DNA of 64,000 bases from Stegostoma tigrinum (lineage: Eukaryota), in contig NC_081394.1 in NCBI RefSeq assembly GCF_030684315.1, positions 5,550,163-5,614,162 on the forward strand, given 5' to 3'. Shown piece by piece: positions 1 through 64,000 of this stretch (positions within the stretch are counted from its first letter, which is position 1; every line of letters begins with the position of its first letter). The position numbers and the translations under genes are program-made. Below the pieces are notes generated by a model. The model made no database searches, was not told the DNA's origin, and saw nothing but the letters and a program-made list of their open reading frames with translations.

Positions 1-32
1 AGATTTAACAGGAACTGAAATACTGGAAGCTG

Positions 33-590
33 ATGGTACTGGTATATTTGGAATATTATGAACAGTTCTGGTCACGACACTGCCAGAAGGACAGGCTGGC
101 TTTGGAGAGGGTACAGAAACAATTTACCAGGATGTTGCTTGGTTTGGAGTGTATTAGCTATGAGAGGAGATCCGCCAAACTTGGTTTGTTTTCACTTGAA
201 TGTCAAAGGATGAGGGGCAACCTGACAGAAATTTACAAAATTGTGAGATTCGTGGATAAACAGCAGAGTTGGAGTCTTCGCACCGAGGTATAAAAGTCAA
301 TTATTAGGTGGTATAGGTTTAAGGTAAAAAAGGGATAATTTTAAAGGAGATGTGAGAGGCAGGTTTTTTACACAGTGGGTAGTAAGTGCCTGGAACTTGC
401 TGCCAGAGGAGATGGTGGAGGCTGGTACAAAAGCAACATTTAAGAGCCATCTTGACAGATGTATGAATAGGCAGAGAATGGTTACGGACGCTGTAGCGGT
501 AAAAGACTATTAGCTTAGAAAGGCGCCATATGTCAGCACAAACTCGATGGGTCGAAGGGCCTGTTCCTGCGCTGTCGTGTTCTGTTCCTT
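33..590 (+). mobile_element. CR1/HER1-like LINE, 3' end of ORF2 plus 3' UTR (decayed)
   Basis: Translation QFWS..KDRLALERVQKQFTRMLLGLECISYERR..LGLFSLE.QRMRGNLTEIYKI is the typical CR1 ORF2 C-terminus; ends in GAAGGGCCTGTTCCTGCGCTGT..TGTTCT tail. Confidence 0.85.
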
Positions 591-631
591 TTGTCTTGGG
601 GATTTCATTGTTGTTCTGATCTGGGACTCAC

Positions 632-1055
632 TTGTCTGAAAAGGAAGCTGTTTCATCAATTCTGACATTACTCAATGACTCTGTGTACCAGGAGATTAAA
701 ATCCATATATTAGAACTTGTCTACAGATTTTACAACCTTGAACAATCTTTGAAGAAGGACTCACCTGTTCTCCTGCGATCTGTAATTTTCCACTTGGGAT
801 GGCAGGGCAATGTGGGAGAAACTGTTGGTTAGCATTGAAACTGAAGCCAAATCGTGCAGAAAAGGAACATTCCACATTTGTACAGTGTAGGTCCTGTCCT
901 GACCAACAAGGAAGTAATTATCGAAGTCGTGGTGCTAAGATTTCATCATCAGCTCCATGAAAATGAATGTTTTGTCCTCAAGTCTCTGCTGAACAGTGTC
1001 GGTAGGATCATTTGTGTCCGGCAACAGGGCAGATGGAGTCTCCTGTTAAAGGCGA
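632..1055 (-). pseudogene. Two putative minus-strand exon remnants (1055-765 and 680-632); the larger may be a heavily decayed Ig constant-type exon
   Basis: Acceptor TTTATTTTCAG before 1055, GTGAGT donors after 765 and 632; 291-nt size fits a symmetric Ig exon; all three frames contain stops, and mixed-frame fragments (CSAE, SFSW, NLSTTTS, QDRTYTV) only loosely resemble an IgC domain. Confidence 0.25.
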
Positions 1056-1163
1056 CTGAAAATAAAGGATCTTTTCTAGCCTGAAATTTTCTCACTGTGC
1101 AACAAGACTTCACTCTTAAGCTCTGATTGTTTGTGTCGATTTGATCAGATTGGAAGACTGAGG

Positions 1164-1231
1164 TAAAGCAGTGAAACTGAACGGAAGAGTGAGTAACTAA
1201 AGCAGTGAAACTGAAAGGAAGAGTGAGTAAC
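1164..1231 (+). repeat. 34-bp tandem duplication containing an ISRE/IRF-like GAAACTGAAAG
   Basis: TAAAGCAGTGAAACTGAA(C/A)GGAAGAGTGAGTAAC x2 with one mismatch. Confidence 0.8.
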
Positions 1232-2119
1232 TAAAACTTCTTTAAGAAAAGGACGTGGAAATCTGGATCTCTGTCCCTCAAAAAGCAGTCAAAGCTTGGA
1301 GAGGTTAACTGAGACTCTGAATCTGAGATTGACAGATTTTTATTTTGAGTGAAGGGATTCGGAGATGTGGAACCCAGGAGAGGTTCATTCATTTACAGGA
1401 TATGGCTGTTGCTGGCTGGGTCAGCAGTTATTGCTGCTTCCCTGATTGAGAAAGTGATTGCTGCAGTTCATGGACTGTAGGGAGACTCATGTTGCCTCGT
1501 TTGATGTATCGATCAGTCCACTTCCAGGGTGAGTGGAAGAACAGGCTGGAGAATTACAAAATAATGATTTTTATTTTATTCACAAGGTATAGGCACTGCT
1601 GATGAGACCAGCATTTGTTGCCGGTCCCTTGTTGCCCTTGAGCAGGTGTCGGTGTTGAACGGCCTTCTTGAACCGCTGCAGTCCACGTGCTGTAGGTGCA
1701 TGTGGTACTGTTGGGGTGGGAGTTCCAGGGCATTGACTCAGCAACACTGAAGGAATGGTGATATGAGTCAGGATGGTGAGTGACTTGAAAGGGCACTTGC
1801 TGGGGGTGCGTGTTCTCCTGTATCTGCTATCCTTGTGCCTCTGGTTGTTGGAAGCCTCAAGTTTGGAAGGGGTGGCCTCAGGAGTCTGGTTGAGTTACTG
1901 CAATGTACCTTATAGATAGTACACACTGCTGCTACTGTGCATCACAAGTGTTGGGAGCACATTTTGAAGGTCTGAAAGTGGACTGTTTTGCCTTATAGGG
2001 TGTGCGATCGTGTTCAATAGTGACAAAGATTGGTGAGTGGCAATAATAGCCTCTTCACTGCACATCTGCAGTGGCATAATTTAGGCCAGTAATGGAATCC
2101 AAACTACAGATTTATAGTC

Positions 2120-2215
2120 AGATAACAAGGTGTAGAGCTGGATGAACACAGCAGGCCAAGCAGCATCAGAGGAGCAGGAAAGCTGACGTTTTGGGCCTAG
2201 GCCCTTCTTCAGAAA
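2120..2215 (-). mobile_element. Penelope-like terminal fragment
   Basis: Same ATAACAAGGTGTAGAGCTGGATGAACACAGCAGGCCAAGCAGCATC block that abuts the GIY-YIG-coding copy at 57430-58190. Confidence 0.7.
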
Positions 2216-2389
2216 TGTAGCCATTTCTGATGCCAATGAGAGTTGTCACTTGTCAGCCCAAGACTTAATGTTATCCAGGTATAATTGTGTTTTCAATCAG
2301 TCTGCCTCCTCTGTCTGAGGAATTGTGAACGGTGCTGACCATGGTGCAATCACCAGAAAACATCCCCATTTCTGATTTCATGACTGAGG

Positions 2390-3860
2390 GAAGGTCATAG
2401 GGACAGAGAAAAGCAGGAGCAGATGTAGACCATTTAGCCCTTGGTCTGTCATTTAATGTGATCATGATTGATTATCCAACTCAGACCCCCATTCCTGCTT
2501 TCTCCCCATTCCCTTTGATCCCTTTGGTGCTAAGAGCTGTATGTAACTTATTCTTGAAAACACTCAATGATTTGACCTCAGCTGTTCTCTGTGGTAGAGA
2601 ATTCCACAGGCTCTCCAGTCTCTGGGTGAAGATACTTTTCCTTATCTCAGTCCTAAATGGCCCACTCCTGCATCCTGAAACTGTGAGCCCTGGTTCTGGA
2701 ATGTCCACCATCAGGACCATCCTCCCTGCATCTAACTATGTCTAGTCCTGTTGGAATTTTGTAAGTTTCTGTGAGATCCCCCTCATTCTTCTAAACTCCA
2801 GTCAGTATAGTCCTAACGAATCCAGTCTCTTTTCATATGTGTCTTGCATCCCAAGAATCAGTCTGGTAAACCCGTCCATCACCAGAACATCCTTCCTCGG
2901 ATAAGGAGACCAAAACTGCATACAATCTTCCAGGTGTGATCTTACCAAGGCCCTGTTCAATTGCAGCAAGACATCCCTGCTCCTGTACTCCAATCCTCTC
3001 ACCATGAAGGCGTCTGCCTTCCTCACTACCTGCTGCAGCTCCACACTTACTCTCAGTGACTGGTGTACAAGGACACCCAGGTCACATTGCACTGACCCCT
3101 TTCCCATTAATTCACCATTCAGATAATGATAAGCATTTCAAGTTTTGCTCCCAAAGCCAATACTTTATCCATATCACGCTTCATCTACTCACTTGCTCAC
3201 TCAGTCAACTTGTTCAAATCATAGAGAAGCATTTTTGTAACCTCTTCACAGCTTACCCTCCCACCCAGCTTTGTGCGAGATATTACACTTAGCTGCCTCA
3301 TCTAAATCACTGATATATATTGTGAATAACTGGGGTCCAAGCGCTGGTCCCTTGTGGTACCCCACTAGTCATTCAGTGCCACTTGCAAAGTTACCCATTT
3401 ATTCTGACTTCTCTTTCCTGTCTGCCGACCAGTTCTCTTTCCATCTCAATACACGACCTGCTGGTCTATCATGTGGCACTTTGTTGAAAGCTGTCTGAAA
3501 GTCCAAGTAAATTAATAACCATGAGTTTCGCTAATCAACTCTACTTTTAAATCCTCAAAGAAATCCCATAATTTGTAAGCGTCATTTCCCTCTCATAAAT
3601 CCCTGTTGACTTTATCTGATTTTGTCACTGTTTTCCAAGCACTATACTACTAAATCTTTTATACTGGACGCTAACAATTCCCCACTGCCAATGTCAGGTT
3701 TACGGTCTATAATTCGCAGTTTTCTCCCAAGTTTCATTTTTAAGCAGTGGGGTTCCTTTAGCAACCCTCCAAACATTGGAACTGTTCCAGAGTCGATAAA
3801 AGTTTGAAAGATATCCACCTCAATGCATCCACTATTTCAAAACCACTTTTTTGAGTCTCA
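2390..3860 (-). mobile_element. CR1-like LINE ORF2 (RT and C-terminus), decayed
   Basis: Minus-strand ORFs DLGVLVHQSL..RGLEYRSRDVLLQL..LVRSHLEDCMQFWSPY and FRTEIRKSIFTQRLESLWNSLPQ. Confidence 0.85.
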
Positions 3861-6029
3861 GGAATGTAGAATATTGAATCTCACAGGTCCGTGTATAGCA
3901 GTGACACTGCAAAGAAATCTCAAGGCTTCAGCATCCTGAACGTTGCGTGTGGGACCTCCAAAGGGCTACACAGATCTCTCGCTTCGAGGGAACATTGTGG
4001 TGGAGGTGCCTTGACATTGCCTGCAATTCCATGGGGACAACTGTGTCAGGCTTTTGCTGGACTATTCTGTGGGACAGCCCTCCCAATTTTGGCACAAACT
4101 CCTTGGTATTAAAAACTTGCAGGATTGACAGAGGAGTTTGGTCCCTTGTCATTTCCACTGCCTCAGTCAATGCCAAGCAGTTTGTCTGGTTTCATTCATT
4201 TTCTCAGAGTTTCTAATGGTTAAGTACAACTGAATAGCTTGCTTAATCATTTCAAAGTCATCCACATTGCTGTGGCCCTAGAGTCAAATGTAGGACAGAC
4301 CAGACATGGAAGGCGGTTTCTTTCCCTAAAGGGCCTCAGTGAATGTGATATGTTTTGAACAACAATTATTGCAGGTCAATATTAGGCAGAAATATTCCAG
4401 AAATTTATTGAATTCAGATTTCACCACCTGCCAATGTTGGATTTGAACCCATGTCCAAAGCCTGGGGTTCAAGATTACTAATTCAATAACATTACTGCAT
4501 CCTCTAAACATCACCAGAGCTTTGGGATTACCAGTCCAGGTGTAATATATCACCCCATGATTTCCCCCTTTAACCTTTGCCTGAAACCACTCTTGTGAGT
4601 CACAAATAAAGGATTTCGGTTAAAGTGGATAGTTTAGAGTCTGGGGTGTGCCTACTCACAGAAAGGCAGTTCTAGGAAGAGATTTAATCAAAATGATCAG
4701 AATCCTGATGGATGTAGACATAGTAGAGAGGGAGAAATGGTTCCTACTGGTGAAAGTATTGATAATCATATGCATTTGAAATGGAATGCAGAAAATGTAA
4801 CGTCAATTTGAAGACAAACCTGTTTCTGCAAGTGATTTGTACCTGGAATGTGTTGCCTGAGATTGTGCTCAAAGCAGATTCAATTGTGGCTTTGGGTCAC
4901 TCTCTGGAGGGAAAAGATTTGTAGGGTTCCAGGAAAAGGGCAGGGGAATGGGACCAGGGGAGTTCCTGTTATAGAGTGCAGGTATGGACAGGACAGGCTG
5001 AATGGCCTCGTTCTGTGTTGGAAACACTCTAGATATTTTGATCATTGTTCTCCGATCCTGTGAGTGGTTTCATTTGTTTTGGGTGGTAATGAGCCTGAGA
5101 GCTGAGCCAAATCATAACATTAAAATGCGTTTGATTCAATATCAGCATTTCTCACTTTGTCATCTGAATATATTATCCATCCACTAGAAACATGCAATTT
5201 CTTTTAAGAAACCATTTTGAAAAGGCCTGGAAATGTTTTATTTGGTGGCTGTTTGTGCATGCATCACAGAAAAATACAACACAAAAGGAGACTTTGGCCC
5301 AACTCCTTCCCACACTGCACAGCAAATCTTTCCCCAAATTTTTCCAACTCCCCTCGCCCCTCCCCACCCTCCAACCTTTTGAAAGTTTCTGCTGATTCTG
5401 CTCCCTTGCAGGCAGCGCACCTCAGATCACAACATCAAATTGCGAGGTCAGAAAAACAGATTCTCCTCCTTCACCATGCTAAGCCACAAACCTCACCTCC
5501 TGTGTGTCTTTTCCCAATTCCCTTCAATCAGTGCCCCTCTGGTGACTGACCCTTCTGCCCTGGGAACAGCCTCCCCTGTTTTATTCTATTGAAACCCCTC
5601 ATGATTTTGAGCTCTACAATTCAACCTCCTGTTAGCCTTCTCTGCTCTGAGAAGAGCAAGCCCAGCTAATCCCACATGGAGGGAGAGCCCTCATCCCTGG
5701 GACCATTCCAGTTCATCTCCTCCACATCCCTCTCCAAGGTTGAGACATTCTTCCAACAGGGTTTGGTGAGTGGAAAGGAATACAATACTCTAACTGGTGC
5801 CTGATCAGATTTTAATGTTTGCTTCTCCACATGACTCCAAGCTTCTTCCAGAAATTCCGGCCAAAAAGGAGTTCCACAAATATAGGTCAAACCCCAGGCA
5901 GAAAGGACTCCACCAGGATGGTGGAGAAAATCCACAAGGGAGACAGCAAAAATAGATATGTGGATATAAAACAGCAGAAGACAGCATTGAGGGAAGCCAC
6001 ATGGAGGATCAGTGCTGATCAGGTGCGAG

Positions 6030-6530
6030 CCTGTGGGAGAGCTGCACTGTCAGAGGGTCAGTGCTGAGGGAGCAGACACTGTCGGAGGATGAGTGCTGAT
6101 GGAGTGCTGCACTGTCGGAGGTTCAGTGCTGAGGGAGTGGGCACTGTCGGAGGGTCAGTGCTGAGGAAGCGCCGCACTGTCGGAGGTTCAGTGCTGAGGG
6201 AGCGGGCACTGTCAGAGGGTCAGTGCTGAGGGAGCGCTGCGCTGTCGGAGGGTCAGTGCTGAGGGAGCGGGCACTGTCGGAGGGTCAGTGCAGAAGCAGC
6301 GCCAAACTATCGGAGGGTCATTGCTGAGGGAGCGCCGCACTATCGGAGGGTCAGTGCTGAGGGAGCGGGCACTGTCAGAGGGTCAGTGCTGAGGGAGCGC
6401 TGCACTGTCAGAGGGTCAGTGCTGAGGGAGCGGGCACTGTTGGAGGGTCAGTGCAGAAGCAGCGCCAAACTATCGGAGGGTCAGTGCTGAGGGAGCGGGC
6501 ACTGTCAGAGGGTCAGTGCTGAGGGAGCCA
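6030..6530 (+). repeat. 34-bp minisatellite, about 14-15 copies
   Basis: Unit GCACTGTCGGAGGGTCAGTGCTGAGGGAGCG(G/C).. repeated in tandem; a variant unit (GCAGAAGCAGCGCCAAACTATC) recurs at about 6290 and 6453. Confidence 0.95.
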
Positions 6531-6735
6531 TGAGGAGGAGGGAGAATGAATGTCTGTAAAGTATTTTATCAGATCTGATTACAGGTGTCTCTCTAGGGCA
6601 TCACAGTGTGGATATTGTCTGCCATTTTTCCTTCAACACAACAGCGATTACTTTTCAAAAAAAAAAATTTCATTGCCTGTGAAGCTATTTGGCATGTGCT
6701 GGGCATGTGAACGTGACTGTCTGTTTCTTCTAGAC

Positions 6736-8387
6736 ATGTTTGTACTTGGGGCAGTCATTCTCTTGGCTCTAACTGAGCTACCTGTGTGTGATGGCGAAAC
6801 AGGTAATCTGTTACATCGGGGATCTGCTTGTTCGTGAGCATTTTGAACACATTTACTCGAAGGGCAGGTGTGGATCTCTAGATCGGAGCTGCCTTCGGCT
6901 GGAGGAGTGTGTGGATAAAAAGTGGAAAATATCTCAGCATTGATACCCTGGAAAGATTTGTAATTTGGGTGGGCCATCATTTTTTGCATAATAACCAGTG
7001 TATCCTTGGGCTGAACCTTGAGCCCTAGGGTCCTTGCTGTTGGGGCTGTTAATTCCAGGCTGATCTCCCCACCCCCCGGTGTCCGTACTCAGGGTGCACT
7101 GCATTGTCAGAGAGGCAATGGGATTAGTTACAGGTTTATTCGGGGAGAAATGGGGAGACCCTGAGGCAATCTTTGGCTTGGTGATGGCTGTGCAGGGCTA
7201 TGGGGTTAATTTCTGTACAGAGATAGAGACAAATAGAGGGCAGGGCATGGTGCATAATATCGGGTTGATAAAGGGCTACGGGGCCGGGATGGGGGGAAAG
7301 AAGGGGACTCATTTGGGATTGATACACGATTACAGGGTGTGATTGGGACGTGGGACTGTTTTGGGGATAGATACACGACAATGGGGAGAGAGTGGGGCAG
7401 AAGGATTAATTTATGAATTGATACAAGTTCAACAAGATTGAACACAGTCTGGATTAGTTGTAAGAATCAGGCCGGGCAAGTGGAAGGTAATGGCAACATA
7501 TTTTGGCCATGGTGATTACATTTCGATCAGTTTTAATCTAAGAATGAAAAAAAAAAGTGAGAACAGAGTCAGAGTTCAAAATTGGAGCGAGGTCAATTTT
7601 ATTCAGTGGAGGAGTGATTTAGCAAAAATGCACTTAGCAAAACTGGGCTGGAAAAGAGAGTGGGATTAGTTAGGGATTCATAGAGAGCTAGGGTAGAGTG
7701 CAAGGCAGTGGGGTTGGTTTGGGGTCGACACAGAAATTTGGGGAAAGAGCGGACAAGGAACAAAGAGTTCTTGAAGCTGGGAAGTGGTGAAAGGAACTGG
7801 GATTGATACAAGACCGGGGAAGAGAGCAGGATGGTGGAAGTAGCTACAATATAATGAGGAGAGAATGGAACAGTGGGAATAATATGGGGATTGGCACAGA
7901 GTCTGACATACAATAGTGACTCGTTTGCAGTTACCCACAAACGGTTGACGGGGAGAAAATTATAGAAGATTGCAGTGATTGAGACAGGTGAAAAGCGGGT
8001 GGGAGGAAGCTCAGCAAAGCTGAAACATCAGCATGGAGCAGGTGGGCCAAATGGCCTGTTTTTTTTTCTGCAGAATTGGTGCAATTTCAGGAAAATCTGT
8101 GAGAATCTGATGATTTTTTTTCTTTTTCAGATTTGCAAAGTGCATGCATTGGGGAACTTTGGAATATGTGTGAAAGGGACAGACTATCCTGTCATGAAAC
8201 AAAACTTAAGGACCATTTACAATAATAAGACATTTGTTTTTAATGCTGAACATTTAGATTTAGAAAAGAATGTTACATTTTTTATATAAAAATGTCTCTA
8301 AGGAAAATGCTGGCCATTACGACTTAGAATATGGCACAAAAGATTTTAATGAAGCTCGTGTCAAATCATTAAATATACAGCTTCAAA
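6736..8387 (+). pseudogene. Disrupted Ig-superfamily gene A: signal-peptide exon (6736-6802) and CD2/SLAM-like V-type exon (8131-8387)
   Basis: MFVLGAVILLALTELPVCDGET then phase-1 donor GTAATC; strong acceptor at 8130 and donor GTAAGT at 8388; mixed-frame translation DLQSACIGE.. / ..EKNVTFFI / KNVSKENAGHYDLEY..KSLNIQLQ has Ig E-F-G strand pattern without the F-strand Cys; needs frameshifts. Confidence 0.55.
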
Positions 8388-8804
8388 GTAAGTTTTCAAA
8401 ATCAGGGACCTAGGTTAATTTAAACAAAGAAAATTTAGAACAGAGGGGAGAAAATTCATGACAGTGGGATGAGAGACTTCAGTTCTGGAAAAGCTGGGAA
8501 TGTTCCCATCGGATAAGAGAAAGTTCCAACGTGACTTGTTAAAACATTGAACATGGTGATGGGTTTGAATTCAGTAAATACTGAGAAAGAGCTTCCAGGA
8601 ATAAGTAAGAGACTCAAATTGAAGAGAGAATTCGTTTCTTATATACCTCCTTATCTCTGGAACATCCTCCATTCTTTACACCCTTCCCTATATTTGTGTA
8701 CGATAACACAGAGTGGAGCTGGAGGAGCACAGCAGGTCAGGCAGCATCAGAGGCGCAGGAAAGTTGTCGTTTCGGATCGGGACCCATCTTCGGAATTATA
8801 TTTG

Positions 8805-11800
8805 TAACCTCCTCCAGCACCTACATCACCCCCATCTCTGTAACATCCTCCATCCCCTAAACCCCTCCCTATCTCTGTAATCCGCTCCAGCCCCTACACC
8901 CCCTCCCTATCCCTGCAACCTCCTCCAGCCCCTACACCCGCTCCCTATCTCTGTAACCCCCTCCAGCCCCTACACCCACTCCCTATCTCTGTAACCCCCT
9001 CCAGCCCCTACACCCCCTCCCTATCTCTGTAATCCGCTCCAGCCCCTACACCCCCTCCCTATCTCTGTAACCCCCTCCAGCCCCTACACCCCTCCCTATC
9101 TCTGTAACCCCCTCCAGCCCCGACACCCCCTCCCTATCTCTGTAAACCCCTCCAGCCCCTACACGCCCTCCCTATCTCTGTAACCTCCTCCAGCCCCTAC
9201 ACCCCCTCCCTATCTCTGTAACCCCCTCCAGCCCCTACACCCCTCCCTATCTCTGTAATCCCCTCCAGCCCCGACACCCCCTCCCTATCTCTGTAAACCC
9301 CTCCAGCCCCTACACCCCCTCCCTATCTCTGTAACCTCCTCCAGCCCCTACACCCCCTCCCTATCCCTGTAACCCCCTCCAGCCCCTACACCCCCTCCCT
9401 ATCTCTGTAACCCCCTCCAGCCCCTACATCCCCTCCCTATCTCTGTAACCTCCTCCAGCCCCTACACCCCCTCCCTATCTCTGTAACCCACCTCCAACCC
9501 CTACACCCCCTCCCTATCTCTATAACCTCCTCCAGCCCCTACATCCCCTCCCTATCTCTGTAACCCCTCCAGCCCCGACACCCCCTCCCTCTCTCTGTAA
9601 ACCCCTCCAGCCCCTACATCCCCTCCCTATATCTGTAACCTCCTCCAGCCCCTACACCCCCTCCCTATCTCTGTAATCCCCTCCAGTTCCCTACATCCCC
9701 TCCCTATCTCTGTAACCTCCTCCAGCCCCTACACCCCGTCCCTGTCTGTCACCCCCTCCCTATCCCTGTAACCTCCTCCAGCCCCGACACCGCCTCCCTA
9801 TCTCTGTAACCTCCTCCAGCCCCTACATCCCCTCCCTATCTCTGTAACCCCCCTCCAACCCCTACACCCCCTCCCTATCTCTGTAACCCCCTCCAGCCCC
9901 TACACCCCCTCCCTGTCTCTGTCACCCCCTCCAGCCCCTATACCCCCTCCCTATCTCTGTAACCCCCTCCAGCCCCTACATCCCCTCCCTATCTCTGTAA
10001 CCTCCTCCAAGCCCCTACATCGCCTCCCTATCTCTGTAAACCCCTCCAACCCCTACACCCCCTCCCTATCTCTGTAACCTCCTCCAGCCCCTACATCCCT
10101 CCCTATCTCTGTAACCTCCTCCAGCCCCTACACCCCCTTCCTATCCCTGTAACCCCCTCCAGCCCCTACATCCCCTCCCTATATCTGTAACCCCCTCCAG
10201 CCCCTCCCTATCCCTGTAACCCCCTCCAGCCCCTACACCCCCTCCCTATCTCTGTAACCCCCTCCACCCCCCTACATCCCCTCCCTATCTCTGTAACCTC
10301 CTCCAGCCCCTCCACCCCCTCCCTATCTCTGTAACCTCCTCCAGCCCCTACATCCCCTCCCTATCTCTGTAACCTCCTCCAGCCCCTACACCCCCTCCCT
10401 ATCTCTGTAATCCCCTCCAGTTCCCTGCATCCCCTCCCTATCTCTGTAACCTCCTCCAGCCCCTACACCCGCTCCCTGTCTGTCACCCCCTACCTATCCC
10501 TGTAACCTCCGCCAGCCCCTACACCGCCTCCCTATCTCTGTAACCTCCTCCAGCCCCTACATCCCCTCCCTATCTCTGTAACCCCGCTCCAACCCCTACA
10601 CCCCCTCCCTATCTCTGTAACCACCTCCAGCCCCTACACCCCCTCCCTGTCTCTGTCGCCCCCTCCAGCCCCTATACCCCCTCCCTATCTCTGTAACCCC
10701 CTCCAGCCCCGACATCCCCTCCCTATCTCTGTAACTTCCTCCAAGCCCCTACATCGCCTCCCTATCTCTGTAACCTCCTCCAGCCCCTACACCCCCTTCC
10801 TATCCCTGTAACCCCCTCCAGCCCCTACATCCCCTCCCTATATCTGTACCCCCTCCAGCCCCTCCCTATCCCTGTAACCCCCTCCAGCCCCTACACCCCC
10901 TCCCTATCTCTGTAACCCCCTCCACCCCCTCCCTATCTCTGTAACCTCCTCCAGCCCCTACATCCCCTCCCTATCTCTGTAACCTCCTCCAGCCCCTACA
11001 CCCCCTCCCTGTCTCTGTCACCCCCTCCCTATCCCTGTAACCTCCTCCAGCCCCTACACTGCCTCCCTATCTCTGTAACCTCCTCCAGCCCCTACATCCC
11101 CTCCCTATCTCTGTAACCCCCCTCCAACACCGACACCCCCTCCCTATCTCTGTAACCTCCTCCAGCCCCTACATCCCTCCCTATCTCTGTAACCTCATCC
11201 AGCCCCTACACCCCCTCCCTATCCCTGTAACCCCCTCCAGCCCCGACATCCCCACCCTATCTCTGTAACCCCCTCCAGCCCCTCCCTATCCCTGTAACCC
11301 CCTCCAGCCCCTACACCCCCTCCCTATCTCTGTAACCCCCTCCACCCCCTACATCCCCTCCCTATCTCTGTAACCTCCTCCAGCCCCTACACCCCCTCCC
11401 TATCTCTGTAACCTCCTCCAGCCCCTACATCCCCTCCCTATCTCTGTAACCTCCTCCAGCCCCTACACCCCCTCCCTATCTCTGTAACCTCCTCCAGCCC
11501 CTACACCCCCTTCCTTTCCCTGTAACCCCCCCAAGCCCCTACACTCCCTCCCTATCTCTGTAACCTCCTCCAGCCCCTACATCCCTCCCTATCTCTGTAA
11601 CCTCCTCCAGCCCCTACACCCCCTCCCTATCCCTGTAACCCCCTCCAGCCCCTACACCCCCTCCCTATCTCTGTAACCTCCTACAGCCCCTACACCCCCT
11701 CCCTATCCCTGTAACCCCCTCCAGCCCCTACACCCCCTCCCTATCTCTGTAACCCCCTCCAGCCCCTACATCCCCTCCCTATCTCTGTAACCTCCTCCAG

Positions 11801-14800
11801 CCCCACAACCCCTCCCTATCTCTGTAATCCCCCTCCAACCCCTACACCCCCTCCCTATCTCTGTAACCTCCTCCAGCCCCTACACCCCCTCCCTATCTCT
11901 GTAAACCCCTCCAGCCCCTACACCCCCTCCCTATCTCTGTCACCCCCTCCAGCCCATATACCCCCTCCCTATCTCTGTAACCTCCTCCAGCCCCTCCACC
12001 CCCTCCCTATCTCTGTAACCTCCTCCAGCCCCTACATCCCCTCCCTATCTCTGTAACCTCCTCCAGCCCCTACACCCCCTCCCTATCTCTGTAATCCCCT
12101 CCAGTTCCCTGCATCCCCTCCCTATCTCTGTAACCTCCTCCAGCCCCTACCCCCCCTCCCTGTCTGTCACCCCCTCCCTATCCCTGTAACCTCCTCCAGC
12201 CCCTACACCGCCTCCCTATCTCTGTAACCTCCTCCAGCCCCTACATCCCCTCCCTATCTCTGTAACCCCCCTCCAACCCCTACACCCCCTCCCTATCTCT
12301 GTAACCACCTCCAGCCCCTACACCCCCTCCCTGTCTCTGTCGCCCCCTCCAGCCCCTATACCCCCTCCCTATCTCTGTAACCCCCTCCAGCCCCGACATC
12401 CCCTCCCTATCTCTGTAACTTCCTCCAAGCCCCTACATCGCCTCCCTATCTCTGTAACCTCCTCCAGCCCCTACACCCCCTTCCTATCCCTGTAACCCCC
12501 TCCAGCCCCTACATCCCCTCCCTATATCTGTACCCCCTCCAGCCCCTCCCTATCCCTGTAACCCCCTCCAGCCCCTACACCCCCTCCCTATCTCTGTAAC
12601 CCCCTCCACCCCCTACATCCCCTCCCTATCTCTGTAACCTCCTCCAGCCCCTACATCCCCTCCCTATCTCTGTAACCTCCTCCAGCCCCTACACCCCCTC
12701 CCTGTCTCTGTCACCCCCTCCCTATCCCTGTAACCTCCTCCAGCCCCTACACCGCCTCCCTATCTCTGTAACCTCCTCCAGCCCCTACATCCCCTCCCTA
12801 TCTCTGTAACCCCCCTCCAACCCCTACACCCCCTCCCTATCTCTGTAACCTCCTCCAGCCCCTACATCCCTCCCTATCTCTGTAACCTCATCCAGCCCCT
12901 ACACCCCCTCCCTATCCCTGTAACCGCCTCCAGCCCCGACATCCCCTCCCTATCTCTGTAACCCCCTCCAGCCCCTCCCTATCCCTGTAACCCCCTCCAG
13001 CCCCTACACCCCCTCCCTATCTCTGTAAGCCCCTCCACCCCCTACATCCCCTCCCTATCTCTGTAACCTCCTCCAGCCCCTACACCCCCTCCCTATCTCT
13101 GTAAACTCCTCCAGCCCCTACATCCCCTCCCTATCTCTGTAACCTCCTCCAGCCCCTACACCCCCTCCCTATCTCTGTAACCTCCTCCAGCCCCTACACC
13201 CCCTTCCTTTCCCTGTAACCCCCTCCAGCCCCTACACTCCCTCCCTATCTCTGTAACCTCCTCCAGCCCCTACATCCCTCCCTATCTCTGTAACCTCCTC
13301 CAGCCCCTACACCCCCTCCCTATCCCTGTAACCCCTCCAGCCCCTACACCCCCTCCCTATCTCTGTAACCTCCTACAGCCCCTACACCCCCTCCCTATCC
13401 CTGTAACCCCCTCCAGCCCCTACACCCCCTCCCTATCTCTGTAACCCCCTCCAGCCCCTACATCCCCTCCCTATCTCTGTAACCTCCTCCAGCCCCACAA
13501 CCCCTCCCTATCTCTGTAATCCCCCTCCAACCCCTACACCCCCTCCCTATCTCTGTAACCTCCTCCAGCCCCTACACCCCCTCCCTATCTCTGTAAACCC
13601 CTCCAGCCCCTACACCCCCTCCCTATCTCTGTCACCCCCTCCAGCCCATATACCCCCTCCCTATCTCTGTAACCTCCTCCAGCCCCTCCACCCCCTCCCT
13701 ATCTCTGTAACCTCCTCCAGCCCCTACATCCCCTCCCTATCTCTGTAACCTCCTCCAGCCCCTACACCCCCTCCCTATCTCTGTAATCCCCTCCAGTTCC
13801 CTGCATCCCCTCCCTATCTCTGTAACCTCCTCCAGCCCCTACACCCCCTCCCTGTCTGTCACCCCCTCCCTATCCCTGTAACCTCCTCCAGCCCCTACAC
13901 CGCCTCCCTATCTCTGTAACCTCCTCCAGCCCCTACATCCCCTCCCTATCTCTGTAACCCCCCTCCAACCCCTACACCCCCTCCCTATCTCTGTAACCAC
14001 CTCCAGCCCCTACACCCCCTCCCTGTCTCTGTCGCCCCCTCCAGCCCCTATACCCCCTCCCTATCTCTGTAACCCCCTCCAGCCCCGACATCCCCTCCCT
14101 ATCTCTGTAACTTCCTCCAAGCCCCTACATCGCCTCCCTATCTCTGTAACCTCCTCCAGCCCCTACACCCCCTTCCTATCCCTGTAACCCCCTCCAGCCC
14201 CTACATCCCCTCCCTATATCTGTACCCCCTCCAGCCCCTCCCTATCCCTGTAACCCCCTCCAGCCCCTACACCCCCTCCCTATCTCTGTAACCCCCTCCA
14301 CCCCCTACATCCCCTCCCTATCTCTGTAACCTCCTCCAGCCCCTACATCCCCTCCCTATCTCTGTAACCTCCTCCAGCCCCTACACCCCCTCCCTGTCTC
14401 TGTCACCCCCTCCCTATCCCTGTAACCTCCTCCAGCCCCTACACCGCCTCCCTATCTCTGTAACCTCCTCCAGCCCCTACATCCCCTCCCTATCTCTGTA
14501 ACCCCCCTCCAACCCCTACACCCCCTCCCTATCTCTGTAACCTCCTCCAGCCCCTACATCCCTCCCTATCTCTGTAACCTCATCCAGCCCCTACACCCCC
14601 TCCCTATCCCTGTAACCCCCTCCAGCCCCGACATCCCCTCCCTATCTCTGTAACCCCCTCCAGCCCCTCCCTATCCCTGTAACCCCCTCCAGCCCCTACA
14701 CCCCCTCCCTATCTCTGTAACCCCCTCCACCCCCTACATCCCCTCCCTATCTCTGTAATCTCCTCCAGCCCCTACACCCCCTCCCTATCTCTGTAACCTC

Positions 14801-17800
14801 CTCCAGCCCCTACATCCCCTCCCTATCTCTGTAACCTCCTCCAGCCCCTACACCCCCTCCCTATCTCTGTAACCTCCTCCAGCCCCTACACCCCCTTCCT
14901 TTCCCTGTAACCCCCTCCAGCCCCTACACTCCCTCCCTATCTCTGTAACCTCCTCCAGCCCCTACATCCCTCCCTATCTCTGTAACCTCCTCCAGCCCCT
15001 ACACCCCCTCCCTATCCCTGTAACCCCCTCCAGCCCCTACACCCCCTCCCTATCTCTGTAACCTCCTACAGCCCCTACACCCCCTCCCTATCCCTGTAAC
15101 CCCCTCCAGCCCCTACACCCCCTCCCTATCTCTGTAACCTCCTCCAGCCCCTACATCCCCTCCCTATCTCTGTAACCTCCTCCAGCCCCACAACCCCTCC
15201 CTATCTCTGTAATCCCCCTCCAACCCCTACACCCCCTCCCTATCTCTGTAACCTCCTCCAGCCCCTACACCCCCTCCCTATCTCTGTAAACCCCTCCAGC
15301 CCCTACACCCCCTCCCTATCTCTGTAACCTCCTCCAGCCCCTACGCCCCCTCGCTATCCCTGTAACCCCCTCCAGCCCCTACACCCCCTCCCTATCTCTG
15401 TAACCCCCTCCAGCCCCTACATCCCCTCCCTATCTCTGTAACCTCCTCCAGCCCCTACACCCCCTCCCTATCTCTGTAACCCCCCTCCAACCCCTACACC
15501 CCCTCCCTATCTCTATAACCTCCTCCAGCCCCTACATCCCCTCCCTATCTCTGTAACCCCCTCCAGCCCCGACACCCCCTCCCTCTCTCTGTAAACCCCT
15601 CCAGCCCCTACATCCCCTCCCTATCTCTGTAACCTCCTCCAGCCCCTACACCCCCTCCCTATCACTGTAACCCCCTCCAGCCCCTACACCTCCTCCCTAT
15701 CTCTGTAATCCCCTCCAGTTCCCTACATCCCCTCCCTATCTCTGTAACCTCCTCCAGCCCCTACACCCCCTCCCTGTCTGTCACCCCCTCCCTATCCCTG
15801 TAACCTCCTCCAGCCCCTACACCGCCTCCCTATCTCTGTAACCTCCTCCAGCCCCTACATTCCCTCCCTATCTCTGTAACCCCCCTCCAACCCCTACACC
15901 CCCTCCCTATCTCTGTAACCCCCTCCAGCCCCTACACCCCCTCCCTGTCTCTGTCACCCCCTCCAGCCCCTATACCCCCTCCCTATCTCTGTAACCCCCT
16001 CCAGCCCCTACATCCCCTCCCTATCTCTGTAACCTCCTCCAAGCCCCTACATCGCCTCCCTATCTCTGTAAACCCCTCCAACCCCTCAGCCCCTCCCTAT
16101 CTCTGTAACCTCCTCCAGCCCCTACATCCCTCCCTATCTCTGTAACCTCCTCCAGCCCCTACACCCCCTCCCTATCTCTGTAACCTCCTCCAGCCCCTAC
16201 ACCCCCTTCCTTTCCCTGTAACCCCCTCCAGCCCCTACACTCCCTCCCTATCTCTGTAACCTCCTCCAGCCCCTACTTCCCTCCCTATCTCTGTAACCTC
16301 CTCCAGCCCCTACACCCCCTCCCTATCCCTGTAACCCCCTCCAGCCCCTACACCCCCTCCCTATCTCTGTAACCTCCTACAGCCCCTACACCCCCTCCCT
16401 ATCCCTGTAACCCCCTCCAGCCACTACACCCCCTCCCTATCTCTGTAACCCCCTCCAGCCCCTACTTCCCCTCCCTATCTCTGTAACCTCCTCCAGCCCC
16501 ACAACCCCTCCCTATCTCTGTAATCCCCCTCCAACCCCTACACCCCCTCCCTATCTCTGTAATCCCCTCCAGTTCCCTGCATCCCCTCCCTATCTCTGTA
16601 ACCTCCTCCAGCCCCTACACCCCCTCCCTGTCTGTCACCCCCTCCCTATCCCTGTAACCTCCTCCAGCCCCTACACCGCCTCCCTATCTCTGTAACCTCC
16701 TCCAGCCCCTACATCCCCTCCCTATCTCTGTAACCCCCCTCCAACCCCTACACCCCCTCCCTATCTCTGTAACCACCTCCAGCCCCTACACCCCCTCCCT
16801 GTCTCTGTCGCCCCCTCCAGCCCCTATACCCCCTCCCTATCTCTGTAACCCCCTCCAGCCCCGACATCCCCTCCCTATCTCTGTAACTTCCTCCAAGCCC
16901 CTACATCGCCTCCCTATCTCTGTAACCTCCTCCAGCCCCTACACCCCCTTCCTATCCCTGTAACCCCCTCCAGCCCCTACATCCCCTCCCTATATCTGTA
17001 CCCCCTCCAGCCCCTCCCTATCCCTGTAACCCCCTCCAGCCCCTACACCCCCTCCCTATCTCTGTAACCCCCTCCACCCCCTACATCCCCTCCCTATCTC
17101 TGTAACCTCCTCCAGCCCCTACATCCCCTCCCTATCTCTGTAACCTCCTCCAGCCCCTACACCCCCTCCCTGTCTCTGTCACCCCCTCCCTATCCCTGTA
17201 ACCTCCTCCAGCCCCTACACCGCCTCCCTATCTCTGTAACCTCCTCCAGCCCCTACATCCCCTCCCTATCTCTGTAACCCCCCTCCAACCCCTACACCCC
17301 CTCCCTATCTCTGTAACCTCCTCCAGCCCCTACATCCCTCCCTATCTCTGTAACCTCATCCAGCCCCTACACCCCCTCCCTATCCCTGTAACCCCCTCCA
17401 GCCCCGACATCCCCTCCCTATCTCTGTAACCCCCTCCAGCCCCTCCCTATCCCTGTAACCCCCTCCAGCCCCTACACCCCCTCCCTATCTCTGTAACCCC
17501 CTCCACCCCCTACATCCCCTCCCTATCTCTGTAATCTCCTCCAGCCCCTACACCCCCTCCCTATCTCTGTAACCTCCTCCAGCCCCTACATCCCCTCCCT
17601 ATCTCTGTAACCTCCTCCAGCCCCTACACCCCCTCCCTATCTCTGTAACCTCCTCCAGCCCCTACACCCCCTTCCTTTCCCTGTAACCCCCTCCAGCCCC
17701 TACACTCCCTCCCTATCTCTGTAACCTCCTCCAGCCCCTACATCCCTCCCTATCTCTGTAACCTCCTCCAGCCCCTACACCCCCTCCCTATCCCTGTAAC

Positions 17801-20800
17801 CCCCTCCAGCCCCTACACCCCCTCCCTATCTCTGTAACCTCCTACAGCCCCTACACCCCCTCCCTATCCCTGTAACCCCCTCCAGCCCCTACACCCCCTC
17901 CCTATCTCTGTAACCTCCTCCAGCCCCTACATCCCCTCCCTATCTCTGTAACCTCCTCCAGCCCCACAACCCCTCCCTATCTCTGTAATCCCCCTCCAAC
18001 CCCTACACCCCCTCCCTATCTCTGTAACCTCCTCCAGCCCCTACACCCCCTCCCTATCTCTGTAAACCCCTCCAGCCCCTACACCCCCTCCCTATCTCTG
18101 TAACCTCCTCCAGCCCCTACGCCCCCTCGCTATCCCTGTAACCCCCTCCAGCCCCTACACCCCCTCCCTATCTCTGTAACCCCCTCCAGCCCCTACATCC
18201 CCTCCCTATCTCTGTAACCTCCTCCAGCCCCTACACCCCCTCCCTATCTCTGTAACCCCCCTCCAACCCCTACACCCCCTCCCTATCTCTATAACCTCCT
18301 CCAGCCCCTACATCCCCTCCCTATCTCTGTAACCCCCTCCAGCCCCGACACCCCCTCCCTCTCTCTGTAAACCCCTCCAGCCCCTACATCCCCTCCCTAT
18401 CTCTGTAACCTCCTCCAGCCCCTACACCCCCTCCCTATCACTGTAACCCCCTCCAGCCCCTACACCTCCTCCCTATCTCTGTAATCCCCTCCAGTTCCCT
18501 ACATCCCCTCCCTATCTCTGTAACCTCCTCCAGCCCCTACACCCCCTCCCTGTCTGTCACCCCCTCCCTATCCCTGTAACCTCCTCCAGCCCCTACACCG
18601 CCTCCCTATCTCTGTAACCTCCTCCAGCCCCTACATTCCCTCCCTATCTCTGTAACCCCCCTCCAACCCCTACACCCCCTCCCTATCTCTGTAACCCCCT
18701 CCAGCCCCTACACCCCCTCCCTGTCTCTGTCACCCCCTCCAGCCCCTATACCCCCTCCCTATCTCTGTAACCCCCTCCAGCCCCTACATCCCCTCCCTAT
18801 CTCTGTAACCTCCTCCAAGCCCCTACATCGCCTCCCTATCTCTGTAAACCCCTCCAACCCCTCAGCCCCTCCCTATCTCTGTAACCTCCTCCAGCCCCTA
18901 CATCCCTCCCTATCTCTGTAACCTCCTCCAGCCCCTACACCCCCTCCCTATCTCTGTAACCTCCTCCAGCCCCTACACCCCCTTCCTTTCCCTGTAACCC
19001 CCTCCAGCCCCTACACTCCCTCCCTATCTCTGTAACCTCCTCCAGCCCCTACTTCCCTCCCTATCTCTGTAACCTCCTCCAGCCCCTACACCCCCTCCCT
19101 ATCCCTGTAACCCCCTCCAGCCCCTACACCCCCTCCCTATCTCTGTAACCTCCTACAGCCCCTACACCCCCTCCCTATCCCTGTAACCCCCTCCAGCCAC
19201 TACACCCCCTCCCTATCTCTGTAACCCCCTCCAGCCCCTACTTCCCCTCCCTATCTCTGTAACCTCCTCCAGCCCCACAACCCCTCCCTATCTCTGTAAT
19301 CCCCCTCCAACCCCTACACCCCCTCCCTATCTCTGTAACCTCCTCCAGCCCCTACACCCCCTCCCTATCTCTGTAAACCCCTCCAGCCCCTACACCCCCT
19401 CCCTATCTCTGTAACCTCTTCCAGCCCCTACACCCCCTCCCTATCCCTGTAACCCCCTCCAGCCCCTCCCTATCTCTGTAACCCCCTCCAGCCCCTACAT
19501 CCCCTCCCTATCTCTGTAACCTCCTCCAGCCCCTACACCCCCTCCCTATCTCTGTAACCCCCCTCCAACCCCTACACCCCCTCCCTATCTCTATAACCTC
19601 CTCCAGCCCCTACATCCCCTCCCTATCTCTGTAACCCCCTCCAGCCCCGACACCCCCTCCCTCTCTCTGTAAACCCCTCCAGCCCCTACATCCCCTCCCT
19701 ATCTCTGTAACCTCCTCCAGCCCCTACACCCCCTCCCTATCACTGTAACCCCCTCCAGTCCCTACACCTCCTCCCTATCTCTGTAATCCCCTCCAGTTCC
19801 CTACATCCCCTCCCTATCTCTGTAACCTCCTCCAGCCCCTACACCCCCTCCCTGTCTGTCACCCCCTCCCTATCCCTGTAACCTCCTCCAGCCCCTACAC
19901 CGCCTCCCTATCTCTGTAAACCCCTCCAGCCCCTACACCCCCTCCCTGTCTCTGTCACCCCCTCCAGCCCCTATACCCCCTCCCTATCTCTGTAACCCCC
20001 TCCAGCCCCTACATCCCCTCCCTATCTCTGTAACCTCCTCCAAGCCCCTACATGGCCTCCCTATCTCTGTAAACCCCTCCAACCCCTCAGCCCCTCCCTA
20101 TCTCTGTAACCTCCTCCAGCCCCTACATCCCTCCCTATCTCTGTAACCTCCTCCAGCCCCTACACCCCCTTCCTATCCCTGTAACCCCCTCCAGCCCCTA
20201 CATCCCCTCCCTATATCTGTAACCCCCTCCAGCCCCTCCCTATCCCTGTAACCCCCTCCAGTCCCTACACCCCCTCCCTATCTCTGTAACCCCCTCCACC
20301 CCCTACATCCCCTCCCTATCTCTGTAACCTCCTCCAGCCCCTACACCCCCTCCCTATCTCTGTAACCTCCTCCAGCCCCTACATCCCCTCCCTATCTCTG
20401 TAACCTCCTCCAGCCCCTACACCCCCTCCCTATCTCTGTAATCCCCTCCAGTTCCCTACATCCCCTCCCTATCTCTGTAACCTCCTCCAGCCCCTACACC
20501 CCGTCCCTGTCTGTCACCCCCTCCCTATCCCTGTAACCTCCTCCAGCCCCTACACCGCCTCCCTATCTCTGTAACCTCCTCCAGCCCCTACATCCCCTCC
20601 CTATCTCTGTAACCCCCCTCCAACCCCTACACCCCCTCCCTATCTCTGTAACCCCCTCCAGCCCCTACACCCCCTCCCTGTCTCTGTCACCCCCTCCAGC
20701 CCCTATTCCCCCTCCCTATCTCTGTAACCCCCTCCAGCCCCTACATCCCCTCCTTATCTCTGTAACCTCCTCCAAGCCCCTACATCGCCTCCCTATCTCT

Positions 20801-23385
20801 GTAAACCCCTCCAACCCCTACACCCCCTCCCTATCTCTGTAACCTCCTCCAGCCCCGACATCCCTCCCTATCTCTGTAACCTCCTCCAGCCCCTACACCC
20901 CCTTCCTATCCCTGTAACCCCCTCCAGCCCTTACACCCCCTCCCTATCTCTGTAACCCCCTCCAGCCCCTACATCCCCTCCCTATCTCTGTAACCTCCTC
21001 CAGCCCCACAACCCCTCCCTATCTCTGTAATCCCCCTCCAACACCTACACCCCCTCCCTATCTCTGTAACCTCCTCCAGCCCCTACATCCCCTCCCTATC
21101 TCTGTAACCGCCTCCAGCCCCTACATCCCCTCCCTATCTCTGTAACCTCCTCCAGCCCCTACACCCCCTCCCTGTCTCTGTCACCCCCTCCCTATCCCTG
21201 TAACCTCCTCCAGCCCCTACACCGCCTCCCTATCTCTGTAACCTCCTCCAGCCCCTACATCCCCTCCCTATCTCTGTAACCCCCCTCCAACCCCTCCCTA
21301 TCTCTGTAACCTCCTCCAGCCCCTACCTCCCTCCCTATCTCTGTAACCTCATCCAGCCCCTACATCCCCTCCCTATCCCTGTAACCCCCTCCAGCCCCTA
21401 CATCCCCTCCCTATCTCTGTAACCCCCTCCAGCCCCTCCCTATCCCTGTAACCCCCTCCAGCCCCTACACCCCCTCCCTATCTCTGTAACCCCCTCCACC
21501 CCCTACATCCCCTCCCTATCTCTGTAACCTCCTCCAGCCCCTACACCCCCTCCCTATCTCTGTAACCTCCTCCAGCCCCTACATCCCCTCCCTATCTCTG
21601 TAACCTCCTCCAGCCCCTACACCCCCTCCCTATCTCTGTAACCTCCTCCAGCCCCTACACCCCCTTCCTTTCCCTGTAACCCCCTCCAGCCCCTACACTC
21701 CCTCCCTATCTCTGTAACCTCCTCCAGCCCCTACATCCCTCCCTATCTCTGTAACCTCCTCCAGCCCCTACACCCCCTCCCTATCCCTGTAACCCCCTCC
21801 AGCCCCTACACCCCCTCCCTGTCTCTGTCACCCCCTCCAGCCCATATACCCCCTCCCTATCTCTGTAACCCCCTCCAGCCCCTACATCCCCTCCCTATCT
21901 CTGTAACCTCCTCCAAGCCCCTACATCGCCTCCCTATCTCTGTAAACCCCTCCAACCCCTACACCCCCTCCCTATCTCTGTAACCTCCTCCAGCCCCTAC
22001 ATCCCTCCCTATCTCTGTAACCTCCTCCAGCCCCTACACCCCCTTCCTATCCCTGTAACCCCCTCCAGCCCCTACATCCCCTCCCTATATCTGTAACCCC
22101 CTCCAGCCCCTCCCTATCCCTGTAACCCCCTCCAGCCCCTACACCCCCTCCCTATCTCTGTAACCCCCTCCACTCCCTACATCCCCTCCCTATCTCTGTA
22201 ACCTCCTCCAGCCCCTACACCCCCTCCCTATCTCTGTAACCTCCTCCAGCCCCGACATCCCCTCCCTATCTCTGTAACCTCCTCCAGCCCCTACACCCCC
22301 TCCCTGTCTCTGTCACCCCCTCCCTATCCCTGTAACCTCCTCCAGCCCCTACACCGCCTCCCTATCTCTGTAACCTCCTCCAGCCCCTACATCCCCTCCC
22401 TATCTCTGTAACCCCCTTCAGCCCCTCCCTATCCCTGTAACCCCCTCCAGCCCCTACACCCCCTCCCTATCTCTGTAACCCCCTCCACCCCCTACATCCC
22501 CTCCCTATCTCTGTAACCTCCTCCAGCCCCTACACCCCCTCCCTATCTCTGTAACCTCCTCCAGCCCCTACATCCCCTCCCTATCTCTGTAACCTACTCC
22601 AGCCCCTATACCCCCTCCCTATCTCTGTAACCTCCTCCAGCCCCTACACCCCCTTCCTTTCCCTGTAACCCCCTCCAGCCCCTACACTCCCTCCCTATCT
22701 CTGTAACCTCCTCCAGCCCCTACATCCCTCCCTATCTCTGTAACCTCCTCCAGCCCCTACACCCCCTCCCTATCCCTGTAACCCCCTCCAGCCCCTACAC
22801 CCCCTCCCTATCTCTGTAACCTCCTACAGCCCCTACACCCCCTCCCTATCCCTGTAACCCCCTCCAGCCCCTACACCCCCTCCCTATCTCTGTAACCCCC
22901 TCCAGCCCCTACATCCCCTCCCTATCTCTGTAACCTCCTCCAGCCCCACAACCCCTCCCTATCTCTGTAATCCCCCTCCAACACCTACACCCCCTCCCTA
23001 TCTCTGTAACCTCCTCCAGCCCCTACATCCCCTCCCTATCTCTGTAACCTCCTCCAGCCCCTACACCCCCTCCCTATCCTTGTAACCCCCTACAGCCCCT
23101 ACACCCCCTCCCTATCTCTGTAAACCCCTCCAGCCGCTACACTCCCTCCCTATCCCTGTAAACCCCTCCAGCCCCTACACCCCCTCCCTATTTCTGTCAC
23201 CCCCTCCAGCCGCTACACCCCCTCCCTATCCCTGTAACCCCCTCCAGCCCCTACACCCCCTCCCTATCCCTGTAACCTCCTCCAGCCCCTACACCCCCTC
23301 CCTATATCTGTAACCCCCTACAGGCCCTCCCTATCTCTGTAACCTCCTCCAGCCCCTACACCCCCTCCCTGTCTCTGTCACCTCT
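8805..23385 (+). repeat. 14.6-kb satellite of a 38-bp C-rich unit (roughly 380 copies)
   Basis: Consensus CCAGCCCCTACACCCCCTCCCTATCTCTGTAACCTCCT; degenerate units already at 8640-8700, separated by a Penelope-like fragment at about 8703-8795. Confidence 0.99.
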
Positions 23386-23660
23386 TCCAAAGCCTAGAAC
23401 TCACGAAGCTGCTGCGTCGCTCCTCATGTGGTCATTTGCACGTTTGCTGATTTTTGTTTTGTGAGCCCACCATTGTTGGCCGTGTCCTGTTAACTTTGGA
23501 ACTCCCTCCGTAAACCTCTCCTCCTCCCTCTGTCGTCTTTTCAGACTCCCCTTTAACCATTGTCCCTTTGACCGATTTTCCGGTCACCTATTCAGAGTCT
23601 CCTTATGTGACTTGGTATAAAATGTTTCCGTGATTTGTGCTTCTGCGAAGATGCCTGGAA
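23385..23660 (+). mobile_element. L2-like LINE 3' remnant contiguous with the satellite
   Basis: CCCACCATTGTTGGCCGTGTCC..TGGAACTCCCTCCGTAAACCTCTC resembles the non-amplified copies at 40870-41030 and 62060-62230; family assignment from recall. Confidence 0.55.
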
Positions 23661-23849
23661 TATAGCTTCAGGTACTATGGGAATGTGAGTAGTTGGTTGA
23701 ACCACTCCTGCGGGAATGAGCAGAGGGTGACAGATCAGTCATATTCGGTACCGCCTGTAATATTGGGCCCGAATGATTAATACAAGCAAAACTGAAACAT
23801 CTCGATTTCTGCTGTGAGGTCTATTTAATCGATCAACTTTACCTTCCAG

Positions 23850-24694
23850 ACTGCTCAAAATGATCTCCTGAGAAAAGTCCAACAGAAGGTGAAGCAAAGA
23901 GTCAAGCAAAACCCAACGCTGCTTCAGGTAAATAACATCTCACCTTGTGGCTGTGGGCGTCTGCGACTTGCTGGATAAAGATAACAAGGTGTAGAGCTGG
24001 ATGAACACAGCAGGCCAAGCAGCATCAGGGGAGCAGGAAGGCTGACGTTTCAGGCCTGGACCCTTCTTCAGCCAAGGCCCGGAACATCAGCCCTTCTGCT
24101 CCTCTGACGCTGCTTGGCCTGCTGTGTTCATCCAGCTCCACACCTTGTTATCTCAGATTCTCCAACATCTGCAGTTCCTATTATCCCTCACCTGCTGGAT
24201 AAAGTTGTTTCTGCGAGCTGTCTGTTCCTCAGAGGGAGGATGATGCTCGCACTGAGAACCTGTGTGGGAAGCGTCAATGTGGGGAATCTTAACTTTTTCA
24301 CAGCAGCTGCCACATGTTTTCTTCCTGATCAGGAAACTAGGCCTGAAGAAGGGGTTTACAGGTTGATAATCAACCTGTTTGGCCAGCTAAGGCACACGTT
24401 CTCTCATGGTGAAGTCCTTAAACCTGGAGGTAGTGACCCCAAACAAGGACGCAGCCGCTGTGCCGCACGTCCTCCCTCTTTACACTGCATCAAAGCAAGA
24501 TTTACATACTTTCATTGATCCTCTCATTTTGTGAATCTTACACAATCTTAGAATTTCCTGAATGTTTAACTTATTTTAACATTTTACATTTGGGATAATT
24601 TATCTGCAATTATATTATCTTTCCCAGAAATATGAAAATGATCCTTCACAACCCACAAACCCTCAACTAAAAGGTTCTTCAGAATCTCGTGTGG
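23850..24694 (+). other. Two candidate small exons (23850-23927, 24628-24694), possibly of gene A
   Basis: Canonical acceptors (TTTACCTTCCAG, TCTTTCCCAG) and donors (GTAAAT, GTATCG); open in phase 0 as TAQNDLLRKVQQKVKQRVKQNPTLLQ and KYENDPSQPTNPQLKGSSESRV; both have stops in phase 1. Confidence 0.35.
23978..24190. mobile_element. Penelope-derived inverted-repeat (hairpin) element
   Basis: Arm at about 23980-24050 is the reverse complement of about 24083-24152. Confidence 0.75.
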
Positions 24695-24719
24695 GTATCG
24701 TGATTACATGCTGAAATAT

Positions 24720-25950
24720 TCTTACTTCCTGACATGTCTATGTTTTACAGAACTGCACTATGTCTTTATGAAGCCCTGACCCATATAAAATACCTGTTTA
24801 TTGATGCCTGTGTTTTCAATATTCTCATAGCTCCTGCTATTGGACTTTCACATGCGATTCACAAAGTTTCTTCACAATATCTGGACAGTACCAGTTTTGA
24901 TGAACAATCATCTATTTGTCATTCACAGGTTAATGAGGATGTCTCCACTTCCTCATCAGAACTTTTTTTTAAATATAATGACAGTCTGGAACTCCGGCAG
25001 ACGGAGCCTCAGCCTGAGCTGTCTGTGCTATCGCTCTCAAATTTGGCTCTGCTTCCTGATTCTCAGTTAATGAAGACATGCCAAACGCTTCATTTGAATT
25101 ATCTTTATTCTTAAATGGAGCTTCAGTGACCCTAGAATCTGTTTGCAGTATTACTGTGACCTCTGGGCTGGACCTTCTTTATCAATTGATCTGGTCATGC
25201 TACAGGATGGAAGAATATTGGGACCTGTTCCTCTAACTGTTCTGTCATTTAAGCTTCAGCTGGACTTTCTGTGATAATTAGCAAAGTTGAAACTTTTGCA
25301 TCTGTCAGATCATTCCCCAGAAGTAAAAGAATTCCATCTACAGGTCATTTCTTAACTGTCCTGACTACCATGAGCGCAGTCAACCCAAGCTATGCTTCAG
25401 TTGGACTTTGGAGAAAGCAAACTGGAATATCCTCTCCATCTATTCCATTTCCCAACACGGTGGCTTTCATTAAAATCTCTGAATGGAAAATTAAATCCTA
25501 CTCCCTCAAGAGAGTTTGAGTAGCCCTTGTATCTCTGAGAATAGTTATCAACTTGGATTCTTCCTTTGAAGAAAATGGCCCGTACACAAAAATCCTTCGT
25601 ATTTCTCATCTATGCTATGAATTTTTGTGACATTCACGGCAGAGTCTACCTCTAATTTTAATTCGAGCTACAACCTGATTTCTTTCTTTTTCAGACTCAT
25701 TCTTACAAACTCCAATCCGTCCTATCTGTTTCCAGTTGAACCTCCAGCATTCTGAATGCAAGTGTCCCACCTTGGTACCGTGGAAACACCATTGGCTTCT
25801 GACTTTCACTTCCACCCTCGGTACTTTCCCTTTTGATCTGAGGAGGACACCGTGAAGCGTTCCCAGTTATCCTTTCCTTATCTCTTGCCTTCTTTTCACT
25901 CTCCCACTTTCCATCCCTTTTGAATTCGGAGAGTGGTGGAAAACAATTCC
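24720..25950 (-). mobile_element. Ty3/Gypsy (Gmr1-like) fragment: gag zinc knuckle, protease, integrase N-terminus
   Basis: Minus strand, in order: WCFHGTKVGHLHSECW (CCHC knuckle remnant), DGILLLLGNDL (protease end), then VLMRKWR..ESPIAG..KTQASINRYFIW.GLHKDIVQFCKT..TCQ (integrase zinc-binding region). Confidence 0.75.
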
Positions 25951-26386
25951 CAGAGACACAGAACGAATGAGACAAAAGATTGTGCCGTTGTTCGCCGCAG
26001 AAGCTGCCCATTCTCTGAGCTTGTAAAAAGTTCAGTTGCAACTTGCAGGAAACTAATTACGAAAGATGCCTGAACTGACTTTCCGGCTTTCTCCACTCAC
26101 GCGAGTAATCTATTTTCTCTGTTTGTTTGTGCGTATGTCTGTGCGTAAAGGAGGTGTGTATCAGAGGATTATAATTATGATTGTGTTCAATGCGATTGGT
26201 TTATATCTGTTTATCTGCAGCTATATTCTCATCTATGTGATCTAGCCTCCCACATCCCTCCAGGACTAGAATCGCCCAGGGATCTGTTTGTAGTGGGGCT
26301 CATTCTGAAACACTAGGTGCTGAGGGTCTCTGCTGTTAGTTTTGTTCATGTGTCCCAGTTTGCTCATGTCTTCATTCTGTCTGTAG

Positions 26387-28066
26387 GTCCTGGAATCTCC
26401 ACTGGAGCAAGAGTTGGATTGGGAATCGGGATTGTTGCTGTTTTTGTTGTTGTTGTACTTGTGGTTTATAACATTTGGAAGCGAAAAAGGTGGTGAGTTC
26501 TGGAATGTTTCACAATTTCCATGGTTACCCTTTTTTCTTTGTATGAAACTGCATGAAATGTTGTTGCGCTCTGCCCCTGTCCATTCCCTGAGCTGTGAGG
26601 ATGCTTCAATCCAGCCTGAGCAGCATCACCCAGTCACTTCCTGCTTGTCATCCTCTTGTTGCTGAATAGTCCTCATGGATTGGAACGGAGCAAGAGGTAT
26701 CCCACTGGAAAACCAGAGGATGGGGCATATATCAGGAATTTCAGGAGGTATTTAAGTAGGTGACTCACAATAAGTTGTTGCACAAGATGAGGGCTCATAG
26801 AATGAGGCGGCTATACAGAATGGACTGAGGATTGGTTAATGCACAGGAACAGAGCAGGAACGAATCGGTCATTTTCAGCTGTCAGGATGTAACTGGTGCT
26901 GTAAGGATCAGTGCTGGGACTTCAGTGACTCTCAATCTATATCAGCGACTGGGATGAGGGGATAGAGAATAATTGTCCCAGTTTGCTGATGATACAAAGC
27001 TCAGTGGGAAAGGAAGCTGCGAGGAGGATACAGAGGCTGCAAACAGGGATAAGCTGGATAATTGACTGGACCATAACTGTCGTGGCTTGTGTAAAAAAAA
27101 GTGAAGAGTGAATGGAAAAGGCTATTTTTACAAGGTGAAAGGCCAGTGAATGTGTCATTCAGAGGAAATTGTAGACAAATCGCCAAGTTACCATGTAAGG
27201 AATGAGGAAGGGGAATGGGATAGCCACCTTCCTTGCAGGTGGGTCAGAGGAAGGAGATCTTGCTGCAGGTTCTATAAGGATATGTATCAGAAGCAAACTG
27301 GAGGCCTGTGCACAGTCTTGTCTCTTTAGGAAATGTGTGATGTATTTGTTTTTAAGGGAATGTAAGAAAGTTTCACTCGAGTGAATGCTGGGATCAATGC
27401 ACCCTAAGCCACACCCACGCAGTGCTCATTGAAGCTGATTTTCAAGGAATGTCTCATTGCTTGTGTGTGTCTCAGTGTCAGATTTTTTTTGGTCATTCCT
27501 GTATCCCACGTTACAGCTGCTATATAACTCGCCTCAGCCTTTTCAAACCTTCCCTCGAAGTTGGGAATTGGAGGATTCCGTCATTAGGAATCCCATCCTG
27601 GCTTTCCTTGTTCCACTCAATATCCACATGGCTGTGCTCACCATCTTTCCACTCACAGTGGGATGAGGAACTGTTGCAGGGTTCTCTCCCTGTCTCGTGT
27701 GGCCCTCCCTCCGTCGGTCAGCACAGCTCCTGTGGAGTGTCCAGCCCATCGCCTCCTACAAGCCTCCTCTCCTCGACTCTCTGAGGGCTCCATCAGCGTG
27801 CAGCTCCTGCTGCCATTTTTTTTCCAGCTGCTATTCGTCCCACGCTGTTGAGTGCCATTTCATGGGTGTGTGCTTCTGAGCAGCTGCTTTACTCCCCTGT
27901 CCAAACAGTTGGATTGTTTTCACCTGAACTCTGCTGGTTTCTCTCTCCTAGGAATGAAAACAAAAGCTCTCATCAAGACCCTTCGAATGATCTGCTTGAA
28001 CCAAGTGAAATGGAGGTGCTTTCACCAGCATCACCCGATCATGCAGACACAGCGAATGGAGAATGA
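26387..28066 (+). pseudogene. Orphan but open TM exon (26387 to about 26492) and cytoplasmic exon (27952-28066) of the B7-like family
   Basis: GPGISTGARVGLGIGIVAVFVVVVLVVYNIWKRKRW|NENKSSHQDPSNDLLEPSEMEVLSPASPDHADTANGE*; canonical splice sites, phase 2 join; no family-type IgV exon upstream on this strand. Confidence 0.75.
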
Positions 28067-28979
28067 GCCCCTGGGCTGGGGGGTGGCTGCAGCTGAGTTG
28101 CTCTAACCCTGTCTCTGAATTAGCTCATTGCAGTAGCTGTTTGGTGATTGCCATTGGAGAGGCTGAGATCAGCAATGACTTACCAACGTCCAAGTCTGGA
28201 CCACCAACACAATCCCATACAGTTACGCCGCGGTTTTCACAAAGTCAGACCCATTCTGGAGGCTGTTAAAAACTGGCTGGGCAGATCGGAATCCTTGATT
28301 CCAATCCCAGCAATTTTTAATCCTGCACCCTGCGCTCACCACCTCGCCATCTCCGCTGGGGGGGGACAGTCATCTTCAACCCCATGGAATTTTTAGTGGA
28401 GTTGATGATTGATATTTGACGGATGCTGTGAACTTTAAGCTGCATTAGAAACCTTAAGTTTGAAAGCTATTATCCCACGCCTTCTCCATCCTGCTCGCTC
28501 AGTCCACACTCTGTACTGAACCAGTTCACCGGATAATTATGATGCCAAGCTTTAAATGATGATTGCAAAGAATTAGAAATCTGCTTTGATAAAGAACTGC
28601 TATTCTTACAACTCTGACATTGTCAATTCGACAGCAGAGCCACTTTATTGTCAGAAGCTTTCCCTCATTTCACACCCTCTTAACCTTGTCCAATTGAGCC
28701 TATAGATGCTGAAACAACACATCAAAATCAATGAAAACATACTTTAGTCCAACATAATAAACCCTGGCTGAGCTCATCAACTGGTGACTCTTAGAGTTCA
28801 GCTAAGCATTCAGAATGAGGCCTTCTGGAGAAACTGAGTTGCCTGACAATCTGTTTCATCTCCTTTCCCTACTTTTGCCAGCCACAGTCTCAGGAACATG
28901 CAGAACCACCTTTCACTGTGTGGATCATCAGTCACACCATGTGCTGATCTGTGAAAAGGTAACTTCCAGAATGTTCCAT

Positions 28980-30320
28980 GGACATTGTGACCAAGTTCTC
29001 AAAACTGGTATAAATTATTGAGTTACTTTCCAGAAGAAAATCAAAATGACCTGAAAGAGATGTTACAATCACATAGGGAGATATGTGGAAATAAACTGGG
29101 AAGGGCGAATCCAGCTCTGCATGATGTCCAATTCAGCAACATCCCAATAGACTTAGCGCTGTAAGGGTGATACAGGTTCGAGATGAGATTGAAAGCACAC
29201 TCAAAGACAACACAATTAATCAAAGTGAGTTACAGAGACTGGAGCTCACCCATAGTCATGATGCCAAAACCCGACGGTCCCCAGCAATTATGTGTGGACT
29301 ATTGCAATGTCTATGCAGTTACAAAGTCTGATTCATGACCTGTTCTGCATTTGGAAGACTGCATTGCGAAAGCGGGATGAGCAACCCTTATTTGTAAGTT
29401 GGACTTACTCAGAGGATAGTGTCTGGTACTTCTATACAAAACAACAAAAACAAGTTTGGATTTCATGCCACTGAATGAACTATATCAATTTAAAGTCAGG
29501 CCATTTGGTCTGAAAAAAGTGCTAGCGACATTTCCGAGACTAACCAGTTAAGACATTTCCAGATTACCCATTTGCCCGGTGTACAATGTCAAACTGGTGG
29601 TTTTTCATCAAACACGGAAGGAATATTTGCAGCATTTATCTGAATTATTTGATCAATTTCAGGAGCCAGGCTTGGTGATAAACCTGGCTGAGAGTGGATT
29701 CACCAAAGCCCAATTCACATTTTTGAGTAATGTTACTGGACGTGGACAGTTGGCCGCATGCATTGTAAAAACAAAGTTTATTGGCGGGTTTCCCATTGCT
29801 GAAGAGTGGGTTTTATTGGAAATTCGTACTGAATTTTAACAGTGTGGTTCTCCGCTGACTGTCTTATTGAAGAAGTGCAGTGTGCGGCAGATTGTCAGGA
29901 GGTACTCGACAGGCTGAAAGCTGTGTTAACCACCACCCCAGGGTTAGCCACAACTCATTACACAAAGCCATTCAAGGTGGTTATTGAAGTGAGTGTCGGT
30001 GCTCTACTCTTATAACAAGACAATGAGAAGATTGAAAGACCTCTCGGGTATTTCTCCAGGAAACTGAATAATCAGCAACAGAAATATTCCACGATTAAGA
30101 AGGAGCCCTTGAATTTGGTGTTACAACATTTATATTGCCTGTAATGTGTCTGACACAATTATATATCTTGATCATAACCCATTAAAGATTTTGGAGTGAT
30201 TTAAGGACAGAAATTCCAGACTGTTGAGATGGTGCTATTATCGCAGCCATTCAATTTGAAAATTATACATGTGACAGGATGAGAAACCGTTAATGCCGAC
30301 ACATTGTTGTGATTTGGATC
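28980..30320 (+). mobile_element. Ty3/Gypsy (Gmr1-like) RT-RNase H, decayed
   Basis: LLSYFPEENQNDLKEMLQSHREICGNKLG..WSSPIVMMPKPDG..YQFKVRPFGLK..LKAVLTTTPGL..KPFKV..ERPLGYFSRKLN..QQKYSTIKKE..DHNPL..RNSRLLRW. Confidence 0.9.
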
Positions 30321-30495
30321 AAGAAAGATGGAGAAGTTTGGTGGCAGGAGTCAACGGACTGAAATAGAATGAAGGAGGAATGGTTGCAATCAATCACTGG
30401 AAACAATGGAATGTACATGTATCACAGCAAACTAACAGAGTCAGACTTAGGGTTTTAACATAAACCATCTTTGTATATTGATGGTTCATTGTTTT

Positions 30496-31105
30496 AAAGG
30501 GGGTGTGTGACTGTTGTCACTTTAAAAAGTTAACTTTGTCCTGATTTTTTTTTAAAAATAGGTTGTCAAGGCAGAAGAATTGAAGTGGCTAGGGAGCTGA
30601 TCTAAGTTGGTAATTTAGGAAGATTTTAGGTTTTTTTAACACAGTTGTAACAATGGAAGGGGAGTTCTCCCAGATCAGGCTTTCTAGTTTTTTTTAGTTG
30701 CAGTAGTAATAAGATGTTTGAGTCCCAGAAAGGGTTGCAGGCTTCAGTCAATGTGACCGAGTCTGAAATCTCTCTTGAGTTGTTTCTTCCTGGATTGGAA
30801 ACCCGCAAATCTGTGTCTGAATTTACCTTTTTGCCAAGGGGTGTGTTTATGGGATGTTGCTAAATTGGAACAGTTAATTAGTAATAGGTACAGTGCCTGT
30901 TATACGATTAAGTTTTCGAATTGTCAAGTTATTCTAAATTCCTCTTTCTTTTGTTTGTATTTTAACTACAGTGTTTAAATAAATTCTGGTTTACTGAAAT
31001 CTGAGTGTTTGCAACACACCTGGACCAGCCACTTCACACCTACCTTTAAAACAGGAAATTGTGTCGATGCAAACTTCTTAAAATATTTTGAGGGTGTTCA
31101 GGCCA
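30496..31105 (+). mobile_element. Polypurine tract and probable 3' LTR of the Gypsy element
   Basis: AAAGGGGG followed by TGTGTGA shortly after the RNase H end; AATAAA near 30978; family intron homology resumes at about 31106. Confidence 0.55.
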
Positions 31106-32330
31106 TTTCTGTGGGAAGCTTAAAGCTCAGACTTTGAGGGTCTTCAACTCAAAGCTGTTTGTGCTGGATATTTGTCAGCACTGAGCAGCTAGACAGCACT
31201 TTGAATCACGTTTGCCACTTCGACACATGCACTGGGAGAACACAGCTGGATACTGGTCACTCGTTCACTCAGGCACATAAAGCACTGAAGGAGGCCATTT
31301 GGGCCCTCGTATTATCACTGCTGAAAAACGATCTGGCAACAGTTATTCCAGCATTTGGCTCTCGGCCCATCGTGCTGGTGGCTATAGCTACACAAATGTC
31401 TGGGGGCAGGCTAGTGGAACTGAAGCTCTGAACCTGAAGACTGAAATCGGTGTCGTACTGGAGGAAGTGAAAAGGGTTTGGACAGGGTGTAGGATTACTG
31501 ACAGTTGAATACATTGTGTCAGAATAAGGCAGCACCTGATGGTTTGAAAAGAGCCAAGGCAATGTGAAAACTCACCTCCCTCCACCACTAACCGGTTAGA
31601 CTTTCCTCTTCCTCTCCCCCCCACACCCCGTACATGCAGACTCAGCCCAAAATTGATGAAGAGGGTAGACTTAACAGTAATTGTAAAAACAATGCTGCCC
31701 CATATACAACTCACATTCACCTGTCACCCTGTGTTGGTCAGTGACATATCTTAGCTCCCAATTCACCTCTGCCTTGATTTTAATCATTTGTCCCTCAGGT
31801 CATGAGGGTGGAAGGCATTAACCCACATCGGAAATACAGAGGGAATTTTGTCAAAGAGGGAATAACGAATTGCTCCATTCCTCATCCCAGTGCTCAGTAG
31901 CACATCCCATTCCCATTGGATTCCTCCCCACTGTCACTAAGTTTGCTCAGTGTCCAAATGACACTATTCACGTCCCAGGGCTTAACCTGAACACATTAAG
32001 TGCCCAAATACAAACCGAAATAACTGCCGTTGCAGCTGGAAAAGCTCAGAAAATCTGGCAGCATCTGTGGAGAGAAATTGGAGTTAGTACTTCAGATCCA
32101 GTTTCACCTGGGCTGCCTGAAGGGAAGTGCCTTCCTTTCAGTTGTCTTTCTCTTCACCAGCCCCCCACTACCCAAAGCCAAACCTTTAATCACAGCTGAA
32201 ATGTCCCAGCAGTCACACCACTGTCCTGGAACAACAGCAACAACATTTAGGAGCAGCTTCCATGAGCCATGTCCCACCAACAAGAAAACACAGTGAGACC
32301 CTTTCTAACAGATTCACTGCTTGGAAAGTG
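31106..32330 (-). pseudogene. B7-like paralogue remnant B': signal-peptide exon (32274-32226) plus part of the following intron
   Basis: GHGSWKLLLNVVAVVP, both splice sites mutated (CAG to GTG, GT to GA); 31106-31260 matches intron sequence at 34130-34260 and 56050-56170; IgV exon absent. Confidence 0.75.
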
Positions 32331-32830
32331 TGTGGAGCTGGAGGACGTTGGTAACGTGTTAAACAATTATTCCACACCTGCCTTCATTCGAGATTTAGGT
32401 ACAGAATTTTTAAAGATGCTCTATGATGTTCTTAAGCAGATTGACTTTGGGAGTGAGGAAGTATGAGAGGTTTTGACAGGATTAAAGTTGGACAAATCCC
32501 TAGGACTGGATGTGTTGCATCCCAAGCTACTGTGAGAGAATAAGGAAGACACACAGGGACTCTGACCCAAATTTTCAATTTCTCTGGCCACAGGAGAGGT
32601 GCCAGAGGACTGGAGGATAGTTAATGCAGTTCCACTTTTCAAGAAGGAGATAAGCCAGGGAGTACAGACCAGTGAGTCTCACGTCAGTGGGAGGGAAAGT
32701 ATCGGAGAAAATTCTAAAGCAGGCAACTAATCTCTACTTGAAGAGGCATAATTTAATCAGGGGTAGTCAGCATGGCTTAGTCAGAGGGAGATCATGCTTA
32801 ACAAATGTGAGTGAATGTTTTGAGGGTGCG
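32330..32830 (+). mobile_element. CR1-like LINE RT fragment
   Basis: LTGLKLDKSLGLDVLHPKLL..SLATGEVPEDWRIVNAVPLFKK..YRPVSLTSVGGKVSEKIL. Confidence 0.85.
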
Positions 32831-33479
32831 ATCTGAAACGTCAACTTGCCTGCTCCTCCGATGCTGCCTGACCTACTATATTCCTCCAGCTCTACACTGT
32901 ATTGAAAATAATCCCTGAACTTGTTTACTGTGTTTAGGTCAACCATGTGGTTAACTGAGACTCTGGTTCTCTATTAAAGGGGCTTCAGACAGATTAACCC
33001 AGACTCTGGTTCCTGTATAAAACTGTGAAGCAGGTAGATGGCAGTGCCAGCCAAGGAAATCTCAACACAAGTAAAAAAATTCATTTCTCACTGGGACAAG
33101 GTGAAAGGCCAGGTTACTCCTCGTTCAATATGACTCTCCACTGACTCCCAATCTCATCAGCTTCCGAACAGGAGGGTACTGGTAAAATTGTAGCAATATT
33201 GTTCATACAGTATTCCAGAAAGACTAATACCAGCAGGAAACAGGAATCCTCAGAGTCCTGTATCTGAGGGACAGGAAGGGCAATCTCAGAAACAGAAATT
33301 ACAATTCCAGCGAGTTTAAGAACCAGTTTCAGGTAACAGTAACCCACACCACTCGCTATAACAGTCATTCTTTGGGAAAGTATCACACAGCATTTCAAAC
33401 CTAGCAATGTTCCTCTCAGACTATCCAGCATGATCGAATGTAAGAGCTGAAAACACATGCAGTAGTTTAGAAACAGACT

Positions 33480-34743
33480 TAACACGTATGACCGGTCCAA
33501 GAGTCGGATCTCGCTCTAAAGTAAACATCATGTGTTTAGTCCGGTGTGTGAAACAAACTGCAGAAATGCTCAAACACTGCAGACGAGTCAACTAATAAAG
33601 AATGTGCCATCTCAAGTCAGAGATAAAACAAAAGCTGAAACAAAGACCTTCAACTGTGACAGAGAGCTTGAAGTGAACAACTCCCTCCCATCGAAAGTGA
33701 TCCCCCATCCTGCAGTTAAACCTGACGCTGATACTCGTCCTCCTCTGTCTCCCTGAGGTCAGAGATCAGAACTGACCAGTTTTGCCTTGTTCCAGTTAAT
33801 CTTTGAACAAGTTTGTTCTGTTTCTGAACTTTGGGGCCTGGTCTCTCAAATCGTTGTTCTCATCGACAAACTTTTATATAAGTTCACATTTGGATGCTCC
33901 CCAGATTACCAGGAAATCAGAGTCCGAGGCAATTCCTTTTCATGTACAGGGCAGCACAACCTGCTCCCCAAGGAACCCAGAAACTGGGACAGGACAGTCA
34001 CCAGGAAAAGAGTGAAAGTATTTATCCACAGCTATAACCTCCCTGCTGGTACTTTACATGCCAAGCTTCTCATGGTTACGCTGCGATGCTGGATTTACAA
34101 GAAGCTCTGATCAGTAACTCACTGCTTTCATTTCTACGGAAGGGTTAAAGCTCAGAAATTCAGGAATCCCACCCAAAAGCAGCTTGTGCCAGATATTTGT
34201 CAGCACTGAACAGCTGGACCACACTTCGAATCACATGTTTACCATTTGGACACATGTTGGGAGCCTGGGGAGGAATGGAAGGGATGATGTACATTGTGAG
34301 GTGGAGTTTAGAAGCAAAAACATTACAGTGTTGGTGACTGTTTGCTCAGTGTCCAGATGCCACTGCCCACATCCCAGGGGTTAACTTGAAGACATTCAAG
34401 TGCCTTCCTTTCAGCCCAGTCCACCCCCATCTATTGCTCACAGCTGAAATGTCCCAGCAGTCACAGCACTGACCTGGAACAGCACCAATAACATTTCGCA
34501 GCAGCAGCAGTTTCTGTGAGCTCCGTCCCTGCAACAAGAAAACATAATGTGCCCCTTTCAAACAGATTCACTGCTCGGAAAGTTTGCCACAGATTCCCCT
34601 CCCTCCCTCCGTGTCCCCAGGTGGGAGACACTGACAGTAAATACCTGCATCTCCTTTCCCGGGACCCGGACTGGGATCAGGATCAGGGCCAGACACCGAC
34701 AGGAGACCGAGAGGTTGCTGAGAAACGTTATGTAAAACTCCAT
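33480..34743 (-). pseudogene. B7/butyrophilin-like single-IgV pseudogene B (exon 1 ending 34645, signal exon 34528-34474, IgV 34001 to about 33650, stalk about 33516-33480)
   Basis: IgV translation DCPVPVSGFLGEQVVLPCT*KG..VIWG..I*KFVDENNDLRDQAPKFRNRTNLFKD*LEQG fs WSVLISDLRETEEDEYQR; at least 3 stops, a frameshift, acceptor CAG changed to CTG. Confidence 0.9.
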
Positions 34744-35149
34744 GCTGGATGAAGATCAGATTGTGTCTCAGTCAGAAACAGCCCAGAGCCGATTCTGCGA
34801 TGAATAGAATGGATGAGAATGAGATTTATTGTCACTTGCACTCAAATTCCAAAAGAACAGGAGTAGAGGGGAAAGTTAACAGCAGCTCCTCCACACGGCT
34901 CCATACGATGTACAATGTACCTCGGTGCAAACCTACATACAAGGAACCTAGAGATAGCAGGAACTGCCGAGGCTGGAGAATCTGAGATAACACGCTGTGA
35001 AGCTGGATAACACAGTAATCCATTTTGCTTTTGCTGTTGGAAAGGTCCGTTCATGTGGGTCAGCGATGTTCTCACGGTTGGGTCCATTCGCGGTCCTTTC
35101 CCCTGCCCCACATGTGAGACTGTAGGGGAACAGTATGGGTCTGAACAGC

Positions 35150-35730
35150 AGAGGGCGCGCCAGCTCCCGGACTCTACCATTCGCACAGAGACGGCGGGGG
35201 AGTGAGAGATCTCGGTGCAGACTCTGTCGGAAAAGTCCGGGTCAAAGCTGCTTTTGGCCTGAAGGGATTCGAGTGAGACACCGATCCGAGAGGGGGGCTC
35301 CCGGGAAACTGTGAATCCAGAGCCGGGGTGTGGGAAGGAACGGCGGAGGGGTGGGGTGATCCGCAGACACCACCCCTCTCTCTACAATGTGGGTCAGGTT
35401 GTGAATTGTCACTGTTTGCAAACAACTTTCCGACCTGGCCAAAGCAAATGAAACTGAAAGAGCGATGACAGTGTCGAGCTGGATAAACGCAGTGGGTGCG
35501 GTGCATCTTAGGAGCACAAACACGTTTCAGGCCGAGACAACAGAAACTGCTTTGTGCTTTTCACCACTTTCTGAAGAACCAGGACATTTTGCTGCGATTT
35601 GGACGGTGGGGGCGCCTCTTGATGACAGATGCAATTTATTAGGGGAACAACACATTTCCCAGCGAACAGGGAACCCAGCGGGACATTGCATCAACGGCTC
35701 CGATAATGGACACTCTGCGCTTCCTCTAAC
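35150..35730. promoter_or_regulatory. CpG-rich putative bidirectional promoter between genes B and C, with ISRE-like (35450-35460) and kB-like (about 35293-35302) motifs
   Basis: High CpG density compared with the flanks; AAATGAAACTGAAAG fits GAAANNGAAA; GGGGGCTCCC fits GGGRNNYYCC; homologous block upstream of gene D (57290-57400) has GGGGACTCCC at 57331. Confidence 0.55.
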
Positions 35731-35823
35731 ATGGAGTTTTACAAAGTGTTTCTCAGCAGCTTCTCGGTCTCCTGTCGGTGTCTGGCCCTGATCCTGATCC
35801 CAGTCCGGGTCCCGGGAAAGGAG

Positions 35824-38800
35824 ATGCAGGTATTTACTGTCAGTGCCTGCCACCCGCGGACATGGAAGGAGGTAAATGCGGGGGAAAGCTTTCCGAGCAG
35901 TGAATGTGTCGGGAAAGGGGCTCACAGTGTTTTCTTGTTGCAGGGACATTGCTCACAGAAACCGCTCCCCCTGCTGCTCCTGCTGAGTGCTGTTTCTGCT
36001 GTTTCAGGTCAGTGCTGTGATCCTATCTGGTCCTGCCAAAATTTTATACGTTTCTAAAATCTTTTAAACTCCGATTAATGTATCGCAGGGAACCGTTAAT
36101 GATAAATAGAGCCATCCTGAACTTTGACCTTTCCACAGAAATGAAATGAAGCTGCGGTTGTTGTAATTTCAGCATCTCAATGTATCCATGTGAAGCTTGG
36201 GATGTAATGTACCAGCAGGGAGGTTATATCTGTGGATAAACACTTTCACTCTTTTGCAGGTGACTCGCCTGTGTCAGTTTCTGGGTTCGCTGGGGAGCAG
36301 GTTGTACTGCCCTGTATCTACAAAGGGAAAATCCCAGTCTCTGATTTACTGGTCATCTGGGGGAGACGCAAGACGGAAATTGTACACAAGTTTGTCTATG
36401 GAAATGATAATTTGAGAGAACAAGATACACAGTTCATAAACAGAACAAACCTGTTCAAAGATCAGCTGGAAAAAGGCAACTGGTCAGTTCTGATCTCTGA
36501 CCTTCAGAAGACAGACCAGGATGAGTATCAGTGCCAGATTTTCTGGAACACGACTGTAGGTGTATATTGGGAGCAAACTGAAATTGTTCATCTCTCAGTA
36601 AAAGGTGAGAGGTTTCTGTTTTAGGTATTGTGTATTTAATCTCTGATGCTATGGGGATAGCAGTGAAGGGGTTATGAGAAATGTGAAGACTTGGACTAAT
36701 AATCCAGAGAATAAAAATTCACATCCCACCATGGGACTTCCAGGGTTCAAATTCAGGGTATTAAATAAAAATCTGGAAAGAGAAAGAAGAAGAGTGACAG
36801 TGAAGATGTTGAATTGTTGTGAAACTAATCACTGACGACCCTTTAGGTAAGAACACTCCCAGCGTATGTTGCTGGATTACTGATTATTGTCCAAGATTCT
36901 ATAGACTCTGAAAGAGCTCCTATGGATTAGAGGGTAGCTAATGTAACCATACAATTTTTAAAAAGAGCAGGGAGAGAGAAAACAGGGAAATATAGACCGG
37001 TTAGCTTGGCATCTGTGGGGTACCACATGGCTTCAGTGCTTGAATCCCATGTATGCACACAATATATGAATGATTTAGATGAGGGTTTTAAGTTAATGTC
37101 TCAAAGGTTGCAGACAACACAAAGCTGGGTGGGAAGGTGAACTGTGAGGAGGATGCAGAGATGCTTCAGTGTGATTTGGATAAGTTGAGTGAGTGGGAAA
37201 ATGCTTGGCAGATGCAGATAATGTGGATAAATGTGAGGTCATTCACTTTGGAACCAAAAGCAGGGGGGCAGATAATTATCTGAACAGTGATAGATTGGGA
37301 AAGGGGGAGGTGCAACAAGACCTGGGTGTCCCTGTACACCAGTTGCTGAAGGTAAGCATAGCAGGTGGTGAAGAAGACAAATGGTACGTTGGCCTTCATA
37401 GTGACAGGAGTTGCGTACAGGAGCGGAGATGCCTTGCTACAATTGTACAAGGTCTTAGCGAGACCTGAGTTGGAAGAGCCTACCCCTGCTCCTGTATTTA
37501 AACCTGGTGTCCTTAACTAGTCTGTGTGACTCCAGTCTGACATTAACTGTGCTCTGACTTATTCAGAGCTTCAATCAGTTTCTGTTAAACCAGTAGAGAC
37601 GACAAAAACAATATAACTGAACTGACCCCGAGTTTGATTCAGGCCAAAACAAAGTCACACCAATATGTTATATAACCTGTATGTGCTATACTCAGAAATA
37701 TATATAAAAGACCTTCTGCCTCCAGAGGTTGGAGTGCAGAAGGTGCAAACTGAAGCGCCTTCAAGCAGCCTTTACATGACCCAGAGCACTGACTTGGAAA
37801 GTGTATCCCAGTTAGCCCAGGATCCTGTAACGATTCTCTGCACATGGAGATGTAAGCCGCTGGGAATGATCCTACCCAGGGAAACTCTAGAAACCTTCCA
37901 TTCTGCCCTTCACAGATAATGCAATCGTGTTGGAATTTTCACTTCCAATCCTGTTCCTGATCCCTTCTGATCAGTTTGACCCAAGCCTCATTCCTCCCTA
38001 AATGTGTTTCCCTAAAGCCTGATAGAATCTCTGAACATTTCTGTGGTTTGTTTCACACACCATACTAAACAGATGACTTTTTCTTTAGAGCGACCTCCTG
38101 CACCTGGACCGAACACACCTGTACCAGGTAAATCTGTTTCTAAACTACTGCATGTGTTGTCAGCACTCAGATTTGATCATGCTGGATAGACAGGGAGGAA
38201 CATTGGAAAGTTTGAAATGCTGTGTGGTATTTTCCCAAAGAATGACTCTGAGAATGAGTGGTGTGGGGCAGTGTTACCTGGAGTTGGTCCTTAAATTCCC
38301 TGGAATTTGTTATTTCAGTTTTTGAGGCCCCATCCTGTCTCTCAGATTGATTGTGTTCCACTATGCGTGACAATAAATCAGTGAAAAGCTGTGTTTCCGA
38401 GCAGTACAGGTAGATCATAGCAAGCAAAGCATGTACAGATCGAAAAGGTTTAGAGGAATACACGTTACATTGCAGGTTCCATTAATTGGGGCTGGAGCCT
38501 GTTCAACAGTCTGATAACGGCTGGAAAGCAGCTGTTCCTGAGCTGCTTGGACATGCGTTCAGGCTTCTGTATCTTCCGCCTGACAGAAGAGGTTGTAGGA
38601 AGTCATTACCAGGATGTTCTGGATCTTTGATGTTGGCTGCTTTTCTGTGGCCGTGAGCTGGTAAAAAATGGAGTCCGTGGATGGAGTGTTGGCTTCCATA
38701 ATGGTCTGGGCAGTGCACTCCACCTTCTGTAGTTTCTTATGTTTGTGGGCAGAGCAGTTGCCATACCAGGCCATAATGCACCCAGAGAATATGCTTTCAA

Positions 38801-41508
38801 TGCTGCATCTGTCGAAGTTGGTGAGGGACCTAATGGATATGTCAGATTTCCTGAGGGGGGCCCCCCCCTCCCCCTTGGTTTTCCTTCTTGACTGCCACAT
38901 CTTCATGGGAAGTCCAGGACAGGTCGTCCATTATCATCACTCTGAGGAACATCATGCTCTTCATCCTCTCACCCTCGGCACTGTTGATGTAGAGGGGGTT
39001 CTTACTGAAGTCGATAACCAGTTCTTTGGTTTTGCCAACGTTGAAAGAAGGACGTGTTTTCATTGCACCCCGTGACCAATCCTTCCATCTCCCTTCTGTA
39101 TTTTGGCACGTTCTTCTGAGATATCCGTTCCACTACAGTGGTATCGGCAGCAAACTTGCAGATGGCATTCATTCGGAATTTGGCAACAGAAGCATAGGTG
39201 TGCAGGGAATACAGCAGGGGCCTAAGGATACAACTTTGGGGTGGGGATGTTGGCTGATCTTTTGTTGTTAATGTTACTAGACAAGTAATCCAGAGACCTG
39301 GACTAAAAATCCAGAGAATTAGAGTTCAAGTCCCACTATGGCACTTCTAAAATTTAAATTTAATTTACGAATGAACAATTTGGAAATAGGAAGTTGGTCG
39401 CAATAAAAGTGACCATGAAGCTGTTGGGTTGTTGTAAAACCCCAACTGGATCACTCATGTCCCTTTAGGGAAGGAAATCTGCCATCCTTACCCGGTCTGA
39501 TCCATATGTGACGCCAGTTCCACACTGAACTGGGGGATTTTTAATTGCCCTCTTTAATTGTCTGAGCATATCAATCAGTTTGTATCAAACTCCTGGACAG
39601 GAAAATCCACAATAAAACGAGCAGATCACTGGCTGTGAGCCAGTCATTGAATCAGGACACAGCAAAGACACACCCAGCCAAGCTGACTCTGCAAAGTGCC
39701 CCTCACTCCAGTCTGGAGACTGGGGTCCAACTTGGGAGACTGTGGGACGTAGACACACTGACAGAAATAACACCCCATCACCACCTTTGGTTCAAACTAA
39801 AATAAGCTCAGCAGATGCTGGTCAAGGTCCAGTTCTTTCTATTGGAAAGAGTGTCTTGATCCCTTTGTGTGTGAGTGAGAGCGAGAGATTATCCCAGGGA
39901 TCTGTTTGCACTGGGGCTCGTTCTGAAACATTATATGCTACAGTCTTGTTGTTAGATTTGTTTGTCTCTCTCAGTCTGCTCATGTCTTCATTCTGTCTGT
40001 AGGTCCTGGAATCTCCACTGGAGCAAGAGTTGGATTGGGAATCGGGATTGTTGCTTTTTTTGTTGTTGCTGTTGGAATCATGGTTTACATCATTCAAAAA
40101 AGGTGGGGAATTCTGGAATGTTCCATAATTTCCATCTTAGCTCTTTTATCTTTGTTTAGCACTGTGTGGATGTTGCTGAGCTCTGCCCCTGTCCATTTCC
40201 TAAGCTGTGAGGATGCTTCAATCCAGCCTGTCATTGAGCAGCATCACCCAGTCACTTCCAGCTTGTCATCCTCTTGATGCTGAGCAGTCCCCTTGGATTG
40301 GAAAGGAGCAAATATTATCCCACTGGACAACCAGAGGATGGGAAATATATTGGGAATGTCTGGAGGTATTTTCAAAGATGCCACACAATAGCATGTTGTA
40401 CAAGATGAGGATTCAGGGGACTGCAGGGGTAATATAGCATAAACTGAGGATTGGTTAATGGCCAGGAACAGAGCAGGATCATGGCCTAGACCTGAAACTT
40501 CAGCTTTCCTGCTCCTCTGCTGCTTGGCCTCCTGTGTTCATCCAGCTCTACACCTTGTTATCACAGAGCAGGATCAAATGGGTCATTTCCAGTTGTCAGG
40601 ATGTAACTAGTGCTGCGAGGTTCAGTGCAGGGACCTCAGTGACGCACAATCTATATCAGGGACTGAAATGAAGGGATAGATTGGAATTATCTGAGTTTGC
40701 TGATGATACAAAGCTCAGTCGGAAAGTAAGCTTGACGGAGGACGGAGGAGGCAAACAGGAATAAAATGGTTTATGTTTGTACTCCTCCATGTGGCTGTGG
40801 GTGCTCCATTGTTAAATCTATTTCAGACTGAGATGGACAGATTTGTGAATTCCCATTCTTTTTTTACCAAATCCCTCCATGGCTCAGCCCTCCCAATCTG
40901 TACCCAGCTTCAGCTGTACAGCCCTCCGATCTCTGTGCCCATGTATCCCTGCTATTTCTATTGCTTCTCCTTCGTGGCTGTGCCTTCAGCTGCCTGGCTC
41001 TGAAATTCTGTAATTGCTGATCGAACCCCTTTGTGTTTCCCTCCCTCTTTGTCCCTCTGTTTCTAACTCTTCCTCCCAACTCCAGCCTTAGTCGATCATC
41101 AAAATCTACCTCCCTGCCTGAATGTGCTCCACACAAAGACAGTTTTTTAAAAAAATCATTCCTGTGTTCAATGTTGAAGGTGCTATACAAATGCAAGTTG
41201 TTGTTGGTCATTCTCCTGCCATTTGTTAGCCTCCCCCTTAACCAGGGCATCAGCGCATTCAGTGCTCCATCACCGTACAGTTCCTCTCACCCATTTTCCA
41301 GCTGCCGTTGGTCCCCAGGATGTGAGTGTCATTTAATGAGTCTGTCCTCCTGAACAGCTCATTTGCACTTGTCCAATGTTGGATTCTTTTAAATTGCATT
41401 CTGCTGGTTTCTCTCTCTCCTAGGAAATGTGTTCAAAACAGACACTCCAGCAATCAAAATGAAGCATCGAATGATGTCTCTTTGACAGAGGTGACCCTGT
41501 TCAGGTGA
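35824..41508 (+). CDS. Gene C: B7/butyrophilin-family (CD276/VTCN1/ICOSL-like) single-IgV type-I membrane protein, about 212 aa; exons 35824-35829, 35944-36007, 36260-36604, 38089-38127, 40003-40102, 41424-41508
   Basis: MQ|GHCSQKPLPLLLLLSAVSAVS|GDSPVSVSGFAGEQVVLPCIYKGKIPVSDLLVIW..QDTQFINRTNLFKDQLEKGNWSVLISDLQKTDQDEYQCQIFW..VHLSVK|ERPPAPGPNTPVP|GPGISTGARVGLGIGIVAFFVVAVGIMVYIIQK|RKCVQNRHSSNQNEASNDVSLTEVTLFR*; all GT-AG with compatible phases, 639 nt; an in-frame upstream ATG exists at 35731. Confidence 0.85.
36260..36604 (+). CDS. IgV exon of gene C (B7/BTN-type V domain)
   Basis: 345-nt phase 1-1 exon; B-strand Cys (LPC), C-strand Trp (VIW), D-x-x-x-Y-x-C; NRTNLFKDQLEKGNWSVLI matches the B7/BTN RT.LF..QL..GN.SL.I signature; sequons NRT, NWS, NTT. 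Confidence 0.93.
36860..37470 (+). mobile_element. CR1-like LINE fragments in the intron of gene C
   Basis: IYMNDLDEG..KVADNTKLGGKVNCEEDAEMLQCDLDKLSEW..NVDKCEVIHFG. Confidence 0.85.
38460..39240 (-). mobile_element. Rex1/Babar-like LINE 3' fragment
   Basis: NVGKTKELVIDF..LTNFDRCSIESIFSGCIMAWYGNCSAHKHKKLQKVECTAQTI. Confidence 0.75.
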
Positions 41509-43689
41509 AGCGCAGAGCCTTGTGCCAACAGCATCTGAGCATCTAGATCAAGCAGCTGGGGAACAAAAACTTTTGGGGAACGGGGCTGTCCAGCATTAAC
41601 CGAGTTTCCACTGCACTGAGCCTGGCTCAGGGAGGGGGATCTCAGCCCAGTGCTGTGGTGATCGAGTGATTGCTGGTGCAAAGTCTGAGCTCAGGAGTGG
41701 AATAAACAGTCGATTCCTACATTGCACAAAACCCTCTGAGCAGCACCATCTCAGGAGGGAAACTCCCACTGGAAGTGTTAGTTCTTTCCTGAAACAACTT
41801 TATCACTATTTCATCCTCAGCTTAAAATCTCAGACTGTGTCCAAACTCACTCTCAGGAACGGACAGGACCACCTTTAACTGAGTAACTCATTGATTGCTA
41901 CCTGAGAGGTTAAAAATGTCTAAACTGTCATTGAGTGTGTTGAAACATCAGGAAGTTTCTGAATTAATTTTGTTCTCGGTGTGTGTAATGCTCACAGTGC
42001 CCCATTTGTTGTCCATCTCAACTTGACTTAGTGCAGGCCTTATAGTGATGGTGCTCCCACAGTGGGGTACATGGGAAGAGCTTTCAGAAACTGTCTCTGC
42101 TGCATTATCTACTGGGAAAAGCTAGGAACTACTGCATTACCAGCAACTGTTTCATTTCCGGAATTCTGATTCTCAATGGTTGACAGATTGCAAATACATC
42201 TAGCCAAATGCAAGCACTTTATATTCAACAGTAAATTAAATAAATTAGACAACAAATTGTAAATATTATTTATCTCCTGTATTATTGTTCCTTTTCTATA
42301 TGTATTGTTTTCTCCAGTGTATGATCGAAAGGAAGTTGGCATGGATATGTATATCATGAATGTAGAACTGAGAATAATTCTAACCAATGCCCAGCAAACA
42401 GCTTGAAAAGCAGAAAACAAACCACAAGAGTTGAAAACACTTTCAGTGACTGACACTGCAGGTCACCCACAAAACTCCAGGTGCTGCTTGAACAACCTGA
42501 CTCTCTCTCACTCGCTCCAAAACAGACCAAAGAAATTGTTTCAACTCAGTGTTACAGATTCAGCAACAACATTTCACTGTCAGTGTCAACTATTCCCCGA
42601 GATACAGCTTGAATCTTCTCCCCATTTCTGTTTCCCTCCCTGTCTCCTGCTCAGCGCCCCTCTGCCTGTGCCCCCCTCCCTCCCACCACAGTTGTTTCCT
42701 TTCCCCAGCTCTTCATATCCCAGCACAACGTGTCTTTAGGAAGCAGACTCTCCCCATTCTGTCTCACTCTGCCCCTTGTTTCTCCCTCTCTCTCTGGAAT
42801 AATCCTGCAGTTTATGAACACACACGCACATACAAACGAGATTTCCTCCTTCTGGCATTCGAGAAAACCCAGATACTTCCAAGATCATTTCTCCAAACAT
42901 TTTCCTGACTCCTGCCCAAGTTTCTGTTTTTGCTTCCCATTAGGTCTTTTCCTTCTCTGGCAATTCCCGGAGATCCCAGCTTTTATTTTGTCTTCAAGCA
43001 CTCCATTAATCTTGTTGTCTTCTCCTTCATGAAGTTTAAATGTTAACATCTTGGCTCCCTAGCTGAGGGGCATATCTCTATTCCATGTCCCACTTCTCAG
43101 TGCCCAGTGCCTTGTGTGGCCTCTCCTTTTCTTTCCATCCCTTTCCCTGTCCCTGGCCCATGGTGACTCCCCCCTCACTTTCTCTCACATACATACACTT
43201 ACCCTCGATTTACCCCCATCCCGGGGAATTGGGCCTACGGGCCATGTGCAGGCTTAGTCCAGCTAGCTGCTCAGAGCACACCCCTCCCCTGAACTGCCTC
43301 TTCGTCGTTCCCCTCCTCCACCACCCTCGTGTGGAGCTGCCGTCTAAGAATTTTGCCACAGCTGCTCAATAAAGCGCTCCCTCCAAACTCCATCTTGGTG
43401 GGTCTGCTCAATGTGTCTTCTGGCACCTAGCAAACTCCCCGCTGATCCCCCAAACCCACACGCCACGCCACCCACCCCAATTCATGTTCCCCACCACTGC
43501 AGCAATAGAAAGAAGAAAAGATGAACTTGTTTCAAAAGTTGAATGAATAAAACAAAAAGGATATGGTTGTCCATGTGAGGCAGAATGGACAGGTCCGGGA
43601 ACCCAACACATTCTATCCCACTGCCTCTGACATCTTGAAGCATAAAACATCCTGGTAAACCACCTAGACAACTGTAACTCTTAAACAAA

Positions 43690-45005
43690 CATGAAGCTGG
43701 GTAAATCCCCGGGACCTGATCAGGTTTACCCCAGAACTTTGTGGGAAGGCATGCAAGTGATTGCTGGGCCCTTACTGAGATATTTCTATCATTGATACCC
43801 ACAAGTGAGATGTCAGAAGACTGGAGGTTGGCTGACGTAATGCCATTATTTAAGAAAGTTGGTAAGGAAAAGACATGGAATTAGATCAGTGTGCCTAGCA
43901 TCTGTGATGAGTAAGTTGTTGGAGGAGATTCTGAGGGACAGGATTTGCATGTATATGGAAAGGTAAAGACTGATTACGGATAGTCAAGATAGCTTTTGCA
44001 TGGGAAGTTATGCCTCATTTGAGTTTTGAATCTGTGCAAAAGAGGATTGATGAAGGTGGATGTTGTCGATATGGACTTCAGTAAGGTGGTCCCCAAAGTT
44101 CCACATGGTAGACTAGTTAACCAGATTAAGTCACATGGAATAGAGGGAGAACTAGCCATGTAGATACAAAATTGGCTCAAAGGTGGGAGATAGAGGGAGT
44201 TGGGGGTGTTGGTGGTGATGGAGGAGGGTTGCTTTTCAGACTCGAGGCCTGTGTACGGCAAAACCATTTTGACAAAATGCTTTTTGTCATTTATATGAAT
44301 GATTTGAATGCGAATAAAGGAGATATGGTTAGTAGATTTGCAGATGCCACCAAAATTGGCAGTGTATTGAACAGCCAGGAAGGTTGCCTCAGAGTACAAT
44401 GGGGCCTTGATCAGATGGGCCGATGGGCTGAGGAGTGGCAGATTGAATTTTATCTTGATAAATGTGATGTGCTACATTTTGGAAAGGCAAATCAGGGCAG
44501 GACTTACACACATAAAGGCGAGATCCTGAGAGTAATGCTGAAAGTGGAGTCACGCATAGACAGAATAGTGAAGAAGGCGTTTTGTTATGCTTATCTTAAT
44601 TGGTCAGTGCATTGACTATAGGAGTTAAGTGGTCATTTTGTGGGACATTGGTTAGAACACTTTTGAAATATTGCATTCAATTTTGGTCTCTCTACTATAG
44701 GACAAATGTTGTGTAACTTGAAAGGATTCAAAAATGATTTACAAGAATGTTGCCAGTGTTGGAGGGTTTGAGGCACAGGGAGAAGTAGGCTGGGGACAGT
44801 TTCCCTGGAGAGTCGGAGGGTGAGGTGTGACATGACAGAAGTTTATAAAATCATGAGGGGCATGGATATGGTGAATAGTCAGGGTATTTGCCCACCTTAG
44901 GGAAGTCCAAATCTGGTGCCTAGGTTTAAGGTGAGTGGGGAAATATCTTAAAGGGACCTAAGAGGGGAGTTTTCCACACAGAGGGTAGTGTGTATGAGGA
45001 ATGAA
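43690..45005 (+). mobile_element. CR1-like LINE ORF2 RT, decayed
   Basis: DVVDMDFSKV..LFVIYMNDL..SRFADATKIG..LQ-like VQWGLDQMGRWAEEWQIEF..KCDVLHFG. Confidence 0.9.
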
Positions 45006-45570
45006 CTTTTATACCCAATGCCCTATTTGATTAAGGCAACCGTGCCATCTGCTTTCTTGACCACTTATCCACTTGTGTTGACGCTTTCAGGGAACTGTTG
45101 ACCTGTATGCCTAGATTTCCTTCTATATTAATGCTACTAAGGGATCTAACCATTTACTGTAGACCCCACCCTCCAGTAGGTCTCCTTAAATGTAGCATCT
45201 CATATTTTTCTGGATTAAACTCCACCTCCCATTCCTCTGCTGAAATCTCCAGTTTATGTCTATCTTGCTGCATTCTCTGGCAATGCTCCTGACTATCCTC
45301 AGCTCTCCCCAGTCTTAACGTTGAGAGCAAACTTACTAATCAGACTACCTATATTCTCCACCATTCTCGATATCATTTATATATATTACAAACAACAGAG
45401 GACCCTTCGTTGAGCCTCGTGGAACACCAGTGGTCACAGATCTCCTGTCTGAAAATCATCATTCCACTGCAATGACGAAGCCAGTTCTGTGGTGTATCCA
45501 TCTTATCAGCTCTCTGCAGATCCCATGTGACTTCATCTTCCGCATCAGGTTGCAATGAGGGACTTTGTTC
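45005..45570 (-). mobile_element. CR1-like LINE fragment (opposite orientation)
   Basis: Reverse complement of RT-region sequence (TTTATATATATTACAAACAACAGAGGACCC..GGAACACCAGTGGTCACAG). Confidence 0.7.
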
Positions 45571-47199
45571 AAAGGAGAAAACACAGTTAACGTTTCCTCA
45601 GAACTAGGGAAGGGTCGCCGGACCCGAAATGTTAACTCTGTTTTCTCTTCACAGATGCTGCCAGACCTGCTGAGCTTTTCCAGTAACTTTGTTTTTGTTC
45701 CTGATTTACAGCATCCGCAGTTCTTTTGGCTTTGACTTTGTTCAAAGCCAAGCTGAAGCCCGTATCGCCAACATCTACCAGCCTGTGCTCACCAATCACC
45801 TTTCCCACTTTCTCAAAAAGAAACTGAATCAAGTGAAGGAAGGGTGGGACTTAAATCCTGAGTCTCGTTTCTCTGTGAAAGGGCTTCAAACAAGTAGAAC
45901 CGCTGAAGCTGGAGTCAGAGATAACACAGTGTGGAGCAGCAGGAGCACAGCCGGTCAGGCAGCATCATTTCTGAAGAAGGGCCCCGACCCGAAACGTCAA
46001 CTTTCCGGATGCTGTCTGACGGGCTGTGCTCCTCCAGCTCCACACTGAGGTGAACTCAAGAGTCTGATTCCTGTATTAAAGGGGAAAGCCCGCAGATGGC
46101 AGTGTTGTCCGCTCCGAACAGACATTGAATAACACCGCCACCAGGTGAGCAGAGCGTGGTATTGCAAGGAGACCTTGGAACAATTTACACACAGACTTGC
46201 ATTTCTACGCAGCGCTTCAGGACTATAGAAGGTTCCAAAGTCGTTTGCACCCATGAAATAAAAGGTGTTTTGAAATGAATGTCGCTACCAATACAAAGGC
46301 TGAAGGCTCCCAAAAAATCTGGGTCAGGGCCAAAACAGATCACCCGTATTTATTCATGGCCGTTCAAGAATAAATATTGAGTCAATGTCTCCAGTGAAAA
46401 CAAACTCCAAATATCTTCCAGATCGTGGCCAAAGGATTTTTCTCATTCCCCTGAAGAACAGACAGGGCTTCCTTTCAAAGTTTCTTTCAAACAACTGTAT
46501 GCCCAAAATAGCAGCAATCTGACCCTTTGACCTCTCTGACATTCCGGTACTCTCCGCACTGCACTGGGATGCCCACTGCTGAACCACTGTCAGAATTTAC
46601 TGTAGTCATCTGGAATTGGATTAATGCAGTCCTGAACCGGATTGGAGGAGAGGTCAACATGTTTTCGTAAATAAACGGTGGAGATTTTTGATTCAGTGTG
46701 AATTACAGGACATGGCAATCAGGCATGATGGTGGCTTTGAGGGGGAAGATTAGACATGATCATATTGAATGGGCAACGAGTTTAATGGGTCAAATTGCCT
46801 CCTTCTACTCTATACCTTCTTAAAATGTATATTTGCAGCACAGGATGGACAATCTGTCTACTCACAAGCCATGTCAGAAGTTATGTCCAAAATAAGGAAA
46901 TTATCCACTGCAGGTTGAAACCTTAAAATCGGTTACTGATGTCCTGGAGAAAGAGATGTAGGATAGGGTGAGAGCCGAACTAGACCAAAGAAATTTCCAC
47001 ATCTCCTACAAAAAGACAGTGGGAGCCAGTTCTCATGTGGGTGCTCACAGTTCACACCTTTGGTTTGGAGCAAGCCAGTGAGTGAAATGAGATGTCGTTT
47101 CAGGTCAGAATAAGTTCAAGCAGGCAGAGAAAGATGGTGATGGAGATTGGACGGAAACTGATAGTGACAGAGAATGCAGACAGTAAGGACTGCATGTGC

Positions 47200-49170
47200 A
47201 GGAAGCCAAAAATCAATAGATGTGGAGCTGAAAAAAAAACAGCAGGTCAAACAGTATCCCAGAAGCAGGAAAGTCAATATTCCATGTTGAAACCCTGGGC
47301 GGGGGCAAGGGGAGCCCAGAAATAAATAGAGGGAGGTTCTGGGGCTGGGTGAAGGGTAGGTGAGATGGTTATAGGTGGATGCAAGCAGGGGGTTATAGGG
47401 TTTGGTCAGTGGGAAGGGCAGAGTAGTTAGGTGAGTAGGAAGATGGGCAGGTCAGGGAGGCGAGGAGCAGGGGGAGGGCTGGACATGGGATAAGGCTGGG
47501 AGGGTGGAGAAATTTTGAAGCTGGTGAAATCAATATTCAGGTCATTGGGTGGTAAGCTCTCAAGGTGAGACAGGTGGTGTTATTCTTCCAGTTTATGTTT
47601 GGCCTCACTCTGACAGTAGAGGATACCAGGGATGGACATGTTGGGAACAGGAGTGGCAACTGGAAGTTTGGATTACTTGATGCATGTGCAGTGCAGATGC
47701 TCTATAAACCTATCCTCAAGTCTGCATTTGGTCTCTCTGATATAGAAGTGACCACATCAGGAGCAATGGATACAATAGATCAGGTGGATGAAGTGCAGGT
47801 GAATCTCTGCTGCATCTGGAAGGATTGTTTGGGGCCTTGGACAGAAGTGAGAATCCCACAGCTACAATGACTACACCTCACCTCATCCACACTCCTGCAA
47901 GAATGCTATCCCATACTCTCAATTCCTTTGCCTCTGCTGCATCTACTCCCAGGATGAGGTGTTCTACTCCAGGATACCTGTCCGTCTTCCCTGGACTGAC
48001 CTATCCCCTCCCTACCTCCCCACCTACACCCTCTCCACCTATCTTCTTTACTCTCCATCTTCGGTCCGCCTCCCCCTCTCTCCCTATTTATTCCAGTTCC
48101 CTCCCCCCATCCCCCTCTCTGATGAAGGGTCTAGGCCCGAAACGTCAGCTTTTGTGCTCCTGAGATGCTGCTTGGCCTGCTGTGTTCATCCAGCCTCACA
48201 TTTTATTATCCCAGATATCCTCCTACTTTAGGGACTGTAGTTTCCTCATCTCTGTTATTAAGGATGCACTCAGCTGCATCACCTCCATTTCCTGCACATT
48301 TGCCCTTAAATCCCCTTCCCCCGAAAGCAATAATAGAAAGCAAATTACTCCTCACGTACAACCCCACCAACTTTGAAATCCAACGCATCATCCTCCAACA
48401 TTTCCGCCACCTACAATCTCAGCCCACCACCAAAGAGGTATTTGCCTCCTCACCCCGACAACTTTCCGCGGGGACCATTCATTCTGCAACTCTCTCTTCA
48501 GTGCTACACTCCACACTAACCTCTCCACAACACTCAGGACCTTTCCCTACGCTTCCCCCTCACCTCTGTCCAAGGTCCCAAACAATCCTTCCAGATCTGG
48601 CAGAGATACACCTGCACTTCATCCAACCAGATCTATGGTATCTATTGTTGCTCCCGATGCGGTCTCCTCTATATCGGAGATCCCAAACCCAGACTCAGGG
48701 ACCGTTTGCGGGGCATCTGTGCTCCACCACGCACCAACCAACCTTAACTTCTGGTTACCATCCATTTTAATTCCACCTCCCATTGCCTCCCATTGTCAGA
48801 ATGAGGCCACCTGGAACGCCTGCTACTTCATCTTACAGCCCAATGGCCTGAATATTGATTTCAACAGCTTTAAGGATCTCTCCACACCCAGCCTTGTCCC
48901 AAGTCCAGACCGTACCCATCTCCTCCTCAACTCCCTTACTTAAGCTGCCCATCGTCATATTCATATATCCACTCCACCCTTCCCACTGACTGAACCCAAT
49001 AACCCCATTACTGCATCTACCTTTCCACTATCCCTCCCCCAGCCCCACCCCTTATCCCTACATTTATTTCTGGGTTTCCCCACCCCCCTCCTCCCCAGTC
49101 ATGAAGAAAGGTTTCAGCCCAAAATGCTGGCTTGCCTGGTCTACAGATGCTGTCAGACCCGTTGTGGTTT
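47200..49170. mobile_element. Rearranged Penelope-like element fragments (minus about 47200-47860; plus about 47860-49170)
   Basis: DYTSSHPHSCKNAIP.SQFL.L..IYS, LLLTYNPTN..IQRIILQHFRHLQ, C.RCGLLYIG.PK.RL.DRFAGHL, LQPNGLNIDFNSFK; terminal block at 48110-48210. Confidence 0.8.
48117..48150 (+). ncRNA. Minimal hammerhead-ribozyme-like motif in a Penelope terminal repeat
   Basis: CTGATGA-AGGG TCTAGG CCC-GAAA-CGTC: both catalytic boxes, a stem II and a GUC triplet; stems I and III are very short. Confidence 0.55.
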
Positions 49171-49744
49171 TCCAGCTTCAAATTTAGTGACAGTGACTGG
49201 GAATGTGTGTTTTTCGGGTGCAATGGAATTACATTTTCATGGAAAAAGACAAATGTTACTTCAAAGCTGTATTTGTGGTAATTGGAGCTCCCACACCACC
49301 ACCCCACTCCCTACCACCAGGCACACTGAATGCAATAGGGTCATTCCCAGCCTCCTCCTTAGATTCTCACAATCTCTGATCCCAGTCTTCAGCCAATTCA
49401 AACCATTCCAAGTCATACGAGGGAGTTACTGCCTGTAGACAGCAGACCCACTGTTCATGCAGTGACCAGCAGAGACATTAAACATCAGACTGTGGACCCA
49501 ATCACATTAGTGCCAGCTTCTCTTTAATCACAGCTTGGAGCAAAAACAGGTAGAAAAATAAATATCCAAGATAAAAATACAGGAATGAAATATCCAACTC
49601 TAAAATATCCATATATTGAATGCTTACAAGTCTATCATTCTTTTGAAAATGATGACTACATGCTCTTGGAGCAAATACTTTAAATGGAAAAAATCTTGTT
49701 TAAATTTACAAGATATACCTGTACAATCAGTACGAATAGCTAGG

Positions 49745-50135
49745 ATAAAAACACCCACACAGACAGGGGGAGGAACAAAATGTGTGAACTCCACACAGAC
49801 AGTTGTCCAAGGCTGGAACCGAACCTGGGCCCCTGGCACTGTGAGGCAGCAGTGGTTAGCGCCAGGAACCTGGGATTCAATTCCACCAGTTGGGAAACTG
49901 TCTGTGTAGAGTTTACACATTCATCCTGTGTCCTTGTGGGTTTCCTCCAGGTGCTCCGGTTTCCTCCCACAGTCCTAGGATGAGCAGGCTAGGTGGATTG
50001 ACCATGCTAAATTACCGAAATTGACTAGGGATGTGTAGGTTAGGTGGGTTATAGGAGGATGGATCTTGGGGGGGATGTCTGAGGTCAGTGTGGACTTGTT
50101 GGGCCAAAAGTTCTGTTTTCACACCATAGGGATTC
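49745..50135. mobile_element. Two divergent (inverted) HE1-type SINE pieces
   Basis: Minus-strand 5' part at about 49745-49855 abuts a plus-strand copy at about 49850-50135. Confidence 0.8.
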
Positions 50136-50510
50136 AAGTCTTACAGGAGGCTACAGCCGAACAGGCCAGATGGACTGATCAGTGAACTCATGGAGATTAA
50201 ATATTTACAGTTTATTATAGACATACAATTTATATTAAATCTGGAATTAAATATACAGGAGATACATGTTGTTCAGATGTAGTTTCAATCTGTAAGCCAC
50301 CCAAAGTCAGATTTCTGGATGTAAAGCAGTTGCTCTCAATGATGTAGTACCTGGCTTTGCCCAGTAGATGCTGCTGCAGAGGGAGTTCTGGAGCCTCTTC
50401 ACATTCCCCACTGTGGGAACACCAGGGACTGCAGTGCATCAAGTCAACATGAGCAATAAATGGGACCCTGGCAGCATTACACACACTGAGAACAAGTTCA
50501 TGAATTCACT

Positions 50511-50785
50511 AGGGCGGCAGAGTGGCTCAGTGGTTAGCACTGCACCAGGGACCTGGGTTCGATTCCAGCCTCGGGCAACTGTGTGGAGTTTGCACGTTCT
50601 CCCTGTGTCTGTGTGGGTTTCCTCCGGGTGCTCCGGTTTCCTCCCACAGTCCAAAGATGTGCAGGCTAGGTGGACCGGCCGTGCTAAATTGCCCGTAGTG
50701 TTCAGGGGTGTGTGGGATGCTTCAAGGGGCAGCATGGACTTGTTGGGCTGAAGGGCCTGTTTCTACACTGTAGGGAATCTAATCA
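50511..50785 (+). mobile_element. HE1-type tRNA-derived SINE
   Basis: GGGCGGCAGAGTGGCTCAGTGGTTAGCAC (A box), GGTTCGATTCC (B box), core GTGTGGAGTTTGCAC..GGGTTTCCTCCGGGTGCTCCGG, AATCT tail. Confidence 0.9.
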
Positions 50786-51125
50786 CAAACCATCTGACAT
50801 TCCCATTCACTCATCAATGATAGTTTAGAAGTTGTTAGCTCTCAGGCAGTGAGCAATGGGTTACACCTTTAATGATGGTCCTGCATGACCCTCTCACTGG
50901 GTTTGGACACAGTCTGTTACAGTAACAATTGAATACACAGGATGAAATATTTGAACAGTTTTCTGGGAAAACACTTCCAATGTGATGCTCCATCCTGAGA
51001 TTACGCTGCTCAGAACTGTCTGTGCAAAGTGGGAAGTGATTATTGATCCAAATCCTGTGCTCAGACTTTCCACTGAGGAATCACTCGATCCCCACGGACT
51101 GACCCAGGCTCAGTGCAGTAGAAAC

Positions 51126-54100
51126 TCAGTTAGTGACGCACAGCCCCCTTCAGCAGAAGGCTTTGTTCTCCAGCCGCGCCATCCTGATGCTCAGGGCTCT
51201 GTGCCTCACCTGAAAGATTCACCTTTGTCACGGGGGCACATTTTGAGGCTTCATTTTGATCACTGGAGTGTTGGTTTTGACAACAATCCCTAGGAGAGAG
51301 AAAACAGCAGGTTCCAGGTTAAAACAAACCAACACTTTGGACATGTGGTAAAGGTGCTGATCAGGAGTACAGACCCACTATACAACACCCACCTTACTGG
51401 GGAGTAGTTTCTCAAGGTGACTTGTCGCTGCTGTGTTGGAGGCGAGTCTGGGTTCCTGACAGAATCATGGAGACAGCGAAGGCTACATCAGCATGCTGGG
51501 CATGAAACAGACTCATGGCAGCCGTGGAGTGGAGTTTGGGTCGCTGGCTGTATTGGTACAGGACCCACAGTGGCCTGGACACCAGCGGGGGTGAGATGGT
51601 TCCCAAGGTGGCACAGTGTACCGGACATGTAGCTGTCCACCTGGTCCATGGCCCTTGGTGGAGCACTTAACAAGGAGGACAGTAAAGTTGAATACTTCTG
51701 CTTTATTTCTTTATTCTTCTGCCTTTATATTCTATGTTTTTGGTTAATTCTCTGTGATTGGCAACACTATACAACTCTTCACTATATTTTGTAACAGCAT
51801 ACTCATGTCAATTGATAATTCAAATAAAATCAGTGTCTGAACCCTCGATGCCTGGGATAATGGGGGAGGTTTGAGCAATAACTTAGTGTCAAAAGTCCAA
51901 GAAAAAGTCCTGCACGTGCAGGAGAAGACCTAGAGGGGAGAGACACAGACAAAGCAGGTTTAGGTTGTAAATTGCTGAGCCTCAGAGCCAGGCAGCTGAA
52001 GGCACAGCCACTAACAGGGGAACAATGAAAATCTCAGGGATACAGGAGCACAGAGATCTGAGGGCTGTACAGCTGAGGATGGGAATGTTCAAATCTCTAC
52101 ATCTCATTGTTAAATAGATTTAACTCTATCGCACCCTCAACCACACAAAGTATAAACTTGAACCAGTTTATCCCTGTTTACAGCCTCTGTATCCTCCTCA
52201 TAGTTTGCTTTCCCACTGAGCTCTGTATCGTCAGCAAGCTGAGACAATTCCACTCTATGCCCCCATCTCAGTCGCTGATATAGACTGAGAGTCACTGAGA
52301 TCCCAGCACTGATCCTTGCAGCACTAGTAACATCCTGATAACTGAAAGTGACCCATTTGTTCCGGCTCTCCTTGTCCTTTAACTAATCTTCAATCTATTA
52401 CCGTTGAGCCCTCATCCTGTAGCACTACCCACTTTTGAATTCCTCCAGAAATTCCCAATCCAAACCCCATCCTCTGGTTCTCCAGTGGGATAATATTTGC
52501 TCCTTTCCAGTCCACGGGGACTGTTCAGCAACAAGAGGATGACAAGCTGGAAGTGACTGGAAGATGCTGCTCAATGACAGACTGGATTGAAGCATCCTCA
52601 CAGCTCAAGGAATGGACAGGGACAGAGCTCAGCAACATTTTACACAGTGTTATACAAAGATGAAAGAGTTATAATGGAAATTGTGGAATATTCCACAACT
52701 CACCATCTGTTTTGTTTTAGAACGACATAAACCCCAATTGCAATGAAGACAACAATAATGGTAGCAATTCCGATTCCCAATCCAACTTTTGCTCTAGTGG
52801 AGAATCCAGGACCTAGAGACAGAATAAAGCCAGGAATAGACTGGGACACACGGTCAAAACAGAGATCTTCAGCACCTAGTGTTTCGCAACCAGCCCCAGC
52901 ACAACCAGATTCCTGGTTCATTCTAGTCGTGGAGGAATGTGGGAGGTTAGATCCAAATAATCACACATGCACACAAGACCACCCCACACCTCCTTGTACA
53001 CACACACACTGCCTCACAACACAATCAATGCATGCTTTTCAACAGGGGTAGCTGGCTACTGACCAGATGCTGTTTCCTTTCATTCAATCCAAACATTTCC
53101 TGAAATTACTTTAATTTTCAAATAGATTTTTCTGTTGAAGATCCTACAGAATTGATGACAACATGTTTGACACCCTGGTCAATATCGTACTCCACTACCT
53201 TGATTGCAGGACTGCCTCCTCCAGACTATCACTGTGCCCTCACCTCTGGTGGGCCTGTCCTTCTAATGGGACAGGACATACCCAGGGATGGTGATAGGGG
53301 AGTTCAGGATGTTGCATTATTTCTGTCAGCGTGACTATGTCCCACTGTCTCCCAAGTTGGACCCCAGTTCCTAGGTGTTAGTGAGGGGCAGTTTGCAGGG
53401 TCAGCGGGGCTGGGTGTTCATTGCATCATTTGACGCCTGGCTCATAGCCAATAATCCATTCCATTTTATTGTAGATTTTTCTGTGTAGGGATTTGATAAA
53501 AACTGATTGATGTGCTCAGACAATTAAAGAGGGCAGTCAAATGTCCTCCAGGTTAATGTGGGACTGGAGTCACATAGACCAGACCATGTAAGGACGACAG
53601 GTTTCCTTCCCTTAAGAGACATGAGTGAACCAGCTCGAGTTTTACAACAGCTTCATAAACACTTTTGGGACCAAATCTCTATTTCCAGATTTTTCTAGAA
53701 TAAACTGACTTTAAAATGTAAAACAGCCTCTGATCTTTAACTTATGGCTGTGGGAAGATTAAAGCTCAGGGTTGTAATGTTTCTAATGACAGTGCAGTGA
53801 AGTGTACATGACAGATTTTGTGAACTGGAACCAGCACAGAGCAACACATGGAAATACGAAATCTCAACAAGATGAGAAAATGCCCTTCATCCCCGGGACT
53901 GGTTGGAAGGGCAGGTTACACCCGGATCAATATTACTCTCCACTGATTTCAACCAGCATCGCTCCCAATCCCATCAGTTTTCCCATAGGAGGGGTCTGGT
54001 AAAATTGCACTAAGATTCTCCATACAGAATTCCTGAAACACTAGTGCTAGAGGGAAGCCGGAATCCTCAAAGTTGTGTATCCGACGGACATGAAGGAGGG

Positions 54101-57100
54101 TCACAGAAACAGAGGTAACAATTAAGGGTGTTTAAGGATCAGTTCTAGGTAATGGTAACCCACACCACTCACTCTCAGAGTCATTCTTTGGCAAAATATC
54201 ACAGCATTTCAAACTTTCCAATGTCGCTCCCTGTCTATCCAGCATGATCAAATCTAAGCTGAAAACACATGCAATATTTTAGACACAGATTTACAGGTGT
54301 GTTCGGTCCAACTGTAGGAGCTCGCTCTAAAGAAAACATTGAGTATTGAGTACAGTGTGTGAAACAAACTGCAGAACTGTTTACAGACTCTATGGTGCTT
54401 TAGGGAAGCACATCCAGGGAGGAACGAGGCTCAGGTAAAACTGATCAGGAACAGGATTAGGAATGAAGATTCCAACAGGATTGCTTTAACTTTGATGGGT
54501 AGAATGGAAGTTTTCCAGGGTTTCCCTGAGCAGGATCATTCCCAGCAGATTACATCCCCCTGTGGGGACAATCCTCATGGAATCCTGGGCCGACGGGATA
54601 CACTTTCAAGCTCAGTGCACTGGGTCTTGTAAAGGCTGCTTGGGAGGTGCTGTGCGTCCCACCTTCTGCAGACTAACCTCTAGAGATAGAAGAGCCATGT
54701 TTCTGGGGAGGAAATGCAGGTTCTCACACCGATAACCCCTTCCAACACCCAGTTTGGTAATTCCGTCCTTCAGAGCTCAGCCAGCTCACACAGTGGGGTT
54801 TATTACTGAGTGACCCTTGGGGATGGACAGGGAAGAGCCACTCAGTAGATTCAGTGTCTCCGTGACCCTCAGTGCTTCCTCCAAGAGATGGTGAACATTG
54901 TGGGGCACACATTCATCACCTAGCGGGGAGCAGGAGGTGAGAATCAGCAGGAGCTTTCCAGGCCCATGTTTGACTCGAGGTTGACACAGACTCATGGGGG
55001 GTTTCGAGTTAACGTTGAGAAGACCTATCACTTCTCCTACCTGACTGTATCCCACTGGTGTGATCAGAAGCAGTTGTGGCAGTTCAGTTCGGGGTGTACA
55101 GGGAATCCTGTGCGTGTGGCACTGCCAACATACAGACACCAGACCCGAGATGTTAGTGGCAGGTCCATGCAGAGTTGTCTGGGCTGATCGCGTGTTTGTT
55201 ATTTCCTGATTCAATCCCTGGGTCACAGCCAGTGATCTGTTCACGTTTATTCCTGTTCCTCTTTGTAATCGGGAGATAGAAACCCACTGCCCTCTAATGA
55301 GGTTTGGCAAGTCAGCTAACTGCCCCCTAGGTGAATGTGGGACTGGAGTCACATGTGGACCAAACCAAGAAAGGACAGCAGGTTTTCTTCCCTAAAAGGG
55401 CCAGTCAGGGATTTACAACAATCTAACAGCATCATGGTCACTTACTAGGGACCAATTTTCTACTTCCAGATTTTTCTGTGAATATATAATTTAGACTGTG
55501 TAAGAATGCCGTAACCCCTGCACAAACACAGACGAAGAGATTTGTTTCGATACTGAATATCTTAAGGAGATAGCTCTCACCTCTTACAAAGAGATAGACA
55601 AAACCAGAATGCTCCAAAGAAAAATGCACACCCGTTCTATTTGAATCCAACACTGGTACTCATCTTGGTCTGACTCTCCAAGGTCAGAGATCAGAACTGA
55701 CCAGTTGCCATGTTGCAGCTGATCTTTGAACAGGTTTGTCCCGTTTCGGAACCGTGGTTCTTGTTTTCTCAAATCTTCATTTCCGTTGAAAAATTCACAT
55801 AACACTTCGTCCTCGAGTGTCCTCCATATCACCCATAAGTCTGAGACTGGGACATTCCCCTTGTAGGTACAGGGCAGCATAACCTGATCCCCAGTGAACC
55901 CAGAAACCGGGACAGGCAAGTCACCTGGAAAAGAGTTAAAGCATTCATCCACAGATACAACCTCCCTGCTAATACATTCCATCTCAAGCTTCTCATGGTC
56001 ACACTGATGCTGAGTTTATCAGGAGCACTGATCAGTAACTCAGTGCTTTCATTTCTGTGGGAAGATTAAAGCTGAGCTATGCAGGAACCTCAACTGAAAG
56101 CTTGTGCTGGATATTTGTCAGGACTGAGCAGGTGGCCAGCACTTTGAATCAAGTCTTCCATTTGCACACACTGGGATAGGAGGGAGGGAAGATGTGCGAT
56201 GGGAGGTAGAGTTAGGAGCAAAACACGGAAATATCAACTTAGAAACCGGTGGGGTTGAGGGTGGAAGTGGAAGTGCAACTGAGAATGTGCAGAGAGTTGG
56301 GGACAGGTTGTGTGCACTCAGAATTTCACTGATGACCCAGGGCCTAGTCCCCACTCCCACTCTGAGACAATTCCCATCTCCATTTGATTCCAGGACTTTC
56401 CTGGATTCCTGATCACGGTGGCTCAGCGGTTAGCACTGCAGCCTCACAGTGCCAGGGTTCAATTCCAGCCTCGGTTGGTTGTCTGTGTGGACTTTGCACG
56501 TTCTTCCCTTGTCTGCGTGGGTTTCCTCCGGATGCTCCGGTTTCCTCCCACTGTCCAAAGATGTGCAGGCTAGGTGGATGGGCCGTGCTAAATTGCCCGT
56601 AGTGTTCAGGGAGTGTGGGTTATAGGGGGATGGGTCTGGGTCGGATGCTTCAAGGGGCGGTGTGGACTTGTTGGGCCAAAGGGCCTGTTTCCACACTGTT
56701 GGGAATCTAATCTAATCTAATCCCAGTGCTCAGGGCCTACTCTGTCAACCCTGCGTCACAGTGTTGCTCAGTGCCCAGACGCCACTGTTCCCATCCCAGG
56801 GGTTAATCTGAATATACTAAGTGCCTTCCTTATGGCTCTGTCTCATGATCATGGTGTGGGATGTGAACCGACTGTACCCACTCCCTCAATGGCTCCACCT
56901 GCAGTTTACACCTTAAAGCAGGATAAATTCCTGATTCCCCTCACACCATTTAAATGTCCCAGCACTGACCTGGAACAGCAGCAGTAACATTTAGCAGCAG
57001 CAGGAGTAGTTTCAGCGAGTACTGTCCCTGCAACAAGAAAACACAGTGAACCCCTTTCCCAACAGATTCACCGCTGCGGACGTTCTCCCCGAATTCTCTC

Positions 57101-57235
57101 CCCACCCCTCCCTGTGTGGTGGGGTAGGGGGAGGCAAGTCGGTACCTGCAGCTTCTGAACATCCACTTCCTCGGCCGGCAACAGTTTGCCCGCAGCCTTC
57201 CAGAGCCTGAGGCCGGGAAGTTGGAAATCTCTCAT
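51126..57235 (-). pseudogene. Gene D: complete-structure B7-like single-IgV paralogue with two frame-breaking lesions; exons 57235-57146, 57027-56970, 55924-55581, 54326-54295, 52812-52704, 51289-51126
   Basis: GQYSLKLLLLLLNVTAAVP|GDLPVPVSGFTGDQVMLPCTYKGNVPVSDLWVIW..NGTNLFKDQLQHGNWSVLISDLGESDQDEYQCWI fs NRTGVHFSLEHSGFVYLFVR|ERAPTVGPNTP|GPGFSTRAKVGLGIGIATIIVVFIAIGVYVVLKQNRW|DCCQNQHSSDQNEASK..EQSLLLKGLCVTN*; IgV exon 344 nt (345 in C), stalk exon 32 nt (39 in C). Confidence 0.85.
56413..56722 (+). mobile_element. HE1-type SINE in an intron of gene D
   Basis: A/B boxes, conserved core, (AATCT)n tail. Confidence 0.9.
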
Positions 57236-57429
57236 GCTGTCTGCCTGCAGAGAAAACCCGGGGAGTGAGGGATCTTTGCCTCAAAGCTGCCCCTCCCCTG
57301 AAGGGATTGGAGTGAGACAACGATCCGAGCGGGGACTCCCGGAAAAGCCGGGGGATGGGGGTGTACAGGGGTGACCCATCTCGTTTTACTCTGTACAATA
57401 TGGGTGAGTCGAAATAAGAACGATCCGGA

Positions 57430-58190
57430 TACAATATGGGAGATAGTAAGAACTGCCGATGCTGGAGTCAGAGATAACACAGAGATAATGGGAACTGCAG
57501 ATGCTGGAGAATCCGAGAAAACAAAGTGTGGAGCTGGATGAACACAGCAGGCCAAGCAGCACCTCAGGAGCACAAAAGCTGACGTTTCGGGCCTAGACCC
57601 TTCATCAGAAAAGGGAGATTGGGAAGAGAATTCTGAAATAAATAGGGAGAGAGGGGGAGGCGGTCCGAAGATGGATACAGGAGAAGATAGGTGGAGAGGA
57701 GAGTATAGGTGGGGAGGTAGGGAGGGGACAGGTCAGTCCGGGGAGGACGGACAGGTCAAGGGGGTGGGATGAGGTTAGTAGGTAGGAGATGGAGGTGCGG
57801 CTTGAGGTGTGAGGAGGGGAGAGGTTAGAGGAAGGACAGGTTAGGGAGGCGGGGATGAGCTGGGCTGGCTTTGGGATGCAGTGGTGGGAGGGGAGATTTT
57901 GGTGGGAGGGGAGATTTTGAAGCTTGTGAAGTCCACATTGATACCATTGGGCTGCAGGGTTCCCAAGCGGAATAGGAGTTGCTGTTCCTGCGACCTTCGG
58001 GTGGCATCATTGTGGCACTGCAGGAGGCCCAGGATGGACATGTCATCTAAGGAATGGGAGGGGGAGTGGAAATGGTTTGCGACTGGGAGGTGCAGTTGTT
58101 TATTGCGAACCGAGCGGAGGTGTTCTGCAAAGCGGTCCCCAAGCCTCCGTTTGGTTTCCCAAATGTACAGGAAGCCACAACAGGTACAGC
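57430..58190 (-). mobile_element. Penelope-like element 3' part: GIY-YIG endonuclease and terminal repeat
   Basis: RCTCCGFLYIWETKRRLGDRFAEHLRSVR..PVANHF..RRSQEQQLLFRLGTLQPNGINVDF. Confidence 0.9.
57578..57610 (-). ncRNA. Minimal hammerhead-ribozyme-like motif (second copy)
   Basis: Reverse complement reads CTGATGAAGGGTCTAGGCCCGAAACGTCAGC, identical core to 48119-48149. Confidence 0.55.
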
Positions 58191-58339
58191 GGAAAGAATC
58201 GCTGTCTACAATAAATCTGACTTTATTTCCCCCCCACACAAGCTGCCAAACCTGCTGAATGTTTACAGCAACTTCTGTTTCGTCCCTGATTTACAGCATC
58301 TGCAATTCTTTTGGGGTTTTTTGCCATCTAGATGCGACA

Positions 58340-58960
58340 GTCAAAAAGCCACAACAATGCCTCTTTGAGGACAATGTCAATGAGGACAGGGGGCTCAGGA
58401 AATTGGCATGACCCCATAATGACCCTCATCAGATACTCCGTGGAAAACATACTGTCCGGGTCCATAATGGTCTGGTACGGCAACTGCTCTGCCCAGGACT
58501 GTAAGAAACTACAGAACATGGTGTCCGCAGCCCAGACCATCACGGAAGCCAACGTTCCATCCACAGACATAACAAGGTGTGGAGCTGGATGAACACAGCA
58601 GGCCAGGCAGCATCAGAGGAGCAGGAAGACTGACATCTCAGGCCATTTCTGAAGAAGGGTCCAGGCCCGAAATGTCAGCCTTCCTGCTCCTCTGATGCTG
58701 CTTGGCCTGCTGTGTTCATCCAGCTCTACACCTTGTTATCTCAGATTCTCCAGCATCTGCAGTTCCTACTATCTCTGAAATAATTCCATCCTTAGATTCC
58801 ATTTACACCTCTCGCTACTGCGGAAAGGCAGCCAACGTCATCAAAGACTCATGGCATCCCAGTAATGATTGGCAGAAGATACAGAAGCCTGAACACATGC
58901 ACAAGCAGATTCACGAACAACTTCTTCTCAGCCATTATCAGTCTGATGAACGGACTCGCT
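58340..58960 (+). mobile_element. Rex1/Babar-like LINE fragment interrupted by a Penelope-derived hairpin (about 58568-58775)
   Basis: RYSVENILSGSIMVWYGNCSAQDCKKLQNMVSAAQTITEANVPS, resuming IPSLDSIYTSRYCGKAANVIKDSWHP after the insert. Confidence 0.75.
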
Positions 58961-59159
58961 AGCCTCAAATAATGCTGATGTTGCAAACGTTGATCTTGCC
59001 TGGTGTACACCCTGTGCAGTGTAAACTATATGCTTCTATCTAGGTCGTTTTCGATCTGTACATCCTTTCTTACTATGATCAGCCTGTCCCGCGCATAAAC
59101 AAAGCTTTTCCTTGTACTTCAGTATACATCGCAATAAATCGATCAAAGGTCTGACAGAT

Positions 59160-60620
59160 GAAGACATGTATGTTAAATGCCTTGTTAACCACTCTATCCC
59201 CCTGTTGCAAACTTCAAAGAATTATGTACCCGAATCCCTCGGTGTCTCTGTTCTACAATACTAGCCAGGGCCCTACAATTAATTGTGTAATTGTACAATT
59301 AATTCCTGTCCTTGTTTGTTTTACGAAAATGTTATATTTTGCTTTTGTCCAAATTAAACTCCATCTGCCATTCCTCAGCCCATTGACCCAATTTATCAAG
59401 ATGTCTTTGCAATCTTAGATAACCTTTTTCACTGCCCTCTATGTTGCCAATTTTGGTGTCATCCACAAACTTACTGCCCATGCGGGGCAGTACGGTGGCT
59501 CAGTCATTAGCACTACAGCCTCACAGCACCAGGGACCTGGGTTCAATTGTAGCCTCAGGCAACTGTCTGTGTGGAGTTTGCACATTCTCCCCGTGTCTAC
59601 ATGGGTTTCCTCCAGTTTCCTCCCACTGTCCAAAGATGTGCAGGCTAGGTGGACTGGCTATGCTAAATTGCCCATAGTGTTCAGGGGTGTGTGGGTTATA
59701 GAGGGATGGGTCTGGGTGGGATGCTACAAGAGACAGTGTTGGCTTATTGGGCCAAAGGGCCTGTTTCCACAATGTAGGGAATTTAATCATGCCTTCTATA
59801 TTCTCACCTAAATCATTTATATAATTAATGAAGCAAGCATTCAAAATTCTTTCTCAACCACAATGTCTACATGTGAAGCAAACTTCAATGTACAAACTCC
59901 ATCTGCCACTCCTCAGCCCATTGATCCAATTGATCATGATCTTCTTGTAATCTTAAATAACCTTCTTCACTGTGTGCTCTGCCACTAACCTTGGTATAAT
60001 CTGCAAACTTACTAACCATTGCCTCCTATATCCTCATCCAAATTGTCTATATGAAATATGCACCCAATACCAATCCCTGTAGAACACCACTGGTCACAGG
60101 CCTCCAGTCTGAAAAACAGCTTTCCACCACTACCTTTTGCCTTCTACCTTCGAGACAATTTTGTATCCCACTGGTAAACTCATCCTGAATCCCACGTGAC
60201 CTAACTTTAATAATTAGTGTACCATGCGGAACCTTATTAAAGGTTTTACTAAAGTCGATGAAAACAATGCCTACCGCTCTGCCTTCATCGATCTTTTTGG
60301 TTATTTCCTTAAAAAAACTTGATCAAATTTGTGAGACACAATTTCCATCCCACAAAACCATGCTGAATATCCTTAATCAGTCCTCATTGCTCCAAATGCA
60401 TGTAAATCCTTTCCTACAGAATCACCTCCAACAACTTCACTCACCACTGATGTCAGACTCACTGGCCCATAGTACCCAGGCTTCTCCTTACAGCCTTTCT
60501 TCAATAAGGACACAACACTGGCCACCCCTAATCCTCCGGCACCTCACTCGCGGTTCTAGATTAAATGAATATTTTGGCCAGGGGCCCACAATTTTTTCCC
60601 AAACTTCCCACAACTTAATC
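59160..60620 (-). mobile_element. CR1-like LINE fragments with a nested HE1 SINE (about 59483-59785, +)
   Basis: Reverse complement of RT region (INYINDLGENIEGMI, DDTKIG, DFSKTFNKVPHG); SINE with A/B boxes. Confidence 0.8.
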
Positions 60621-60859
60621 AGGTCCCAGAGATTGTCAGGATGTTCCTGGTGCTGCAAGGATCAGTGCTGGGACATCAATGGCTCACAGTCTATATCAGT
60701 GACTGAAATGTCTCAGTTTGTTGATGATACAAACCCAGTGGGAAAGTAAACTGCGAGGAGGATATCAAGGCTGCAAACAGGGATAAGCTGTTCAGTGGTT
60801 TGGGCAATAACGGTGATGGATGATGAATAAAATCTGTCCAATTTGGAAGAATAGAGAAG

Positions 60860-61150
60860 AATCATAGAATCCCTACAGTGTGCAAACAGGCCATTCAGCC
60901 CAACAAGTCCACACTGACTGTCTGAAGAGCATCCCACCCAGGACTACCCCACCTCTGCTTTTCCTGAAGCCCTGTGTTTCCCATGGCCAGCACATCTAAC
61001 TTACACATCCCTGGACACTGTGCACAAATTAGCATGGCCAATTCACCTAGCCTGCACATCTTTGGACTGTGGAAGAAAACTGGAGCACTGGGTGGAAACT
61101 TACATAGACGTGGGGAGAATGTGCAAACTCCACACAGACAGTGGCCCCAG
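60860..61150 (-). mobile_element. HE1-type SINE (5' truncated)
   Basis: Reverse complement of the HE1 core and tail. Confidence 0.85.
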
Positions 61151-61340
61151 TGTGTACAGTCTTGCAATGAATGGGCCAATACTCACTGGAGTTCAGAAGG
61201 AGAAGTGATTTTGTTGAAACTGAATATTGTGAGGTGTCTTCTAAGACAGAGATTGGGAGGAATTTCTTCTCTCAGAGGGTAGCAACTCTGGAATTCTTTG
61301 TCGCAGAGTGATGTCAAGGCTGGGTCATGCAGTATCCAGT

Positions 61341-61785
61341 GGGGGCAGCACAGTGGCTCAGTGGTTAGCGCCGTAACCTCATAGCACCAGGGACCCGGGT
61401 TCAATTCCAGCCTCGGGTGACTGTCTGTGTAGCATCTGCACGTTCTCCCCGTGTCTGCGTGGGTTTCCTCCCACAGTCCAAACATGTGCAGGCTAGCTGG
61501 ATCAGCCATGCTAAATTGCCCTGTAGTGTCCAGGGGTGTGTGGGTCTGGGTGGATGCTTCAAGGGGCAGTGTGGACTTAGAACATAGAACATAGAACATA
61601 GAACAGTACAGCACAGAACAGGCCCTTCAGCCCAAAATGTTGTGCCGACAATTGATCCTCATGTATGCACCCTCAAATTTCTGTGACCATATGCATGTCC
61701 AGCAGTCTCTTAAATGACCCCAATGACTTGTGGGGCCAAGGGGCCTATTTCCACACTGTAGGGAATCTAATCTAATCTAATCATA
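61341..61785 (+). mobile_element. HE1-type SINE containing an antisense LINE 3' tail insertion (61579-61724)
   Basis: SINE interrupted by (AGAACAT)3-AGAACAGTACAGCACAGAACAGGCCCTTC..; GACTT on both sides. Confidence 0.85.
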
Positions 61786-62685
61786 TCAGGCTGAGAGAGA
61801 CATTTTTTAATCAATAAGGGAATCAAGGGTTTTAGGGAAAAGGCAGGGGCTAAAGGATTTCAGATTAGCCACGGTCTAATTGATCATTAGGCAAAATTAC
61901 CAGATTCTGCCTCGACATCTTATTGTACGGGCCAGATTGCGTCCCTGTCTCACCACATCCAGCTGATTGTAACTTTCTCCTCCATGTGGCTGTGGGTGCT
62001 ACATCATTTAAATCTCTTTCAGACTGAGATGGACAGATTTGAACATTCACATCCATTTTCAAATCTCTCCATGGCCTCAGTCCTCTGTATCTGTAAGCAC
62101 CTTCAGCCATACAGCCCTCAGATTCTCTGTGCTCCAATATCACTGAGATTTCCATTACTGCCCCACTGGTGGCTGCGCCTTCAGCTACTGTGCGCTGAAG
62201 ATCTGTAATTCCCAATCTAAACCTTTTTGTGTGTGTTTCTCTCCCGCTGTGTCCCTCTATCTCTCCTGTTTCTCTTTGTTCTCTTCCCTCAGTTCTTCAG
62301 GATTCAATCAGTGGGAAGCCCAGCTTGTTCCACAAAATATCCACATTTCTGTGGTGATTACCTATCCCCGCATACACCCCTCAAAGTGGGAGGAAGAACT
62401 ACTGCAGGGTTGTCTCACACCATCCTCTGGCCCTCCCTCTGTCGGTCAGCGCAGCTCTTGTGGAGAGTCCAGCTCTTGCCCGCTGCCTCCCCATAAGCCT
62501 CCTCTCCTCTACACTCTGTGCTCCATCACTGTAGAGCTCTGTCACCCATTTTCCAGCTATCATTGGTCCCACGATGGTGGGTCTCATTTAATGGGTCCGT
62601 GCTCCTGAACATCTCCTTTACATATGTACCCAAAGTATTGGGTTTAATTAATGCAGCCTGTGCACTGCTGGTTTCTCTCTCATAG

Positions 62686-62844
62686 GTAACAATATTGACA
62701 AAAGATGGATCATATTGAAAAATCAAATGGTGATCCTTGACAGTGGTGACCTCTTCAGCTAAAGCACGGAGCCTTGTGCCAACAACACCTGAGCATCAGG
62801 ATGGAGAACAAACCCTTCTGGGGAACAGGGCTGTCCAGTACTAA
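62686..62844 (+). pseudogene. Orphan last exon of B7-like paralogue E, with homologous upstream intron (60630-60830, 61970-62685) and 3' UTR (to about 63700)
   Basis: Acceptor CTGCTGGTTTCTCTCTCATAG as in C and D; ..VVTSSAKARSLVPTTPEHQDGEQTLLGNRAVQY*; early stops in the expected phase; no upstream family exons. Confidence 0.75.
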
Positions 62845-64000
62845 CTGAGTTTCTACTGCACTGAGTTTGGGTCAGGGAGGGGGAAATCAGCCCACTATTG
62901 TGGGCACCGAGTGATTCCTGCTGGGAAGTCTGAGCACGGTATTGGGATCCAAAAATACGTCCTCCTTTCTACAAATCCTTCTGAGCTGCATCATCTCAGG
63001 AGGGAATCCCCCACTGGAAGTGCTACCCATTTACTGAAAAGACTGTCCCAAGTATTTCATCCTCAGCTTCAGATCTCATTTTTACTGTTACAGACTGTGT
63101 CCAAACTCAAGTGTCAGTGTTGTACAGGATGACCTTTAATTGTGTAAACCATTGATTGGTACCTGAGAGGTAATAACTTATGAACGTTCATTGAGTAAAT
63201 GGACACATCAGGAAGTTTCTTAATTTGTTAACTTGTTCTCAGTGTGGGTGATGCTGTCAGAACTCCATTTATTGCCCATCTTGCTTTGCCACACTGCTGT
63301 CCTTACAGTGATGGCACTCCCACAGTGAGGAATATGGAAAGTGGCTTCAGAAATTCCGTCTGCAGCAGGACCTAATGGGCAAAGCCAGGAACTACATTAT
63401 ATGGAAACAGGAGGCTGGAAGAACACAGCAAACCAGACTGGAGGAAAGCAGAAGAAGTCTACATTCCGGGTATTACACCCCTTCAGGACAGGATGCAGCT
63501 ATTTTGTCTCTAACCAGGAACTACATTATTACCAGCCACTGTTTCATAGGCAGAAATCAAACTCTGAATGGTGTACAGACTGAAAGTACATCTGTCCAAA
63601 TATATCTGTATAGTAGTTCCTTTTCTACATGTACTGCTGCCTCCAAGGTGTAGTTAAAGGGAAGCTGATATGGATATAGGTTTGAGAATATGTTAGAGTT
63701 AGATATTTGCATTTTTCTTCAGTGATTAAAGAGAAGCTGGTGCTGATATTAATGGGTCTACAGTCTGATGTTTAATGACTCTGCTAGTCACTGCATGAAG
63801 AGACAAGCTGCTGCCTACAGGCAGTAAGACCCTCATATGAGTTGAAGTGAAACGAATTGGCTGAAGACTGGAATCAGTGATTGCGGGACTCTCAGGATGA
63901 GGCTGGGAATGACCATCCAGTCAGTATTCCTGCTGGTTGGGAGTTTGGGTCTTTGGAGAAGGGAGTGTGGGACCTCCAATTACCACGACTACAACTGTAA

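Follow-up and report, generated by a model that had tools for sequence, protein, structure and literature searches.

A fast-turnover cluster of B7-related genes lacking IgC in the zebra shark, with a transcribed hybrid member

Gene C, in the 64,000-nucleotide stretch of zebra shark (Stegostoma tigrinum) DNA analysed here (the window), is transcribed and spliced and belongs to a shark-wide, fast-turnover cluster of B7-related genes with IgV-stalk-TM structure, which probably encode surface ligands with a variable face for immune-cell receptors. Gene structure, splicing, IgC absence, B7-type fold, monophyly, duplications, a hybrid junction, pseudogenes and the location of protein variation were observed directly, and are taken up below.

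The translation of gene C is identical to RefSeq model P0012 (243 aa) and comprises a split leader, one V-set, a stalk of 13 Pro-rich codons, a TM and a 27-aa tail; by hydropathy, P0012 has the hydrophobic leader and TM of a type I membrane protein. All five introns were present as GT..AG joints in contigs from four public sequencing runs, whose record gives neither kind nor tissue, with three introns joined in 4/4 runs, stalk-TM in 3/4 and TM-tail in 2/4. Gene C is transcribed and spliced from IgV to stalk to TM without an IgC exon, which supports the earlier note on this DNA, whose reading would have been refuted if no copy were expressed. The V-set matched Pfam PF07686 (E 3e-10), its best PDB matches by both sequence and fold were the IgV domains of B7-H4, CD276 and PD-L1, and its structure model (pLDDT 87.7) has a predicted B7-type V-set fold.

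Table 1. Features of the window (coordinates within the window)
Feature	Position	Strand	Detail
Inverted-duplication arm	1..37465		megablast of 440-kb region; ~98-99% identity
38-bp satellite array	8803..23389		upstream of relic A
Relic A	26387..28066	+	TM exon 26387-26492, tail exon 27952-28066
Relic B'	31104..32275	-	leader exon 2 (32226-32275), fragment of pre-IgV intron
Pseudogene B	33477..34743	-	leader exons 34645-34743 and 34474-34528; IgV 33654-34001
Gene C	35731-41508	+	6 coding exons, GT-AG introns
C leader exon 1	35731-35829	+	sequence, spliced joints
C leader exon 2	35944-36007	+	sequence, spliced joints
C IgV exon	36260..36604	+	114 codons, phase 1-1, three N-glycosylation sequons
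C hybrid junction, IgV-stalk intron	37465..37494	+	identity comparison with A-type tandem genes
C stalk exon	38089..38127	+	13 codons, Pro-rich
C TM exon	40003..40102	+	no charged residue; N-terminal half Gly-rich
C tail exon and 3' UTR	41424..42260	+	stop 41506-41508 after +1 frameshift
Pseudogene D	51130..57166	-	exons in the rows below
D tail and TM	tail 51130-51289; TM 52704-52812	-	
D stalk	from 54326	-	donor deleted
D IgV	55581-55924	-	1-nt deletion just after F-strand Cys
D leader exons	one ending 57146; other 56970-57027	-	
Relic E	62686..63601	+	frameshifted tail exon 62686-62844, plus 3' UTR

The absence of IgC extends well beyond gene C. A profile of 8 shark B7/BTN IgC exons, on which positive controls scored high, gave no match in 440 kb (best E 0.18), and a Pfam scan of the family proteins returned no B30.2, IgC or heptad domain, so both absences claimed in the earlier note held. 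The family has the membrane-distal B7-type IgV of canonical B7 proteins and lacks their membrane-proximal IgC. A single IgV, also claimed, describes gene C but not the family, in which 13/44 database models have two IgV domains and two from the horn shark reach three. The short tail without Tyr is likewise true of gene C and not a family trait: a +1 frameshift has cut short a conserved tail of ~60 aa, whose C-terminus survives out of frame in the 3' UTR of gene C. The longer tail is kept in 29/37 TM-bearing relatives, a conservation that suggests an intracellular role and speaks against the ligand reading given below. The family motif ends the tail exons; no ITIM or ITAM was found in the family tails.

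All six traces described earlier (A, B', B, C, D and E) are present on the strands claimed, and within the window gene C is the sole intact gene, the other five being relics. Relic A has neither leader nor IgV and is a partial copy of an 11.3-kb tandem unit; an A-type TM-to-tail joint occurs in the public runs, and its source may be complete copies in the mirror arm of an inverted duplication. Leader exon 2 of B' has two dead splice sites and no IgV follows it. The IgV of B is broken by 4 stops and a frameshift, and its acceptor is dead; B also has a decayed stalk and neither TM nor tail, and zero cover of its IgV bin in 4/4 public runs does not argue for silence. Pseudogene D has an intact orthologue, P0036, in the whale shark; loss of its start codon was considered and rejected, as an in-frame ATG is present upstream. 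No TM, stalk or IgV was found for relic E. Introns and exons of the paralogues are ~70-83% alike, which upholds the shared exon structure and introns proposed earlier, but the sharing does not reach the tail and UTR of A, whose homology to the C, D and E counterparts goes no further than ~25 nt.

Gene C is itself a hybrid. Its identity to the A-type tandem genes is 98-99% upstream of a junction in the IgV-stalk intron and about 75% downstream, so that its leader and IgV are common to three tandem genes bearing a different stalk, TM and tail. Besides the 5' half of C, the window arm of the inverted duplication contains A, B' and B, three relics that come from this one recent, ~99% duplication. 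The mirror arm (C53:5,444,219-5,504,007) contains three complete copies of the 11.3-kb unit and a satellite array of just ~1.8 kb. Identity between the arms and among the tandem units is 98-99.5% (megablast, 440-kb region) and most copies are dead, as would be expected if the recent copies were mostly errors of assembly or noise from neutral duplication near a few genes that evolve slowly; omega of 0.3-0.5 among near-identical copies, where defined and from few changes, would also fit. We regard this as very improbable, because satellite length and unit number are not the same in the two arms, splice joints to C-type and to A-type tails occur in independent runs (X3 has both), older paralogues are 70-80% alike, and other sharks also have multi-copy clusters. 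Recent duplicates in tandem units and inverted arms, pseudogenes, and clades both shared and species-specific were all found, as the earlier description of a birth-and-death cluster implied.

The cluster is bigger than that description allowed. It lies on a 19-Mb chromosome (C53), where the family spans ~360 kb between KCNN/SMG9 on one side and HAUS5 on the other, with 7/20 examined IgV exons intact. Other immune genes lie nearby, namely exons of an Ig-C2/SRCR receptor, which is embedded within the cluster, and an IRG GTPase. Exons in L073 were considered as IZUMO1-like, an identity for which a PDB search gave no match. A PRDM gene on C53 was dropped as a marker of a human 21q22-type region, its exons matching the PRDM7/9-like part of P0049; TRAPPC10 and RRP1, located on C14, also count against that reading. 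By its markers SMG9, CaMBD, IIGP and HAUS5, the region resembles human 19q13, the site of the CEACAM and nectin clusters. This setting, along with the one to three tandem IgV domains, the conserved tail and hybrids that join one IgV to different tails, could indicate adhesion molecules or pathogen-facing receptors or decoys that behave like CEACAMs or nectins, with a face that tracks microbial adhesins or viruses and a tail that signals or anchors. We think this unlikely, given that the IgV is B7-type, that neither CEACAM nor nectin was among the 60 PDB matches listed, and that the tails have no ITIM or ITAM.

Nine other shark species have relatives, which carry between one and three IgV domains. 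The family forms a single clade with a long stem (support 99/97). In the wider B7/BTN tree, built without human or chicken BG sequences, its best-tree sister is the linked ICOSL-like gene L041 (84/71), and the two nest in a group with L042, L043 and L055 (85/91). L041 and L042 have CD80-like C2 exons and lie on the same chromosome as the cluster, the ICOSL-like/CD80-like IgV-IgC genes being 0.45-0.55 Mb from its edge; relatives of L041 in two bamboo/epaulette sharks lie on contigs equal in size to those bearing family members. A cross-species tree of 77 rows, made by a quick method, contained both orthologous lineages and species-specific clades. Because orthologous lineages are shared between species, the expansion is shark-wide and old, and the earlier term "lineage-expanded" does not stand. 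No ray, chimaera or bony-fish member was among 44 matches from 84 candidates, which is weak evidence on range; among the best 150 representatives, just 10 of them named, non-family domains scored <= 70 bits, in a list ordered by whole-protein score, crowded with multi-domain proteins and so weak for range.

The family has no 1:1 orthology with a known single-copy gene, in agreement with the earlier note. VTCN1 (B7-H4) and CD276 (B7-H3) are its top sequence and fold matches, from which the RefSeq labels "VTCN1-like" and "CD276 antigen homolog" derive, but better shark candidates exist for both. VTCN1 orthology was rejected, the shark gene L045 matching VTCN1 better (79 vs 57 bits for C), and the AU test did not reject a grouping of the family with the VTCN1/HHLA2-like L045 (p-AU 0.10). 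Grouping with L056, which from its likeness we take to be shark CD276, was rejected (p-AU 0.017). Like ICOSL, CD80 and CD86, the family has a B7-type IgV, a type I membrane protein and a motif-poor tail; those genes are IgV-IgC and low-copy, whereas the family is multi-copy, IgC-less and accompanied by pseudogenes, and its sister support is weak. MOG, a single-copy gene linked to the MHC whose product contains a second hydrophobic segment, shares the single IgV and the B7/BTN group and was a weak match here (E 1e-5).

The earlier label "B7/butyrophilin-like" keeps its first half. "Butyrophilin-like" is the weaker term, because shark BTN-like IgV-IgC genes form their own array on C44 and another clade in the best tree, although the AU test did not reject them as sisters of the family. 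A translocated, truncated lineage of butyrophilin, MOG or BG type, whose proteins serve gamma-delta-type T cells as ligands, would be consistent with PDB matches to MOG and BTN1A1 (E 1e-5 to 7e-5), with the p-AU of 0.145 for the family and shark BTN as sisters, and with the single IgV and hybrid-gene behaviour described for chicken BG (PMC4046983; PMC5043582). It is nonetheless improbable in our judgement, since the BTN-like genes stand apart, B30.2 and a heptad tail are absent from the family, and B7-H4, CD276 and PD-L1 outscore MOG and BTN1A1 in the PDB search.

Chicken BG is, by analogy, the closest known system. Its genes are described as having single V-type domains with a TM in a tandem cluster that expands, contracts and forms hybrid genes (PMC4046983), and cassette exchange in the loops (PMC5043582). 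The shark family is likewise clustered, with IgV-TM proteins (single-IgV in C) and hybrid genes. BG genes are MHC-linked and encode disulfide-linked dimers whose tails are heptad-repeat coiled coils, whereas in the shark family the stalk is Pro-rich, the tail is non-heptad, no extra Cys is conserved, the IgV domains number one to three and the genes lie apart from the shark BTN array. Neither a heptad-repeat tail (the tails lack repeats) nor the CDR1 dimer cysteine is present in the shark family, the two canonical Cys being the only invariant ones in family alignment A1. We infer an origin independent of chicken BG, whose sequences stand outside the trees.

Protein variation is concentrated on one side of the IgV. 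Between C and D, 18/27 residues differ at IgV positions 33-59, compared with 9/32 before and 6/32 after; the difference from the C-strand Trp to the D strand noted earlier is thus real in C-C', while that after the F-strand Cys is partly the D frameshift. Across 25 aligned IgV domains, variation was highest at C-C' and F-G (mean entropy 1.69 vs 0.53), a contrast that is partly circular because the face was delimited after the alignment was seen. M2a was preferred to M1a in 15 exons (p = 2e-4; sites R36, T38 and G100), with p = 0.074 in the 7 intact exons alone, and face omega was about 1.0-1.1 once the face had its own synonymous rate. Four-fold sites also differed more in the face (38/77 vs 96/533, from pooled non-independent comparisons), a pattern indicative of segment exchange, relaxed constraint or misalignment. 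The diversifying binding face of the earlier note is therefore variable in protein, and positive selection on it (dN/dS > 1) is weakly supported.

These observations fit a family whose likely origin is a B7 IgV exon separated from its IgC, possibly from the linked ICOSL-like/CD80-like genes, with the stalk putatively replacing IgC as a spacer. The family turns over as genes are duplicated in tandem and inverted copies, form hybrids and decay. The proteins are likely surface ligands whose variable front (GFCC') face is directed towards receptors on immune cells, with a CD28-family or other Ig receptor as the putative partner; a ligand rather than receptor role is suggested because there is no cytoplasmic Tyr motif and no charged TM residue. 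Immune function is inferred from sequence. More tentatively, sharks might possess an IgC-less B7 branch in a 19q13/LRC-like region, in which leader-IgV cassettes are swapped onto different stalk-TM-tail modules and an IgV is even replaced by an unrelated Cys-rich domain, giving a variable repertoire that would be the missing ligand set for shark CD28-like orphan receptors or the embedded Ig receptor, so that sharks would have arrived at a BG-like system on their own, starting from the ICOSL/CD80 side; we consider this broader picture possible but doubtful. The Cys-rich exon had neither a Pfam nor an IgC-profile match, and its modelled domain is a low-confidence beta-sandwich (pLDDT about 60 in residues 71-120; best Z 7.1 against known structures, Foldseek E >= 0.007).

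B7 ligand numbers have been described as generally stable across jawed vertebrates, with expansions in turtles and bichirs (PMC13262535), and additional CD28-family receptors occur in sharks, their ligands as yet untested (PMC11599192). No description of the cluster was among the publications listed in our literature searches, although supplements of CD28 and IgSF papers may mention it. The pattern as such, in which an Ig cluster expands and includes hybrids and pseudogenes, is already familiar. One family would account for the conflicting RefSeq names given to its members (CD276, VTCN1, ICOSL, CD86, MOG, SCN4B and MXRA8), and a shark-wide, IgV-only, fast-turnover offshoot of B7 would offer concrete ligand candidates in the oldest adaptive immune system.

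Gene C, the one intact member within the window, has six coding exons separated by GT-AG introns; its product is exactly the 243-aa database model P0012 (Stegostoma tigrinum LOC125448528), and the IgV exon is 100% identical. All five splice joints occurred in contigs from public runs, the three 5′ joints in 4/4 runs, stalk-TM in 3/4 and TM-tail in 2/4. The TM-tail joint of the A-type genes, 11.3-kb tandem relatives, occurred in 3/4. These contigs derive from four runs in two studies without recorded kind or tissue, and near-identical paralogues can mix in them. Open frames with intact splice sites occurred in 7/20 IgV exons or fragments examined. That the cluster is mainly artefact or neutral copies we regard as very improbable.

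The earlier note had described an IgV domain without IgC, and this architecture was borne out: a search of 440 kb with a profile built on 8 IgC exons from sharks detected no IgC between the gene C IgV and TM (best E 0.18), and IgC-bearing control proteins scored high. The gene C tail is shortened by a +1 frameshift, which leaves the conserved family C-terminus out of frame. That C-terminus is retained in 29/37 TM-bearing relatives, and none of the 37 carries a cytoplasmic Tyr motif. Gene C is spliced in public runs and lacks an IgC exon, and the family is no 1:1 orthologue of a known single-copy gene; none of the three objections that the earlier note named in advance therefore applies.

Relatives numbered 44 (60-100% identity) in ten shark species including the zebra shark, spanning carpet sharks, mackerel sharks, catsharks, the horn shark and a sawshark; in most species the matches fall on contigs of a single length, which fits a single cluster per species. 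Two IgV domains are present in thirteen models, some possibly by read-through, and three in two models from the horn shark. Automatic annotation gives the relatives conflicting names (CD276, VTCN1, ICOSL, CD86, MOG, SCN4B, MXRA8, BTNL2). In a 77-row quick tree some lineages were orthologous between carpet sharks and other clades were confined to one species, as in birth-and-death evolution. The basking shark model P0049 joins a family gene to PRDM7-like sequence, probably an annotation fusion reflecting linkage.

Among PDB sequences gene C matched B7-H4 (57 bits), CD276 and PD-L1, in that order, then MOG and BTN1A1; the top match of an AlphaFold model of its IgV (pLDDT 87.7) was likewise B7-H4. 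Human sequences were absent from our trees. The careful tree had 30 rows: eight from the family, 17 other B7/BTN-type IgV exons from the zebra shark, an additional ICOSL-like domain and four domains of bony fish. The family formed one clade (99/97), sister to the ICOSL-like locus L041 (84/71), annotated as ICOS ligand-like in four sharks; both sat within a group (85/91) that also held loci L042, L043 and L055, and the BTN-like genes of contig C44 lay elsewhere. AU tests did not reject family plus BTN (p = 0.145) or family plus locus L045 (p = 0.10); L045 matched B7-H4 better than gene C did (79 bits). A grouping with L056, which by its likeness we take to be CD276, was rejected (p = 0.017). 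That the products are BTN/BG-type ligands we consider quite unlikely. We read L041 as ICOSL-like and L042 as CD80/86-like; the region of both resembles human 19q13, and the related L043 lies on contig C50. L041, L042 and L043 are possible extra B7 ohnologues.

We fetched C53, the chromosome carrying the window, at 5.22-5.81 Mb and mapped gene C exons across it; the 80- and 70-kb flanks beyond the 440-kb core held no family exons. The cluster is flanked by SMG9, a KCNN calmodulin-binding exon, HAUS5, BTG and an IRG GTPase. In humans, SMG9, KCNN4, IRGC and HAUS5 lie on 19q13, which is not known to hold a B7 gene.

Features of the cluster and related loci (blank cells, no value reported)
Feature	Location	Strand	Description
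Window	C53:5,550,163-5,614,162		on 19,005,769-base contig
Family exons	C53:5.304-5.666 Mb
First mirrored pair	window 1-37,465; C53:5.444-5.504 Mb		98-99% identity
Second mirrored pair	C53:5.511-5.525; 5.532-5.545 Mb		99.3% identity
Tandem repeat	window 6031-6528		65 bp, 7.7 copies
Satellite	window 8803-23389		14.6 kb, 38-bp units, higher-order repeats; mirror arm counterpart only ~1.8 kb
A		+	fragment: TM, tail
Stretch 3′ of A tail exon	window 27952-30817		~2.9 kb, near-continuously covered by public contigs
B'		-	dead leader exon
B		-	four stops, frameshift, dead acceptor, no TM
C leader		+	split; second Met at residue 32 would yield conventional signal peptide
C V-set domain		+	114 aa
C stalk		+	13 codons, Pro-rich
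C TM		+	uncharged
C tail		+	27 aa
D		-	344-nt IgV exon, 1-nt deletion just past F-strand Cys, then stop; stalk donor deleted
E		+	frameshifted tail and UTR
L003-L007	C53:5.357-5.399 Mb		receptor-like gene within cluster: tandem Ig-C2 exons (5.4-kb repeats), SRCR exon, TM-like exon
L026:991-1257	C53:5,630,991-5,631,257	+	~17 kb right of window; phase 1-1 exon, ~89-aa Cys-rich domain
L041	C53:4.86 Mb		IgV-IgC gene
L042	C53:4.75 Mb		IgV-IgC gene
L061	C53:4.205-4.215 Mb		PRDM7/9-like exons
L040	C19:40,788,020-40,788,358	-	stray single family IgV exon, one stop; nearest, second IgV of whale shark P0001
BTN-like array	C44:21.8-26.0 Mb		large; IgV(-IgC) genes, at least about 20 IgV matches

The six paralogue traces reported earlier exist, but only C is intact, the other five (A, B', B, D and E) being relics; the intact orthologue of D is whale shark P0036 (99 SH-aLRT). 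The mirror arm holds three complete A-type genes (P0013, P0192) and a partial unit matching that of the window, and relics A, B' and B thus stem from duplication and did not arise independently. The second mirrored pair places the palindrome centre near 5.528 Mb. Gene C and the A-type genes are 98-99% identical up to base 37,465, in the IgV-stalk intron, and ~75-84% beyond; they therefore have a common leader and IgV and unlike stalk, TM and tail, and one of them is a hybrid. Six genes appear complete: C, the three A-type genes, F (P0193; its mirror copy has lost most of the tail exon) and G (first exon not located). The covered stretch beside A suggests that the A-type genes have a long 3′ UTR with no relation to that of the family; its source may be a mobile element, since decayed. 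The receptor-like gene is a possible linked partner or LRC-type receptor.

The Cys-rich exon is single-copy in the zebra shark genome, where its host family gene looks broken, and the domain had no Pfam match. It replaces the IgV in epaulette and basking shark models and precedes it in a whale shark model; in all of these (P0120, P0128, P0031) the leader, stalk, TM and tail are those of the family. Structure prediction, at low confidence, points to a beta-sandwich that may be a degenerate Ig domain.

Across 25 aligned domains, mean entropy was 1.69 at positions 30-46 and 90-110, a boundary drawn after seeing the alignment, and 0.53 elsewhere; these positions are the C-C' and F-G strands in the structural model. 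With our own codon-model implementation and a fixed tree, M2a was favoured over M1a for 15 exons (p = 2e-4; 12% of sites, omega 3.3; R36, T38, G100), and p was 0.074 for the 7 intact exons only. Omega for the face was 1.6-1.8 when all sites shared one synonymous rate and 1.0-1.1 when the face was given a separate one. Four-fold sites differed at 38/77 in the face and 96/533 elsewhere (non-independent comparisons); exchange of segments or a loosening of constraint could therefore account for as much as selection. The variable strands form the front sheet, via which B7 ligands bind CD28-family receptors. A variable face would also suit an adhesion or pathogen-facing receptor, which we think rather unlikely beside the B7 matches. 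What the products bind, in which cell type they act and whether they activate or inhibit are inferred.

The shark cluster is real and expressed, although its kind is familiar and most of its members in the window are relics. It is apparently undescribed: passages of PMC12151841, PMC10751288 and PMC3964593 contain nothing on this family, and a literature search, with subscription papers and supplements outside its scope, found no description. Structure, splicing and turnover were shown, and we consider it fairly probable that the products are IgC-less B7-type ligands, which the Pro-rich stalk would hold away from the membrane, which would be recognised via the variable front face of the IgV, and whose gene set would be renewed through duplication and hybrid formation.
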